From an archaeon (GTDB lineage Archaea > SpSt-1190 > DYHY01): DNA of 52,842 nucleotides. This document shows, piece by piece, positions 1-52,842 of the stretch (positions within the stretch are counted from its first letter, which is position 1; every line of letters starts with the position of its first letter). The notes under the pieces are model-generated. The model was not told where the DNA came from. It saw only the letters and a program-made list of their open reading frames with translations, and ran no database searches. The stretch lies in the NCBI GenBank assembly GCA_037442745.1, contig JBBIPP010000007.1, positions 1 through 52,842 on the forward strand, given 5' to 3'. The translations under genes and the position numbers were made by a program.

Positions 1-156
1 TGCTTTCAACTTCGAGAAAGTTCGTATTGCGGATTTTTCGCTAATCTTTGTCAAGTGTTTCAACAGTCCCAAAATCAACCGAAGATATTTAAACACTTAA
101 TAATGGTCAATTAATTGAGAAAAAAATAAAAGCCACTAAGGAGTAACTAAGTTTAA

Positions 157-1788
157 ATGACTGACCAAATGTTCGAAAAATTGGAAGAGGAAAGAGCCTC
201 GGAAATTGAAGGTAACTTCCTTTCCTTGTCCGATCTAAAAGAAGCATACTCCGCCTACGGAATTCCCCTTCCGAGAATTTCTGTTGGCTCGACAAGGGCC
301 GGAATTGGCCATATGGATGAGGCTCTTGCAATTGTCAAGACCGCTAAGCGAGCGGGCCTCTACGTCTCAATCTCAAATCTCGTTCTTGACGATGACAAAA
401 TTGGGGAGGAAATCCTCACGGGAAAACCGAGCGAGGGAAGGATTCTTCCGGAAAGAATAGTTATTGCAGGAATGCACGTCCTCATTGACAAGATGCGTGA
501 TTTCGGGATTGGGGCAACTCTCGCAATTGAGAGGGTTCCGATAATTGCCAAATGGGCAATGGGCGTGCGAGACGAGTCCGCTCTCTACCGCCAGCTCTTT
601 GAAAATCTCCCGGAAGGCTCCGACCAATCAAACACAGTAATTGTTTCAACCCACCCGATTTATGCAATAGGCGGGAGCAAGCTCGGATTCGAGACAATAA
701 ACGTTGTCCCGGACCCCTTCTCCCTTGATTCAGCCGAAGGATATTCTCCGCTTCTAGGAGCATATTCCTGCGGGATGGTTAACGGACCGAAAGTCAGAAC
801 ACTTGTCCTTGATTTGCAGGAAAAGGAGAATTTCGCCAATTATGCGGAAAGGCGGAGAAATGCTCCTTTGAAAATAGGCCTTTTGGGGAACGAGACCCTA
901 TCAGACACAAGGGTTGCTGGCTTTCCCCTTTCAACCGAGACTCTTGACTGGATTGAAACCGTTTCCGGAAGAATAAAGGAAAAAGGAACGCCTTTCAAGG
1001 TTTCCCCCGACGGGAAAGAAAATCCGGTTTTGGGAATAATTCTTGCAGGAGCGGGCTCATATTGGGGGGAGGGGCGCGAGGTTGCAGAGCGGATTCTCTC
1101 GGAGACCGACTATTCTGTCTCAATTTTCACTGCATATAACCAGAAGGCGTTGAGGGAGGCAAGGGAACTATCGGAAAAAAATCCCGGAAGGGTTTCCGTT
1201 AGGGGACTTGAGCAGGTATCGAAACAGAAGAAATACTGGCAGAACCCGGAATACAAGGCTGTCGCTTTCGGGAACGCATCTCCGAGCGAGTATTCCGATT
1301 CCCTTGTCGCGGCGGCTGACATGACGCAAATGGCATACGGCGAGTCAGACATTCTCCTTGTAAAGCCCGGGCAAATACCCCATAACAGGGTGGAAGGGTC
1401 AATTGACTCTTCCGAGAAATCAGTGGTTTTCTGGAACAAAGTAGAAGGCGAGCAGGAAGTTTCTCAGCGCAAGTCATATGTTGCCCGGGGAGGAATAGGT
1501 GTCGACACTCCTAATGAGGCTTTTAAGGCAATATCAAACCTTGAAAGGATGAGAGCTGCCGTCCTTTCCAGCTACTCAGCCCTCTCCAGCCAATTTTCCG
1601 GAAGGAGAAAATCCGGAAAAAACCCGCTTCCAATTGACGGTAGTTTTGCAGGCTCGGAGAAAATACTCGCCTTCGCTCTGCTTTCAGGACTACGTAACGC
1701 GCCCGAAAGAGCCCGCCTCTCCGCATACGAGTTCCTCGGGAAGAGGGCGGACGAGTACAGGCTTTCCCGCTCGACAGACGCCTACTGA
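157..1788 (+). CDS. divergent GT-B glycosyltransferase (GT28, MGDG synthase/UgtP-like)
   Basis: Ordered GT28-like motifs: GIGHMDEALAI, ILAGAGSYWG, DILLVKPG, GEQEVSQRKSYVARGGIG; TATA-like TATTTAAA near 87-94. Confidence 0.55.
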   Translation: MTDQMFEKLEEERASEIEGNFLSLSDLKEAYSAYGIPLPRISVGSTRAGIGHMDEALAIVKTAKRAGLYVSISNLVLDDDKIGEEILTGKPSEGRILPERIVIAGMHVLIDKMRDFGIGATLAIERVPIIAKWAMGVRDESALYRQLFENLPEGSDQSNTVIVSTHPIYAIGGSKLGFETINVVPDPFSLDSAEGYSPLLGAYSCGMVNGPKVRTLVLDLQEKENFANYAERRRNAPLKIGLLGNETLSDTRVAGFPLSTETLDWIETVSGRIKEKGTPFKVSPDGKENPVLGIILAGAGSYWGEGREVAERILSETDYSVSIFTAYNQKALREARELSEKNPGRVSVRGLEQVSKQKKYWQNPEYKAVAFGNASPSEYSDSLVAAADMTQMAYGESDILLVKPGQIPHNRVEGSIDSSEKSVVFWNKVEGEQEVSQRKSYVARGGIGVDTPNEAFKAISNLERMRAAVLSSYSALSSQFSGRRKSGKNPLPIDGSFAGSEKILAFALLSGLRNAPERARLSAYEFLGKRADEYRLSRSTDAY

Positions 1789-1989
1789 AAAATCGCTGGA
1801 ACCGGTCCGTTGTTCTGCCAAACATTCCGTCATCCGGAAAGACCTCTTTTTTCTTTCCCTCAAGGGATTCTTTTTAGTGAAAAAGAATGGCTTGAGCGCT
1901 GAGGCTGAGCCAATTTCGGCTCCAACCCAATTAATTGGCAAAGTCAAGTCCAGCGCAATGCCAAAACTCAACGAGAAATAAAATGCGCG

Positions 1990-2077
1990 TGGCGCTGAGG
2001 ATGGGATTCGAACCCATGCATCCCGTAAGGGAAACCAGCTTTCCAGACTGGCGCGTTAACCGCTTCGCTACCTCAGC
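1990..2077 (-). tRNA. tRNA-Ser(GGA), CCA encoded
   Basis: Cloverleaf GCTGAGG...CCTCAGCGCCA, anticodon arm CCAGT-CTGGAAA-GCTGG, long variable arm, GGTTCGAATCC T-arm; TTTATAAA about 27 bp upstream. Confidence 0.97.
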
Positions 2078-2157
2078 AGGCTTTCCGGTGAAACTGGCGT
2101 TGCTTTATAAAAAAGAGGTATTTTCTTTTTCTTCCGAACCGCGCCCCTCTCCACAAC

Positions 2158-3219
2158 GTGCTATCAATTGAAGAAAAGCCAAAACCGCCAGAATTAAAAC
2201 CGGGGTTTCCCAAGAACTTGCCAGTGAGCCAAGGACCAGAAGATACGGATTCCATTTTCCTGATACGGATAGGGGAAGTTGCCCTGAAAACAGGCAAGCC
2301 GAGAATAGAGTTCGAGCGCAGGCTATTTTCGAACATTAACAATTTCCTCGAAAACAGGGGGGTCGGCGGACTGGCCTCAAAGGACAGAACTGGCCGGGCA
2401 GTTGCAAGGATTCCCGCGGGAAATGAAAAACTGGCGGAGCGTGTGCTTTCGAAGGTTTTCGGAGTCACTTCCTTTTCCAAAGCTCGTTTGTTTGAGTATT
2501 CCGATCTCACAGATCTCTGCGAAAAGGCGCTATCAATTTCAGAGAGGGAATTTGACTTCTCCCTAGGCAAGTCATTTGCAATAAGGGCAAGAGTTCCTGG
2601 CAAGTCTTCAAGGCAGTTCGACTCTCAGGTTCTTGGAAGGGAGGTTGGGGCGAAAATACTCTCGAAATTCCCTTTTATGGTAGTGGACCTTGACAATCCG
2701 GATATTGAGATTTCAATAGAGGCGAGGGAGGATGGAAGAATCTGCTACCTATTTTCCTCAACAGTTGAGGGAGCTGGTGGCCTGCCCTACGGGAGCGAGG
2801 GGCCTGCTCTAGTTATCCTTGACGGAACGGACGAGTCGGCTCTCGCAGGAATTCTAGCCGCAAAGAGGGGTTGTTCCCTAGATTTCCTCTCATTTTCCGG
2901 GGACGAACTGAGGAACGCCGAATTAATTGGGAAAATAATGGACTTTCTCCCACGGAAAAAAGTTCTCCTGTTCCCGGCGGACTCTATGGACGACGCCCTT
3001 GCCAAATCCGGTGCGCTCGCCCTTGTCCTGGGAAGAACCCGACCACCAGAGACTCGGGAATTTCCCGGTTTTTTGGAAATCGCCCCCCTTGAATTGGTCG
3101 AAAAGTCCGCGCTAGCCGGGCTCAAGGAAAAATATTTCGGGGACTTGCCAGTGAAAATATCAGAGAAAAAGTCCGCCGAAAGCTCCCGGAGGTTCCTCGA
3201 AGTAAAATGGCAAAGCTGA
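2158..3219 (+). CDS. thiI: ThiI-like THUMP-domain protein with degenerate PP-loop (true start perhaps 2218/2224)
   Basis: IRIGEVALKTGKPRIEFERRL, VFGVTSFS, VDLDNPD, GAGGLPYGSEG typical of ThiI; SGGxDS replaced by DGTDES. Confidence 0.8.
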   Translation: MLSIEEKPKPPELKPGFPKNLPVSQGPEDTDSIFLIRIGEVALKTGKPRIEFERRLFSNINNFLENRGVGGLASKDRTGRAVARIPAGNEKLAERVLSKVFGVTSFSKARLFEYSDLTDLCEKALSISEREFDFSLGKSFAIRARVPGKSSRQFDSQVLGREVGAKILSKFPFMVVDLDNPDIEISIEAREDGRICYLFSSTVEGAGGLPYGSEGPALVILDGTDESALAGILAAKRGCSLDFLSFSGDELRNAELIGKIMDFLPRKKVLLFPADSMDDALAKSGALALVLGRTRPPETREFPGFLEIAPLELVEKSALAGLKEKYFGDLPVKISEKKSAESSRRFLEVKWQS

Positions 3220-3482
3220 GCTTATGCGATTCCGAGAGCGCATATCAGGTTCTTCCGGACAATCCTTGCGAATTTTCCCTTTTGAAGAAGAGGAACGCCC
3301 TCGATTCCTTGGGGGCGGTGATTGCCTTGACGCCCTATGTCGCCGTATTGAGAGGCCCCGAAGGTGAGGAGTTCTCAATATATTCCAACGGCAAAATACT
3401 TTTCAGGAAAATCCCCCCTTCTTGGAACGAGGAGAAAATCAAGACCGCAGCCGAGAGGGTCTATTCCGCCCTTGCCGACTGA
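3207..3482 (+). CDS. small conserved protein resembling the C-terminal extension of ThiF/MoeB E1-like proteins
   Basis: Overlaps thiI end; TPYVAVL...FSIYSNGKILF pattern recalled from memory. Confidence 0.5.
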   Translation: MAKLSLCDSESAYQVLPDNPCEFSLLKKRNALDSLGAVIALTPYVAVLRGPEGEEFSIYSNGKILFRKIPPSWNEEKIKTAAERVYSALAD

Positions 3483-3489
3483 CTTTGGC

Positions 3490-3921
3490 TTAACTGCCTT
3501 TGGCCTTTTTCCCCGATGACGACCTTTCCTCAACTTCAACTGTCGGGAAATTCATCGGAAGGGGCAGTGCAACTTCCCTCGCCAGGTTTATTGCGACAAT
3601 CAGGGGGAGCCGAAGTATTGCCTGATGCACCTGCCTAGCTTCGTCTGGGACGAGAACGGTCGTGTTTCCGTTCTTCACAGTCATTTTATCAATGTCCCCA
3701 GAAATGTAGACTTTTCCCTCGACAACAATCTTTCCGACGGACGGCGTATATTCTACGTCAAGCCCCCATTTCATTGAGATGACTTTCTGCCCCCTGATTT
3801 CCTCGAAAACAACTGGACCTGCCCTGCTGTTCGTTGATACTGAGACAGAGCCTCCTGAGAGCTTCTCTTCCTCGTTCACTTTCGCCTCTACTTTCGTTAG
3901 CAACATCCTTGTTATTGCCAT
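3490..3921 (-). CDS. conserved hypothetical archaeal protein (beta-rich)
   Basis: Clean ORF with ATG; TTTTATAAA about 25 bp upstream, shared with the divergent ybaK. Confidence 0.75.
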   Translation of the reverse strand: MAITRMLLTKVEAKVNEEEKLSGGSVSVSTNSRAGPVVFEEIRGQKVISMKWGLDVEYTPSVGKIVVEGKVYISGDIDKMTVKNGNTTVLVPDEARQVHQAILRLPLIVAINLAREVALPLPMNFPTVEVEERSSSGKKAKGS

Positions 3922-3972
3922 TCTCGGGAGAATCCGCCCTGTTTTATAAATGTGTTTGGGAAAATCTTCCCA

Positions 3973-4506
3973 ATGGCTTCAGAAAAGCTCCTAAAATTCA
4001 TAAGGGATTTCGGGATTTCCGCCGAGGCAATAGAATTCTCCGGAAGCGTGCACACAGTTGCCGATGCGGCAAAAGAGGCGGGTGTCGTGGAAGGGGACTT
4101 GATAAAGACAGTTGTCGGGCTTGCGGGGGACGCGCCTTTCGTTGCAGTACTACCTGGAAACCGGAAGCTTGACTTTTCAAAAATTAGGGAGCTTCTTGGG
4201 ACTGGGAAAGTGTCGATTGCGAGGCCGGAGACAGTCCTTTCAATAACTGGCTATCCAGTTGGAGGAGTTCCTCCGGTGTTCGAGGGCGCGGACAGAATAG
4301 GGGTCTTCCTAATTGACCGGAGAGTCCTCTCGAAGGAATTCGTTTTGGGCGGGGGCGGGGACTCGAAAAGCCTCCTGAAAATATCTCCCACAGAAATACT
4401 CCGAATAACAAAAGGGACTCTTGCGGAAATTTCCGTTCAGGAGAGGTCTGCAATTATTTTTCGGAGGGTTTTCAGGAAAAAGTCTACTTCTGACTCTGTG
4501 TTGTAG
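3973..4506 (+). CDS. ybaK: YbaK/EbsC-family aminoacyl-tRNA deacylase
   Basis: HTVADAA, LIKTVV, TGYPVGGVPP, VLGGGG motifs; 3' end overlaps convergent sufS by 70 bp. Confidence 0.9.
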   Translation: MASEKLLKFIRDFGISAEAIEFSGSVHTVADAAKEAGVVEGDLIKTVVGLAGDAPFVAVLPGNRKLDFSKIRELLGTGKVSIARPETVLSITGYPVGGVPPVFEGADRIGVFLIDRRVLSKEFVLGGGGDSKSLLKISPTEILRITKGTLAEISVQERSAIIFRRVFRKKSTSDSVL

Positions 4507-5654
4507 AAATATAGGGACGGCCTGACAGAACCATGTATTTTCCTCGAGTTGTACCAGGAATGGACGCAGTGCCTTCCTGAGCGGAGCGCGATTTTTCCGA
4601 GGGAATCCAAGGTGAGTGCAATCTGATGGTGGTCAATGCCAGAAACCGTGAAGTTCGCAAGGGCGCTAGCGTATTTCTTCGGGTCGGAAGGGCTGATTAG
4701 CCTGACTTTTTCGATTTCCCCGAGGCCTTCTACAAGAGCGTTCACCAGCATTTTCTTCCTTCTCTCAATTTCCCCGAGGCCGACCCGCTTCGACAGATAA
4801 TTTGCCGCTTCCCCAAAGCCTATTATCCCGGCATAGTCCTGAAGGCCTGCTTCGAACTTTTCAGGTGGCCTCGAGAATTCCGCTGACGAATATGTCGAGT
4901 CTTCGACAGTCTCCCCCCCGACAAGGAAAGGCGAAAGCTCTTCTAAATCCAGCGCCTTCGCCCAGAGGGCGCCAGTTCCGGTAGGCCCGCACATCTTGTG
5001 CCCTGAGAATGACAGGAAATCGCATCCGAGGTAATTTACCGAGATTTTGCTAGAAGGCACTCCTTGGGCCCCGTCAATCAGGACTTTTGCCCCTCCTGCC
5101 TTTCTCGCAATTTTTCCAATTGCCTCAGCAGGCATCCTTGTTCCAGAAAGGTTTGAGACTAGCGGGAAAGCGACCAGCCTCAATTTTCCTGATTTTGCCT
5201 CCTTCTCAATTGCGGAGAGATCGGGCTCGAAATTTCCATTTGTCGGTATTATCTTGTGGGTTGCCCCAGTCTCCCGCGCCCTCTTCTGCCAGGGGAGGAG
5301 GTTTGAATTATGCTCAATATCGGTTGTGAGGATTATGTCACCTTTCTTGAAATTGAGGGAATTTGCGACAAGGTTTATCCCTTCAGTCGTGTTCCTCTGG
5401 AAAACAATTTCCTTCTCTTTTGCCCCGATAAGCTTGGCAACAGATTCCCTTGCCCGGTCAACTTCAAGGCCGGTTCTGTCGGAAAGCCTGTGCGCGCTTC
5501 GTCCCGAGCAGGCTGTGTATTCGGAATAGTATCCGTTCATTTTCTCGACAACCTGTCTCGGCTTTAGCGCCATGCAGGCGCTGTCGAAATAGACGCATTT
5601 TTTTAGGACGGGAAAATCTTCCCGGATCCCCTCAATCTTTCTTCCGAATAGCAT
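4437..5654 (-). CDS. sufS: cysteine desulfurase (SufS type)
   Basis: YFDSAC, EHNSN, DGAQ, FSGHKMCGPTGTG (PLP lysine), RSGRHC (catalytic Cys); start moved to ATG 5654. Confidence 0.95.
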   Translation of the reverse strand: MLFGRKIEGIREDFPVLKKCVYFDSACMALKPRQVVEKMNGYYSEYTACSGRSAHRLSDRTGLEVDRARESVAKLIGAKEKEIVFQRNTTEGINLVANSLNFKKGDIILTTDIEHNSNLLPWQKRARETGATHKIIPTNGNFEPDLSAIEKEAKSGKLRLVAFPLVSNLSGTRMPAEAIGKIARKAGGAKVLIDGAQGVPSSKISVNYLGCDFLSFSGHKMCGPTGTGALWAKALDLEELSPFLVGGETVEDSTYSSAEFSRPPEKFEAGLQDYAGIIGFGEAANYLSKRVGLGEIERRKKMLVNALVEGLGEIEKVRLISPSDPKKYASALANFTVSGIDHHQIALTLDSLGKIALRSGRHCVHSWYNSRKIHGSVRPSLYFYNTESEVDFFLKTLRKIIADLS

Positions 5655-5770
5655 TATTGCCTTTTGCTCCCTTCTCTTTTTTAAGAATCTCCATTCTCCT
5701 TCTTTCCCGCCATCCCCAGTTCCTCCAATAGACATAAAACCCCTGCCCCACTCTCCCAGGCGTGCTAGAA

Positions 5771-5998
5771 ATGAGAAAAAAGTCCGCAAAGAGCGGGGAG
5801 ATAACCCTCTCAATAATTCCCGGGAAAACCAGAAAAGAGAAAGTTGGCCCCGGAGAAACGGCCTCATCACTCCTATCCCGCCTCGGGATTAACAGGGAGA
5901 CTGTGATTGTCAGGGTCTCCGGCAAAATGGTTTCCGATTCCGAGAAAATCCTTCCGGGAAGGAAAGTGGAGATAATTTCAATAATTTCCGGAGGCTGA
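5771..5998 (+). CDS. ubiquitin-like sulfur carrier (ThiS/MoaD/SAMP2, TtuB-like)
   Basis: Beta-grasp size, C-terminal ISGG, directly upstream of ttuA. Confidence 0.9.
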   Translation: MRKKSAKSGEITLSIIPGKTRKEKVGPGETASSLLSRLGINRETVIVRVSGKMVSDSEKILPGRKVEIISIISGG

Positions 5999-7005
5999 AG
6001 AAAACGGCGGACTGCTTTGTCAACGGTTGCAAGAGAAGTCCAGTCATTTCTCTCAGATACTGCGGGGAGAATCTATGCAGGAAGCATTTCCTGAAAAAGA
6101 CCTGGAAGCGGATTAAGAGGCACACTGCCCAAGGGGAGCTAGTCGTCTCCGGAGACAGGGTTGCTATAGGATATTCGGCTGGGAAGGACTCTACCGCCCT
6201 CCTACATATTTTCCACGAGCTTTTCTCCAAAAGGAAAGACATTTCCCTTGTTGCAATAACAATTGACGAGGGGATTTCCGGATACCGCCCCCAATCTCTC
6301 AGGCTCGCAAAGAAGACTTGCAAAGCCCTAGGGATAAGGCACGTCGTTGTCTCGGCGGAGAAAGAGTTCGGGAAAACAATTGATTCCGTCGCAAGGAACC
6401 TCGCAAAAACCTCCGGTGGCCGGGGCCCTGCCCCCTGCTCGTATTGCGGTGTCGTCCGGCGCTATCTCTTGAACAAGGAGGCTCAGCGGGAAAGCGCAAC
6501 AAAGGTCGCTACAGGACACAATTTGGATGACGAGGCAGAATCGGTCCTTATGGATTTCGTCAGGGGAGATGTCCAGAAAATTGTCCGCCTTGGGCCGAAG
6601 GTCGGAATCTCTCGCTTCTCAGGGTTCGTCCAGAGAATAAAACCACTTAGAATTATTCCGGAACGGGAGGTCGCGGCTTTTGCCCTCCTGAACAATTGGG
6701 AATTCGACTCTTCAGTCTGCCCCTACTCTTCCTTCGCCCTCCGCGAAAAGGTGCGGGAAGCAATGAATTCTATTGAGGTTGCGCATCCAGGAACGAAATA
6801 TTCAATTGTCTCGACTGCGGACAAGATTATTCCCTCAATTAGGGCCGGATTTTCCCTGTCGGGGCCGAAAATCTGCAAATATTGCGGAGAGCTCTCCTCG
6901 AGGGAAATGTGCAGGTTCTGCGAATATGTTCTTGAAGCCCCCTTTCCCTCGCCCAAAGAAAAAGGGACTTGCCCGCGCCCCCGAATAGGGGTTAGGGTTA
7001 AATAA
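5995..7005 (+). CDS. ttuA: tRNA 2-thiouridine synthase TtuA/NcsA (TIGR00269-like), apparent CTG start
   Basis: Manual translation from 5995 gives N-terminal Cys/His Zn motif, PP-loop YSAGKDS, IDEGISGYR, PCSYCGVVRR, ATGHNLDD, CPY and a C-terminal Zn finger; ORF track shows only 6469-7005. Confidence 0.92.
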   Translation: MKKTADCFVNGCKRSPVISLRYCGENLCRKHFLKKTWKRIKRHTAQGELVVSGDRVAIGYSAGKDSTALLHIFHELFSKRKDISLVAITIDEGISGYRPQSLRLAKKTCKALGIRHVVVSAEKEFGKTIDSVARNLAKTSGGRGPAPCSYCGVVRRYLLNKEAQRESATKVATGHNLDDEAESVLMDFVRGDVQKIVRLGPKVGISRFSGFVQRIKPLRIIPEREVAAFALLNNWEFDSSVCPYSSFALREKVREAMNSIEVAHPGTKYSIVSTADKIIPSIRAGFSLSGPKICKYCGELSSREMCRFCEYVLEAPFPSPKEKGTCPRPRIGVRVK

Positions 7006-7025
7006 CAATATGGCTTTTCCAAGAT

Positions 7026-7541
7026 ATGATTCCCGACGAAGCCCAGTGCGTTTCAATTCTTGAGAGGGAAGGAGCTGACAAGAAGCTAATCGAGCACTGC
7101 AGGGCAGTTGCCTACCTTGCGGACAGCGTATCAAAGAAAATATCGGTGAAGCTAAAAATAAATTGCCCAGCAATACTCGCAGGCGCCCTCCTCCACGATC
7201 TCGGCCGGACAAAGACCCAAGGGGCTGAGCACGGGGTAATTGGCGCGAAAATCGCCCGCTCCTACGGGGTTGACGATTCTGTCTGCAGGATTATTGAGCG
7301 TCACGTTGGACCGGGTTTCACTGATTCCGAGGCAGTTGTTTTGGGCCTTCCCCTGGGAAAAATCTATCTTCCGACAACAATTGAGGAGAAAATTGTCTGC
7401 TATTCCGACAAGCTTGCATATCCTGGAGGAATAGCGACTAAAAAGGAGGCGCTTGAGAGTTATGAGGCGGAATTCGGGAAAGGCGCGCCCTTCGAGCGCC
7501 TGAGAACGCTTTTGGAGGAGATATCTTCTCTTTGCTTATAG
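7026..7541 (+). CDS. HD/HDIG-domain phosphohydrolase (TIGR00295-like)
   Basis: EHC, GALLHDLGR, HGVIGA, ERHVG, EEKIVCYSDK. Confidence 0.9.
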   Translation: MIPDEAQCVSILEREGADKKLIEHCRAVAYLADSVSKKISVKLKINCPAILAGALLHDLGRTKTQGAEHGVIGAKIARSYGVDDSVCRIIERHVGPGFTDSEAVVLGLPLGKIYLPTTIEEKIVCYSDKLAYPGGIATKKEALESYEAEFGKGAPFERLRTLLEEISSLCL

Positions 7542-8692
7542 GGATTGTGGGGAAACCTTCGGGCGGGAAATCCACCTTTTTCAAGGCGGCGACAATGGTC
7601 GAGAACGTTGAAATCTCGCCCCGTCCTTTTACAACAATCAGGCCAAATAGGGGAGTTGGATATGTCCGGACAGCCTGTCCCTGCAAATCCCTCGGACTTG
7701 TCTGCTCCCCCCGCCAGGGAAAATGCGTCAATGGAACCCGGTTCGTACCAGTCGAACTCCTGGATGTCGCGGGGCTTGTTCCGGGAGCGCACGAGGGAAG
7801 GGGCCTTGGAAACCAGTTCCTCTCTGACTTGGCAAAGGCGGACTGCCTGATACACATAGTCGATGTTTCAGGGACAACTGATTCGGAAGGTAACCTGACA
7901 CGTGGCCACAACCCTGCCGAAGACGTGAAGTTTCTCGCGGAGGAAATAACCTGGTGGTTCTTTGGGATATTGGAGAAGAACTGGAAGACTGTCGAGAGAC
8001 GGATGAAGATCGAAAAGCCGATTGACGTCCTCTCTGATGTCTTGTCCGGCCTGAACATTAAGAGGGGGACTATTTCCGAAATACTTCAGTCGTTCTCCCC
8101 AACGGAAGGCAACCTCCTCGATTTTGCGAGAGTTCTCCGGGAGAAATCGAAACCAATTGTTATTGCGGCGAACAAGATAGACTTGCCCAAAGGCAGGGAG
8201 AATTTGGAGAAACTGAAAGCGGATTTTCCGGAGGATATAATTGTCCCGGTATTCTCGGAAGGCGAACTCGCCCTCCGCCAGGCAGACAACCGTGGCCTGA
8301 TTTCCTACGTCCCGGGAAGCCCTTCGTTCGAGCTCAAAGGGAACTTATCAGTGGAGCAAAAATCAGCCCTTGAGAGGATCGGAAAAGTTGTCGGGGATTT
8401 GGGCTCGAGCGGGGTTGAGGACGCCCTCGAGAGGGCGGCATTCTCTTCCCTCGGAAGAATTGTCGTTTTCACTGTCGAGAACGAGGCCAAGTTCTCAGAC
8501 CGGGCGGGAAACGTCCTCCCCGACGCCCTCCTTCTCCCCCCGAACTCAAACCCAAAGGATTTGGCAGGAGAGATTCATTCAGACCTAGCTGAAAGCTTTA
8601 TTTCGGCAATTGACGCGAGAAGGAAAGTCAGGATTTCGGCCGATGAGGTATTGAAAAACGGGGCTATTGTGAAAATTGTTTCCGGGAAATAG
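7532..8692 (+). CDS. ychF: YchF/Obg-family ATPase, TTG start
   Basis: GKPSGGKST, PFTTI, DVAGLVPGAHEGRGLGNQFL, NKID, C-terminal TGS-like domain. Confidence 0.95.
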   Translation: MLIGIVGKPSGGKSTFFKAATMVENVEISPRPFTTIRPNRGVGYVRTACPCKSLGLVCSPRQGKCVNGTRFVPVELLDVAGLVPGAHEGRGLGNQFLSDLAKADCLIHIVDVSGTTDSEGNLTRGHNPAEDVKFLAEEITWWFFGILEKNWKTVERRMKIEKPIDVLSDVLSGLNIKRGTISEILQSFSPTEGNLLDFARVLREKSKPIVIAANKIDLPKGRENLEKLKADFPEDIIVPVFSEGELALRQADNRGLISYVPGSPSFELKGNLSVEQKSALERIGKVVGDLGSSGVEDALERAAFSSLGRIVVFTVENEAKFSDRAGNVLPDALLLPPNSNPKDLAGEIHSDLAESFISAIDARRKVRISADEVLKNGAIVKIVSGK

Positions 8693-8709
8693 GCAGGTAA
8701 CCTGCTTTT
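8693..8709 (+). terminator. short hairpin plus T tract after ychF
   Basis: GCAGGT-A-ACCTGC followed by TTTT immediately after the stop. Confidence 0.35.
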
Positions 8710-8801
8710 CCGTCCGCGGAACCACTTGGTTATTTTCCGGAAAATCGCCCTTACCCCCCTAGGAAAAGTTTAAAACCGGATTTTTCGTCCCAAACCGGAC
8801 A

Positions 8802-9308
8802 ATGTGGGAAAAAATCAAGCTCCTATTGGATAGGTATCCTGCCCAAAAGACCGTCGCTCTCGAAATGCTAAAGCGCGGATTTTCAATAGGGGAAAAGGGA
8901 GGAATTTACTGCAACGGGGTCGAGATTTCAGACTCCAAGTTCGCAAGAACAATCGGGGTTGACAGAAGGGCGGTAACTGCCGCTGAAAAGACAATACTCT
9001 CGAACGCCGAATTGAAGAAGATTTTCTCCAAATTCAAGGCAACGCTCGACCTCTCAGACGTTGCAATTGAGAACAATCTGGGAGTTGTCGAGCTTCGGGG
9101 AACTGACAATGCAAAGGTGCCTGGGATACTCTTCAAAATAACAAAAGAGATTTCTGAGAGCGGCATCTCAATAAGGCAGATAATTGCGGATGACACCGGG
9201 ATAGTTTCAGACCCGAAGATTGTGGTAATAACTGACCAGCGGATTTCGGGCGAAGTCCTGACAAGGCTGAAGAATATCCAAGGGATCTCAGAAGTTGTTA
9301 TAAAATAA
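8802..9308 (+). CDS. HTH + ACT amino-acid-binding regulator (COG2150-like)
   Basis: MWEKI...YPAQ, GVDRRAV, PGIL...GISIRQI ACT motif. Confidence 0.85.
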   Translation: MWEKIKLLLDRYPAQKTVALEMLKRGFSIGEKGGIYCNGVEISDSKFARTIGVDRRAVTAAEKTILSNAELKKIFSKFKATLDLSDVAIENNLGVVELRGTDNAKVPGILFKITKEISESGISIRQIIADDTGIVSDPKIVVITDQRISGEVLTRLKNIQGISEVVIK

Positions 9309-9326
9309 GGGAGCCTCCTTTCTGGA

Positions 9327-9842
9327 ATGATTCTCTCCGGAAAAAAGGTCTCAGAATTCTTCGCAGAACCAGTTGCTAAAATAAATCCCGCGGGGGTTGA
9401 CCTCGTCCCGCTGGGCGTCTTTAGGATTCCGGAGAAGGCTACCGCGTTCCTCAAGGGAAGCGACCGGGGCTTCATTATTGAGGGCAGGTTCGTTGAGCAA
9501 AGGCTCGCAAAGGAGAGAATTGTCCCCGATTCCGAGGGCTTCTACAACATCTCCCCCGGAATCTATGAGATTGTCCTCCAGAAAGTGAAAATTCCCCTGA
9601 ATGCCACAGGCTTCTGCCACTCAAGGACGAGCCTGATACGCCTTGGAATTGTCAAAGTCGAGAGCGCTGTATGGGATTCCGGATACGCGGGGGAAGGAAT
9701 ACAGATTTTCCATTTCCAAGGAAACGCTAGGATTCACAAGGAGGAGGCATGGGTTCAGTTCGTTGCGTTCCTGAATTCAGTGGAAGCTGGCCAAGGCTAT
9801 TCTGGATACTACCAGGGAGAGAGCCTGAAGGAAAGAAAATAG
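9327..9842 (+). CDS. dut: archaeal dUTPase (dCTP deaminase-like fold)
   Basis: NPAGVDL, SRTSLIRLG, VWDSGYAG, YSGYYQGE. Confidence 0.88.
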   Translation: MILSGKKVSEFFAEPVAKINPAGVDLVPLGVFRIPEKATAFLKGSDRGFIIEGRFVEQRLAKERIVPDSEGFYNISPGIYEIVLQKVKIPLNATGFCHSRTSLIRLGIVKVESAVWDSGYAGEGIQIFHFQGNARIHKEEAWVQFVAFLNSVEAGQGYSGYYQGESLKERK

Positions 9843-9848
9843 GTTTTC

Positions 9849-10379
9849 CTATTGCCCGAACCAAAGCGATATTTCGGTTTCGGCCTCTTTCACGTTCCCC
9901 GATGCGTGTATAAGGTTCTGGACAGGCCTCTTCTCCTTGTTTGCAAGGTCCGGCGAATCGACTGAAAAGTCCCCTCGGATTGTCCCCGGCGGGGAGTTTA
10001 TCGGGATAGTTGAACCGACAAGCTTCCTCACAGCATCAACCGCATGGTTTCCGGAGATGACTAGCGCCACAATCGGCCCTGACGAGAGGTATTCGACAAG
10101 CCAGCCCTTTACAGTCTTTCCAATCTCATATGCGTCAGCTGTTCCGAGTTCAGACACCGGGTCAATACCGAACTGCTTGTATGTGTCAAGAGTCTTGTTC
10201 CCGACAAGGGTTGTCCATTCCCTGTCGCTAGGATAGTGCTTTTCAACCAATTCCCTTGAGGCAACCATAAGCTTCATTTTGTCAATTGTTAGGTTAGCAT
10301 CCTCGAACCTCGAGATTATTTTTCCGACAAATTTCCTCTTCACACCTTCTGGCTTTATCAGAACAAGCGTCCTTTCCAT
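9849..10379 (-). CDS. ndk: nucleoside diphosphate kinase
   Basis: ERTLVLIKPEG, PGTIRGDF, NLIHAS. Confidence 0.97.
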   Translation of the reverse strand: MERTLVLIKPEGVKRKFVGKIISRFEDANLTIDKMKLMVASRELVEKHYPSDREWTTLVGNKTLDTYKQFGIDPVSELGTADAYEIGKTVKGWLVEYLSSGPIVALVISGNHAVDAVRKLVGSTIPINSPPGTIRGDFSVDSPDLANKEKRPVQNLIHASGNVKEAETEISLWFGQ

Positions 10380-10426
10380 TCCTGAAGAGTTCGGGAGAGG
10401 TTTTTAAGACTGACTGAGAATTAGCT

Positions 10427-11134
10427 TCAGCAGACAAACCCTCTCTCCGGAGGGATGATCCTGTGAACCCTAGACTCTTTCAGATAATTGGAAGCTATTT
10501 CAAGATACGTTCTTTTCAGCTCTTCCAGTCCAAACTCCGAGAATCTCCTGTTATAGTGGAGAATTCCACTGAAAACGTCTTCCGTTCCTTCCTCTGAAAG
10601 GCCGTATTCCGAGCAGTCAAAGCCTTCTCTTCCGGCAAGGGAGATGAATTCGGAGAGGGCAACTTGAAAATCTCCCTTTGCTCCCTTGTTCCTTTGGGGA
10701 TATGCGACAAGCTCCTCAAGCCTTTTCAGGGAGTCTTCCGCCCCAGAAACCTTTTCCCTATACCCTTGCCGGGAGAATTCCGTTGTCCCGATAATGAGTT
10801 TTGCCGCATCGGAATAGAGCTTTCCCGCTCCTTCGCTGGGGCTCTTGGAAATCTCAGACACCCCTTCTTTTGAGACGGAATATCCCCTGAGAAAGAGGAG
10901 GAGCTCGTTTGCGGAGAGGTAAGGGAGCATTTCCTTTCCGTTTGGAACCTGTTCAGGAAAAGCGTTTTCAAGAGCCCAATCAAAGAGGGTTTCCAGCGTC
11001 TCCATCCCGAATCCTTCTCCATTCAATTTCAGTTTCCGGTCAAGGAACGAATCGATTTTCAGGAAAACCAGCCTTTCGTATTGGACAGCGTCATATGCGA
11101 ATGCAACCTTGAAATTCTCCGGAGTAAGTGACAT
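10427..11134 (-). CDS. hypothetical protein
   Basis: 235-aa helical-looking ORF with its own TATA-like box; no recognised motif. Confidence 0.7.
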   Translation of the reverse strand: MSLTPENFKVAFAYDAVQYERLVFLKIDSFLDRKLKLNGEGFGMETLETLFDWALENAFPEQVPNGKEMLPYLSANELLLFLRGYSVSKEGVSEISKSPSEGAGKLYSDAAKLIIGTTEFSRQGYREKVSGAEDSLKRLEELVAYPQRNKGAKGDFQVALSEFISLAGREGFDCSEYGLSEEGTEDVFSGILHYNRRFSEFGLEELKRTYLEIASNYLKESRVHRIIPPERGFVC

Positions 11135-11185
11135 TTTCCCCTTCCCTCCGTTTCCAGAACCAGTTTTCCTTAAATGGGTTTTGGC

Positions 11186-13063
11186 TTATTGCCCGCTTTT
11201 CTCCCAAAAATCCTCAATCACTTTCTCCGGGGTCGCGCTAGTGACTGTCCTCAATTCAGGGGGAAAGCACCGGCGATAGTTCGCCCAGGTATAGCGCTCG
11301 TCAAGGAAGACTGCCACGCCCCTGTCTTTTTCTGAGCGTATCATCCTTCCAGCAGCCTGTATTGCCCGGGAAATCCCTGGATAGAGATAGCCGTAATCCC
11401 AGCCTCTCCCGAATTTCCTGTCATAATACTCTATCAGAGCTTTTGTCTCAAGAGTCGGCTGCTGAAGGGGAAGACCAACAACAACAACCCCCTTAAGGAC
11501 GTTTTTCGGGAAATCGACCCCTTCTGAAAGGGATCCTCCAGACACCCCGAGAAGAACTGCCCGCCTCTCAGAAAAAAACCTCTTTAGGAATTCTATTTTC
11601 TCTTTTTTCCCGAGCTCTTGGCTTTCGTCATATACTGGGAGGCCGAAAGAGCAGAGTTTCCCAATATTCTCCTTCAAAAAGTAAGAGGGGAAGAAGACTG
11701 CAACGCTCCCCGGAGTCCGTGCGACAATTTTCGATATTGAGTCAGAGAGCTTCTTGTACTGGTTCTCCCCCCTCGAGGAGAATTTTGTTGTGACCCCTGT
11801 TGCAATGATGTTCAGCCTGTTTTCCTGCGGGAAGGAGGATGCGAACGACCGCACAGTTGTCCTCTCATCAGGCATCCCGAGGAGCTCTGCATACATTTTC
11901 ATTGGAATTAGCGTTCCGCTCATCAGAATTAGCGAGCGGGCTGAGCGGACAATCTCTTTCGAGCCGACCGCAGGGTCGAGGCACCTGTATGAAAGCGTCC
12001 CAAAAGGCTTTCCGGACTTGGTCTTCCTTATCTGAAGAGTCCTGACAAAGCCCTCGTCAGGCCCGAGCCAGTCCTCAGAAAAGCTTGCGAGCGCGCCCGC
12101 GGAGCTCTTCCTTTTTTTCTGCCTTATTTCGTTTGAAATCTCCCCGATTTTCTTAGAGAAAGTCTCAACGCTCCCGTAGGCTCTTCCTACAAGCTCATCG
12201 AAATCCCCCCGGACAAGGAGAGCCTCCCTTTCGCCCCCGGCTTTCTTGAGGAGGGCCCGCACACCGTGCCCGACCTGCTCGACAACTTCTGCGAAATCAT
12301 ACTGCCCGAACTCGGAGAGCTCGCGGGCGGCCCTCGATATCCCTATTTCGGATATTGTGCTGGAAAGAGTTTCCCTGATTCTTTCCGGCAGGTTGTGGGC
12401 TTCGTCCGCAATTATCACAGCATCCTCGAAGGTTTTTTCAGTCTTGAATAGGAAGCTTGTTGCTGAGCGGGGGTTGAATAGGTGGTAATAGTCGCAGACA
12501 ATGACATTCGCCCTTTTTGCGAAGAACGCCATTACCTCATACGGGCAAAAATTCTTCGTGAGCTCGACCGCCTCTTCCACGTGCAATGGAGGGTTTTCAA
12601 GGAGAAGCTCCGCCGCCCTTTTCGCATCCCCAGTAATCTGGCTTTTCTTATATGTCCTGTTGTAATAAGGGCAGACTTCGTCCCTTCTGACTGACGAGCA
12701 ATAGTCGAGAAAGTCCCTTCCTGACAATTCCCGGGCGCCCGAGACCTGGCAGAGCCATTTTTTCCCAATAAAATCGGCTGCAGTTATTTTGACGCCCTTT
12801 TTTGCAAGGAGCTTCAAAGTCTCTATTGCTATCCTGTGCTGGGAATGCTTTGGCGTGAGGAAGAAAACAGTTCCCCCGCTCTCAGCAGCCCATCTAGTGG
12901 CGGGAACGAGGGCTCCTGCAGTCTTTCCGATTCCTGTTGGAGCATGGCAGACAAGGCCGCGCCCGGCCCCAATTGACGCTCGGACTTCCTCAGCCATTTC
13001 TCTTTGGCCCTCCCGCATTCTCTCAAACGGGAAAAGGCTTTCGATTGCGCCCTCCGCCTCCAT
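11186..13063 (-). CDS. xpd: XPD/Rad3 Fe-S DNA helicase
   Basis: APTGIGKT, Fe-S cysteines, DEAH, SGTL, SEGVDF, QAAGRMIR. Confidence 0.95.
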   Translation of the reverse strand: MEAEGAIESLFPFERMREGQREMAEEVRASIGAGRGLVCHAPTGIGKTAGALVPATRWAAESGGTVFFLTPKHSQHRIAIETLKLLAKKGVKITAADFIGKKWLCQVSGARELSGRDFLDYCSSVRRDEVCPYYNRTYKKSQITGDAKRAAELLLENPPLHVEEAVELTKNFCPYEVMAFFAKRANVIVCDYYHLFNPRSATSFLFKTEKTFEDAVIIADEAHNLPERIRETLSSTISEIGISRAARELSEFGQYDFAEVVEQVGHGVRALLKKAGGEREALLVRGDFDELVGRAYGSVETFSKKIGEISNEIRQKKRKSSAGALASFSEDWLGPDEGFVRTLQIRKTKSGKPFGTLSYRCLDPAVGSKEIVRSARSLILMSGTLIPMKMYAELLGMPDERTTVRSFASSFPQENRLNIIATGVTTKFSSRGENQYKKLSDSISKIVARTPGSVAVFFPSYFLKENIGKLCSFGLPVYDESQELGKKEKIEFLKRFFSERRAVLLGVSGGSLSEGVDFPKNVLKGVVVVGLPLQQPTLETKALIEYYDRKFGRGWDYGYLYPGISRAIQAAGRMIRSEKDRGVAVFLDERYTWANYRRCFPPELRTVTSATPEKVIEDFWEKSGQ

Positions 13064-13120
13064 TCAAGGAACTTTTTGCAAGAGTTTAAAATACCACTCT
13101 TGCCCCTCTTTCCGGTAATA

Positions 13121-13708
13121 ATGGACAACAACGCTAACGGAGCCAAGGCGCTGAGAAAGGAGAATATTTCCGCAATAAAGGAGATTCTTCAGGCAGTGTC
13201 TGACGGGAATGTCAAGAAAATGAAGGATATTGCAAACAATGTCCTTCGGGAAGTTCCGGTGACAAAGGACCAATATTCGATAAAAATATCCGTAATTTCC
13301 TACTCCCTCTCGAAAATATTCAACAAAGACTATTACAGGAAAGACGAGATGCGCTGGCAGGAGTTCGTAATTGACCTGAGGAACAACCTCCGTAGCTCCC
13401 TTGAGCGGCCGGAGAAACTCGAGCTCGTGTTCTCGGACATTAAGCGCTTGGACGAGTCCGTCGGCAGGTTCGTTTCCAAGGTAACTGACAAGGGGCTCTC
13501 GAAGAAGGCTTCGACCCTGTATGCGTACGGCCTCTCTCTCGGGACTGCTGCCGGCCTTACTGGAACGAGCAAATGGGATGTTCTAAAGGAGATTGGCCAG
13601 ACAAAAATGTCTGACGAAGGGGGGAAAGAGGTGCTCTCTTTGGAGAAGCGCTTCAAGCTCGCCCGCCAGATTCTTGGGGAAGCAGGCTCTGACGGGAGGT
13701 CTCTCTGA
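13121..13708 (+). CDS. protein with C-terminal UPF0175-like HTH
   Basis: LYAYGLSLGTAAGLTGTSKWDVL; ATG 13121 downstream of TTTAAAA at 13085. Confidence 0.7.
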   Translation: MDNNANGAKALRKENISAIKEILQAVSDGNVKKMKDIANNVLREVPVTKDQYSIKISVISYSLSKIFNKDYYRKDEMRWQEFVIDLRNNLRSSLERPEKLELVFSDIKRLDESVGRFVSKVTDKGLSKKASTLYAYGLSLGTAAGLTGTSKWDVLKEIGQTKMSDEGGKEVLSLEKRFKLARQILGEAGSDGRSL

Positions 13709-13710
13709 GA

Positions 13711-14418
13711 ATGGCAAAAGTCCGCTCAGAAGTTGTCTGCGACTCATCAAGCATAATAACACTTGCCGAGGTCTGCCTGCTAGATGTTCTCTCAGAAATG
13801 GCCCGTTCAGGGGCGAAGTTCTACATACCGCTGGGGGTGAAAAAGGAGATTGTCGACACCCCAATATCGACAAAGTCGTTCAGGTTCGAGGCAGTGCGGA
13901 TATTGAACCTAATTGAAAAGGGCGTTCTCACCCTAATTGACAAGGAGAATGTCTCGGCGGAAGCAAGGGAAATAGGGGGGAAAATAATGGAAGTGGCGAA
14001 TTCAATATTCTCCTGCGAAGGACGGCCGATTCACCTGATTGACTATGGGGAGTGCGATGCACTTGGTCTCGCCCTCTCAATAGGGTGCGAAACAATCCTC
14101 GTTGACGAGAAAACGACCCGCCTACTTATAGAGAATCCTGACGCCCTCAGGCAGTCATTGGAATCTAGGATGGGAAAGCGGGTTGACACATCAAGAGACA
14201 AGCTCTCTGAACTCTCAAGCGTCCTCTCAAGCCTTTCCGCAATAAGGTCCGCTGAAATAGTTGCGGTGGCTTTCGAGGAAGGTCTCTTCAAAAAAGTGTG
14301 CTGCAACGCCCACGGAAAGGAAGTCCTCTCAGGAGCCCTAGTTGCGATAAAGGAGAATGGGTGCTCAATTTCCGAGAAGGAGATAGAGGAATACCTCTCA
14401 ATGCTTGTTCCTGCTTGA
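13711..14418 (+). CDS. PIN-domain protein (DUF3368-like)
   Basis: VVCDSSSII, GECDALGLA, ILVDEK acidic PIN residues. Confidence 0.8.
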   Translation: MAKVRSEVVCDSSSIITLAEVCLLDVLSEMARSGAKFYIPLGVKKEIVDTPISTKSFRFEAVRILNLIEKGVLTLIDKENVSAEAREIGGKIMEVANSIFSCEGRPIHLIDYGECDALGLALSIGCETILVDEKTTRLLIENPDALRQSLESRMGKRVDTSRDKLSELSSVLSSLSAIRSAEIVAVAFEEGLFKKVCCNAHGKEVLSGALVAIKENGCSISEKEIEEYLSMLVPA

Positions 14419-14456
14419 AAAGATATAAAAAAGCCCCTTTGAGCCCCTTTACGAAA

Positions 14457-16049
14457 ATGGAAACTCCCTCTCCGAAAAACGAAGTTTCAGGCGAATCCGA
14501 TAGCGCTCTCTACTGGACAGATTCCCTTGCACGGGAAATAAAGGACAGGTTCCCAAACCTCTCCCATTTCGTGATAAACGACGCCAAGACCCCTTCAGGA
14601 GTAATCCATGTAGGAAGCTTGAGAGGGGTTGTTATCCACGACGCAATAAGGCGATCATTCTCAGAAGCTGGGATGGCTGCCGAATTCTTCTACGAGTTCG
14701 ACGATATGGATGCATTCGATAGGGTGAATAAGGGCCTCCCGGAGGAATTCAATTCCCATTTGGGAAAGCCCTTTTGGAGAATACCTTCCCCTGAACCCGG
14801 CTACAAATCGTTCGGCCACTGTTATGCTGAAAAGTTTGCCGCAATATTCCCGATTCTCGGAGCCAAAGCCAGGATGTTTTACATGTCAGACCTCTATCTT
14901 TCGGGAAAAATGAACGCGTCAATAAGGACCGCGCTTGACAATGCGAAGAAAATAAACGAAATCAACGAGCGGATATCTGGCGCAAAGAAAAAGGAAGAGG
15001 AACTCCCTTTCCAGCCTATTTGCGAGAAATGCGGGAAAATTGGCTCGACATTCTCATATGACTGGAATGGAAAGACTGTCAAATACAAGTGCGTTCCCAA
15101 AAAAGCGGAATGGGCGGACGGATGCGGGCACGAGGGGGAAATATCTCCTTTCGACGGAAGAGGGAAACTCCCTTGGAAAGCCGAATGGGCGGGAAGATGG
15201 CCTGTCCTTGGGATAAATGTTGAGCTTGCCGGAAAGGACCATTATACAAAGACAGGTTCAAGGGCAGTCTCAGACGTCCTTTCGAACGAAGTTTTCAATT
15301 ATCCAAACCCCTACGGGTTCGGCTATGAGTGGTTCCTTGTCGGCGGAAGGAAAATGTCAACATCAAAAGGGGTCGGGCTTCCTGCGGACGAGGCGGTTGA
15401 ATTAATTCCTCCAGTCCTCCTGAGATTCCTCCTGATAAAAACAAGACCAAGAGCCCAATTGGATTTCGACCCCTCCGGATATACGCTAATACGCCTGTTT
15501 GACGAATATGACAAATATGAAAAGAGCTATTTCGGAGCCGGGGAAATTCCCACAGGCGAAATAAACGTAAGGAGAATCTACGAGCTCTCCCAAGTGGCGG
15601 GAATTCCGAAAAAACTCCCCGAAAACATCCCCTTTAGCCATGCGGTCACCCTCGTCCAGATTTTCCCTGACACCGAGTCAATTGTGAAAAGAATTGGCCT
15701 TGATTCCCCGGAATTAAGGGAACGGTTGGAATTTGCAAGGAACTGGGTTGAGCGAGGATATTCCCCCGACGAGATGGTATTCACTTTGAAAAAAGACGGC
15801 ATTCCAGAGGAAGCTCTTTCTCTATCAGAACCCCAGAAAAATGCGCTCTCAATTCTTGCGGATTTCGTTGAAAAGGACGAGCTTGAAGGGTCAAAGCAGG
15901 TGCCTGAGCTTGCCGGAATTACCCCGAAAGAATTCTTTTCGGCAGTATATCTTTCCCTATTCGGAAAGGAGAGGGGCCCGAGGCTCTCAACAATACTTGA
16001 ATTATTCGACAGAGACCTGTTGGTTAATAGGTTCAGGCTTGTCAAGTAA
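14457..16049 (+). CDS. lysS: class I lysyl-tRNA synthetase
   Basis: TPSGVIHVGSLR, GKLPWKAEW, GKDH, KMSTSKG, GPRL. Confidence 0.97.
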   Translation: METPSPKNEVSGESDSALYWTDSLAREIKDRFPNLSHFVINDAKTPSGVIHVGSLRGVVIHDAIRRSFSEAGMAAEFFYEFDDMDAFDRVNKGLPEEFNSHLGKPFWRIPSPEPGYKSFGHCYAEKFAAIFPILGAKARMFYMSDLYLSGKMNASIRTALDNAKKINEINERISGAKKKEEELPFQPICEKCGKIGSTFSYDWNGKTVKYKCVPKKAEWADGCGHEGEISPFDGRGKLPWKAEWAGRWPVLGINVELAGKDHYTKTGSRAVSDVLSNEVFNYPNPYGFGYEWFLVGGRKMSTSKGVGLPADEAVELIPPVLLRFLLIKTRPRAQLDFDPSGYTLIRLFDEYDKYEKSYFGAGEIPTGEINVRRIYELSQVAGIPKKLPENIPFSHAVTLVQIFPDTESIVKRIGLDSPELRERLEFARNWVERGYSPDEMVFTLKKDGIPEEALSLSEPQKNALSILADFVEKDELEGSKQVPELAGITPKEFFSAVYLSLFGKERGPRLSTILELFDRDLLVNRFRLVK

Positions 16050-16062
16050 AGTTAGTTACTTT

Positions 16063-16425
16063 TCAGTATAATACAGTCATTCCGCCGAAAGACCCGCTAG
16101 GAATGCTTGCCGAAACAACGACCTCTTCTGTCCTGTCTTTCTTTGTTATCCCGAGCCGAAGTTCCTCCTCAATTTCACAGACAATTCTGAAGAGTTTCGC
16201 CTGCGCGAACTTGCCGTAAATGGGCTCAATTGAAACGCTTTTCCAGACATCGGAATGGGGGTTCTCGGAAACGAGTATTGTGTCAACATGGCAACGCTTT
16301 GAGAGAATTTCCGCACCTTTGGTGTTCCTGACACCGTATTTCCGGGCCAAGTGGGCTTCGAGCTTTGATAGGAGGGCTATTTCCCCCACTGTATTATTTG
16401 AATCCTCATTTGTCCTTTTTTCCAT
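16063..16425 (-). CDS. hypothetical protein (accessory)
   Basis: 120-aa ORF with TATA-like TATATAAA upstream; divergent from the nuclease gene. Confidence 0.6.
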   Translation of the reverse strand: MEKRTNEDSNNTVGEIALLSKLEAHLARKYGVRNTKGAEILSKRCHVDTILVSENPHSDVWKSVSIEPIYGKFAQAKLFRIVCEIEEELRLGITKKDRTEEVVVSASIPSGSFGGMTVLY

Positions 16426-16521
16426 TTCTGACAGATAATACTCCGAACTCCTTTATATACTTACTTATAAGTAGTTAAAATAAGGAAGATTTATAAAGCT
16501 GTTTTGCGCATAGTGTTCAAG

Positions 16522-16980
16522 ATGTCCCCGCTCTCAAAACCCGAAAGGAAAAAGCGAAAGGGCGCCCAGTACAAGGAGCTTGTGGGTGCCGCTTTGAGGG
16601 AAGTTCTTCTGCCGGGAGAAACGCTATGCGATGTGGATTCGGATTTGGCCAGAGCATTCCTCCCGACAAATGCTTGGTCTGTCGAGGGAGTCAAGCGCCC
16701 GGACTATCTCCTGGTATGCCTCTCCGGAGAGACTACATATGTGACGCCGATTGAGGTGAAATACCATTGTCCGCGGAACGGGAATTCCCAGATAAGACCT
16801 GAGGTGGCAAAGAAAGTTGTCAATGAATACCGCAAATACGGGATTCCTCCGCTGTGCGATTCTAAGAACGTGCAGGTTCTTCCAGGACTCATAATCACGG
16901 AGCGGTATCTCTCCGGAAGATATCCCAAAAGCGCGATGTTCCTTACTGTTGCCGAGGCGCGGACGTACAATAAAAAATGA
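16522..16980 (+). CDS. PD-(D/E)xK nuclease-fold protein
   Basis: KRPDYLLV...PIEVKY motif; TTTATAAA at 16490. Confidence 0.7.
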   Translation: MSPLSKPERKKRKGAQYKELVGAALREVLLPGETLCDVDSDLARAFLPTNAWSVEGVKRPDYLLVCLSGETTYVTPIEVKYHCPRNGNSQIRPEVAKKVVNEYRKYGIPPLCDSKNVQVLPGLIITERYLSGRYPKSAMFLTVAEARTYNKK

Positions 16981-16994
16981 ATCGAGCAGGGGGT

Positions 16995-17314
16995 TTGTGG
17001 TGGGCGGGGCCGTTCAGCCAAGGCTGGACTTCGCTTAAGCTCAGGAATTGGCGACCATCTATTCGATAAAATTATCCGAGCCAAGGCGAGGATTGAGTCA
17101 ATATAAAAGGTCCGTTCGGAGAACGGACAACCCGTCAACGGCACGAGCGTTAGCGAGTGGGGTTGTGGTGGGCCCGGCCGGAATTGCAACAAAACTTTAT
17201 GAAAGTTTTATCAAAGAGTCCGTTGCCGGGCAACGGACGGGTTTTCTTTACGCCCGTCAACGGAGTTTTCTTTTTCAAAAGAAAAATGAGTTGTGGTGGG
17301 CCCGGCCGGAATTG
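16995..17314. repeat. three-copy array of the tRNA-Val 3' end with hairpin spacers
   Basis: GTTGTGGTGGGCCCGGCCGGAATTG exact at 17162-17186 and 17290-17314; degenerate, interrupted copy at 16995-17056. Confidence 0.85.
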
Positions 17315-17368
17315 AACCGGCGACCTTCGCAGTGTCAGTGCGACATCATACCACTAGACAACGAGCCC
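17294..17368 (-). tRNA. tRNA-Val(GAC), CCA encoded
   Basis: GGGCTCG...CGGGCCCACCA; anticodon arm TCGCA-CTGACAC-TGCGA. Confidence 0.97.
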
Positions 17369-17404
17369 GCACAGGGGAATATGCCTTTCAGGGGTTTAAA
17401 AAAA

Positions 17405-17836
17405 CTATTGTTTAAGCTTTTTTTCAAGAAGGAACCAGGTAAAGTGGAACTTGCCATCAGGAAGCTCTCCTACCTTCTCAAAGCCCATTTTCCCATAGAA
17501 TCCGAGATTTCCGTGCCTCTCAGATGTCGAGAGTTCAATTTTGTGGCAGTCTAATTCAAGGGCTCTCTTTTCAACGCCCTCTAAAATCGTTTTTCCTATT
17601 CCCCTTCCTCTCGCGCTCCTAGACACCAGGAGATCTTTCAGGTGGCAGACTCCTCCTGTGAAAGAATAATCCGCATAGCCAATTGGTTTTTTTCCTTCAA
17701 ATGCCACCAGAGTCTCTTTCTTGACTGAATATCTATATCCCTTTTCCTTGTTGAATTTTAGCCACTCTCTCCTTGCCCATAAATCTAGAGAATTGTCCTT
17801 TTTGGAAAGCCGTCTGATTGAGATCTTCTTTTCCAT
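17405..17836 (-). CDS. GNAT acetyltransferase
   Basis: LLVSRSARGRGIG acetyl-CoA motif, FYGKMGF. Confidence 0.92.
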   Translation of the reverse strand: MEKKISIRRLSKKDNSLDLWARREWLKFNKEKGYRYSVKKETLVAFEGKKPIGYADYSFTGGVCHLKDLLVSRSARGRGIGKTILEGVEKRALELDCHKIELSTSERHGNLGFYGKMGFEKVGELPDGKFHFTWFLLEKKLKQ

Positions 17837-17893
17837 TATGGTACTTTTCAGAGCAAGGCGTGTTAATAAGTTTTAAAGCAAAAATTTCAGAAT

Positions 17894-18093
17894 CGCGAGT
17901 CCCGAAAATAAAACCGCGCCTCGGGACAATTAACTTTATGGCCCGGTGGTTGAGCCCACAGGCGAAATCCCGGGACCGCGAGTCCCGAAAATAAAACCGC
18001 GCCTCGGGACAATTAACTTTATGGCCCGGTGGTTGAGCCCACAGGCGAAATCCCGGGACCGCGAGTCCCGAAAATAAAACCGCGCCTCGGGAC
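17894..18093. repeat. 83-bp tandem repeat (2.4 copies) in the tRNA-Arg(TCT) trailer
   Basis: Exact units start at 17894, 17977 and 18060; full units contain GGCCCGGTGGTTGAGCCCAC, similar to the tRNA 3' arm. Confidence 0.95.
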
Positions 18094-18096
18094 GAG

Positions 18097-18171
18097 CGGG
18101 CCCGGTGGGATTTGAACCCACGACCTACTGCTTAGAAGGCAGTCGCTCTATCCAATCTGAGCTACGGGCCC
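18097..18171 (-). tRNA. tRNA-Arg(TCT), no encoded CCA
   Basis: GGGCCCG...CGGGCCCG; anticodon arm ACTGC-CTTCTAA-GCAGT. Confidence 0.97.
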
Positions 18172-18278
18172 TTTTCGGCGAATGTCCTGTGAAAATTCCC
18201 GGTTTATAAAAAAGCCTCCTTTATTCGCTCCTTTCTACTCAAAACCTTTTTAACTACTTGAAATAAAGTAAATCCGCT

Positions 18279-20531
18279 ATGGTGGCAAAGGTCTTTTCCC
18301 ATATGAAATTAGTGGTAATTCTGGCGTTCGTTCTCTCGGCAGTCATTTTCCTTCCGGCATTTTCATCGACCCTATCGTGCTCTACTGCGTGCTCGGCCGA
18401 AAGCCTCTGCGAATGCACTGTTACTCCATGCGACTCTGGTCTATTAGTTGTCACGAACGGCTCGGCCGAAAGACAGCCAATAGGCGCCTTTTCCGTCCTG
18501 AACGGAAAAGTCTCTTTCTATTCACCTTCAAAAGGGACTTATTATGCCCAGGCCAGGTGCGGAGATGACCTCTCAAACGTTCTCCAGATAGAGGCCGGGG
18601 ATAAACCCCCAATCCATACCTGCACCTGTACGGATTATGCTAATATTGGGTGCGGAATGTCCTCCTGCCCGACGGATCAGATGCTCCGGGAGCGAACATG
18701 CACTCCTTCAGGATGCGACACCCAGTCGACCTGCGCATATTCATCTCTTTGCATAGGCGGAACAACTAGCACTGTTACTACAATTCCCTATAACTGGACA
18801 ACTCCCCAGGCCTGTGGCGACAAAATATGCTCGTCCGGAGAGAATTATTTGAACTGCTGTACCGACTGCGCCGGTTGCGAAAGGAGCTCTTGCTCCGCAT
18901 CAACTAGGATTTGCTCGGCGAAATACGACCTAATAATAGAAATGCCATCGACAATTTACAAGAGCTCCCAGTTTCTCCTGTCGACAAAGTCAGTTATCGA
19001 CCGCTCGACTAACAAGCCGGTAGACGCATATACCCTCTGCTGGCAGGCATATTGCGAAGGGAACCTAGCGGATGTCCTCGGATGCAACAAAAACGTCTTT
19101 TCAATCAAGCCCGAGGCCAAGTGCGTTGACACCTTGACCGGGCTTCTCTCAGTCTCCGGAACTCTCTATCAATACGATTATTCCGTGAAATACCTGACCC
19201 AGCTGAAAATCTCTTCAGCAGTATTCCCTTCTGAGTATGTCCTAAAGGCCGGAGATTCACTCTCTGCGTTCTCGCTCTCCCTCACTAACCTCGGGTCCGA
19301 GGCGGTTGAGCTGAAAGTCAAGTCTCTTTCCCAAGGGGTAACGATAAATTCTACGAAGTCAGAGCTGACTTTTTCGATCCCTGCCGGAGCGACCGAGAAA
19401 CTCGATTTGCATGCCCCTGCTGTTGCGGGCGAGTATTCCGTCTCAATAGGAGATTCGGCAGGCTCAGGCGAAGTCCAGACACAGAAACTAAAAGTCGTCT
19501 CCGAAGCGTTCTCAACCGGAGCGGTTCCCGAGCTTGTTCTTTCAAGGAACCCGCCCTATTCAATAGAGCCAGGAGGCTCCTTTGAGCTTGTCGCAACTGT
19601 CAAGAACGGAGGGAATTCTCCCGGAGGGTTTTCCCTCTATGCAAAGGGTTCTGCCGCTTCCGCTGTTTCTTTCTCAGAGTCCCAAATGACTCTCGCAGCC
19701 GGGGAGGAAAAAGGGGTATCGCTCAAGATTTCCCCGACATTCTCCTCCGACGGGCAGTACAGCTTGTCAATTTGCGCATCCTCAGACAGCGGAACGGAGA
19801 AATGCATCCCAGGAACGCTTGAGATAACCCAGGCGACAGGAGGGCTCTTTGACTTTACACTCTCCCGGGAAAGTGTTGAGATGGGGGTTGAAGATTCCCC
19901 TGTGGAAGTCGGAGTGAACGTTGTCTCGCGTTCGACCATGACAAGAAGCGTGCGAATGCTTTTCGAGAGCAGCTGTCCTGTCGGCGTAATAACCGAGGGA
20001 TCGTTCCTCAACTCTTCGATTATATCCCTTGAGAGCGGTTCCTACTCGAACGCGTTCAAGGTGAATTCACTCGGAAAGACGGTGTCCTGCACCCTTGCCT
20101 TGACACTCTCTGACAATTCTGGAAGCGTAAAGAAAATGCTCGAGGTCTCAATAGCTCCCTCCGCATCAGATGTCACAAAAGTGGCGGATATTGCGAGCGG
20201 AGCCCAGACAAAAATAAGCCAGGCAGAGTCGGAACTGAAGAAGATTACTTCTGCCGGAAAGGACGGCAGTGCGGTCGAATCCGCAGTGGCGAGTGCTAGG
20301 AACGCCCTTTCAGCGTGCATGGCTGAACTGAACAAGAGGAAATACGACTCTGCGGACGTTCTCTGCAAGAATGCTCTTGATTCGGCTAACGGAGCTCTTG
20401 CTGTCGCAAGATATACTGAAGAGGCATACGGTCTTGAGCCTCCGGCTGGGAACCTCAACACATACGTAATTGCGGGCGTTGTAGTTGTCCTAGTGGGCGC
20501 GGCAATGCTGACTTTTGGAAGAATTGTCTAG
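18279..20531 (+). CDS. secreted membrane-anchored surface protein (Cys-rich N-terminus, Ig-like beta domains, helical stalk, C-terminal TM)
   Basis: Signal peptide, CGDKICSSGENYLNCCTDC motif, ATVKNGG-type Ig repeats, hydrophobic C-terminus. Confidence 0.8.
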   Translation: MVAKVFSHMKLVVILAFVLSAVIFLPAFSSTLSCSTACSAESLCECTVTPCDSGLLVVTNGSAERQPIGAFSVLNGKVSFYSPSKGTYYAQARCGDDLSNVLQIEAGDKPPIHTCTCTDYANIGCGMSSCPTDQMLRERTCTPSGCDTQSTCAYSSLCIGGTTSTVTTIPYNWTTPQACGDKICSSGENYLNCCTDCAGCERSSCSASTRICSAKYDLIIEMPSTIYKSSQFLLSTKSVIDRSTNKPVDAYTLCWQAYCEGNLADVLGCNKNVFSIKPEAKCVDTLTGLLSVSGTLYQYDYSVKYLTQLKISSAVFPSEYVLKAGDSLSAFSLSLTNLGSEAVELKVKSLSQGVTINSTKSELTFSIPAGATEKLDLHAPAVAGEYSVSIGDSAGSGEVQTQKLKVVSEAFSTGAVPELVLSRNPPYSIEPGGSFELVATVKNGGNSPGGFSLYAKGSAASAVSFSESQMTLAAGEEKGVSLKISPTFSSDGQYSLSICASSDSGTEKCIPGTLEITQATGGLFDFTLSRESVEMGVEDSPVEVGVNVVSRSTMTRSVRMLFESSCPVGVITEGSFLNSSIISLESGSYSNAFKVNSLGKTVSCTLALTLSDNSGSVKKMLEVSIAPSASDVTKVADIASGAQTKISQAESELKKITSAGKDGSAVESAVASARNALSACMAELNKRKYDSADVLCKNALDSANGALAVARYTEEAYGLEPPAGNLNTYVIAGVVVVLVGAAMLTFGRIV

Positions 20532-20549
20532 CTGGGGGAGAGCTGACAT

Positions 20550-21314
20550 TTGACTGGGAAAGCGGCCGGGAAAATTCTCCTATTTTCCCTCGTTTTCCTT
20601 TTCCTTTCAACCTACTTTGGGTTCTCCTATATGAAGATAGAGCCCTCCTTTGCTAGCCTCGCTGTATCCAACAAGTCAGTCGACTTTCAGATAACAATAA
20701 TTTCAGAGCCCGGTGAGTCTAACCGTGTAGTGACCCTCTCCGCCGAATGGCCGGTTGAAGGGGAGCTCTCTTGGACGCAAAGGCAGATGATTGTAGGAAC
20801 TCGCCAATCAACGAGAATCTCCCTGACTCCCCGCACTCCCGGGGAACACTATCTTAAGCTCTCACTCTCGGGCGACGGAGTCCTGCCTCTTGAGGAATAC
20901 GCGCAAGTGACTGTCGTCTCTCCCGAAGCCGGAAAGAAGGTTTCTGACGAGCTCTCCGACTTTAAGAAGAGAATTGCCTCGGCCGAGAGGAAGCTCTCCG
21001 GGCTCTCTGAAAAGGCGTCCCAAAAGACTGTTGACCTGTTCGTTGAGACGAATTCAAGCATAGGCTTTGCGGAGCAGTTTTATTCGGAAGGAAGGCAGAC
21101 TTTGGCTGAGAACGCCCTCTCGGTTGCTCGGACGAATATGCCATCCCTCGAGGCCAGCCTCTCGGAGGAGGAAAAAAAGCACGGGATCTTTTCACTTGAT
21201 ATCGGCTTCCTTCCTTCATGGGCAAAGACGGTTTCATTCGACCTCATTATCCTGATAGTAATAGTTTCCATTATGATCGCCCTCTCCGCCAAGACTTTTC
21301 TTTTCTTGAAATGA
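20550..21314 (+). CDS. membrane-anchored protein (Ig-like domain + helical stalk + TM)
   Basis: Hydrophobic N- and C-termini; co-oriented with the upstream surface protein. Confidence 0.75.
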   Translation: MTGKAAGKILLFSLVFLFLSTYFGFSYMKIEPSFASLAVSNKSVDFQITIISEPGESNRVVTLSAEWPVEGELSWTQRQMIVGTRQSTRISLTPRTPGEHYLKLSLSGDGVLPLEEYAQVTVVSPEAGKKVSDELSDFKKRIASAERKLSGLSEKASQKTVDLFVETNSSIGFAEQFYSEGRQTLAENALSVARTNMPSLEASLSEEEKKHGIFSLDIGFLPSWAKTVSFDLIILIVIVSIMIALSAKTFLFLK

Positions 21315-21325
21315 GCCTCCTCTTC

Positions 21326-22822
21326 TCAGCCGAGGAATTTCCTGAAATTTGCCGCCCGTAGGGACAGGTCGACTAGCATTTCCTTTCCTTCGTCTAATGC
21401 CTTCCTGCCCATTTTCCTTATTGCCGAGCGTATTTTTCCGGAAATCTCAATATGCCCTTCCTCGGGTTCAATGTCAACAAGGTCAGAGAGTTTCCTTGCT
21501 AACCTCTTCCCAATGAAAGTGCCTTTGGAAAAGTCCGCGAATTTGGCGGCTTCTGCAATGTCGGGGAAAATGTTCGGATAGAAGCGCTCGAGGAAGGAGA
21601 GTTCTGACGACTCGAGAGTATCAAAAGCAACCAGTTCAGGAGGGAATCCTAGGGAATAGAGGGCTCCTGTGAATTTTATTGCCCTCGGAAGCTTTTTTTT
21701 CCCGACGCTCCTGGAATATCCCCATATTCCGACATGGAGCTTTCTCTTTCTCCTGTCGGGTATTGTCTCGGAAGCAACATTTATTCTGTCAGCAAGCCGG
21801 AGAATCTGCTTTTGGTAGCTTGCTGAATATTTGTCAAAAATCCTTCTTAGCTCGCGTTCGTCGGAATCCGAGAGCGCCTCCGCTCTTCCGGACGCAGTCC
21901 CGTCTAGCTCTTCGACGCCCCTTCTCGCTTCCCCTGGAAAATAATCGTACTTGAATGCAGACTGTATTGTATAAGTCTCAACGCTCGGATATTCCCTCAA
22001 AGTCTCCTTCACCCTCAATGGGGACAAGCCCCCCCTAAAGACGCACGAGCCGACCCCTATTATCGGATGTATTTTGACTCCCGAATCTTTTGACACCCCT
22101 TCCAGCTTTGCTAGGGCGATTTTGGCGAGTATTACAGCTCCCAAAAGGCCATAGTTCATTGCGGGATCTGACCTTGCCAGAAAGACCCTTTGGTATTGCG
22201 GATTTTTGTCAGAGAGATATTCCTTCACAACTTTTCCGATTTTAGCCAGCCTCTCCTTGTCCTCAAAGAGCGGGATTACTGAGACTTGCTTTGGGTTGAA
22301 TTCCCCGATCCAGTCCGAGACACGCTCGTTTCCTATCTTGAGGTTGCCTTTCGCTCCGACAAACTGCCGATAATAGTTGTGTATTTTGTTGAGCGCCCAA
22401 GCGGAGGTTGTCATCGGAAGGATTATCTCAAATATCGGGGCAGGGGAATCCTTGCCGTAAAAGAGCCGGGCGGTGTCAAATGACCTGGGGACGCTCTCAA
22501 GAGTCTCGAGGAGTATCTTCGCCTCGCTTTTTTCGAATTCCGGATTAGGGACCCTTGGCGTTATGAAAACGTCCTTTCCTATTACAGTCTCCCTGAAGAA
22601 CTCCGGGTATTTTGAGAGGAGCTTTTTTATGACGAAACTGTCAACTTCTTTCCCCTCATAATCCCACATCTGTTCGGTGCATCCGATGTTTGAGAACGCA
22701 TAGTAAGTCTCCCGTATTTCGTCATCCCCTCCAATAACCGGCCTTTCTGAGAAAAATGGTATTGCAACGTTGTCTGGATGCTGCGTGCTCATTGTCCGCG
22801 GTATTCTGATTTTTGCCATCAC
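21326..22822 (-). CDS. ppcA: archaeal-type phosphoenolpyruvate carboxylase
   Basis: IPRTMSTQHPDN, QMWDYEGK, RVFLARSDPAMNYG, FRGGL, LPRAIKFT. Confidence 0.96.
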   Translation of the reverse strand: MMAKIRIPRTMSTQHPDNVAIPFFSERPVIGGDDEIRETYYAFSNIGCTEQMWDYEGKEVDSFVIKKLLSKYPEFFRETVIGKDVFITPRVPNPEFEKSEAKILLETLESVPRSFDTARLFYGKDSPAPIFEIILPMTTSAWALNKIHNYYRQFVGAKGNLKIGNERVSDWIGEFNPKQVSVIPLFEDKERLAKIGKVVKEYLSDKNPQYQRVFLARSDPAMNYGLLGAVILAKIALAKLEGVSKDSGVKIHPIIGVGSCVFRGGLSPLRVKETLREYPSVETYTIQSAFKYDYFPGEARRGVEELDGTASGRAEALSDSDERELRRIFDKYSASYQKQILRLADRINVASETIPDRRKRKLHVGIWGYSRSVGKKKLPRAIKFTGALYSLGFPPELVAFDTLESSELSFLERFYPNIFPDIAEAAKFADFSKGTFIGKRLARKLSDLVDIEPEEGHIEISGKIRSAIRKMGRKALDEGKEMLVDLSLRAANFRKFLG

Positions 22823-23000
22823 TTTGTTTCAATGTCTCCTATTTATTAACCGTTCGAGGATAAAATAATCTTTTGTAAGGAATTTACTGAATTTTTCCAA
22901 CATTTTTTTTATTTCTGAGAAAATTGGCCGAGGGCGCCTTGAGTCAGGTCTTCCCAAGGAATAGATTCTTGACTGGAGAAACATCTTGCCATCCTGCGGA

Positions 23001-23075
23001 TGGCGCCTTGAGCAGGAATCGAACCTGCGACCTAGTGGTTAACAGCCACTCGCTCTACCGCTGAGCTATCAAGGC
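23001..23075 (-). tRNA. tRNA-Asn(GTT), CCA encoded
   Basis: GCCTTGA...TCAAGGCGCCA; anticodon arm AGTGG-CTGTTAA-CCACT. Confidence 0.97.
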
Positions 23076-23321
23076 AACTGGTTGAGAATGCAAAAACGCC
23101 TTTATAATAATTACCCGGCTCACTTCCGGCATCCCCGAGGAAAAGGGCTTTTCCATCTGAACGAATAAACTTCCTTGTACTGCTTTTTCTCATACATATA
23201 CGGGAAATTCTCACGCGTTGCCTAAATTACGAGGTCTGGACTCCATCATTCTCAGAATACAGGATTGAGAAATTTGGAACGTAATAAATGCGCCAAATTT
23301 TCCCCACCCTGTTTATATTTG

Positions 23322-23391
23322 TTCGCATATCGTATAAATATTACGAATAACGTATTTTACGAAGATAATTAAGGAAAAAACGATTATCGTA
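23322..23391. promoter_or_regulatory. three Lrp-type operator sites upstream of the Lrp gene
   Basis: TTCGcatatCGTA 23322, TACGaataaCGTA 23342, AACGattatCGTA 23379. Confidence 0.6.
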
Positions 23392-23410
23392 GGAAGGATA
23401 ACGCCACGAA

Positions 23411-23812
23411 ATGGCAAAGGACTTGGACAAGAAAGACAGGGAAATACTGGAAATTCTCAAGGCGGACGGTCGCAGGGGGTTTGTCTCAATCGGGAAAGCG
23501 GTTGGCTTGACTGAAGGGGCTGTTCGGGCGCGGGTCAAAAGAATGGTCAGGGAAGGGACAATTGATTGTTTCTCGGCAATAGTTAAATCAACTTTCAAGG
23601 CGCTTGTCCTGGCAAAGCTCTCTCCCAAGCTAGCCAAAGGGGCAATAGGCACAATACGCGCGTTCTCAAGGGAGATTTTCGAGACCTCCGGCAACTATGA
23701 CTTGGTTGTTTTAGTTGAGGCGGATTCCCTTGAAGGGATAAACAGGGCGGTCGACAAAATCCGTGCTGTTCGGGGAGTTGTTTCTACCAATACCCTCCTG
23801 AAGCTCGCCTAG
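23411..23812 (+). CDS. Lrp/AsnC-family transcriptional regulator
   Basis: LDKKDREILEILKADGR...VGLTEGAVRARVKRM HTH; ETSGNYDL RAM domain. Confidence 0.93.
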   Translation: MAKDLDKKDREILEILKADGRRGFVSIGKAVGLTEGAVRARVKRMVREGTIDCFSAIVKSTFKALVLAKLSPKLAKGAIGTIRAFSREIFETSGNYDLVVLVEADSLEGINRAVDKIRAVRGVVSTNTLLKLA

Positions 23813-23870
23813 GGAAGCTTCCGAAAAAAGCAAGAGATATAACCAGCCCGGCTCTTGAATTGAATTAAGA

Positions 23871-24572
23871 ATGGCTCAGAAAAACAGGAATCCTCCTGTT
23901 GCATCCACCCAGACTAATTGCCTCGCCTCAATACAAAAGAGAGTTGATTCCGAGATATATTCGAACCTCCTGCTGGAGGAAGCCCTCCTATCCGGAATTG
24001 CGAATTTCCGCTCAATTGCAAGGAAGCTCTCAAAGAAACTCCCCGGAGCGAAGATTGAGGCAATTGCCGTAGCTGTCCGGAGGCATTTCGAGAAGGAATC
24101 AGGCGAAAGAAAGTCGGCGGAGGACGCGCTTCTCCGCCTTTTGGCGAAATCGAAAATAAAGGCGACGACCGAGGTCGCTGACTTTACCCTTGAAGCCGGC
24201 GAGCGAACAGTCGCCAAGGTCTCGGAAATTATGAGGAAAATCAGCCCTAGGAAGGGCGATATATTCAGGTTCGTTTCCGGTCACAGAGCGTCGACACTGG
24301 TGGTTGACATGGAGAACTATTCCGCAGTAAAGAGGCTTGCTAGGGGCCTGATTATTAGGGAGAGGCCGAACGTCTCGGAGATTGCAATAATAACTGACAG
24401 CCAAGTAGAAGAGACTTTGGGATGGGTCGCCTTGGTCTCAAGGCTGATTGCGAGAAACGGCATAAACATGATAGAGACATTTTCCTGCTATACTGAGACA
24501 ATAATAATTGTCGAGGAGAAGGATGCCGGAAAAGTGGTGGAAATACTCTCTTCCGGGAAAAGAAGGCGCTGA
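23871..24572 (+). CDS. ACT-domain-containing protein
   Basis: GIANFRSIARK, GWVALVSRLIARNGINMIETFSCYTE. Confidence 0.8.
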   Translation: MAQKNRNPPVASTQTNCLASIQKRVDSEIYSNLLLEEALLSGIANFRSIARKLSKKLPGAKIEAIAVAVRRHFEKESGERKSAEDALLRLLAKSKIKATTEVADFTLEAGERTVAKVSEIMRKISPRKGDIFRFVSGHRASTLVVDMENYSAVKRLARGLIIRERPNVSEIAIITDSQVEETLGWVALVSRLIARNGINMIETFSCYTETIIIVEEKDAGKVVEILSSGKRRR

Positions 24573-24594
24573 ATCGCGCCTTTCCCGAGGGAAG

Positions 24595-25803
24595 ATGTTA
24601 AATTCCCTAGAAACTTCCGACCTCAAAGAGATGCTTCCCGAAAACTCCCTGTTCGCAGACCTCCATATTCATTCCAACAAGTGCGGGAATGCCTCAAAGC
24701 CCGGGGATATTTCGCGCCTTGCGGAAATTGCAAGGAGAAAGGGACTTTCGATTTTGGGAACCGGCGACCTGACGAACAAAAAGTGGAGGGAAATAGTCTA
24801 TTCGGAGACCGCCGAATCGGACGGCCTCCAATATTCCGGAAATTTTCCGTTCGTCCTCTCAGTAGAGGTTGCGACAAATGACAAGAGCCACCATCTGCTC
24901 ATACTTCCGGACAGGGCGACCGCAGACGCGCTCTTTTCTGAATTATCAGCTTTCGGGAAAATAGAGAAAATGGGCCGGCCCTTCCTTTCCCTCCCATCAA
25001 AGGAGCTCGCCCGCCTCGTTTTTTCAGTTTCCGGAAAAATCGAGCTGATTCCTGCCCATGTCTGGACTCCCCATTTTGGCCTATTCGGTGAAGGTGCGCA
25101 TTACAATTCCCTTGAGGACGCTTTCGGAGAATTCTCAGGAAAAATACGCTCAATAGAGACAGGGCTCTCTTCGAACCCGGAGATGAACAGGAGGATTGGC
25201 TTTCTCAATGGAAGGACAATTCTCTCTTTTTCCGACTGCCACGCCCACACTCTTTTGAGAATAGGGAGGGAGGCGACTGCTTTCCCGAAAATCCAATCAT
25301 ATCGGGAAATTCTCTCCTCAATAAGGAAGAACAGGACACTTGGAACAGTCGAGGTTTTCCCCGAATTCGGGAAATACCATTTCTCCGGTCACAGGGACTG
25401 CGAAATATCCCTTTCGCCCGAAAGCGAGAAAAAAGAAAAAGGAATCTGCCCAAAATGCAACAAATCCCTGACCCGGGGCGTGGAAGCTAGGGTAACTGAG
25501 CTTCAGGAAAAGAGCAGGGGGATTTTCGAGAAGGCCACAGTCAACACTCTTCCGATACCGGAGCTCGCGTCCGTTGCCTTGGGAACGGGAGTCTGCTCTA
25601 AAAAAGTCCTCTCAATCCAGAATTCCCTTGTTGAAAAGTTCGGTTCAGAGCTCTCTGCCCTGCTCTTTGCGCCTGAGGAAAAGCTTTCAGAGGCCGACCC
25701 GAAGGTTGCGAGGGCAATTGTTGCCTGCAGGGAAGGCAAAGTGTCCCTGACTCCGGGGTTTGACGGCGTCTACGGAAAGCTGGCTTTCCAAGGCCTAAGG
25801 TAG
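24595..25803 (+). CDS. endonuclease Q family PHP-domain protein (TIGR00375-like)
   Basis: ADLHIHS, LGTGD, PAHVWTPHFG, ETGLSS, SFSDCH, GKYHFSGHRDC, CPKC, PGFDGVYG. Confidence 0.92.
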   Translation: MLNSLETSDLKEMLPENSLFADLHIHSNKCGNASKPGDISRLAEIARRKGLSILGTGDLTNKKWREIVYSETAESDGLQYSGNFPFVLSVEVATNDKSHHLLILPDRATADALFSELSAFGKIEKMGRPFLSLPSKELARLVFSVSGKIELIPAHVWTPHFGLFGEGAHYNSLEDAFGEFSGKIRSIETGLSSNPEMNRRIGFLNGRTILSFSDCHAHTLLRIGREATAFPKIQSYREILSSIRKNRTLGTVEVFPEFGKYHFSGHRDCEISLSPESEKKEKGICPKCNKSLTRGVEARVTELQEKSRGIFEKATVNTLPIPELASVALGTGVCSKKVLSIQNSLVEKFGSELSALLFAPEEKLSEADPKVARAIVACREGKVSLTPGFDGVYGKLAFQGLR

Positions 25804-26877
25804 GAAATCTTTCTTCTTAATTTTCGTCGGGAGATACTCCTCCGAGACGAACTTCAAGTGCCTGCTAGCAAGGGCTTCCTGCTCGGCCTTGATTTTCCTC
25901 TCAACCATTGTCTTTAGCTCCTCTTGCCACTCCTTTGCCGCAAACCACGGATATTTCAGCATTTCCCGCGTCCTTTTCAGGTCCTGGTCTGTCGCCCTTA
26001 TTGTGTATTTCTCAAGGCCATAGTTCTCAATGTCAGCCATTGTCAGGCCAATGAATTTGGCGGAAGGGGTTGCGAACTCTTCTGATGCGTGCGCAAGGTT
26101 GATTGACCCGCTTTTTATGACTGAATAGATGTAGTATCCGTAAGCGTCGGCGTCAGTGAAAACGTAGACCGGGAGGCTCGTCTTCTGGTGGAGATTGTGT
26201 ATAAGGCGCTTCGTTCCTCTGGCCGCCTGCCCGTGCGTCCCGACAAGAATGCAGTCGTGCTTTTCCCAGAACCTGTCCTCGTTTAGCCTGTCGAATGTTG
26301 CGTTCTTCTCGACAACCATGACGAACTTGGCGTCAACCTTCTTTATCTTGATGTCTTCAACGTTCGAAGGGACTGACCATCCCCCGCTCCCCAGTTTCGA
26401 CCAGTCGATTGTGTCGCCCCTGTCCGAAATTATCACTTTTCCAGCAGCAACGCCTGAGCGGTCCGCGTTCAGGTGGAGCTGTTCCCTTAGGATGTCTAGC
26501 ATTACCTCAAGGTCGACAATAATCGGGTCCGATTCCCCCTGCTCTTCGAACGTGTTCTCGTGAGTCCCCGCAATGTTTCTTTTCAGGGAATAATAAGCTT
26601 CCCTGATTGACGCGTGTATGTCGTGCTCGACCAGTTCCTTGCAGAACGAGGAGACGAGCATTGTCTGCATGAACTTTCTCGCGTGCGCCACGTTGACGAA
26701 ATATCTCTTCGATTCCTGGCTACCGAGGGAGAGCGTTTTTTTCTCCTTGTTGAATTTGACGTTCGAGAGAGCCCTGACTGGTATTGAGACATACGGATTC
26801 TCCCCTTTTCTTATCTGTTCGGAGACTTCTCTTCCCAGTTTTTCAAGCTTTTGGACTATTGGGTTCTTGTCAGCCAT
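25795..26877 (-). CDS. top6A: DNA topoisomerase VI subunit A
   Basis: SIREAYY (catalytic Tyr), EQGESD, VVEK, TDADAYG, KAEQEAL. Confidence 0.97.
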   Translation of the reverse strand: MADKNPIVQKLEKLGREVSEQIRKGENPYVSIPVRALSNVKFNKEKKTLSLGSQESKRYFVNVAHARKFMQTMLVSSFCKELVEHDIHASIREAYYSLKRNIAGTHENTFEEQGESDPIIVDLEVMLDILREQLHLNADRSGVAAGKVIISDRGDTIDWSKLGSGGWSVPSNVEDIKIKKVDAKFVMVVEKNATFDRLNEDRFWEKHDCILVGTHGQAARGTKRLIHNLHQKTSLPVYVFTDADAYGYYIYSVIKSGSINLAHASEEFATPSAKFIGLTMADIENYGLEKYTIRATDQDLKRTREMLKYPWFAAKEWQEELKTMVERKIKAEQEALASRHLKFVSEEYLPTKIKKKDFLP

Positions 26878-26882
26878 TCTAT

Positions 26883-28586
26883 CTATTCATCCTCCTCTTT
26901 CTCTTCTTGAGCGTTCTTTTCGAGCGCCGCCTCCTCTTCCTCCTCGAACTCATTGCTCTTCAGCCTAGATGAGACTAGTTTCTGGAGCTTGTCTTTAAGC
27001 GTTCCTTCAGCAGTTCCGGAGAGCTTTGAGACAGCCTTCGCAATCTCGGGAATGTATTTGTTGAAGAGGTCGCGTCTCCTCTGCTTCATCTGCTCCCTTC
27101 TGACTCCGGCAAGGTGGCTCTTCAACTTCCTTCCGGCATCCATCAGGGCGAACCGGAGTTCGGCCATAATGTCATCGTCCTCTGAAAGCGCCTGTTTTCC
27201 CGCGGAAGTGTAGGGGACATGGGGTGAGATGAAATTTACAATTACCGTTATTGGCGAATTCTCAAAGTCAGTTATGTGGTATCTTTTCCACTCGACCGAC
27301 TTGACTGCATTAGTTATTGCGCACCCTCCGGCGTCGAAAAGGAGAGGCACCCTGTTTGTGAACCTCATTATCTCGGAAACTTTTCCCGATTTGGCTCGCC
27401 CGTCCTCCTTTATTGTAACCTGCCTTCCAGCTTCCCCCTCATAGGCAAGGCCTACTTCCACCTGAAAAGGGATTCCCCCCCTGAAAACGGACGGGGCTCT
27501 TGTTACAACCGAGTAGAAGTTGGGTTTGAGAATGTTCTTAAGGGACTCTTCGACCCTCTCCTCTCCTATTGGGACGAGGCCTTCGGTCGACGGGGAGACG
27601 AATTTCACCTCTTTGAACGCCCTGACAATCCTCTCGGCCTGCTGGTGCGTCATTCCTTTCGGGTCTGCCGAAAAGTCGAGGCCTGAGCAGAGCTTTTCAA
27701 CTTCCGCGGCCTTGCCTGAGGAGACTCTTGAGAGTTCTGTTGAGAGGAATGTCGATATTTTCCGGGCATCTGTATTGATTGCAAGGCCACGAAGATCGTC
27801 AGCAGATATCCCGAGAGGATGGGGCTTCATTTCTACCGGCTTTGGAGGAATCTTCTTTGCGCTCCTATCGAAGACGACAACGTTTCCGTCCGGCTCCTTT
27901 AGGGATATTTTCGCATGCGGGTTCGCCATAGCAGTCCTCCGTAGATACTCAAGGACACCTTGCTCGGACTTTTGATAGAGGACATCCTTGTAATGGGCAA
28001 TGACCTTCGTTCCCCTCCACTTGCCCTTGGACTTTAGCATCTGGTAGATAATCGGCTCGTTCTTTTTCACGTCAATGTCCATCACTGCCGTGACAATTGT
28101 TCCGTTCCCGGTGGAAGTGATTATTTTTATCGGCTGACCTGTTGTAATGTGCGCGAACATTATTGCCCCGACCGAGCCAATTCCTTGCTGACCCCTCGAT
28201 TGGATGTATCGGTGGAACTTTGTCCCGGAAAGCATTTTCCCGAGGAGCTTTGGAATGTAGCTCTCAGGAATACCTGTCCCGTTGTCCTGTATTGAGACTA
28301 CCATATCCCTCTCTCCAAGGCTCTCAAGTTCGACCGCTATTTCTGGAAGAATGTTTCCCTCCTCGCACGCATCAAGGCCGTTTGTAACGAATTCGTGGAC
28401 AATTGTCGTGAGGTTTTTCAGGGGCCCGGCATATCCGAGCATGTGGAGGTTTCTTCTGAAGAATTCCGCAACATTCGATTCCTTGTAGGTTTTCTGGAAG
28501 AACTCCTCTGAATCGAATTCGCTAGTGCTGTCCGAAATCCTTTCCTTGGCGCCCTCTTTGTTCACGCCCTTTCCTTCTGCCACCAT
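26883..28586 (-). CDS. top6B: DNA topoisomerase VI subunit B
   Basis: EFVTNGLDA, DNGTGI, QSRGQQGIG, RFTNRVPLLF, VPYTSAGKQ. Confidence 0.97.
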   Translation of the reverse strand: MVAEGKGVNKEGAKERISDSTSEFDSEEFFQKTYKESNVAEFFRRNLHMLGYAGPLKNLTTIVHEFVTNGLDACEEGNILPEIAVELESLGERDMVVSIQDNGTGIPESYIPKLLGKMLSGTKFHRYIQSRGQQGIGSVGAIMFAHITTGQPIKIITSTGNGTIVTAVMDIDVKKNEPIIYQMLKSKGKWRGTKVIAHYKDVLYQKSEQGVLEYLRRTAMANPHAKISLKEPDGNVVVFDRSAKKIPPKPVEMKPHPLGISADDLRGLAINTDARKISTFLSTELSRVSSGKAAEVEKLCSGLDFSADPKGMTHQQAERIVRAFKEVKFVSPSTEGLVPIGEERVEESLKNILKPNFYSVVTRAPSVFRGGIPFQVEVGLAYEGEAGRQVTIKEDGRAKSGKVSEIMRFTNRVPLLFDAGGCAITNAVKSVEWKRYHITDFENSPITVIVNFISPHVPYTSAGKQALSEDDDIMAELRFALMDAGRKLKSHLAGVRREQMKQRRRDLFNKYIPEIAKAVSKLSGTAEGTLKDKLQKLVSSRLKSNEFEEEEEAALEKNAQEEKEEDE

Positions 28587-29131
28587 TCGTTTGCTTCACC
28601 GTCGAAAGCCTCGCGCCTTTTCTTGTCAATGAATTTGTAGACTGTCGCATGCATTGAGCCGGAGAGGAGTTTCTCAATTCCCTGCCTCGCTATCTCGACA
28701 GCCGTTTCAGGTCCTATGAGGCCGACCGTGTCGCCATAAACCGACATATATATCCCTAGTGTTTCCTCAAAAACCCTCCGGGATTTCCCGCCGGTTCCGA
28801 TAATTCTTGACTTGAGGCGCATTTTCGCCTTGCCGTTCTTGGCATAGTCGTCGAGGTCTATTATTGAGAGCTCGTTGTTCTCCCGGTCAACCAGGGAGAG
28901 CGCCTTTTCCGGTGAAAACCCCCTGCCAATCGCCCTTATAACATCTCTTGCCCTGTATTCGAGAAGAGGGTCTCTTTCCTCCTTATTTTCTGGTTCCAGA
29001 ATTGTTACTTGGCCGTCCCTCTCAATTTCCAGGGAAATCCTGCATCTCCTCTCAATTAGGGATTTTGTCTCCCCCTCCTTTCCAATGAGTACTGCAACCC
29101 TCTCCTTTGGGATTGCAATGAATTCAGGCAT
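28562..29131 (-). CDS. dim2: KH-domain ribosome biogenesis protein Dim2/Pno1
   Basis: VLIGKEGETK, AIGRGFSPEKA, RIIGTGGK, GSMHATVY. Confidence 0.93.
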   Translation of the reverse strand: MPEFIAIPKERVAVLIGKEGETKSLIERRCRISLEIERDGQVTILEPENKEERDPLLEYRARDVIRAIGRGFSPEKALSLVDRENNELSIIDLDDYAKNGKAKMRLKSRIIGTGGKSRRVFEETLGIYMSVYGDTVGLIGPETAVEIARQGIEKLLSGSMHATVYKFIDKKRREAFDGEANEWWQKERA

Positions 29132-29993
29132 TCTTTCGTTCCTCCTCTTTTTTCTTCCCTTCGGTTTTTCGGGAGGAGAGAACTCTCTTTAAAAGTTCCT
29201 CCTTTGAAATCCCATAGCCGAGCTTCCTCGAGAGGAATTTCGAGACATTCTCGCAGTCGCGCTCTAGGAACTCTTTCGCGTTCGGATGCGTCAGAAGAAC
29301 CGCCTGTCCGCAGTCAATTATTACCGGCCTGCCATCTGAAACAAGGATGTTATATTCCGAGAGGTCTGAATGCACGAACCCGGCCTTGTGCATTTTCTCC
29401 ATTTCCAGGACAATTTGCTCCGAAAAGCCCAGATGGTTCGGGATGCCTTTGTACGCCTTTTTTAACTGGGGAGAAATTCCCCCGCTTTCCTCATCAGTAA
29501 CGAGCTCAAAGACGAGGATATTTTCAAGGAATGCTATCGGGTGGGGGACTCTCACCCCTTCCTCCTCCATTTTCCGGAGGTTTGAGAACTCTTTCTTGTT
29601 CCATGCGAAAACAATTTCCTTTTTCGAGTTCCCGATTTTCTCGAACCTCTTGTCGCCCTTGAGATACGGAAGCATGTTCGAGAAATCGCTCGCCTCAATC
29701 CGGTAAATCTTGACTGCAACGAACTTGCCATACCTGTCGATTCCCGAGAAAATGCTCGCTTCCTTTCCGCTGTTGAACTCTCCGTGGAGCTCCGAGAAAT
29801 GGCCGTCGTTTATCAGCTTGTAGAGTGCAAGAAGGGTGTTTTTTCCGAAAACGCTCTGAAAAACCCGCGCTTCCTCTTTGTTCCAAGGCTTTCCGCTCCT
29901 CCCTTCGGTTGTGAATCCGCCCCCCCGCCTTCTCCTTTTTTTTGCGGACTCTATCTCCCCCTCAGGGCCACCCAGCTCCTTTTCAACCGACAT
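29124..29993 (-). CDS. rio1: RIO1 kinase
   Basis: SGKEASIF, AVKIYR, VHSDLSEYNIL, IIDCGQAV. Confidence 0.95.
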   Translation of the reverse strand: MSVEKELGGPEGEIESAKKRRRRGGGFTTEGRSGKPWNKEEARVFQSVFGKNTLLALYKLINDGHFSELHGEFNSGKEASIFSGIDRYGKFVAVKIYRIEASDFSNMLPYLKGDKRFEKIGNSKKEIVFAWNKKEFSNLRKMEEEGVRVPHPIAFLENILVFELVTDEESGGISPQLKKAYKGIPNHLGFSEQIVLEMEKMHKAGFVHSDLSEYNILVSDGRPVIIDCGQAVLLTHPNAKEFLERDCENVSKFLSRKLGYGISKEELLKRVLSSRKTEGKKKEEERKNA

Positions 29994-29994
29994 A

Positions 29995-30384
29995 TTACCT
30001 GAAATCTGCCGGAACCTTTCCCCTTTTCACAAGCCAGTCCCATTGCGCCCTAGAATACCTGTAAATTAGGTCGCATTTCTTGTCCCCCTGGACCGGCCAT
30101 GGCTTCAATAAGACTAGGTCGTTCTCCCTAACCCACAGCCTTCTCGCATATTTCCCGGGGATTCTCCCTATTCTCACAAGGTTGTCAAGGCAACGGACAT
30201 ACATCTTGCTGTATCCGAGCCTCTGCTCGACAATCCCGAATGTCTCGCCCTCGACCGGGAGCTGCGTCCTTGCAATTTCCTGGGATAATGCGCTTCCCTC
30301 TCCCCCGAATTCCTGGGGGTTGAACTCATTCGAGGTCTCCGCAGTCTCCTCTCCTTTCCTTGGAATCTGAACTCTTTCACCCAT
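29995..30384 (-). CDS. eif1a: translation initiation factor aIF-1A
   Basis: GIVEQRLG, RIGRIPGK, WVRENDLVL, DLIYRY. Confidence 0.95.
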   Translation of the reverse strand: MGERVQIPRKGEETAETSNEFNPQEFGGEGSALSQEIARTQLPVEGETFGIVEQRLGYSKMYVRCLDNLVRIGRIPGKYARRLWVRENDLVLLKPWPVQGDKKCDLIYRYSRAQWDWLVKRGKVPADFR

Positions 30385-30506
30385 TAGCGGAATCGGGGTG
30401 CATTTCCGGGCTTTTAAGGGTTTGTTTTGGGAAATTGTGCATTGCTAAAAAGCAAGTTGTTGGAGATTGAAACTGGAGGAATGCCCCCCAATTTTCCTAG
30501 TCCAAG

Positions 30507-30846
30507 AAAACTTTACGAAAGTTTTACAAAAAAGGGAGTTTTCTTGGAAAACTCCAGAACAAGTCGATAGATTTCCAGTCAAAAAATTTACCCAAACCCT
30601 TCGGGCGTCAAGCTTAGACCGGATCAGCGCCACTGCGCGGAAAAGCAATCGCCCTTCAGGTCGCTGATGTATCGGCTTTTGGCCGGATTCTCTATTGGGA
30701 GAAACGCCCGAAAAATAATATGTTTTTTTGGGTGAAGCTCCGCCCCATAGGGCTGGGATAGGCTTTACAAAAGTCGAACGGAGCCAAATCCCGTGCAATT
30801 TTGCCAAATATCTGGGTTCGCAGGCAAACCCTCAGATGAAGGTTCC
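30507..30846 (+). ncRNA. putative structured non-coding element between duplicated nmd3 ends
   Basis: Nested helices 30587-96/30727-36, 30600-08/30704-12, 30623-29/30662-68, 30737-42/30779-84; G-U pairs favour the + strand. Confidence 0.5.
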
Positions 30847-31428
30847 TCACTTTTCCTCGTCCAAGAACCGGACAAGCACAGAAACCTTGAACTTGCCCTT
30901 TCCGGCGGAAGCGTCATATCCGAAAAGATGCGCGTCCTTCCTCACTTGTATTTGGGCAAGGCTCTTCAATTTCCTGACAACTGCCCGAACAGTCGAGAGA
31001 TGGGTGAAATAGAACTCTTTTTTCTCAATATTGACTTTTGTCACGGCAGTCCTCTTTGACCGCTTCTCTTCCCCCGAGAGGGTGGAAAGTATTGCCCGGG
31101 AGACGAGGTCTGTTCTCTCCTTTGACGTCTCCTTCGGGAGCTTCAATATTGCCTGGTAATAGCCCATGCTCTCCTTGTAGCAGTCGGTGCAGACAACTGT
31201 CGCCCTCTTTTTTGTCTGCAGAGTCTTTTCGTTTTCAGGCCCCCACCTTTTCTTGAAAAGGACTCGTTCGCACCTCTTGCATTTTCTCAGGGACTTGCCT
31301 TCCTTTCTCTTTTCAAACGGAAAGACTGTCTCATCCACCGACTGGCAGTCAGGGCAGATTCCGCCAGGATAGCTTCCGACCTTTCCGCACACACAGCAGA
31401 ACGGGTCTGAAAGCATCCCCTTCTCCAT
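30847..31428 (-). CDS. nmd3: shortened NMD3-family protein
   Basis: FCCVCG, CPDC, CKRC, CTDC...GYYQAILKL, HLFGYD..GK. Confidence 0.85.
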   Translation of the reverse strand: MEKGMLSDPFCCVCGKVGSYPGGICPDCQSVDETVFPFEKRKEGKSLRKCKRCERVLFKKRWGPENEKTLQTKKRATVVCTDCYKESMGYYQAILKLPKETSKERTDLVSRAILSTLSGEEKRSKRTAVTKVNIEKKEFYFTHLSTVRAVVRKLKSLAQIQVRKDAHLFGYDASAGKGKFKVSVLVRFLDEEK

Positions 31429-31784
31429 CAGCCTTCCTCGCCCCCTATCCCATTTTCCCGTATAATTACTGATGCCAGATGGGGGATTTTTTTTCCCTCC
31501 TCCGGCAAGTCAAGCAATATTGCCGAATCTTCCCCGAATTTCCCGAACAGGCGAATTGCCTCTTCTCCGAGGAGATTTATCGATGTTGCTTCCAATAAGT
31601 TTTTCTCAAGAAATTCTCCGCCATTTTCCACTCCGCTTCCGTAAAATTCCCGGGAAACAATGAAATCCGCACCAGTCTTCCCGAAGACCAAGCGCTTTCC
31701 AAGAAGGGATTTGTCGCATGCGGCAAAGACAATTTCAGAACCGGCCCTATGGACTCTTGCCGAAACCCCCATTTTCCCGCTCAA
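31428..31784 (-). CDS. DUF424-family protein
   Basis: FAACDKSLLGK, VSREFYG, ATSINLLGEEAI, IPH. Confidence 0.85.
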   Translation of the reverse strand: MSGKMGVSARVHRAGSEIVFAACDKSLLGKRLVFGKTGADFIVSREFYGSGVENGGEFLEKNLLEATSINLLGEEAIRLFGKFGEDSAILLDLPEEGKKIPHLASVIIRENGIGGEEG

Positions 31785-31853
31785 TTCAAAGAAATCCTCC
31801 TTATGTTCAAAGACAGTTAACTATTTAGGAGAGGAACTGCCTGTTTAAAAAAT

Positions 31854-33191
31854 ATGGTCTTTGGCAGGAAATCAGCGTTTCTGGAGCTAGCTGTGTTCCT
31901 GTTCCTTCTCCTATCTCCCGGACTCTCCTACTTGTCAGTTTCAAAAGGAGTTTTCGGGAACACTACTGTTGATTTCGGCGAAGAGGTCAAAGTGAGGATT
32001 TCCGTTCTCTCGGATTCTCCAGTCAGGATTGAGAGAATAGAGGACCTCCTTCCTTCCGAGTTCTCGCCATTGAACCTCCCCCCTTCCTGCTCCCATGAGG
32101 AAGGGCGAATAATCTGCCATTTCGGATATTCGGCGACCAACATGACAATAGAATATTCCGCAGTAGTTGTCGGAGCGCGCCAGAAAGTTGTCTTTCAGCC
32201 GGCAATGCTCTACTACAACAATGCGGAAGGGCTTCCGGAAACCAAAGCCTCGAACGGAATCGACGGCCTCTACTATCTGGGACGAGCGCTCCTCAATGTC
32301 ACAGTCACCTTGAGCGAGGTTGACGGGGAGGAGACTCTTCAGCCCTATCTTCTTCCCGGCTCCCAGTTCCGTCTGGGCGTCTCAGTATCGAATGTCGGCG
32401 CCCTTGAAGCGAGGAACGTCTCGATCTCAATTTCTCCTGTTCCTGGATGGAACCTGACCTCAGGCAAGTCCTCTTCGAAAATCGGGACGCTCTCCTCAGG
32501 CGAGAGCCAGGGGGTTGTCGCCAATTTCAAGGCTCCGGGCCTTGTTAATTTCTCGGAAGGCTCAGTTGAAATAAATTATACAGCAACTTGGACAGATTCC
32601 TTCGGGAAAGAGAGGGCTGTCGAGTATCCTGTCCTCGTTTTCCTTTCGAAAGCCGACGTGTTCGCGAAAAGGAACCTTGCAATAAAATGGAGAAGGACTG
32701 ATTCGGGGACGCTCGAGTCAATTCTCGAAACCGAGATTTTCCTGAAAAACAGGGGATCTGCCGAGGCAATTGTCAACATTGCCCAAGTGGTTCCGGGAAA
32801 AGTCGAGAAATCGACAATTGTCTCCGCATTGAAGCTTGTCGGGGGAGAGGAAAAGACCCTGAAAGCGACCTCAATTGTCTCAGGAGAAAGAGTGAATGTG
32901 TCGGCCGGAATTGTCAATTACAGCGATTCGAGGGCTAACTCTTATCCCGGATATTCCTTTTCTCAGGAAGAGCTCAAAATAGAGACCAGCATCTGGGCGA
33001 AAATCTACGTGCTTACTGACAAATATTTCCCGCTCGCCCAGATTGTTGCATTGGCGATTTTTGTTACCGGTCTATTTTTCCTCCTCCCTCTTGCTGGAAA
33101 GAACCTCTATCTCGCGCTCGCCCTTGGAGGGGTTCTGTTGCTCTCAGCGCTTCTATTGGCATCAACTGTTGTTGTCTGGTTCGGGTTCTAG
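31854..33191 (+). CDS. membrane-anchored Ig-like (S-layer/CARDB-type) protein
   Basis: Signal peptide, VSNVGALEARNV...IGTLSSGESQ, two C-terminal TM helices. Confidence 0.8.
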   Translation: MVFGRKSAFLELAVFLFLLLSPGLSYLSVSKGVFGNTTVDFGEEVKVRISVLSDSPVRIERIEDLLPSEFSPLNLPPSCSHEEGRIICHFGYSATNMTIEYSAVVVGARQKVVFQPAMLYYNNAEGLPETKASNGIDGLYYLGRALLNVTVTLSEVDGEETLQPYLLPGSQFRLGVSVSNVGALEARNVSISISPVPGWNLTSGKSSSKIGTLSSGESQGVVANFKAPGLVNFSEGSVEINYTATWTDSFGKERAVEYPVLVFLSKADVFAKRNLAIKWRRTDSGTLESILETEIFLKNRGSAEAIVNIAQVVPGKVEKSTIVSALKLVGGEEKTLKATSIVSGERVNVSAGIVNYSDSRANSYPGYSFSQEELKIETSIWAKIYVLTDKYFPLAQIVALAIFVTGLFFLLPLAGKNLYLALALGGVLLLSALLLASTVVVWFGF

Positions 33192-33365
33192 ACGAGACCA
33201 CAGGTGGATTCTCCCCATATAGTCAAACTCTTCCACGAACCCCCTATTGGCGTTCCAGAGGACGCCAAAAACAATAGGGACTTTTCCATCTAGTCTTAAG
33301 GTAACCCAGACACCCCTCGATGTCCGTCCAAAGGAAGGACTAGGAAGAAGCAGTTTCCGTCCTCC

Positions 33366-33599
33366 TTACACAATATCTCTGACAGCTCTCTGCGTTTTCC
33401 CCGCTTGAACTTGCTTGGAACTTCGTTTCAACTCAGCCGCACTATACAATTGCCCGAACAGAGTTCTGCGCTCCGCAGGCGTTGGCACGAAACCAAAGGG
33501 CGCTGGTCGCCCCTTTAGTTCTACGTTACTCCAAATTCCCCGACAGACAGATTCTCTTATACAATTGCCCGAACAGAGTTCTGCGCTCCGCAGGCGTTG
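33366..33599. repeat. three copies of the aIF-2beta 3' end
   Basis: 42-bp exact repeat at 33443-33484 and 33558-33599; diverged copy at 33366-33407. Confidence 0.9.
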
Positions 33600-33982
33600 C
33601 ATTTCATAAGGGTAATTCTGTCCTCCTTTATGAGAAATGTCTCGTGCCTCCCGCATGCAGGGCAGAAGACGAACTCCTTTACATATTCCATTATTCTTTG
33701 GTTGACCAAGGAATACCCTAGCTTGCCCTTGAGAACAAGCCTTGTGCCCTCGACCGCTCCCGGCGTTCCAAGTTCCCGGTTAAGGTATTTAAGGAGGTGT
33801 TCCGGCTTTCTCTGGAGAATGTCGCAAATTTCCAGATAGTTCCGTATCAACGTTTTCGAGCCTTCGACAATTACGTCCGCCTTTGGCACAACGAAGAGTA
33901 TTTCCGTTCCAGTGGTTTTCGGAAGGAGGCTTTTCGCCCTCTTTAGCATTTCCTCATAAGAGTAGAATTCCTTTCCAGCCAT
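33557..33982 (-). CDS. eif2b: translation initiation factor aIF-2 beta
   Basis: YEEMLKRA, RELGTPG, CPACGRHET...CNACGA Zn ribbon. Confidence 0.96.
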   Translation of the reverse strand: MAGKEFYSYEEMLKRAKSLLPKTTGTEILFVVPKADVIVEGSKTLIRNYLEICDILQRKPEHLLKYLNRELGTPGAVEGTRLVLKGKLGYSLVNQRIMEYVKEFVFCPACGRHETFLIKEDRITLMKCNACGAQNSVRAIV

Positions 33983-34015
33983 CTCTTATGGAAGGGCGCT
34001 CTTCCGATTTATAAA

Positions 34016-34867
34016 TCAAACCAACCGCTTGAATTTTCCGCTTCTCGGCTCGAATATCTCCCCTTCAGAGATTAGCTCCTTTATTGCCGGATCCGCCTCT
34101 CCAGCTGAAAGGGAGGTTTCCCGAAGAATTGCCGAATAGTCAATTCCTTGGCTCCCCGACTTTTCAATTACGCCGAGTATTGCCGCCTTTAGGTTCGGGT
34201 TCGCTTTCGGCACAGCCTCTTCCTCTTCAGCAGAATCTTCCATTGCCCGCTGTCCGGATTCGGTGGTTTGGGTTGCCGGATTGTCCGAGAGAAGGATTGC
34301 TTCCACTGCCGATTTCGAGAACCCGTACTTGTTCGAGAGGAAATCAATCAGTTTCTGGGGCTCGTCGAATTCCGCCGAGTTCTCAGCAACAAGGCCCTTC
34401 AATTTGGCAAGCTTCCTGTTGCTCTTTTCAATCTCGAGCCTTCTCAAAAGTTCCCTTTGGGTGTCTGACGGAATTATTGTTTCCGGGGCAATATAGAGCT
34501 CGTCTTTGTATTTCCGAAGACGGCCGATTATATTGACAATTGAGCCAATCTTCAGGTCCTGAAGTGGCTTTATCTCCCCCTTGAAAGCCTTTAGGCGTAT
34601 TGTCTCAGTTCCGTCGTCAATTGTGACTGCCCCGTAATTCCCGTCCTCCGAGAAATAGGCTGAAACAACTGCTCCAATAACGTTTATTCTCGATATTTTC
34701 TCGCCGTTTGGAGTTACAATATAGTCTGGCTCCCATTTTCCGGTATGCTGGAAATACTTCCCAGAAAGAACGCTCTTAATGTTGGCCTTTACCGCAACAA
34801 GGCGTGGCTGAATTGGCCTGTTTTCGCCTTCAGGAGAGTTTCCAGTTCCTTTGAAATCTGCCTGCAT
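34016..34867 (-). CDS. rpa: replication protein A (RPA32-like, OB fold + C-terminal winged helix)
   Basis: RINVIGAVV, IDDGTETIR, GEIFEPRSG. Confidence 0.88.
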   Translation of the reverse strand: MQADFKGTGNSPEGENRPIQPRLVAVKANIKSVLSGKYFQHTGKWEPDYIVTPNGEKISRINVIGAVVSAYFSEDGNYGAVTIDDGTETIRLKAFKGEIKPLQDLKIGSIVNIIGRLRKYKDELYIAPETIIPSDTQRELLRRLEIEKSNRKLAKLKGLVAENSAEFDEPQKLIDFLSNKYGFSKSAVEAILLSDNPATQTTESGQRAMEDSAEEEEAVPKANPNLKAAILGVIEKSGSQGIDYSAILRETSLSAGEADPAIKELISEGEIFEPRSGKFKRLV

Positions 34868-34915
34868 TGCCGAAAAGTCCTCCGGCGCTTTATATCTGTT
34901 TTGTGGGCGTTTCCG

Positions 34916-37630
34916 CTATTTTCTCCTGTCAACCAGTATGAAGAACACCCCTGCCAAGGCGACAATTGCCCCGATTTCCGCAACGCCGATTCCCGGAGCG
35001 GACAAGAACTGGCCTGCAGAGGAAACTTCGGACTCGACTTTAATCTCTGCCGATGCCGCGTTCAGCGCGCACTGGTCGGAATTCACCCCTTCCCTTGCTC
35101 CTCCGGAGAATTCCGTCGAGGATGCTGAGATCAAAAGGGAATATTTCCCTATTGCGGCCGCCCGGAACTGGACAGGGACTTCCTTTCGTCCGTTCCTAGG
35201 GACGTTCACGACAAAGGTTTTCTTCCCGTCAAGGAAGGATGCAAAGGGCGCTCCGGAAGCATACGTCCCGGAATCAACTATTTTCAATTTGTATGTAGCG
35301 TCCTTTCCAATGGGGTCTGCGACAACAACCTTCATTATTTTCATGTTCCCGAGCTTTGTTGTTATCTGCTGGGGAGCGATGGAAACGAAGCAGTTCGAGG
35401 CGCATATGTGCGCAGTCCTCGAGCAGTATGTGTTCGCGGTGCAGTCGTTGTCGGTTTCGCAGAAATTGCCCCTTTTCGCCATGCAGATTCCGAAAAAGCA
35501 TTCGTCGTCAGTGCATTGGCAGTATGTGTTGGCATCCGTGCACTCTATTGTCGAGTTGCAGAAATCGTTGTCCAACCCGGCGCAGACAGGGTCAGGCACC
35601 CAGTTGTCCGAGTTCCCGGTCGTGTCGCAGGCAGTGCACACCCCTACTTCGAGAGCAGTTCCGTCAAGTGTAGTGTTCGCGCAGTAATAGGGCGGGTCTG
35701 AACCTAGGTGGTCGCAGTTGTCGGAGCAACAGTCCGGGTCGCAGCCAATGCAGTGGGAGGATTGGCATATTCCGTCCTGCGTTGTCGAGCAGGCGAGGCA
35801 TTGGTTCACTCCCCATGGGTTAGTCAGGGGATCGATTGTCGCGTTCGCGCAGAAATGGCACCCGGTGCAGTCATTGTCAGTGAGGCAGCCGATTGGAACA
35901 GTTGTCGTAGTTCCTCCGACAATTGTTGTCGGGGGCTCTACAATGCATATAGGGCTTGCGAATCCGGTGCATTCGCAGAAACCTTCGTCGCAATCAGGCG
36001 GGAGGCAATCAGTGCAGTATCTTCTGCCTTCCCAAGTTGGGGAGCCACAACACCCTGTCGTGCAGTCGGAATCCCTGACGCAGTCGGCTCCGTTGTTGCT
36101 TATCGCGCCTCCAAGAGCAATTCCAGAGAAGCTCGTATAGTTTGAGCCAATTACAATACCTCCTGTAGGAGTGAGCGCCTTTTGGAGGAGGACTCCGGGG
36201 AGTTCTGTCGTGTTCTTCCAGTTGTTCCCTGTGCAGGTGTTGCTCCCAATGAAGAACTGATGGTCGCACTTGTAGAGGTCGAGGGAATCTAAGAACTTTT
36301 CCTTGTTTCCTTCAACCATCGGGTTCGGTACCTGGTCGTTCGTGTAAATCATCGTGATGTTATAGTAGAGGAACCTCAATGGAGCTGTCGGGTTCTGTCC
36401 AGAGAGTTTCACGTTCGTCTGGTCGATTTTGACATCAATTGCCTCTATTGCGGAGGCGTTCCTCTGCTCCGAGAGAGTCTTTGTTATTCCGTTTGGAGAG
36501 TCTTCCCTTGGGTCCTGGGGAATTTTTGGGACATAGAATTTCGTGAAATTGGCAATTGTCTGCCTAGGATAGTTCTCAATTATGACTTCTCCGAACGACA
36601 TCTCAATCATTCCTCCGGAAACGGAGACAACGAAGTCCTTTGGGACTCTGGTGCAAGACGTGTCCTGCTCAAAAGTCGTGTATTCCTCAGTTGCTGTATA
36701 GCTCTTGGAATATGCTAGTTCCCCTGTCGGGAGATATGCCTTAAATTCAACGTTCCGACCTGTCATTGACGTGAAGTTCGCCGTGTTTGTTGGCTCTGGA
36801 AAGAAGATTCCCCTGAAAGTGTACGGGCAGTACTGGCAAAAGCCGGCTTTTCCGAGCTCGGTTTTCGAGCAGGAAGATGTGCACGTTCCTGAATTTGCGC
36901 AATTGTGTTGATACGCCCTCGGGTTGGTTGAGGAATAGATGCACTCAATTGCCGGGTTCAGGGGGGAAATTGCTGACTGCTCTCCAGCGTTCGCTGACGG
37001 GTTCAATGCTGTGCATTCGGAGGTGTCAAAGCAGTGGTTTTCCCGGCACATGCCGGAACAGCACATTTGGCCGGGGGAATTGCAAAGGTTTGGTGTTGAA
37101 TTGTCCTTGGAGCCGTCCTCCATGTTTACATAATTGCATGAGGTTCCGGTGCATTTGCTTTCGGCAACAACCGGCCAAACCTTGCAGACTGGTGGGTTGT
37201 TGCAATTGACTGGAGTCCCTCCACAACAGACCTTTGTCGCTACATCGTTCCAAAGATAGGGAGAATCGTTGTCGGGAAGCCCGTTTGGCTTGTTTCCGTA
37301 TGGGCAATTTCCGGATGAGCAAGTAGCAGTCTCGGACTTGCAAGCAACTCCAGGATCGTTGCAGGCAACCCCAGCGCACGGATTAGGTTCGCTCTCTTCT
37401 TCGTCATCATCCTCACCGCAGTACTCGCACTGGCAACAACCGTCATCCTCTTCACAACACCGACAACCCCCTCCGGCATAGCATGCCACGGGCTGGCAAC
37501 AGGAGCCTACGCAGTTGCAGAGATAAGAAAAACCCGGCTGCGCCAGCAATTCGACTGCGAACACTGTCGCTACTGCCAAAATCAACATAATTGCAAATAA
37601 TCTTCTTCCAGCGTCCATTTTATTCTGCAC
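34916..37630 (-). CDS. large Cys-rich secreted surface protein with PGF-CTERM-like anchor
   Basis: Signal peptide, repeated CxxDxDC modules, Thr linker, C-terminal APGI-TM-RRK. Confidence 0.82.
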   Translation of the reverse strand: MQNKMDAGRRLFAIMLILAVATVFAVELLAQPGFSYLCNCVGSCCQPVACYAGGGCRCCEEDDGCCQCEYCGEDDDEEESEPNPCAGVACNDPGVACKSETATCSSGNCPYGNKPNGLPDNDSPYLWNDVATKVCCGGTPVNCNNPPVCKVWPVVAESKCTGTSCNYVNMEDGSKDNSTPNLCNSPGQMCCSGMCRENHCFDTSECTALNPSANAGEQSAISPLNPAIECIYSSTNPRAYQHNCANSGTCTSSCSKTELGKAGFCQYCPYTFRGIFFPEPTNTANFTSMTGRNVEFKAYLPTGELAYSKSYTATEEYTTFEQDTSCTRVPKDFVVSVSGGMIEMSFGEVIIENYPRQTIANFTKFYVPKIPQDPREDSPNGITKTLSEQRNASAIEAIDVKIDQTNVKLSGQNPTAPLRFLYYNITMIYTNDQVPNPMVEGNKEKFLDSLDLYKCDHQFFIGSNTCTGNNWKNTTELPGVLLQKALTPTGGIVIGSNYTSFSGIALGGAISNNGADCVRDSDCTTGCCGSPTWEGRRYCTDCLPPDCDEGFCECTGFASPICIVEPPTTIVGGTTTTVPIGCLTDNDCTGCHFCANATIDPLTNPWGVNQCLACSTTQDGICQSSHCIGCDPDCCSDNCDHLGSDPPYYCANTTLDGTALEVGVCTACDTTGNSDNWVPDPVCAGLDNDFCNSTIECTDANTYCQCTDDECFFGICMAKRGNFCETDNDCTANTYCSRTAHICASNCFVSIAPQQITTKLGNMKIMKVVVADPIGKDATYKLKIVDSGTYASGAPFASFLDGKKTFVVNVPRNGRKEVPVQFRAAAIGKYSLLISASSTEFSGGAREGVNSDQCALNAASAEIKVESEVSSAGQFLSAPGIGVAEIGAIVALAGVFFILVDRRK

Positions 37631-38480
37631 CTATTTTGTGGGTCAATTCGTCCGAAAATGATCGGTTAGTAGAGTCGTCAAAAACAGAAAACTTTGCAAA
37701 ATAGTTCCCTGAAGGCAGTTTGAATTTTGAGCTTGCCCTGACGGAATTATTTGCTGGCAATGTGACTATTTTCAGGAGATTTGAATTGACCGAGTTTCCG
37801 GATTCATCCATTATTTCTGTGAACATTTTCCATTCCCCGCGGAGTGGCCTCTTGTTTCCCAAACTGAATGTGAAATTCACGACCAAATTCTCTTTGTCAA
37901 CCCATTCGTATCCGAAATTCGGGGAAAGTGTAAGGACTTCGGAAGACCGGCCTATTTTCGAGCTCGGTAGTTGGAAGCGTTTCTCTTTTGAGAACAAATC
38001 ATATAGGAAAGAATCAAGTGTCTCGTTCTCGTAAAAGGCTATCCGCACATTACCAAAATGGCTTTTTCCGGGAAGAATGACGCCGTTTTCAAATGAGACG
38101 TCCGAAGATGTGCTAGGAAGATCCGCAAAATAAACAGTGCCTTCTTTTGAAACAAGTCCCAGCCCGGTGCTCGGGAATTGTACGTGTTCATTTGTCGGGT
38201 TTGAGAAAACGACATCAAGGACATAATAACTTGTTCCGTTCGGCGCAAGCCGGCTTATTTCACGCTTTTTCTCGTCAACATAAATAAATTGATCGAATAT
38301 TTCGACTTTTTTCACGTCAAAGATTGTGCCAGAATCCAATTGTGCAGAAAACAAGGAATTAGACGGCTTTTCTTTAGCAACGCATCCGGAAAAAACTACC
38401 AAAAGCGCGAATATTCCCAGAAAATAGAAGCGTGCAAAAGCCGAAATTACTAGAACTAATAGTCCGAATTTTTTAGCCAT
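37620..38480 (-). CDS. putative lipoprotein with Ig-like domains
   Basis: Lipobox-like VFSGC after a hydrophobic stretch; visibly AT-richer than neighbours. Confidence 0.7.
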   Translation of the reverse strand: MAKKFGLLVLVISAFARFYFLGIFALLVVFSGCVAKEKPSNSLFSAQLDSGTIFDVKKVEIFDQFIYVDEKKREISRLAPNGTSYYVLDVVFSNPTNEHVQFPSTGLGLVSKEGTVYFADLPSTSSDVSFENGVILPGKSHFGNVRIAFYENETLDSFLYDLFSKEKRFQLPSSKIGRSSEVLTLSPNFGYEWVDKENLVVNFTFSLGNKRPLRGEWKMFTEIMDESGNSVNSNLLKIVTLPANNSVRASSKFKLPSGNYFAKFSVFDDSTNRSFSDELTHKIGAE

Positions 38481-38579
38481 CCTTCCTGTAATTTGTTCTT
38501 TCTTTATAATTTAATGCTTTTTTTTCCTAAAGGCGCTCTTTTGGCGCCCAAAGCTCCCTAAAATGTGCGAAAATTCACA

Positions 38580-38725
38580 GGGTTCGCTGTATTTCGTCAA
38601 CCCGGAAAAGCCGGATTTCCTTTCAGCGCGAACCCTTACGGGGTTCGCTGTATTTCGTCAACCCGGAAAAGCCGGATTTCCTTTCAGCGCGAACCCTTAC
38701 GGGGTTCGCTGTATTTCGTCAACCC
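38580..38725. repeat. 61-bp tandem repeat containing the mcm 3' end
   Basis: 24-bp GGGTTCGCTGTATTTCGTCAACCC at 38580, 38641 and 38702, separated by identical 37-bp inserts. Confidence 0.95.
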
Positions 38726-40727
38726 TCGGGGAATAGATTGTCCCGTCCCTTAGAAGAGCGTCAATTAATTTTTGGCAATCCTCCTCAGTCAGGCCCTTTG
38801 ATACTGCCCTTTCAATCAGGAGCTTTTTCTTGAAAGGCTTCCCTCCGGATTCCTTTTCAAGCTCCTTCAAGGAATCTGTTATTATGTTGATTTTCCCCCT
38901 TTTTGCGGCAGTTGTTCCGCCTTCTAGCCGTGCAATGTCAAGTTTCCCGGTTTCAGGGTCAAAGCCAACCTGGTAAAGGCAGAACTTCATAAGGTCAATT
39001 GCCTTTCTCGCATCTTCGGCAGTCACGGCGTGCGAGAACCTTAGCCTTGCATTCCCTTCCGAGAGCCGGACAATTGCCTCAAGCTGTCTTGCCGTTATCG
39101 GGATTGCCTGGAGCTCGTCTGACGACCCCCCGTGCTTTGTCCGAAGGCCGACATAAAAGTTTTTTATCTCATCGACCGCCTCGGTCGTGAGTTTCGGCGA
39201 GGGGAAGTTTTTCTTCGTATATGCAATGTATTTCCGGAGGACATCTGTCTCAATTGGTGCAATGTTTTTCCTGTTCGGCTGCTTGTGGAGGAGGAGTATG
39301 TGGTCGGCGAGACTTTCGTCCTTTTCCCTGTCAGGGACGTCCCTAAGAATGAACGTCAGGTCGAACCTTGAAAGAAGTGTCTGGGGCATTTCAATCTGCT
39401 CCATAATGTCTTTCCGGGGGTCGAACCTCGAAAGCTTTGGGTTTGCCGCGGCGAGAATCGATGTCTCTGCTCTAAGGTTGGCGTGGATGTTCGCTTTGGC
39501 AATTGAGACTGACCCCTGTTCCATTACCTCGTGCATTGCGACCCTGTCTTCAGGCGCCATCTTGTCCATCTCGTCAATTGCGCACAAGCCCTTGTTGCAG
39601 AGGACAACTGCTCCAGCCTCAAGAGCCCAGCCCCCAAGGAATTCGTCCCTCACAACAACTGCAGTGAGGCCAGCCCCCGTTGCCCCCTTGCCGGATACGT
39701 ACATTGATTTCGGGGAAAGCATGCTGACATAGCGGAGTAGTTGGGATTTCCCGCTCCCGGGGTCACCGACAAGGAAAATGTGTATCTCTCCCCTTGTTTT
39801 CATCCCGTCGCTCCTGATTTTTGTCACTCCCCCGAACAATTGGAGGGCGACAGCCTCCTTTATTTTCTCGTTCCCGTAAATCGAGGGGGCGATTGAGAGG
39901 ATTATTTTCTCCTTTATTTTCGGGTCCTTGCTCATCTCGACAATTGTCTCCTCTTCCTCCTTTGTCAATTCGAGCTTTTCGAATTCCTGGACAGAATTTT
40001 CAACATATATTGCCTGGAGATAGACATCGAAAATCTTCGACTTTACTCCAGTCCTCAAAGTAACCGGCTTTTCCTTCATTACCCCGACAATTTTCACCCG
40101 GTTCCCGGGAGTGAGCCTTTCTCTCAAGGTAGGTTCAACCAAATCATCCTGAAGAATTGCGTCAATTCTCGAGGGCTGCTCACCTCCAGTCAATCTCTCT
40201 GGAGCCTCCTCTATTTTCAGGCTCTGGAGGTCCCGGAACGTCTTGTCCCCTTCCTTGAAAATTGATTTACCGCAGATGCATTTCGCGGGCTTTCTTATCA
40301 CCTGCGTTGTCTGGAGAATTGTCATCTTGTTCCCGCAATCTAGGCACTCAAAGACAACTTCCATAACTTCCGGTCTGACTTCTGAAGCCTGCCTAATTAG
40401 TCCCTCGACTTCCACTATTTTCCCGAGATGTTTTGTCCGGAGATCCTTGATTTTGACGAATTTGGATTCTGGGAGAGTGTGCACCCGGACGAAAATCTTG
40501 TCCGCTGTCGGAAGTGGCTGTGAGGAGATTACCGCCTCCATCTCCTCAATTATCTCAAGGGGACGCTCAAGGAGCTCGTCAGCCAGAAGCGGGTCATGGC
40601 GGTCTAAGTCGTTGAAATCAAGAAAGAAGCTCTTTCCGCCCTTGCTTACGGTTTCGACAAGCTTCTTGTAATAGTCAGTTGTCGCCAGGAACTCGGCGAA
40701 CTTTTGCGAAACCTCGGATAACTCCAC
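38697..40727 (-). CDS. mcm: MCM replicative helicase (no intein), GTG start
   Basis: Zn finger CLDC...CIC, GDPGSGKS, IDEMDKM, AAANP, SRFD. Confidence 0.98.
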   Translation of the reverse strand: MELSEVSQKFAEFLATTDYYKKLVETVSKGGKSFFLDFNDLDRHDPLLADELLERPLEIIEEMEAVISSQPLPTADKIFVRVHTLPESKFVKIKDLRTKHLGKIVEVEGLIRQASEVRPEVMEVVFECLDCGNKMTILQTTQVIRKPAKCICGKSIFKEGDKTFRDLQSLKIEEAPERLTGGEQPSRIDAILQDDLVEPTLRERLTPGNRVKIVGVMKEKPVTLRTGVKSKIFDVYLQAIYVENSVQEFEKLELTKEEEETIVEMSKDPKIKEKIILSIAPSIYGNEKIKEAVALQLFGGVTKIRSDGMKTRGEIHIFLVGDPGSGKSQLLRYVSMLSPKSMYVSGKGATGAGLTAVVVRDEFLGGWALEAGAVVLCNKGLCAIDEMDKMAPEDRVAMHEVMEQGSVSIAKANIHANLRAETSILAAANPKLSRFDPRKDIMEQIEMPQTLLSRFDLTFILRDVPDREKDESLADHILLLHKQPNRKNIAPIETDVLRKYIAYTKKNFPSPKLTTEAVDEIKNFYVGLRTKHGGSSDELQAIPITARQLEAIVRLSEGNARLRFSHAVTAEDARKAIDLMKFCLYQVGFDPETGKLDIARLEGGTTAAKRGKINIITDSLKELEKESGGKPFKKKLLIERAVSKGLTEEDCQKLIDALLRDGTIYSPRVDEIQRTP

Positions 40728-40908
40728 GCCCGGGGTTTCTCATAGTTTATTAAAGGCTTTTTGGAGAAACTTGCCAGTAATAATTCCAGTGGAAACAGAA
40801 GAAGCGGAGGAGGCAGTGACTACTTTTGCTCTCTTTTCAAAAAATCAAGTAAACCAGATTATTTCCAGAGAAGCTGTCTCCTGACCGGCCTTCTGGAAAT
40901 GAGTTTTC

Positions 40909-41136
40909 TCAGAGAATTTCAAAAGTTTTTATTCTGGATTTCGCCCCGGATGAAAGACAGATTTTCTTTCCCGGAACTTTTCCTTCAAGCAATTCGCCAA
41001 TTTCCCGGTTGGCCTTTCCCTCAACGGGATGACTTTTGACGAACGCTATTATGTCGCACTTGTCAATTTCAAATTCTGACGGAGTTGAAAGTTCTGATTT
41101 TTTCAATCCAAGCCCGGCAAAAACCCTCATTTTCAT
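40909..41136 (-). CDS. short hypothetical protein or gene fragment
   Basis: ATG ORF co-oriented between neighbours; no motif. Confidence 0.35.
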   Translation of the reverse strand: MKMRVFAGLGLKKSELSTPSEFEIDKCDIIAFVKSHPVEGKANREIGELLEGKVPGKKICLSSGAKSRIKTFEIL

Positions 41137-41151
41137 TTTCAGGTTTCACTC

Positions 41152-41439
41152 CTAGAAATCAAGGATAAAGTCAGCGACCTTTTTTTTCGATTCCCCCGCC
41201 CGCTTCATTGCGGATTCAAGAAGAGTTCCCTTGAATTTCAGGGAATATTCCTTCGATGCCCCGAGAAGGCTCTGGACTTCCGGACAAGTCTTCTTCTGGG
41301 CGCAATTCCTGCAAGTGAGAGGCCCTACCATTTTTTCTCGGTTCTCCAAGGGGCAAGGGAGCTTGAACGAGAGTATTTCCGCATTCCTCTTTTCAACAGG
41401 ATCAAGGCCAGAGGAAATTGGAGGTGCCATTCCCGGCAA
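41152..41439 (-). CDS. small Cys4 (possible Zn-binding) hypothetical protein
   Basis: CP-x11-CxxC-x5-CP pattern. Confidence 0.55.
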   Translation of the reverse strand: MPGMAPPISSGLDPVEKRNAEILSFKLPCPLENREKMVGPLTCRNCAQKKTCPEVQSLLGASKEYSLKFKGTLLESAMKRAGESKKKVADFILDF

Positions 41440-41513
41440 ATGCCTGCCGGCTATTAATTGTTTTCCGGGCCAGATGGATTATAAGACAATCCGCACGCCA
41501 CTCACTTGAAATT

Positions 41514-42034
41514 TTGGATCAAGCCCCTAGAATCTATGATGTTTTCAGGAAATTCAAGCACGAATGGGCGGTTTTTGTCCTTGCATATGACCGGAAACTC
41601 GGAAGGCTCTCTGGAATTGTTGCCGGCTGGAGAATGAAATTCTCAGGGGAACCGCTCCTGTATGCGGTCTCTATTTCCAAGGAGGGATACGCCGGAAAAC
41701 TAATCCGGGAAACTGGCGAATTCGTTGTCTCAATACCTAACAAGGGGATTGAATCCGCAATAGGGGTTTTCGGAAAGAACTGTGGAGGCCGTGTTGACAA
41801 GTTCAAGGAATCCGGCCTTAGGACTCGCAAGGCGAAAATTGTCTCTGCCCCAATCTATATGATGCGAAAATAAACCCGGAATGCGTCCTTGAGCTGGAAG
41901 CGGATTCCGGCGACCACACTATTTTCATCTGGAAAGTTGTCGCGGCATACCACAATCGCGAAAAGAGGTTACTTGTCAACACGAGAAACATCCTTGAAGG
42001 CTTGTACGAATTCAAGGAGTTCCGAGCCCCCGAT
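41514..42034 (+). pseudogene. frameshifted flavin reductase-family gene
   Basis: EPLLYAVSI, IRETGEFVVSIP, VDKFKESGL in one frame; INPECVL...GDHTIFI in the -1 frame after about 41855. Confidence 0.8.
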
Positions 42035-43141
42035 CTAAAGACCGAAAAAGCCCCTGCCCTTCTTCCAGTCCTTCCCTTCCAGTTCGGAGAGCTCCCTGAT
42101 TAGTTCAAGCTCTCTAGGGGATAGTTTTTTCGGAGTCTCTATTTCAACCTTGACCAAAAGATCCCCTCGCCCCCTCTCCCGAAGGGATGGCATTCCCCGC
42201 CCGCTCAATGTGAAGACAGTCCCAGTCTCAGTTCCTTTCGGTATTTCAAGCACGACTTTTCCGTCAATTGATTCGAATTCTTCTTTTCCTCCGAGAACCG
42301 CTGTCGGGAAGCTTATTTTCCTCTTATGGAGGAGGTCTTTGCCCCTTCTTCTGAATTCATCGTTCTCCTCAACAGATACAACAACAAGCAAGTCACCTCC
42401 GAGTTCGCCCTCCCCCCTCACGCGAAGAGCAGTCCCATCTTCAACTCCCGCAGGTATTTTCACGCTAATTTCGTGCTTTCCAGTCTCCTCCCCGCTCCCC
42501 CGGCAAGCCTTGCACTCTTTTGAGAAAATTTCTCCCCTTCCTCCGCATTCCGGGCAGGTTCCGAAGCTTTGCATCAGCCCGAAAACAGTCCTTCTTGTTG
42601 TTGAAACTCTTCCCTGCCCTCTGCATTTTTTGCACGTTTTCGGGTCGAACCCGCCGTTCCCGAGACATTCCTTGCAGAAATCACGCCTCTCAATCCTGAT
42701 TTTCCTTTCAGTTCCACCGAAAGCCTCCTCAAGAGTGACTGAAACAGAATACCGAATGTTTCTTGCTTTGCTCTCAGGCTCCGAAAAATCGTCCCCTCCG
42801 AAGGAGAATGAGAACGGGCTTCCCTGCCCCCTCCCGCTTCCTCCGAAAAACTGCTCGAAAATGCTTCCAAGATCGGAAAAGTCACCCGCACCCGAAAAGT
42901 CCCCCGCGGAAAAACCTTCCGCAGTCCCGAACCTGTCGTATTTAGCCCTTTTTTCAGGGTCTGAGAGGACTGAATATGCCTCGTTTATTTCCTTGAATTT
43001 GTCTGTTGCGTCAGACTCTTTGTTAACGTCCGGATGGAACTTTCTTGCAAGTGTCCGGAAGGCTTTCTTAATCTCGTCAGAGCTGGCATCCCGTCTAACT
43101 CCCAAGACGGAATAATAGTCTTTCGGGGAATTTGCGGACAT
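42035..43141 (-). CDS. dnaJ: chaperone DnaJ
   Basis: HPD J-domain, G/F region, four CxxCxGxG repeats. Confidence 0.98.
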
Positions 43142-43320
43142 TATTCAATTATCAGAAAAATTCGCTTTTTAAACTATTCTGGGGCTCTACTGAATGACTA
43201 TTCCTTTCCAATTTCTCAGTACCCCAAATAGGACTGCCATCTCATGAGCTTTGCCCCCACACTTCGCCTCAGTTCCCCCAATCAATTAGATTTAAAAAAG
43301 GGACTTGGCAATTCCCTTGG

Positions 43321-44031
43321 ATGGAAAAGAAGCACTCTGGAGCCCACGCGGGAACCAACGCAACCAACCGCTCTGCGGAAAAGTCAGAGACTCTCCCGGA
43401 CAAGAAATGGATGTATTTCTCATACGCCCTGATTGCAATACTCTTGGTATCGGTAGTCTCGAACTTCTTCATTATTGCCAAATTGACCGATTATATAGGG
43501 CCCCCGAAAATAAAGGCGCAGGGAGGCGCAGGATTTGTAGGGAAAGCCGATGCTCCCCTGACCCTTGTAATGTACACTGACTACGAATGCCCGTATTGCG
43601 CTAGATGGTATCAGCAGACATATGCCGCATTGAAGGAGAACTTCATTGACACGGGCCTTGTCAGGTTCGAAGTCAAGAACTTTCCCCTCTCTTTCCATCC
43701 GAACGCACTGATTTCGGCGAACGCCGCCGAGTGCGCGGAAGCCCAAGGGTCGTTCATTGAATATCATGAAATCCTCTACAAGAACCAGCGCGCCCTTGAC
43801 CGCGCGAGCCTAATCCGCTATGCTGGAGAGGCAGGTCTTGACACTGCCAAGTTCACAGAATGCCTTGATTCCGATACATATGTAGATGACATTAACGCTG
43901 AAGCGGCGGAAGGGGCGAGCCTCGGGATTTCCGGAACGCCCGGGTTCCTTTTGAACGGAGAAAGCCTCCCACTTGGAGCAAGCCCATACTCTTCTTTTGA
44001 AACAGCCCTAAACAAGGCTCTCGGAAGGTAA
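43321..44031 (+). CDS. membrane-anchored DsbA-family thioredoxin-fold protein
   Basis: N-terminal TM, DYECPYC, NFPLSFHPNA, GISGTPGF. Confidence 0.92.
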   Translation: MEKKHSGAHAGTNATNRSAEKSETLPDKKWMYFSYALIAILLVSVVSNFFIIAKLTDYIGPPKIKAQGGAGFVGKADAPLTLVMYTDYECPYCARWYQQTYAALKENFIDTGLVRFEVKNFPLSFHPNALISANAAECAEAQGSFIEYHEILYKNQRALDRASLIRYAGEAGLDTAKFTECLDSDTYVDDINAEAAEGASLGISGTPGFLLNGESLPLGASPYSSFETALNKALGR

Positions 44032-44377
44032 GTTTGCCAGGATGAATTGTTTCGGTGAGGAGGGCTATTTACCCCCCGCCTCCCGATTTTTTTGGTTTTG
44101 TTCCTTTCTGACCTTTCACGCTCAGCAAGAGTCAATTGCTAGGATTTTCCCTTTTCAAAGAGTTGTTCTTGCAAGGAATTGACAATATCCGCCCCAGTTT
44201 ATTCTCAATTGGAGAACATCCCGGCCTATTTTGGAAATGTCTCCATCTCAAGACAAATCAATAGAGCAGAAAATGGGACCTCCTGCAATTTCCTTCTAAA
44301 TTCTCTATGACAATCATGCAGGAGAAAGCGGGAAGCTGCCGAAGACGAGCAATACGGAACAGCGAATCAACTGGGAA

Positions 44378-46246
44378 TTATTTTCCCTTTTTGCTCTCAA
44401 ACTCCGCGTCAAAGGTCTCTCCATCATTTCCATCTGAGCTCCCCCCCGGGGATGTTTTTTTGAAGCCCTCTCCTTCAGGGGCCCCCTCTCCGGCTCCGGG
44501 CGCAGTCTTATAGAGAGCTTCAGACGCCGCGGAGACTGCTTTCCGCAGGGCATCAAGCTTTTCCTTGACAACTGCTTTTTCCTTCTTCTGGACAGCTTCC
44601 TTCAGTTCGGAAACCCATTTCTTTATCTCCGCTTTCTGGGTATCAGGAACCTTCTCCCCAAGATCAGAGAGCGCCTTCTCCGCAGTATAGATGAAGGAAT
44701 CCGCTTCGTTATAGAGCTCAATTTCCTCAATTCTTTTCTTGTCAGCGTCCGAGAATTTTTCTGCTTCCTTGACTTTTGCCTCAATCTCCTCTTTGGAGAG
44801 CTTGTGGGGGGCGGTTATCTGGATTTTCTGTTCCCTTCCAGTTCCAGCATCCTTTGCCGAGACGTGCATTATCCCGCTTGCGTCAATGTCGAACGTTACC
44901 TCTATTTTAGGAACGCCTCTAGGAGCCGGGGGAATTCCGATTAAGGAGAACTTCCCGAGCTCAACGTTGTCCCTGGCCATTGGCCTCTCGCCCTGAAGGA
45001 CGTGTATGTCGACCGCAGTCTGCATGTCTGCCGCGGTTGAAAACGTCTGGCTCTTTTTCACCGGAATTGTGGTGTTTCGCTCAATTAATTTAGTCATTAC
45101 TCCTCCAAGAGTTTCAATTCCGAGGGATAACGGAGTAACGTCAAGGAGGACTATGTCCTTTACTTCGCCCGAAAGTATTGCTCCTTGGATTGCAGCCCCG
45201 AGGGCGACGCACTCCATCGGGTCAACTCCCCTTTCCAATTTCTTCCCGACAATCTCCTCTACAAGAGCCTGGACAATTGGCATTCTTGTCGGGCCTCCGA
45301 CGAGAATAACCTTGTCAATATCCTCGGGCTTGAGCCCGGCGTCCGAGAGCGCTTGCTTGACTGGAATCCTGCACCTCTCGACAATCGGCTTTACAAGTTC
45401 CTCCAATTTCGCTCTTGTTATTGAGAGAGAGAGGTGCTTTGGGCCCTCCGCATTAGCTGAAATGAATGGAAGATTGACGTCAGTCGACATTGTCGTAGAT
45501 AGCTCTATTTTTGCTTTTTCAGCGGATTCCCGGACTCTCTGCATTGCCACCTTGTCCTTGGAAAGGTCAATCCCTTCAAGTGCCTTGAACTCCGAGACAA
45601 TATGCTCGACAATTGCAAGATCCATGTCAGTTCCTCCCAGCTTCGTGTCCCCGCTCGTTGATTTCACCTCAAAGACCCCGTCGCCCATCTCCATTATTGT
45701 GACATCAAGGGTACCGCCTCCGAGGTCGAAGACAACTATTTTCGCGTTCTTTCCGTATTTCTCAAGTCCGAAAGCAAGGGCCGCCGCCGTAGGCTCGTTC
45801 ACAATTCTCACAACATCAAGACCAGCAATTGTCCCGGCATCCTTTGTCGCCTGCCTCTGGTTGTCGTCGAAATAGGCTGGAACGGTTATAACTGCCTTTT
45901 TGACAGGCTCCCCGAGATAGGTCTCCGCGTCCTTTTTTATTTTCTGGAGAATGAATGCGGAAATTTCCTGCGGGGAAAATGTTTTTTCTCCGAGCTTGAT
46001 TTTTTCAGAGGTTCCCATTTTCCTTTTCACTGCCTGAACAGTCCTCTCCGGGTTGACCGCAGACTGCCTTCTTGCAGGCTCTCCTACTAGGAGCGTTCCG
46101 TCCTTCGCAAAAGCGACAAAAGACGGAACAGTTTTTCCGGCAACTGTCGCGCCTTCGGCCGAGGGTATTATTACCGGCCTGCTACCTTCAACAACCGCCG
46201 CAGCCGAGTTCGATGTTCCAAGGTCAATTCCTATTATTTTCGTCAT
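44378..46246 (-). CDS. dnaK: chaperone DnaK (Hsp70)
   Basis: [35 protein letters not shown]. Confidence 0.99.
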
Positions 46247-46279
46247 TTTTCTTCATTCCTCACTTTATATTTTCCATAT

Positions 46280-46894
46280 TTATTGGCTCGGAACCTCTGG
46301 TTTATGTCCCTCGGCTCCGGCATTTTTCTTTTCAACCCCTTCATTTTGGGAAGGGATTTGAGCATTCTCCTCTGCGGGATTCTTGAAAACCCGGACAGTC
46401 GCATGCCTGAGTATTTTCCCTCCGGGAATGGAATAACCGCACTGGACGACTGTCTCTATTTTCCCGTCGTTTTGAACAGAGCCTTCAACGAACTCAATTG
46501 CCTCGTGCCTGAACGGGTCGAAGGCTTCCCCGGCCTCCCCGAACTTTGAGACTCCTTCGCTTTTCAGGATTTCCGCCAACTGCCCCTTTATCATTAGGAG
46601 GCCCCTCAGGACCTCCGGTTTTGCGTCCTTTGCGGAGGCAAGACCAAGTTCAAAAGTGTCTGAAAGAGAGATGAGCTTTTCTAAAATCTCGCGCTTTCCA
46701 AAAGCCCTCTGCTCTGAGAACTCCTTTTGCGTTCTTTTCTTGTAATTCTCGAAATCCGCCGCAAGCCGGATGAATGTTTCTTTGGATTCCTCCCCGGGCT
46801 CTTGCACGCTCTCTTTTCCGGGGACCGATCCGGGGACCGATCCAGAAGCCTGAGATGCCGGGGGCTTTTTTTGTTCCTTCATGTGCAACACCAT
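46280..46894 (-). CDS. grpE: nucleotide exchange factor GrpE
   Basis: RLAADFENYKKR, FDPFRHEAI, GY...LRHATVRV. Confidence 0.96.
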   Translation of the reverse strand: MVLHMKEQKKPPASQASGSVPGSVPGKESVQEPGEESKETFIRLAADFENYKKRTQKEFSEQRAFGKREILEKLISLSDTFELGLASAKDAKPEVLRGLLMIKGQLAEILKSEGVSKFGEAGEAFDPFRHEAIEFVEGSVQNDGKIETVVQCGYSIPGGKILRHATVRVFKNPAEENAQIPSQNEGVEKKNAGAEGHKPEVPSQ

Positions 46895-47020
46895 TGAACA
46901 TTAATCCGTTTTTAAGTCTTTCGGGTGCTTACCTTGACATTATTGGGGAGTTCTCTTCCCAGATTCTACCAAAAGGGCAATTTCAGTCAGCCTTTTAAAT
47001 TTTGGTTTTCAGAAGGTTTC

Positions 47021-47893
47021 ATGGCTAGAAAATTGTCAGCGCCCTGGTCTTCTCATGAAGGCTTCCTTGGGCTCCCTGAATTGGACACTCCGAAATTCTC
47101 AGTAATCCCAGTTCCCTTTGACTCGACAGCAAGCTACGGCTCCGGGGCGCGTTTCGGCCCTTTTGCAATTATTGAGGCTTCAAAACAAGTGGAGCTTTTC
47201 GATCTGGAAGCTGGAAGGGAGATTCTCCCGGAAATTGAAACCCTTCCGCCAGTCGAAGTTGCAAGAGCTAGCCCGGAAGAGAATGCAAAGCGGGTGCAGG
47301 AAACTGTCGAGTCAGTCCTGAAAAACAAGCGAATCCCGATTTTATTGGGAGGAGACCATTCAATTGCAATAGGGGCAATTTTGGCTCTGCCAAAGGACGT
47401 TGTTGTTGTTTCAATTGACGCCCACGGCGACCTCCGGGAAGAATATGAAGGAAGCCGGTTCAGCCATGCCTGCGTAATGAAGAGGGCGTTTGATTCCGGG
47501 AAAACGGTTGTCGAGTTCGGGACCCGGGCGATTTCAAAGGAAGAATCAGAACTAGTTAAGAAGAATCCTAGAAGAATTCTCCTGAATTACTCCTCAGAAA
47601 TACGAGAAAAAGGAATTTCGTCCTCCCTGAAAAAAGCATTTCCAATGTTCAAGGGGAAAAAGGTATATCTCTCAATAGATATTGACGGATTCGACCCCTC
47701 AGTTGCCCCCGGGACAGGGACTCCGGAGCCCGGCGGACTGTCCTACTTTGACGGCCTTGAGATAATAAGGGCGGTTTGTCGGAATTCCGAAATTGTCGGC
47801 CTTGACGTGAACGAGGTAATCCCCGACAAATTCAACATAACGAACTTCCTTGCGGCGAAACTTATTTTCAAGACACTCTCCTATATCGGATGA
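47021..47893 (+). CDS. speB: agmatinase
   Basis: GGDHS, DAHGDLR, SHAC, SIDIDGFDPSVAPGTGTPEPGG. Confidence 0.95.
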   Translation: MARKLSAPWSSHEGFLGLPELDTPKFSVIPVPFDSTASYGSGARFGPFAIIEASKQVELFDLEAGREILPEIETLPPVEVARASPEENAKRVQETVESVLKNKRIPILLGGDHSIAIGAILALPKDVVVVSIDAHGDLREEYEGSRFSHACVMKRAFDSGKTVVEFGTRAISKEESELVKKNPRRILLNYSSEIREKGISSSLKKAFPMFKGKKVYLSIDIDGFDPSVAPGTGTPEPGGLSYFDGLEIIRAVCRNSEIVGLDVNEVIPDKFNITNFLAAKLIFKTLSYIG

Positions 47894-48039
47894 ATCAGCG
47901 CAGTACATATTACAAGTTTCCCAGATGCGATCTGCCTGAAATGGACTTTTCGCTCTTATTCTTCCTGTTCAAATTTTCATGCGAATCCAGACCAGAATAC
48001 ATCCTGTCATGACGCTTTCCGGAAACCCTGCCGGCAATC

Positions 48040-48846
48040 TCAATTTGCCAATTCCTTCAAAAGCACCCTATGGTCGAACGCAATTTTCTTTGGCAGTTTG
48101 TTTTTCGGGAAGAACCCAAGCTCAGTTGTCTCTTCCTTCTGGAGAGTCGGCTTTCCACCAACGATTTTCCCCGAGAATACTGCAGTGACGCAGTTCGCCC
48201 CCGGATACCTCTTTCCAGAAACTATTCTCAGGAATTTCCCTATTTTTACCTTAAACCCAGTCTCCTCAAAGACTTCCCTTTTTGCCGCTTCCTCAAGAGT
48301 CTCCCCAGAATTAACATGCCCGCCGGGAAGGCACCAGAAACCCCGGTATTGGCCGTGCGCCCGTTTTTCCATTAGGACCTCTCCTTTTTCGTTCTCAATA
48401 ACAACGTCAACCGAAACAAGCGCCCACCCCTCCCTTGCCTTTCCAATGAATCCGTCAACAATCCTCTTCCTGTGGTCGAACGCAATTTTTTCCGGCAGAC
48501 TTTCCTTTGCAAACCACCTGATTTCGTCAACTTCTTCCTTCTGGAGCCTTTTCTTCCCTCCGACAATTTCAGCGAAATAGGAAAGCGCGGCAACCTCCCC
48601 CCCGCTTCCATTGAAAAGAACTCCTGAATAGACTCCAACCAGTTTCCCTATTTTTACCTTAAACCCAGTCTCCTCAAAGACCTCCCTTTTCAGGCCCTCT
48701 TCAATTGTCTCTCCCTTGACAAGTTGCCCGCCGGGAAGGCACCAGTATCCTTTCCATTTCCCGGAATGCCTTTTTTCAAGTAGAATTTTCCCATTCTTGA
48801 TAATTATTGCATCAGCGTTCGCAAACATCCTTTTCTCTGGAGCCAT
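48040..48846 (-). CDS. tandem two-domain NUDIX hydrolase
   Basis: Two GGx5Ex7REVFEETG NUDIX boxes, each domain ending IAFDHR. Confidence 0.93.
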   Translation of the reverse strand: MAPEKRMFANADAIIIKNGKILLEKRHSGKWKGYWCLPGGQLVKGETIEEGLKREVFEETGFKVKIGKLVGVYSGVLFNGSGGEVAALSYFAEIVGGKKRLQKEEVDEIRWFAKESLPEKIAFDHRKRIVDGFIGKAREGWALVSVDVVIENEKGEVLMEKRAHGQYRGFWCLPGGHVNSGETLEEAAKREVFEETGFKVKIGKFLRIVSGKRYPGANCVTAVFSGKIVGGKPTLQKEETTELGFFPKNKLPKKIAFDHRVLLKELAN

Positions 48847-49585
48847 TTGTTTCCAAGAAAAGCCACGATTCTCAAATTAAAGCGTTTCCCTTTACGGAAA
48901 AATGGGATTTCCTCTTTCAAGCTTCCAATGCCTTTTTATATGCAGAAGCTATTTTGTCACCAATCGAATAGACAGCTTCCTCCGAGAATGCAAGTCTCCA
49001 GTCCCTCGTCTTTCTAGGACAGGCGTTCAACAAGTAATTACCTTTCCTTCTTCCGTTGCGAGGCCGAGAATCAAGCAGTTGCCGAAGAAAAAAGCAAGGT
49101 GTTTCGATTTCCCGAAGCTGTCCGATCTTCTGATGTGAGTTCCTCTTCCGGAAATTCCAGAAACTTCCTTTCCGGCAAACTCCGAATAAACAGTCAGGTC
49201 AAGAATCCTCCTTTGGAAGATAGAATTCCAAAAGTTAGGCTCTTGACTTCCTCTTTCAAATCCCAAAATTTTCCGCGTATTTCGACAAGCTCTGTTTTAG
49301 GCCCAAGAGTCAAAGCAACAGTTCCTGCCCAAAAGAGAAAATAGTCTGGTTAATTTCCCTGTCGGATTTCGGCAGAGCCTAACCATTTCAGGACGTCGCT
49401 TGCGCTCAGGAACCAACAACCAGTATCCTTTCTTATTCCAGTCAATTGATCCTCCGGGGAGGATTGGTTGGAGCGGGGACCCGGAGGCCGAGCCTCCTGC
49501 GAGGTCTGGAGCAAAGGAGCGGAAGACTGAAGCGTTCTGCAATTGGCCGAAGTCTCTGGGTAAGCGAGAATCAGTAACTGGCGAG

Positions 49586-49660
49586 CGGACCCGGAGGGAT
49601 TTGAACCCCCGACCTAATGGTTCGAAGCCATTCGCTCTATCCGGGCTAAGCTACGGGTCC
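49586..49660 (-). tRNA. tRNA-Arg(TCG), no encoded CCA
   Basis: GGACCCG...CGGGTCCG; anticodon arm AATGG-CTTCGAA-CCATT. Confidence 0.97.
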
Positions 49661-49684
49661 TCGGGAAATATAGGAAACCTCTGC

Positions 49685-49693
49685 TTTATAAAA
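49685..49693. promoter_or_regulatory. bidirectional TATA box shared by divergent tRNA-Arg genes
   Basis: TTTATAAAA centred about 30 bp from both tRNA 5' ends (49660 and 49720). Confidence 0.65.
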
Positions 49694-49719
49694 AGGAACG
49701 GAAAGTTTTTTCCGGGCAA

Positions 49720-49796
49720 GGGCTTGTAGTATAGCTTGGACAGAATAGGGGCTTCCGAAGCCTCGGACCTGGGTTCGAATCCCAGCAAGCCCGCCA
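49720..49796 (+). tRNA. tRNA-Arg(CCG), CCA encoded
   Basis: GGGCTTG...CAAGCCCGCCA; anticodon arm GGGGC-TTCCGAA-GCCTC. Confidence 0.96.
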
Positions 49797-49845
49797 CAAA
49801 CTTTACGAAAGTTTGACAAAAAAGGGTGTTTGTTGTACACGCCGA
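49797..49845 (+). repeat. dispersed double-hairpin element (also at 30507 and 17191)
   Basis: CAAACTTTACGAAAGTTTGACAAAAAAGGG is 28/30 identical to 30507-30536. Confidence 0.85.
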
Positions 49846-50297
49846 ACCTCGCTATTGAGCCTATAGAAAGAAAGCCAGTTTCCTTCCTCCGGAGGAATCT
49901 CCCCAATAACGGAATTTGCTTTTGCCTTTAGCTATTTTTCCGGAAAACCTTCCGGGAATTTACAGATTGACTCTTTCAATTCAAGGGAATTCCGAAAGAG
50001 TTCACTAAGGGCATGGCGAAGTGCAGTAAGAAAGCTGCGTCAATCTATCTAGAGAAAATGGACGATGTTTCTTTGTTGAGCTGACCACTAAATAGAGTAT
50101 TGGGCGACACTTCCCTTGGACCAAATCAATATCAGGAGTATCCTCATTTGGCTAACGGAACCTCTTGCGTCAAGAACTCCCTGCCAAAGATTGATTCCTT
50201 GGCTTTGGAATTCTCTGGAAAAGGAGCAAAAAGGCCCGAAACCCAAGTAACCGGTTTGCAGAACTCTTTTATTCCATCAAAGAGCTCCTTTCAGAAA

Positions 50298-51050
50298 ATG
50301 GACAAAAGAAAGAAAACAATTCTTCTGACAAACGACGACGGCTTTGACGCTCCGGGGATAATTGCCATAAAGGCGGAACTCGAAAAAGTGGCAAAAGTTG
50401 TGACAATTGCCCCTTCAGGTCCAAGAAGCGGGACAGGGAAAACCCACAACAGGCGCGCTCCCCTTTTCCTGAAAAAAACAGGAAAAGATTCTTATTCCTT
50501 CGACGGAAACCCGGCTGACTGCGTCCAAGTAGCCCTTCACTCAATCTGCAAAAAGCCAGACATGATTGTGTCCGGAATCAATCGGGGAGAGAACTTGGGA
50601 ATTGGTAGCTTTTTCCTTTCAGGAACCCAAGGGGCGACAATTGAGGGCGCGCTCTTCAAAATTCCAGGAGTCGCATTTTCCCAGTATTTCGAAAATTGGG
50701 TAAGCGCAAGGGAGAAGACTGCGGACTCGTACCGGCCGGGAGCGAAACTTGCCTCAGAGCTTGTCTCAATTCTGTTGGAAAGCTTTCCGAAAGAAGTTGA
50801 TTATTTCAACGTCAACTTCCCCGAGAGTTGCTCAGACGAGACAGAATTTGTCAATACCAAATTCGCGGAATTAGACTGGAAAATGGTTCTTGAGAAAAAG
50901 GGCGGCAAGTTCTCCCACAGAAGGGGCGCTCTGGGCAAGCCAATTCCGGCAAAGGGAACTGATGTCGAGGCAATCCTGAAAGGCAAAGTCTCAATAACTC
51001 CCGTCAAATTGAAGGTTGAAAACCCGGAAATCGAGTGGTTCAAGGAATGA
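50298..51050 (+). CDS. surE: 5'/3'-nucleotidase SurE
   Basis: ILLTNDDG, GNPADCV, VSGINRGENLG, SGTQGATIEG, VSITP. Confidence 0.96.
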   Translation: MDKRKKTILLTNDDGFDAPGIIAIKAELEKVAKVVTIAPSGPRSGTGKTHNRRAPLFLKKTGKDSYSFDGNPADCVQVALHSICKKPDMIVSGINRGENLGIGSFFLSGTQGATIEGALFKIPGVAFSQYFENWVSAREKTADSYRPGAKLASELVSILLESFPKEVDYFNVNFPESCSDETEFVNTKFAELDWKMVLEKKGGKFSHRRGALGKPIPAKGTDVEAILKGKVSITPVKLKVENPEIEWFKE

Positions 51051-51451
51051 CAAACTCAAAAGAAAAATCCTTAATAGAGGCCTCGGCAGAGGCCAGGACC
51101 CTCCTCTCAGAACTGAAACTGTCAAATCTCCCAATAATTGTTGAGGGGCGAAACGATGAGAAAGCTTTAAGAACTCTCGGAATTACTAATGAATTGCTGA
51201 AAGTATCGGAGAAATCCGGTCCTGTCCAGAAACTGGCAGAAGACCTGAAGAAAAAAGGTCACAAGTCTGCAATAATACTAACAGATCCCGACAGGGAGGG
51301 CGCGAAACTTGCCTCCCTTGTTTCCCGGACGCTTGAGAGTTTCGGAATGCATCCGATAATGCATTACCGGAAAATGACCAAACTGTTTGGAAAATCGGCG
51401 GTGGAAGAGCTAGGAAATCTGGAGCTTCCAGAAACCGTCCCTTGGGAATAG
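51047..51451 (+). CDS. small TOPRIM-domain protein
   Basis: IIVEGRNDEKAL, ILTDPDREG. Confidence 0.92.
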   Translation: MTNSKEKSLIEASAEARTLLSELKLSNLPIIVEGRNDEKALRTLGITNELLKVSEKSGPVQKLAEDLKKKGHKSAIILTDPDREGAKLASLVSRTLESFGMHPIMHYRKMTKLFGKSAVEELGNLELPETVPWE

Positions 51452-51545
51452 TTGGTTTTTGTTGCGCGCTTTTTCGTCTGCCTCTTGTTTCTGGAAAAAA
51501 TTCAGCCAAAAAGGAAAAGAAAAAACGGAGAGATGAAAAAACAAA

Positions 51546-52838
51546 ATGGGAAAAATAGCACAAGTATCATCGAAATACATTGTTAAAGCTCAAATACAGG
51601 CAAACGGTGTAATTGAGAAACCGGACGTTGTAGGAGCGATTTTCGGGCAGACTGAGGGGCTTCTTGGGAACGATTTGGAACTAAGGGAGCTTCAAAGATC
51701 CGGAAGAATAGGCAGAATTGAGGTAATTGTTGACTCCAAATCCGGAAGGACGAGCGGAACAATTGAAATTCCCTCAAGCATGGACAAGGCGGAAACCGCA
51801 ATAATTGCGGCTGCCTTGGAAACAATTGACAGGGTCGGACCATGCACAGCCACAATAAAGGTTCTAGGAGTCGATGATGTTCGGATTTCAAAGAGGAAAT
51901 CAATAATAAACAGGGCAAAGGAAATTTTAAAGAACCTTGTAAATGACACTCTCCCGGACACCCAGGAACTGACGGATGTTGTAAGGGAATCTGTTAGGGT
52001 TGGGGAAATAATCGAATGGGGTCAAGACAGGATGCCTGCAGGTTCGGGAATTCTCGAGTCCGACGAGCTGATTGTAGTTGAGGGAAGGGCAGATGTTGTG
52101 AACCTCCTTCGGAACGGAATCAAGAACTGCATTGCAATAGGTGGAACCCATGTGCCGGGAAGCCTTGCTGACTTGACGAAGAAGAAGACAACGACCCTTT
52201 TCGTCGACGGGGACAGGGGAGGAGACCTGATTTTCAAGGAAGTCAGGCAGTTGGCTGAAATTGACTATATTGCAAGGGCGCCCTCCGGAAAGGAAGTTGA
52301 AGAGCTGGAAAAGAAGGAAATCCACAAATGCCTGAGAGCACGGGTTGCAGTCGAGCAGGTAGGGGAATCAATCCAAGAAATTCCCTCATCAACCGGGGAC
52401 GAAGGGGACGACTACTCTGAAGATCCGGAAGCGCATAGAAGACCAGCCTATGTTCAGCCCCAACAACAGCAGAGAATTCCCAACCACGCGCCCAAGATTG
52501 TCGAACAGGTTTTGGCCGAACCTGCTCCCCCAGAGCTTGATTCGACCCACAAGGAGACCTTTCGGCGGATGATTGACGAGATTGTCGGGACAAGGGCTGC
52601 ATATCTCTTGGACAACCAGCTCCAGATATTGGGAAGAGTCCCAATTGCAGAGCTCCAAAGAAGCCTTGAGGGAGTTGAAGGCCTCGACTCGTTGATAATT
52701 GACGGCGTATTGACCTCACGCCTTTTGGAAATGCTCAAGGGCAAGCAAGTAAAATATGTTGTCGGAATGCGGAAAATAAACGTCGGAGCTGTTCCTTCAG
52801 GAGTAGCTCTCGTTACTCCACAGGACCTCGGACTATAG
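51546..52838 (+). CDS. dnaG: archaeal DnaG (exosome-associated primase-like protein)
   Basis: EKPDVVGAIFGQTEGLLG, VVEGRADV, VDGDRGG. Confidence 0.97.
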   Translation: MGKIAQVSSKYIVKAQIQANGVIEKPDVVGAIFGQTEGLLGNDLELRELQRSGRIGRIEVIVDSKSGRTSGTIEIPSSMDKAETAIIAAALETIDRVGPCTATIKVLGVDDVRISKRKSIINRAKEILKNLVNDTLPDTQELTDVVRESVRVGEIIEWGQDRMPAGSGILESDELIVVEGRADVVNLLRNGIKNCIAIGGTHVPGSLADLTKKKTTTLFVDGDRGGDLIFKEVRQLAEIDYIARAPSGKEVEELEKKEIHKCLRARVAVEQVGESIQEIPSSTGDEGDDYSEDPEAHRRPAYVQPQQQQRIPNHAPKIVEQVLAEPAPPELDSTHKETFRRMIDEIVGTRAAYLLDNQLQILGRVPIAELQRSLEGVEGLDSLIIDGVLTSRLLEMLKGKQVKYVVGMRKINVGAVPSGVALVTPQDLGL

Positions 52839-52842
52839 GCCC

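Follow-up and report, generated by a model that had tools for sequence, protein, structure and literature searches.

Gene-end repeats in the window

The window is the whole 52,842-nt stretch of archaeal DNA analysed here. An earlier first-pass annotation reported eight loci at which the 3′ end of a gene recurs downstream in the same sense as an “echo”. All eight were found, at the same positions or a few bases off. The features of these loci, with their window coordinates, are as follows.

1990..2077, minus: tRNA-Ser(GGA), intact
~1890..1907, minus: weak tRNA-Ser 3′-end echo (15/18 gapped; 9 nt exact), then a T-rich hairpin module
17294..17368, minus: tRNA-Val(GAC), intact
17187..17289, minus: tRNA-Val insert, 103 nt, with a T-rich terminator-like hairpin module, a GC hairpin, and hairpin H (17192-17208) abutting the echo
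17162..17186, minus: tRNA-Val echo, exact 25 bp, from the T loop to 4 nt past CCA
16995..17012, minus: older tRNA-Val 3′-end echo (16/18 match)
18096..18171, minus: tRNA-Arg(TCT), intact
17894..18093, minus: tRNA-Arg(TCT) tandem array, 83-bp unit, 2.4 units
23001..23075, minus: tRNA-Asn(GTT), intact
22933..22943, minus: tRNA-Asn 3′-end echo, exact 11 nt, 58 nt downstream; common to L046, a related metagenome contig
30851..30867, minus: nmd3 first copy, 3′ end of an NMD3-family CDS (30847-31428)
30492..30524, minus: hairpin H (30508-30524), then directly the nmd3-end echo (30492-30508; 16/17)
33558..33599, minus: last 42 bp of aIF2beta (CDS 33557-33982), to the second base of the stop codon; first copy, stop TAA
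33485..33557, minus: aIF2beta insert, 73 nt, with a degenerate gene-end copy (18/22), then an inverted GC-hairpin module
33443..33484, minus: aIF2beta-end echo, exact 42 bp, then G (stop TAG)
33366..33394, minus: older aIF2beta echo (20/29 nt)
38580..38725, minus: mcm tandem, 61-bp unit, 2.4 units, over the last codons and stop of mcm (CDS 38697-40727)
49585..49660, minus: tRNA-Arg(TCG), intact
~49471..49487, minus: tRNA-Arg(TCG) 3′-end echo (15/17 match)
49798..49814, minus: hairpin H abutting the 3′ end of tRNA-Arg(CCG) (49720-49796, plus), with no echo

The tRNA-Ser echo is the weakest of the eight loci, and the layout downstream of this gene is nearly the same after a tRNA-Ser of the same-genus genome G001. 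The alignment of the tRNA-Val echo, when extended, shows 28/29 matches with one gap. Each 83-bp unit of the tRNA-Arg(TCT) array ends in a 19/23 copy of the T arm and the 3′ part of the acceptor, and the loop unitig of the array has a depth close to that of its flanks. At tRNA-Arg(CCG) hairpin H has no echo beside it, thus the hairpin modules occur without the repeat as well.

Among the protein genes, the nmd3 echo lies 342 nt after the first copy and has a score at which one CDS is expected by chance, so that the nmd3 case is carried by the adjoining shared hairpin. The inverted GC-hairpin module of the aIF2beta insert is also found after tRNA-Ile. The unitig depth of this insert is 0.42-0.55 of that of the flanks in two samples, these being contig-level figures and not read counts. 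Independent assemblies from two samples, one of which may be the source sample, are identical over 16900-36899, with no indels.

Relatives display both the empty and the filled state of such sites. In the window, tRNA-Asn has the empty form of one such site at 23001-23019; L046 has the filled form, which is 155 nt longer (a 136-nt insert plus a 19-bp repeat). The mcm gene of G001 encodes the same C-terminus and has no such repeats downstream. The annotation's view that short non-coding DNA is repeatedly inserted at gene ends, that the gene is left undisrupted, and that mini-arrays form there is borne out. Its claim of a polarised array, with the most degenerate copy distal, fits tRNA-Val but is not strict at aIF2beta, where the degenerate copy comes directly after the stop codon, between the gene and the perfect copy.

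Frequency of gene-end echoes

Gene ends were compared genome-wide with their downstream DNA, and a large excess over controls was found. Counting ungapped scores of at least 10, a same-sense copy of the tRNA 3′ end is present 28-144 nt downstream in 18 of the 38 testable tRNA genes (41 in all), with 1.6 expected from permuted pairs; at a score of at least 12 there are 12 against 0.42 expected. The maximum score in the tRNA controls is 8 upstream and 11 for inverted sequences. For protein genes, 10 of 1017 CDS (our own crude ORF calls) have a same-sense 3′-end copy 14-109 nt downstream at a score of at least 18, and there are none in the permuted or the inverted controls. Echoes had been described for 3′ ends, and this holds, but they are not limited to these: 5′-end echoes are found at 6 of the 41 tRNAs (0.1 expected), and at 0 of 992 CDS.

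The host order, judged from MCM likeness, is a DPANN group near Woesearchaeota and Pacearchaeota. The pattern recurs in all four other genomes of the order that were examined; three were counted (G001, G003 and G004), and each shows an excess. In the outgroup genomes G010, G019 and G031 echoes are rare or were not found. Gene-end echoes around tiny non-coding inserts are a real and unusually dense system of recombination scars, affecting roughly half of the tRNA genes, and a small number of conserved protein genes, in this genome and its relatives.

Boundaries of the repeats

The repeats vary in length from 10 to 43 bp. Those of tRNAs run from a tRNA loop, and those of CDS from 19-44 nt inside the CDS, to the gene edge. 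In tRNAs the inner edge is in the 3′ strand of the T stem (9 loci), in the T loop (6) or at position 65 (2). For 16 of 18 rows the outer edge falls between -2 and +7 relative to the discriminator; the Glu-CTC row and a Pro-TGG row, the latter a chance-level match, depart from this. Relative to the end of the stop codon, the outer edge of non-tandem CDS loci is at -8 to 0.

The echo of a protein gene may differ from the gene in bases while encoding the same end. At 24/33 identical bases, the G001 aIF2beta echo still specifies the 10 residues and the stop found in the gene, and in the G003 echo 28/35 bases are identical. At the C3:12060 CDS a 34-bp identity is followed by 7 nt that differ at three positions, and both copies read K-K-stop. 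The sole difference between the aIF2beta copies, and between those of a FlaI-like gene, is TAA versus TAG. From these alignments it appears that protein-gene echoes can be synonymously recoded homeologs. The repeats had been compared to target duplications; however, with lengths of 10-43 bp, ends at the conserved gene edge and possibly recoded echoes, they are unlike repeats set by an enzyme. Of 27 loci, 7 are simple exact tandem duplications and 2 are tandems that have diverged; at the other 18 the flanks are unrelated, with no similarity between the insert and the sequence beyond the echo.

The least probable of the readings weighed, and a very improbable one, is that a transposon- or casposon-like (MITE-like) family was inserted by staggered cuts and that the echoes are true target-site duplications. 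Direct repeats of target DNA do flank inserts with shared end motifs, and repeats of the T-stem 3′-strand class, at 13-16 bp, are close to the 14-15 bp of casposon target duplications. Long and variable target duplications are also on record, with 19-26 bp for IS1630 and long duplications of the target at insertions of restriction-modification units (excerpt of PMC2853133). However, repeat length varies even within the hairpin-H class (17, 19, 25 and 34 bp); the outer boundary follows gene ends and stop codons, features beyond general recognition by any DNA enzyme; and the recoded echoes and the K-K-stop case cannot stem from duplication in place. In addition, no terminal inverted repeats were seen. 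Cas1 is found in this genome only among the five order genomes, inside a Cas12a-like CRISPR locus with 36-nt repeats, and neither TnpB nor a Y1 transposase was found in this genome at the curated cut-off.

Inserts and shared hairpin modules

The inserts are short (15-150 bp, once 342 bp) and hairpin-rich, and no ORF is found in any of them. In BLAST searches (blastn-short, E up to 0.05), 20 of 28 inserts match only themselves and their own tandem or local copies; the other eight have modules of 16-53 nt in common with other loci. Thus the motif sharing noted earlier is real, but the inserts do not form one family of non-autonomous elements; a few recurring hairpin modules are building blocks of otherwise mostly unique inserts. 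Hairpin H abuts the repeat at tRNA-Val, nmd3, the C3 CDS, the 5′ end of a tRNA-Ala and the L046 tRNA-Asn, and T-rich hairpin modules are found after many tRNA ends. In 11 of 52 units (1.8 expected) the spacer also contains the same tRNA end in inverted orientation, 8-122 nt from the echo. The 15-nt thermosome insert opens with a reverse-complemented copy of the beginning of the repeat.

An echo is able to pair with such an inverted spacer copy, and the hairpin might be selected for 3′ processing of pre-tRNA or mRNA, for termination or for protection, its frequency then reflecting selection. The T-rich modules after tRNA ends would agree with such a role. This is nevertheless a highly improbable explanation, given that inserts at orthologous tRNAs are wholly different among G000, G001 and L046, distal echoes decay, no Rfam family matches the inserts, and predicted folds of the units are inconsistent between loci. 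In the tRNA-Asn unit shared with L046, the bases pairing with the echo in the window have changed in L046, and no compensation is seen by eye.

Distant partners and candidate enzymes

Copies of tRNA ends (at most 2 mismatches in 20 nt) were also sought on the same contig, real tRNA genes aside. All partners lie within ~160 nt, and none is found at kb scale genome-wide. This disfavours the alternative named in the annotation, that the loci are collapsed scars of kb-sized integrated elements, shrunk by deletion to 15-150 bp in a streamlined genome. The attL/attR-like repeats, the recoded ends, the small genome (1.14 Mb) and one integrase-bearing island directly downstream of tRNA-Cys are all in keeping with such scars. 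But the spacing is 14-144 nt at nearly all loci, the youngest events (identical 42- and 43-bp repeats and the L046 gain) are already just 59-136 nt, and inserts at different targets have the same short two-ended architecture. Collapsed scars are thus quite unlikely.

Among the five order genomes, a tyrosine recombinase (PF00589) was found in this genome only. The sole integrase of this genome has no match in G001-G004 but has one in G019, a genome lacking echoes. At the curated cut-off, none of the five genomes yielded Ku; a single serine recombinase match in these (in G002) and a single RT match in this genome are both below it. No integrase-type enzyme therefore tracks the echoes in these five genomes, contrary to the proposal of a trans-mobilising enzyme. 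Missing integrases are weak evidence, however, because viruses and plasmids are usually not binned and the genomes used are MAGs, 84-94% complete.

Trans-acting integrases are still a strong rival, if on balance an unlikely one. The inserts would be miniature integrative elements, i.e., short non-autonomous cassettes with an attP-like copy of the target end, integrated and excised in trans by a site-specific recombinase that comes from viruses or plasmids left unbinned or is an unrecognised enzyme of the host, and the echoes would be attR sites. Analogues are described in parts of two publications (bioRxiv 10.1101/2020.12.28.424599; PMC3293823). The geometry is that of tRNA integrases, with a repeat that starts in the T loop and stops shortly beyond the 3′ end, a restored gene and newer units proximal to the gene. 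A gene end borne by the element would account for recoded protein-gene ends; recurrent modules abut the repeats; and contigs often break at tRNA genes, as expected of variable elements there. Against this, the inserts lack ORFs, and the distribution of PF00589 and of the integrase does not follow that of the echoes. Circles of 47-150 bp are poor recombination substrates. One module family occurs at many targets, each time with that target's own copy, which is hard to obtain by site-specific recombination, and inverted copies 8-122 nt from the echo are not a core-site arrangement.

Proposed origin by local duplication and homologous recombination

The explanation preferred here, tentatively and at somewhat less than an even chance, is that units consisting of an insert between two copies of a gene end arise through local duplication or template switching, and that host homologous recombination adds, spreads or removes them. 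With the same reserve, the echo units would be recombination products rather than classical transposon insertions. The hot spots would be gene termini, both ends of tRNAs and the 3′ ends of some conserved protein genes, where a short segment (the 15-150 bp, once 342 bp, given above) would be deposited next to the intact gene along with another copy of its end. The gene would remain whole, and the former end would be displaced outward and decay. Direct repeats would be blocks of homology between the resident gene end and a sister or foreign (homeologous) copy; since they represent homology between two copies of one gene end, they stop at the gene edge, where conservation stops.

Units may have originated by tandem duplication with strand or template switching at hairpin-forming DNA (tRNA loops and the flanking modules), which would also leave inverted copies. 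A finished unit would be flanked by homology arms of its own (the gene and, opposite it, the echo), and host homologous recombination could then insert it in naive genomes, amplify it or delete it. We infer that units spread, are added and are lost in this way, with the echo as the short arm, after a template-switch origin. Recombination on arms of 10-45 bp is assumed for these organisms. As 18 of the 27 loci lack similarity between insert and flank, local duplication alone is insufficient, and import of foreign DNA must be assumed.

Other observations also run against this explanation. Across many different tRNAs the inner boundaries fall repeatedly at the same loop positions, and unrelated targets have the same hairpin modules next to the repeat. 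Both features look like the work of a site-specific enzyme on an element with defined ends.

Comparison with known systems

The echo loci have in common with casposon and CRISPR (Cas1) integration the insertion of a short DNA, the duplication of a long target, a layout resembling a repeat-insert array, and tRNA 3′ ends as targets. Here, however, neither repeat nor insert length is constant, and Cas1 was found only in this genome, in the Cas12a-like locus with its 36-nt repeats.

Archaeal tRNA fragments and split tRNAs (Sugahara et al. 2012, PMC3293823; van der Gulik et al. 2023, PMC9897764) are likewise 5′ or 3′ fragments beside intact tRNA genes, with break points in loops that are also known intron positions. 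The fragments found here are 28-144 nt from the intact gene, whereas the cases described there are kb to hundreds of kb away. The tRNA introns found in this genome are in the anticodon loop only, and no evidence of splicing was found for the fragments.

Insertions of restriction-modification units (2010, PMC2853133, in part) share with the echoes variable direct repeats that are single-copy in the empty-site genome, some of them overlapping gene 3′ ends, and no recognised mobility gene. Their authors propose a cycle of invasion, repeat-mediated amplification and release. Those units are kb-sized, carry genes and have repeats of >30 bp up to hundreds of bp, and in the excerpt no archaeal case passed the authors' screen; the inserts here are non-coding and concentrated on tRNA genes.

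As found here, the attL/attR sites of integrative elements that target tRNAs and gene ends (SSV1 and pNOB8 types in archaea, tycheposons in Prochlorococcus) place part of the target end next to the insert and leave the gene restored. Their repeat likewise extends from a tRNA loop to slightly beyond the gene, and the copy brought in may differ from the one in place. The icd gene reportedly serves phage 21 and e14 as a gene-end target of this type. Partial tRNAs flank such elements, and repeated events displace older copies outward, as at the echo loci (parts of bioRxiv 10.1101/2020.12.28.424599); a 5′ tRNA fragment lies beside an integrated element in Caldiarchaeum (PMC3293823, in part). Integrative elements are kb in size and carry an integrase, whereas the present inserts are 15-150 bp with no gene, and a tyrosine recombinase was found in only one of the five order genomes. 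Also unlike those elements, the present system affects about half of all tRNA genes, reaches tRNA 5′ ends as well, and leaves inverted copies in the spacer.

Gene-end echoes and their excess over chance

The window opens contig C7 of a genome (G000) of 1.14 Mb in 20 contigs, 94.5% complete. The nearest named relatives of its MCM protein, at 44-49% identity, are Woesearchaeota, Pacearchaeota and Nanoarchaeota MAGs, and judged by this kinship the host is a DPANN archaeon. The sequencing runs containing the window sequence are subsurface metagenomes.

The first-pass annotation had described echoes, i.e., same-sense second copies of a gene end beside the intact gene, at eight loci (tRNA-Ser, tRNA-Val, tRNA-Arg-TCT, tRNA-Asn, nmd3, aIF2beta, mcm and tRNA-Arg-TCG), and all eight are found in the window. 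The tRNA-Ser and nmd3 echoes are weak as bare sequence matches, but they are credible because their flanking motifs are those of the stronger loci.

The genome has 41 tRNA genes by ARAGORN and 44 RF00005 hits, and six of the tRNA genes are in the window. The last 30 nt (+4) of each tRNA gene were compared with the 500 nt downstream by ungapped matching (+1/-2), with 38 of the 41 tRNAs testable. Echoes with a score of at least 10 are found at 18 of the 38, where 1.6 are expected from permuted gene and flank pairs, and 12 score at least 12 (0.42 expected). Those counted with scores of at least 11 lie 28-129 nt downstream of the gene; one of the 18, tRNA-Pro(TGG), is a chance-level match 444 nt away. 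As controls, the 500 nt upstream gave a maximum score of 8 and the reverse complement a maximum of 11, and 3′ fragments were never found in the upstream 500 nt of the 38 tRNAs. The 5′ ends of tRNA genes are also echoed, at 6 of 41 tRNAs (0.1 expected). These copies are situated 82-113 nt upstream and comprise the first 16-37 nt of the gene with 0-6 nt (once 32 nt) of upstream flank.

For protein genes, our own codon-usage ORF calls gave 1033 genes, 1017 of them testable. Ten display 3′ echoes with a score of at least 18, against 0 in both controls; these are 24-43 bp long and 14-109 nt downstream. Echo-bearing genes named by reading the sequences are those of a FlaI-like ATPase, thioredoxin reductase, AlaX, thermosome, a Trm5-like methyltransferase, aCPSF1, a small winged-helix protein and a membrane protein. 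Pfam confirms aIF2beta and NMD3, the latter with an echo score of 14, and MCM was identified via homologues. CDS 5′-end echoes scoring at least 18 number 0 of 992 in G000. The comparison of gene ends with their own downstream flanks extends the excess to the whole genome. Exact local repeats of at least 13 nt number 394 in G000 versus 74 in a Markov-simulated genome, and are mostly within repetitive CDS.

An orphan 3′ fragment similar to that of tRNA-Leu(TAA), with at most 2 mismatches in 20 nt and no adjoining tRNA gene, is at C3 ~12479-12498 (minus strand); the echo locus of the C3:12060 CDS is ~130 nt away. Within window 30847-31784, only profile positions 131-242 of NMD3 (Pfam) are matched, in a 193-aa ORF abutted upstream by a 118-aa ORF (31428-31784); the gene may be split or its start miscalled. 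The CDS at window 48040-48846 has an internal direct repeat with a spacing of 402-408 nt, in which a 162-nt stretch is 72% identical.

Assembly and repeats at contig ends

An assembly artefact was rejected as the origin of the echoes. They are shorter than 55 nt, an independent assembly has them inside single contigs in each of two samples, and five other assemblies show them again. Beside N gaps, e.g., at C7:52943-52997 just past the window, are eleven direct repeats with a length of exactly 55 nt. These are most likely k=55 assembler overlaps at scaffold joins, and exact 55-nt repeats beside N gaps were set aside. Some intergenic DNA of C1 matches DNA within C6:74942-87910 at 100% identity, and C1 is apparently redundant with a portion of C6. 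A repeat family of 90-290 nt, 86-98% identical, is present mostly at contig ends of G000 and probably breaks the assembly.

Sites of the 90-290-nt repeat family
C3:1-323
C8:71680-72012
C12:59200-59377
C13:1-181
C14:15750-16522
C14:20656-22517
C16:1-1731
C20:3417-3827

Anatomy of the repeats

Repeat lengths range from 10 to 43 bp and vary between loci. Nine tRNA loci have the inner edge of the echo at the initial base of the T-stem 3′ strand, six within the T loop and two at position 65. Relative to the discriminator, the outer edge is at -2 to +7 in 16 of 18 cases, the exceptions being tRNA-Glu(CTC) (-7) and the chance-level tRNA-Pro(TGG). The 5′ echoes break in the D loop and, once, in the anticodon loop. 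At non-tandem CDS loci, counted from the stop codon's end, the outer edge is at -8 to 0; at two CDS loci it lies exactly between stop bases 2 and 3, so that one copy reads TAA and the other TAG. Of 27 loci, seven are perfect tandems (2.2-2.7 units), in which the insert recurs beyond the second copy, and two are diverged tandems; at the other 18 the DNA beyond the echo is unrelated to the insert, i.e., the DNA between the copies.

T- or D-loop introns and split tRNAs were also considered as sources of the fragments and rejected. Introns, present in 3 of the 44 RF00005 hits, are in the anticodon loop only and an intact RF00005 tRNA is found beside every fragment, and the split-tRNA reading was therefore dropped as the main one. 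Split tRNA genes have a complementary leader and trailer, or a bulge-helix-bulge motif, where they are broken; by eye, a complementary stretch is seen only with tRNA-Gly(GCC).

Inserts and shared hairpin modules

The inserts are 15-342 nt long and non-coding. Rfam matches at gathering thresholds are absent from them, and the window yields six tRNAs only. The inserts at different loci had been described as sharing motifs, and this holds in part. In BLAST searches 20 of 28 match just themselves and their own tandem or local copies, and the other eight contain modules of 16-53 nt common to further loci.

Modules found in the inserts
T-rich hairpin with a second small palindrome behind it, immediately following tRNA ends or 5′ fragments
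GC hairpin with an AACC-type start and an AGTTCT-type end, also in L046 (a related metagenome contig) and G002 (a genome of the same order)
TCCGTG...CACGGA hairpin, at eight intergenic loci; it immediately follows the break in the D loop in three 5′ echoes and that in the T loop in one 3′ echo
Hairpin H (e.g., window 17192-17208), 13 hits with 0 within CDS calls, some copies without any repeat; adjoins the repeat at tRNA-Val, nmd3, the C3 CDS, the L046 tRNA-Asn and the tRNA-Ala 5′ echo

The recurrent break positions in tRNA loops and the module ends adjoining repeats are what a site-specific enzyme acting in trans would be expected to leave, and such an enzyme is a strong rival explanation, albeit one well below even probability.

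In 11 of 52 echo units from four genomes (1.8 expected), the spacer has an inverted copy of the tRNA's own 3′ end and trailer, giving a direct, inverted, direct layout. Likewise, the first bases of the 15-nt thermosome insert are the beginning of the repeat in reverse complement. What pairs with the echo is the inverted 3′ end with trailer, as opposed to a copied 5′ strand. tRNA-like minihelices were rejected as an identity for the echo units, with predicted folds that are inconsistent and acceptor-like pairing in some only, as were C/D-box sRNAs, with no boxes seen by eye and tRNAs alone among the Rfam matches in the window. A selected RNA or DNA structure in general fits less well and is very unlikely.

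Recoded echoes of protein genes

In G001, a genome of the same genus, the echo is 24 nt beyond the aIF2beta gene end, and the two specify the same ten residues and stop with 24 of 33 bases identical; counted from the sequences, this echo is closer to the G000 gene end, with 27 of 33 bases in common. In G003, of another genus in the family, the aIF2beta echo is 18 nt past the stop codon with 28 of 35 bases identical and, read in its own frame, gives the final eight residues of the gene; beyond it, another and weaker copy is discernible by eye. At the C3:12060 CDS of G000, a 34-bp identity is followed by 7 nt with three differences, and both copies read K-K-stop. For comparison, the aIF2beta genes of G000 and G001 are 67-87% identical in 45-nt windows.

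The peptide is kept despite changes at nearly every synonymous site, so a silent copy that diverged in place is impossible. The recoded copies must each have served as a functional gene end while diverging in separate lineages, and must have been joined later. Such homeologous (diverged) copies of the same gene end would also explain why repeats stop at gene edges, since the likeness between homeologs ceases there. The recoded echoes argue against target duplications set by an enzyme, and a transposon making staggered cuts fits less well and is scarcely likely. Sliding identity among G000, G001 and G003 gave no clear import tract in aIF2beta, a gene too short for this, and a peptide-level hunt for older recoded echoes in G000 added only 2-3 weak candidates to the nucleotide set.

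Filled and empty sites

Occupied and unoccupied sites in relatives, as the earlier reading had anticipated, do exist. Contig L046 is 80-90% identical to window 12.4-26.4 kb over aligned blocks and collinear with it. At tRNA-Asn it is 155 nt longer than the window, with a 136-nt insert ending in hairpin H and a 19-bp copy of the tRNA end; the repeat is single-copy in the window and double in L046, and an older 11-nt echo is common to both. At tRNA-Val the first echo and left junction are conserved between the two, the DNA from tRNA to echo is unrelated, and L046 has an extra 51-nt unit resembling one at the G001 tRNA-Val. Inserts at orthologous tRNAs of G000 and G001 are quite different. The mcm gene of G001 has the same nine C-terminal residues with no 61-bp repeats downstream, where the DNA is not alignable.

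In Logan contigs, the unitig of the aIF2beta insert has a depth of 5.9 versus 13-14 for its flanks, and 5.4 versus 9.7-10.6 in a second sample. This half depth, a per-contig figure in Logan, is a hint of polymorphism. An empty allele would have no words of its own because the 42-bp repeat exceeds the Logan assembly word length, and depth is thus its sole possible trace. Separately, a short Logan unitig at window 18642-18788, within a 750-aa CDS, has a depth of 9.7 versus 14-16 for its neighbours (run X1), which hints at a strain variant there. Contigs often start or end within ~100-170 nt of a tRNA gene (G000 C4:13-97, C15:13-97 and C18:99-174; also in G001, G003, G004 and the outgroup G010), as expected if tRNA flanks differ between strains.

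Distribution among related genomes

Echo counts in other genomes are listed below; in G002, one tRNA has an equal layout as seen by eye in L066. As the genomes are kin, these are not independent counts.

tRNAs with a 3′ echo score of at least 10 among those sampled
G001, same genus, MCM 84% identical: 19/28, expected 1.2
G003, other genus of the same family: 12/28, expected 1.8
G004, other family of the same order: 12/29, one hit being a neighbouring tRNA, expected 1.9
G010, same class, other family: 1/20, expected 0.6
G019, unrelated archaeon: 0/18, expected 0.21
G031, unrelated archaeon: 0/17, expected 0.0

Recombinases and other enzymes

The mobilising enzyme that the first-pass annotation had envisaged does not emerge from the genomes. 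G000 has one full tyrosine integrase, directly downstream of tRNA-Cys, and a fragment. Among the five order genomes, PF00589 and Cas1 are in G000 only, the other four being MAGs of 84-92% completeness. PF00589 gave no match in G001-G004 and is present in all 14 control genomes, and the order may be without XerA-type recombinases. The G000 integrase has no match in G001-G004 but does match in G019, which is without echoes. The serine recombinase profile gave one match in the five genomes, below cut-off, in G002; in G000 the reverse transcriptase profile gave one match below cut-off, and TnpB and Y1 transposase none. NHEJ was rejected on the absence of Ku profile matches from all five. In the binned genomes no integrase tracks the echoes; such an enzyme could be encoded by unbinned mobile elements.

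The tRNA-Cys integrase (426 aa; Phage_integrase with a sub-cut-off zinc-ribbon match) and the ORFs after it, which look like DNA methyltransferase or restriction genes, lie at C12:40791-~52000, which is likely an integrated element. Its best candidate for a right-hand repeat, 11 kb off with 2 mismatches in 14 nt, is unconvincing. A link between this island and the mini-inserts was rejected, with no shared modules at its left end. Distant repeat partners for the echoes were not found in G000, and collapsed islands as their origin fit less well and are rather unlikely.

The CRISPR locus C3:96817-102349 has a 1239-aa protein, presumably Cas12a-like from its N-terminal motif, followed by Cas4-, Cas1- (Pfam) and Cas2-like ORFs. 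Arrays with 36-nt repeats at 62-65-nt spacing are at the ends of C3 and C9, i.e., an array split by assembly. CRISPR activity or off-target spacer integration by Cas1 was rejected: echo repeats are 10-43 nt versus 36, the inserts span 15-144 nt, and Cas1 was not found in G001-G004.

A possible origin of the units

The geometry of the echoes is that of attachment-site duplications, yet the inserts are ~100 times too small and non-coding, and no integrase tracks them. For these reasons a two-step cycle is favoured, tentatively and at somewhat less than even probability. In a first step, local duplication and strand switching at hairpin-forming DNA would create units; the perfect tandems and inverted copies are evidence for this. 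In a second step, the unit of gene end, insert and gene end would be gained or lost between genomes by ordinary homologous recombination, with the gene providing the long homology arm and the echo the short one. Such exchange fits boundaries at the edge of genes, recoded copies, the bias to highly conserved targets, arrays growing next to the gene and the composite aIF2beta insert.

In a broader form, which is possible if far from assured, an order whose tyrosine recombinase was found only in one G000 island would have been colonised by miniature non-coding gene-end cassettes. Each would carry a copy of the end of a tRNA or conserved protein gene, often with an inverted copy, spread via host homologous recombination or an undescribed enzyme acting on folded hairpins and forming arrays beside about half of the tRNA genes. 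If so, these cassettes are a new mode of DNA mobility and a natural example of repeat-insert arrays nucleating from gene ends. The arrays are apparently Cas1-free, and are relevant to ideas on the origin of repeat-insert arrays. If the units move or turn over, in line with the comparisons, they would document recombination and DNA exchange among uncultured DPANN archaea densely and in a form that is easy to score. The echoes show gene termini replaced by homeologous copies without a recognisable mobile-element gene, and are relevant to the ways in which tRNA genes come to be fragmented, split or interrupted by introns. They are also a practical hazard for annotation: they give rise to tRNA fragments and false C-termini, and cause assemblies to break at tRNA genes.

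Comparison with known systems

Casposons carry a Cas1 casposase and a family B polymerase and make a fixed target duplication of 14-15 bp. The echo inserts differ in having no ORFs and repeats of 10-43 bp, and Cas1 is only in the G000 CRISPR locus. MITEs and other IS derivatives occur as many near-identical copies that have terminal inverted repeats and a short target duplication of fixed length, whereas most echo inserts are unique and repeat length is variable; terminal inverted repeats in the inserts were not seen by eye.

The likeness to tyrosine-integrase elements is closer, as echoes are partial copies of the target end and the gene is restored. Partial tRNA copies are described at integration borders, where newer integrations push older copies outward (bioRxiv 10.1101/2020.12.28.424599), and a 5′ tRNA fragment is described beside an integrated element (PMC3293823). 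However the echo inserts have no integrase within them, and a tyrosine recombinase was found in only one of the five order genomes, as judged from binned contigs. Insertions with long, variable target duplications (PMC2853133) are similar in that the repeat is single-copy where the insert is absent, as at tRNA-Asn in the window versus L046, but differ where they carry restriction-modification cargo, the echo inserts being non-coding.

Searches of the literature turned up no earlier account of mini-echoes at such density in DPANN; small or non-coding cases may be listed in the supplements of the tycheposon preprint and of PMC2853133. Against the literature found, what appears to be new is the order-wide occurrence, without a detectable recombinase, of echoes that enclose non-coding inserts of 15-150 bp and affect the ends of conserved protein genes and about half of the tRNA genes.

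Follow-up and report, generated by a model that had tools for sequence, protein, structure and literature searches.

A probable family of protein-less palindromic insertion modules with a constant hairpin end in archaea

RAYT (Y1) transposases accompany the REP/BIME repeats of bacteria, and the GC clusters of yeast mitochondria are bordered by short fixed repeats. Rickettsia carries the Rickettsia palindromic elements (RPE) described in PMC2996958, and the archaeon Methanocaldococcus jannaschii carries the palindromic repetitive elements introduced as MJRE1–3 (Suyama, Lathe & Bork 2005, FEBS Lett 579:5281). Here we analysed a 52,842-nt stretch of an archaeal contig (JBBIPP010000007.1, positions 1 to 52,842; hereafter the window), which holds three copies of a hairpin that we call hp1. 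We consider it probable (about 0.6) that these copies belong to a family of protein-less palindromic insertion modules, with hp1 as their constant end, that propagates as DNA by a mechanism that we infer.

The three copies conform to N-AAACTTT-NNN-AAAGTTT-N' and lie at positions 17191, 30507 and 49797 (the 17192, 30508 and 49798 copies below). Searching the window with the pattern AAACTTTNNGAAAGTTT and up to two mismatches returned these three sites as six matches, because the near-palindrome is scored on both strands, against a chance expectation of 0.34 (the mean of 100 shuffles, none of which reached six). The hairpins are where an earlier note on this DNA had placed them, with the sequences aAAACTTTATGAAAGTTTt at 17191–17209, aAAACTTTACGAAAGTTTt at 30507–30525 and cAAACTTTACGAAAGTTTg at 49797–49815, the last two each followed by ACAAAAAAGGG. 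The note had also described a compensatory swap between these two copies, and over 30 nt their sole difference is indeed the closing pair, A-T at 30507 and C-G at 49797. The features of these two loci are as follows.

30507–30525, + strand: hp1 (loop ACG; A-T closing pair), within the 462 nt that separate an NMD3-like gene from aIF-1A
30526–30556, + strand: linker ACAAAAAA and hp2 (GGAGTTTTC-TTG-GAAAACTCC)
49720–49796, + strand: tRNA-Arg(CCG), its 3' end touching hp1
49797–49815, + strand: hp1, loop ACG, closing pair C-G
49816–49846, + strand: linker ACAAAAAA and a weak hp2

That each hairpin abuts or nearly abuts a gene-end sequence, as had been claimed, holds for the 17192 copy (against a copy of the tRNA-Val end) and for the 49798 copy (against tRNA-Arg) but not for the 30508 copy, for which a search within 330 nt and genome-wide found no copied gene end. 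A second hairpin of unrelated sequence is clear at 17218–17238 (8 bp) and about 30535–30555 (9 bp) and weak at 49824–49846.

The source genome (G000, 1.14 Mb) contains at least 12 sites matching the pattern, while a reversed control pattern gave 0 and 1 matches. A covariance model recovered 11 full copies, one solo hp1 and four variants (about 16 in all), the variants having E-values of only 0.1–0.6 and being assigned to the family by eye; the hp1 stem is CCTTT/AAAGG in three of them and another GC-rich stem in the fourth. The genome-wide pattern and covariance-model search that the note had proposed therefore found further copies. Three of these lie on the source contig, at 52980 (−), 53062 (−) and 69717 (+), so the observation that all copies are on the + strand stands for the three in the window but fails for the contig. 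Relative to adjacent genes the orientation is mixed: the 49798 copy is sense, those at 30508, 52980 and 53062 are antisense (the 30508 copy to both the NMD3-like and aIF-1A genes, which are on the − strand), and others lie between convergent or tandem genes. Orientation does not track the neighbouring genes, which argues against a simple terminator. The replication-strand bias that had been suspected could not be shown: orientation and local GC-skew sign agree at 10 of 13 loci, short of significance, and the orientation of contigs is arbitrary.

Pairing within the hairpins is maintained. Of 121 distinct loci, 106 can form the closing pair, where base frequencies predict 48.5, and hp1 is thus a structure under selection. 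In the source genome and a second genome, G001, all 16 copies pair at this position (GC 8, CG 5, AU 2, GU 1), and five of the eight hp2 pairs have changed on both sides. At 105 distinct loci in other genomes, in an alignment that had been fitted to the covariance model, 95.5% of cells are paired versus 78.8% in shuffles and all eight hp2 pairs show change on both sides. The stems contain 18 G.T/T.G and 15 A.C/C.A pairs, so neither strand is favoured. Rfam contained no family matching the motif at gathering scores for the window, or at E-values up to 1–5 for 23 loci.

Two hairpins make up the module, and hp1, its constant end, marks the end of the mobile DNA. The module consists of hp1, with a stem of 8 bp and a loop of 3 nt, the linker N-A-Y-C-A-A-A, hp2 and often more hairpin modules, has a total length of 60–190 bp and encodes no protein. 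Pairing is kept in hp2 while its sequence varies and is unlike hp1. The junction between hp1 and the flank is imprecise, with 0–6 filler bases, and the tails vary among copies. Copies in the source genome are single or tandem; in the genome G041 the modules have been recombined in differing orders and orientations, giving mosaic and inverted arrangements.

The tRNA-Val locus of the window contains the following features.

17110–17161, + strand: older unit lacking hp1, comprised of an hp2-like hairpin, CCCGTCAACGG and a spacer, between the flank and D1
17162–17186, − strand: D1, a displaced 25-nt 'echo' of the 3' end of tRNA-Val, from the T loop through CCA, with CAAC in addition
17191–17209, + strand: hp1 with an 8-bp stem, ATG loop and A-T closing pair
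17210–17217, + strand: linker ATCAAAGA
17218–17238, + strand: hp2, GTCCGTTG-CCGGG-CAACGGAC
17239–17289, + strand: tail, a 'tRNA-trailer' module made of CCCGTCAACGG and then a T/A-rich hairpin
17290–17368, − strand: D2 (17290–17314) joined to the intact tRNA-Val(GAC) (17294–17368)
17168–17295, no strand: 128 nt (module and one repeat copy) missing from a relative of about 94% identity, the empty site

D1 is identical to 17290–17314, and with a 1-nt indel the repeat extends to 17190. The tail module is also found beside at least five other tRNA genes or contig ends. The source genome yielded no full-length donor for the 17192 insert, the inner flank of which resembles a variant of the local trailer of foreign origin. 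In the relative, 17167 is joined to 17296 with one letter between, so that exactly 17168–17295 is skipped; this joint was seen in one long contig of each of the records X3 and X4, which are equally long and may be one data set, and the older unit lacking hp1 is present in the relative's contig too. Other joints from the same search, 18098 with 30508 (opposite strands) and 17272 to 18105, have sides of 20–34 letters and were set aside, as were three skips with equally short sides that fall between or inside stretches bearing tRNA genes.

Many copies are flanked, as at tRNA-Val, by a direct repeat of the adjoining gene end, 11–75 nt in length and ending 0–6 nt before hp1. The duplicated target is a tRNA 5' or 3' end or the start or stop of an ORF, and because the module lies between two copies of the gene end, one intact copy of the gene is left. 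Such repeats were found at 6 of 10 loci in the source genome (two of them short and weak), at all six loci in G001, at 3–4 of four loci in the genome G039 and at 14 of 110 loci in other genomes, where 0.8 would be expected. Four of the 10 source-genome loci (the 30508 and 49798 copies included) and, at our threshold, 96 of the 110 others had no detectable repeat, so either duplication is not obligatory or short repeats were missed. The 30508, 49798 and 53062 copies and the site C9:13400 also had no distant partner repeat in the genome. Both the 30508 and 49798 copies are absent from the orthologous loci of G001; at 30508 the genes of the two genomes are 73% identical, and the spacer has diverged too far to give the borders of the insert. 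At one locus in a Methanocaldococcus-like genus, g36 (17 genomes searched, 12 loci aligned), three sites are filled and two are variant, while four genomes are empty and keep a single copy of the 54-nt repeat. Here the two repeat copies of one genome resemble each other more closely than do the outer copies of different genomes. The empty sites in relatives show that these are true insertions.

A composite element extending from 49798 (+) to 52980/53062 (−) was rejected because surE, a Toprim protein gene and dnaG lie between. An apparent insertion of hp1 alone (about 20 nt) into an existing CAAAAAA behind tRNA-Arg is a single case at 84% identity and may be due to chance. The 'recoded' gene end at C3:12314 (AAG AAG TGA vs AAA AAA TAA) may come from an imported allele, but mutation under selection with gene conversion limited to the repeat core explains it equally well.

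The same hp1 and linker were found at over 121 loci in a scan of species genomes, with about two chance matches by our estimate. Among the matches listed, 70 of the 80 title-bearing loci are archaeal and come from many phyla, in which hp1 sites occupy ORF starts, ORF stops and intergenic positions. Five genomes of the genus g36 each gave 16–28 BLAST matches to the hp1-linker-hp2 core. Viral contigs contributed 40 loci, many of them in AT-rich giant-virus bins where a match may be due to chance; in some viral contigs hp1 is placed as an intercistronic signal would be, after a stop codon and ahead of the next ribosome-binding site. In two other archaea (2 of the 121 loci) aragorn places the module within a predicted intron, of tRNA-Ala and tRNA-Pro, respectively. 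The main texts of the literature searched did not describe the hairpin or the gene-end duplications in archaea, and the motif strings appeared there solely in unrelated primer or barcode text.

The search for a partner enzyme covered the draft source genome, which is 94.5% complete, so a partner gene could sit in the missing part, a virus or a plasmid. Neither PF01797 (Y1 transposase/RAYT) nor PF07282 (TnpB) had a match in it, so the tnpA, tnpB or RAYT genes whose proximity the note had proposed to check have no candidate there; PF00078 (reverse transcriptase) had no match there either. As a control, PF01797 matched in six of 14 named genomes. M. jannaschii, whose genus is rich in modules, had no match in this control or in that for PF00078. 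PF00589 gave two matches in the source genome, both on other contigs: a fragment and one long tyrosine-recombinase ORF that adjoins tRNA-Cys, a gene that also has a variant module some 270 nt away. None of the 26 ORFs neighbouring modules in the source genome encodes a transposase, integrase or recombinase, and once redundant contigs and tandem repeats are set aside the genome contains neither a dispersed repeat reaching 500 bp nor a multi-copy IS.

The earlier note had likened the hairpins to single-stranded DNA ends read by an HUH Y1 enzyme, as in IS200/IS605 derivatives or REP/RAYT. A stable hairpin of conserved sequence at the extreme end of the unit, mosaic hairpin modules in G041 like those of REP/BIME arrays and G.T versus A.C counts that suit DNA over RNA are consistent with this, and the linker includes ATCAA, the complement of the ISDra2 target TTGAT. 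We nevertheless regard such an enzyme as very unlikely: the Y1 and TnpB families are absent from the source genome and M. jannaschii is outside the Y1-positive controls, long target duplications exist, hp2 is unrelated in sequence to hp1 so that a single enzyme would not read both ends, the flank beside hp1 has no constant tetra- or pentanucleotide and varies by copy, and copies on one contig point in both directions. The repeats could instead be the att core of a tyrosine integrase, the modules being attL/attR scars, shrunken or cis-mobilisable remnants with hp1 as an attP arm. Repeats built from gene ends and from 3' or 5' segments of tRNAs, with the gene-side copy keeping the gene intact, would be expected of such scars; the tRNA-Val repeat begins in the T loop, a classical attB position; and the recombinase ORF by tRNA-Cys, the recombinase fragment and the foreign-like inner flank point the same way. 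Against this, all 12 pattern-matching sites lack an integrase in their vicinity, a single arm would be common to 10 or more targets within a 1.1-Mb genome while their cores and repeat lengths differ, both orientations to the target gene occur among 14 tabulated cases, the filler bases make the junction imprecise, and in many phyla hp1 is found at ORF ends and between genes. Nor was a full-size element with hp1 at its border encountered, the interval from 49798 to 52980 containing surE, the Toprim protein gene and dnaG, and we judge att scars unlikely.

A host signal copied by local duplication, whether a promoter (GAAAG-TTTNAYCAAAA being BRE/TATA-like), a terminator (hp2 with a T run behind it, read on the opposite strand) or a hairpin for RNA 3'-end formation or processing, would account for hp1 lying sense directly after tRNA-Arg(CCG), the NurA stop codon and the ArgRS stop codon, and after several tRNAs in other archaea. 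It would also fit T3–T6 after hp2 on the opposite strand, a reverse linker 22–29 nt (hand-counted) before the tRNA-Ala start, the place of a TATA box, and the intercistronic position in viral contigs. Yet the orientation is inconsistent, as the antisense 30508, 52980 and 53062 copies and the sense 49798 copy demonstrate, copies are missing from orthologous sites in close relatives, a promoter would not need stem covariation, G.U is not in excess over A.C as in a one-strand RNA, and Rfam has no such family; this makes a host signal quite unlikely. The two predicted tRNA introns would favour an RNA-level element akin to bulge-helix-bulge introns, excised and circularised by tRNA splicing and re-entering as RNA or cDNA. 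We hold this to be highly improbable, given that the source genome has no reverse transcriptase match and M. jannaschii is negative in that control, that the folded pre-tRNA at the locus L100 of one other archaeon has no canonical 3-4-3 bulge-helix-bulge, that the window copies lie outside tRNAs and that wobble pairs show no strand asymmetry. Less unlikely, though still tentative, is that a repair or replication enzyme common to all archaea, for instance a Holliday-junction resolvase or Mre11-Rad50, reads hp1 and ATCAAAA as a cruciform or single-stranded hairpin, with modules, which would need no dedicated transposase, cut out and pasted or else template-switched into gene-end breaks. Staggered breaks would then give the long, variable duplications that rebuild the gene, and recombination between the duplicates would make insertion reversible.

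In the reading that we prefer, protein-less insertion modules spreading at the DNA level, the modules would act as DNA palindromes rather than as one-strand RNA and would spread without an enzyme of their own. Likely routes would be that hairpin-bounded DNA is captured or copied where breaks are staggered or forks stall at the ends of genes, and that a piece containing module and gene end undergoes Campbell-type recombination via the conserved gene end; template switching and small-circle recombination are likewise suggested by the anatomy. Later gene conversion between the repeat copies may keep them similar, and recombination between them could delete the module precisely. Some observations sit less well with this reading: an exact 17–20-nt hairpin and linker across phyla better fits recognition by a specific protein, none of which was found, than a purely passive process; the predicted tRNA-intron modules hint at an RNA-level life; and the position between stop codon and ribosome-binding site in some viral contigs resembles an intercistronic signal.

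If it is correct, a single gene-less family of hairpin inserts is common to archaea as different as tiny symbionts and methanogens, landing at the ends of tRNA and protein genes and rebuilding them on arrival. This would explain the many tRNA-end 'echoes' in small archaeal genomes, which confuse the annotation of tRNAs and integration sites, offer a possible source of non-canonical tRNA introns and in-frame palindromic inserts, and point to a route of DNA mobility on host enzymes alone.

Among known systems, MITEs, which have terminal inverted repeats in common with a partner DDE insertion sequence and a fixed-length target duplication, differ from the modules, whose ends are unlike each other, whose repeats range from 11 to 75 nt and whose genome has no multi-copy IS. 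IS200/IS605 elements are likewise common in archaea and have end hairpins without terminal inverted repeats, but their end hairpins are alike, they require TnpA (Y1) and they insert beside a fixed 4–5-nt target without duplicating it; the modules have unlike hairpins and long target duplications, and TnpA had no match in the source genome. The attL/attR sites of SSV-, pNOB8- and pTN3-type integrases share direct repeats of tRNA parts, an intact tRNA and an inner flank supplied by the insert; in contrast, the modules are 60–190 bp and gene-less, combine many targets with one arm hairpin, use 5' and ORF ends too, occur in both orientations and have no integrase nearby. The mobile GC clusters of yeast mitochondria (PMC4478555) are also short, hairpin-forming, protein-less mobile DNA whose movement is unsettled, but they belong to a eukaryotic organelle and have another sequence. 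RPE (Ogata et al. 2000) and REP/BIME resemble the modules as small palindromic units that form mosaics, as the modules do in G041, are tolerated at or in genes and have no enzyme of their own. Both are bacterial families without sequence likeness to the modules; RPE inserts in frame without long duplications, whereas the modules are flanked by 11–75 nt of duplicated gene end, and REP has a Y1 (RAYT) gene, of which none was found in the source genome. By their published descriptions, MJRE1–3 are similarly short palindromes without protein, many per genome, mostly intergenic and some intragenic, and they come from the genus in which the hp1-linker-hp2 core gave 16–28 BLAST matches per genome. 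The paper on them reportedly contains no account of cross-phylum spread, a covarying end hairpin, long gene-end duplications or proof from empty sites. The MJRE/RPE-type definition, short multi-copy non-coding palindromes between or within genes, fits the modules, which occupy 12 sites in the source genome, or about 16 if variants are included.

We found all three hairpin sequences where the earlier note had placed them. The pattern AAACTTTNNGAAAGTTT, with up to two mismatches, occurs at only three places in the window, which give six matches because the near-palindrome counts on both strands; none of 100 shuffles of the window reached six (mean 0.34). The copies at 30507 and 49797 have 30 nt in common, their sole difference being the closing pair, A-T versus C-G, while the copy at 17191 has the loop ATG and the linker ATCAAAG. 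A genome-wide search revealed further copies: the SpSt-1190 genome (1.14 Mb, 20 contigs, 94.5% complete) carries the hairpin, an 8-bp stem with a 3-nt loop, at 12 places and not just three; the reversed control pattern gave 0 and 1.

Sites of the terminal hairpin (C numbers are contigs; C7 is JBBIPP010000007.1)
C3:12314, terminal hairpin
C7:17192, + strand, terminal hairpin; second hairpin at 17218–17238, 8 bp
C7:30508, + strand, terminal hairpin; second hairpin at about 30535–30555, 9 bp
C7:49798, + strand, terminal hairpin; second hairpin at 49824–49846, weak
C7:52980, − strand, terminal hairpin
C7:53062, − strand, terminal hairpin
C7:69717, + strand, terminal hairpin
C8:57848, terminal hairpin
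C9:13400, terminal hairpin
C10:63705, terminal hairpin
C10:63776, terminal hairpin
C14:57, terminal hairpin

The + strand placement noted for the three window copies holds for them and does not extend to the contig, on which 52980 and 53062 are reversed. The second hairpin expected after each copy is present at the first two and only weakly so at 49824–49846. Abutment on a gene end likewise stands in part: the 17192 copy abuts a 25-nt copy of the tRNA-Val 3' end (17162–17186, repeated at 17290–17314) and the 49798 copy starts one base past tRNA-Arg(CCG); a copied gene end was sought for 30508 and none was found.

In an alignment of the copies from this genome and its congener, full copies follow a common plan, or module, of terminal hairpin, linker N-A-Y-C-A-A-A(A)n-G and second hairpin; in the last, GTTT/AAAC is conserved on the inside of the stem and the outer pairs vary. 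All 16 copies keep the closing pair paired (GC 8, CG 5, AU 2, GU 1), five of the eight pairs of the second hairpin show changes on both sides with 80.5% of cells paired, and neither any of 500 shuffles nor any slid control reaches the covariation score. A covariance model trained on these 16 copies recovers 11 full copies (E ≤1e-6), the solo terminal hairpin at C10:63777 and four weak matches (E 0.1–0.6) that have the same plan as judged by eye. The terminal stem is compensated (CCTTT-ACG-AAAGG) in three of the weak matches and GC-rich, of another sequence, in the fourth; two of the four make up a tandem D-E-D-E-D array at C10:60645–60787 with the stem CCTTT/AAAGG, a 78-nt period and a 16-nt repeat, CTCCATTTGCTTTTTC.

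Several matches per genome were found, among 41 relatives, only in the SpSt-1190 genome (12) and its congener (4). When 17 genomes sampled from the phylum were searched for the hairpin-plus-linker pattern, these two had eight and six matches and two members of another family had one apiece; controls had none. Scanning one genome per prokaryote species with AAACTTTNNNAAAGTTTNAYCAAA gave at least 121 stretches, where about two would be expected by chance (our own arithmetic from database size, not tool output). Among the 80 titled matches listed, 70 are archaeal and 10 bacterial; the archaeal carriers include Methanoperedens, ANME-1/Methanophagales, Methanosarcinales, Methanocaldococcus, Methanobrevibacter, Methanobacterium, Nitrosopumilaceae, Nitrosotalea, Bathyarchaeia and the Woese-, Nano-, Aenigm-, Nanohal- and Altiarchaeota. 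In 106 of the 121 distinct loci listed, the base just ahead of AAACTTT can pair with the one that follows AAAGTTT, against 48.5 expected from base frequencies (CG 45, AT 40, GC 11, TA 9); the compensatory change first noticed between two window copies is therefore a general rule. When 105 distinct matches were fitted to the covariance model, 95.5% of cells were paired (shuffles 78.8%) and all eight pairs of the second hairpin were double-changed, in an alignment that leans towards that model. In a subfamily from DPANN-type and Methanosarcinales genomes the second hairpin is replaced by a conserved hairpin of about 95 nt; of its 32 predicted pairs, 13 stay paired with both sides changed. No Rfam family matches any form of the module. 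The strict conservation of terminal hairpin and linker across phyla suggests that a protein may read them; no such protein was found.

We then compared the sequence before the terminal hairpin with that after the module. A direct repeat, D, stops 0–6 nt before the hairpin and recurs 60–186 nt later. It is present in 6/10 SpSt-1190 loci (37, 25–29, 22, 14, 12 and 11 nt, the 12- and 14-nt ones being weak), the exceptions being 30508, 49798, 53062 and C9:13400; in 6/6 loci of the congener (14–28 nt); and, imperfectly, in 3–4 of four loci of G039, a complete genome from another phylum (26–54 nt). Elsewhere an abutting repeat was found in 14/110 loci, with 0.8 expected from 550 mismatched pairings; those of another carrier genome, G041, measure 12, 17, 25, 30, 30 and about 75 nt. 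The repeat is the end of the neighboring gene.

Gene ends copied in the direct repeats (L numbers are loci of other genomes)
tRNA 3' parts: tRNA-Val in SpSt-1190; tRNA-Glu and tRNA-Arg elsewhere
tRNA 5' parts up to the D loop: tRNA-Ala on C8; three tRNAs of the congener
ORF starts including the ribosome-binding site: L035 of G039; L069
ORF ends including the stop codon: 65-aa ORF on C3; ArgRS on C10
RNase P RNA gene end: L130

The gene is always left whole by one copy of D. Both module directions relative to the gene occur among the 14 cases with a named gene; by our own tally the intact gene copy lies on the second-hairpin side in 10 and on the terminal-hairpin side in four. In two other archaeal loci, L100 (364–486) and L105 (349–522), ARAGORN predicts tRNA-Ala(CGC) and tRNA-Pro(TGG) whose predicted introns, 51 and 98 nt, are made of the module. 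At Methanoperedens-type loci (L053, L054, L063, L080, L087 and others) the module starts right after ATGAA or ATGAT. Its far end is a third hairpin, and the 3' arm of that hairpin restores TTTATGAA or TTTATGAT ahead of the true gene start, with GGGG or AGGT 8–10 nt upstream; the start codon is thus duplicated.

Empty sites were sought in the contigs of a relative over 16600–31200. To the left of the 17192 module this relative differs at 35 positions in 568 nt (about 94% alike), and it joins 17167 to 17296 with one letter between. The 128 nt skipped are exactly the 103-nt module plus one 25-nt repeat. The records from the two runs with these contigs are equal in length and may be one data set, and are therefore counted as one observation. 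The same relative covers the 30508 copy. The congener lacks the 30508 region, its spacer being 172 nt versus 583 nt, and has no terminal hairpin behind the orthologous tRNA-Arg gene pair. Among 17 genomes searched in the Methanocaldococcus-like genus of G039, five gave 16–28 BLAST matches to the module core. Twelve loci aligned from one orthologous spacer between two membrane-protein genes comprise three filled, two variant, four empty and three with other sequence; the empty ones lack the insert and carry the 54-nt D only once. In filled spacers both D copies have lineage-specific changes in common. From genome to genome the outer D copies are about 30% divergent, yet the first D copy and the terminal hairpin meet at an identical junction. 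This pattern of sequence change suggests that a single insertion took place long ago and that gene conversion between the D copies came later. Our data show that the modules are small, mosaic, hairpin-bounded pieces of DNA that come and go at orthologous sites between duplicated gene ends.

The earlier note had likened the hairpins to ssDNA ends read by HUH enzymes with replication-strand bias. This reading was not borne out: neither Y1_Tnp (PF01797) nor the TnpB zinc-ribbon domain (PF07282) had a match in the SpSt-1190 genome, and IS200/IS605 and REP/RAYT elements lack the long target duplications, the dissimilar second hairpin and the 0–6 filler bases at the junction. M. jannaschii was not among the control genomes matching PF01797, and a replication-strand bias of module orientation could not be shown. 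A retro-element was rejected, no reverse transcriptase being found in the genome, as was a DDE MITE, since terminal inverted repeats are missing from the module, the direct repeats vary in length and the genome has no IS-sized dispersed repeat. Nor does orientation track transcription, as it would for the simple terminator that the note had allowed for, or for a promoter: a copy may be sense, antisense or mixed with respect to the genes beside it, which are ordinary housekeeping genes (LysRS, aIF-1A, RIO kinase, NMD3-like, NUDIX, SurE, DnaG, L10e, NurA and ArgRS). For the tRNA-linked copies, scars of an integrase are possible; against this, no recombinase lies near any copy, the sole long tyrosine-recombinase ORF sits next to tRNA-Cys on C12, the same arm hairpin goes with many different cores, and the module occurs in both orientations.

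The palindromes probably act as DNA. Among stem pairs, 18 G.T/T.G versus 15 A.C/C.A favor neither strand, unlike RNA. Because the unit ends at hairpin feet and its junctions are untidy, hairpin-protected fragments, or polymerase switches at hairpins, would fit better than a precise transposase, and the variable duplications of 11–75 nt would be in keeping with staggered breaks, or with a template switch to a position behind the departure point. Gene ends, tRNA genes above all, are plausible stalling sites. The recent 17192 insert has no full-length donor in the genome, and its inner part is a "tRNA-trailer" module that recurs next to at least five other tRNA genes or contig ends. This makes the insert look like a cassette, imported or mosaic, composed of tRNA end, trailer, second hairpin, linker and terminal hairpin. 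Were module plus D to form a small circle, a single crossover in the conserved D would yield exactly L-D-module-D-R. Such a circle would come from recombination between both D copies of any filled site, which would also explain the precise empty sites and the concerted evolution of D copies.

Other repeats were observed in the window. Two and a half 83-bp tandem units, each a degenerate tRNA 3' part plus a hairpin, lie at 17882–18093 directly behind tRNA-Arg(TCT) (18096–18171, − strand); the contigs of the 94% relative leave 17549–18022 uncovered. Three 61-bp tandem units at 38567–38749, each with the small hairpins GCGAACCC-TTAC-GGGGTTCGC and CCGG-AAAAG-CCGG, may form a further array of hairpin modules. 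A 42-nt sequence is repeated exactly, in direct orientation, at 33443–33484 and 33558–33599 (spacing 115 nt), and a single ORF with two NUDIX domains (48040–48846) has a matching internal 162-nt repeat of 72% identity (48214–48375 and 48622–48783). Just beyond the window end (C7, about 52900–52940), a run of N starts within the second of the two tandem 82-bp module units at 52980 and 53062; their repeated piece, beginning GGGCCTATAGTCC, may be the start of an RNA gene. On other contigs, a variant form of the module together with a duplicated tRNA 5' part immediately precedes tRNA-Cys (40791–40864) on C12, followed by a tyrosine-recombinase match (41416–41901) inside a 427-aa open frame; C12:40521–41901 may be a true integrated element. 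The C9:13400 module touches the NurA stop codon, and just downstream of it a D12-class adenine methyltransferase is split into ORFs of 95 and 224 aa (C9:12284–13268). The tRNA-Ser(GGA) region C7:1896–2131 is 97% identical to C6:31517–31747, and C1 (13.8 kb) duplicates C6:73921–87788 at 99.8–100% identity, probably by assembly redundancy.

In the literature searched, we found no account of a covarying terminal hairpin common to archaeal phyla, of long variable gene-end duplications with empty-site proof or of modules without any partner enzyme. The hairpin feature is real, and the modules belong to the protein-less palindromic mobile repeats, a known kind. Compared by short descriptions only, the nearest described elements are MJRE1-3, palindromic repetitive elements of M. 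jannaschii (PMC2229807, PMC2996958), and next to these come the Rickettsia palindromic elements and REP/BIME repeats.
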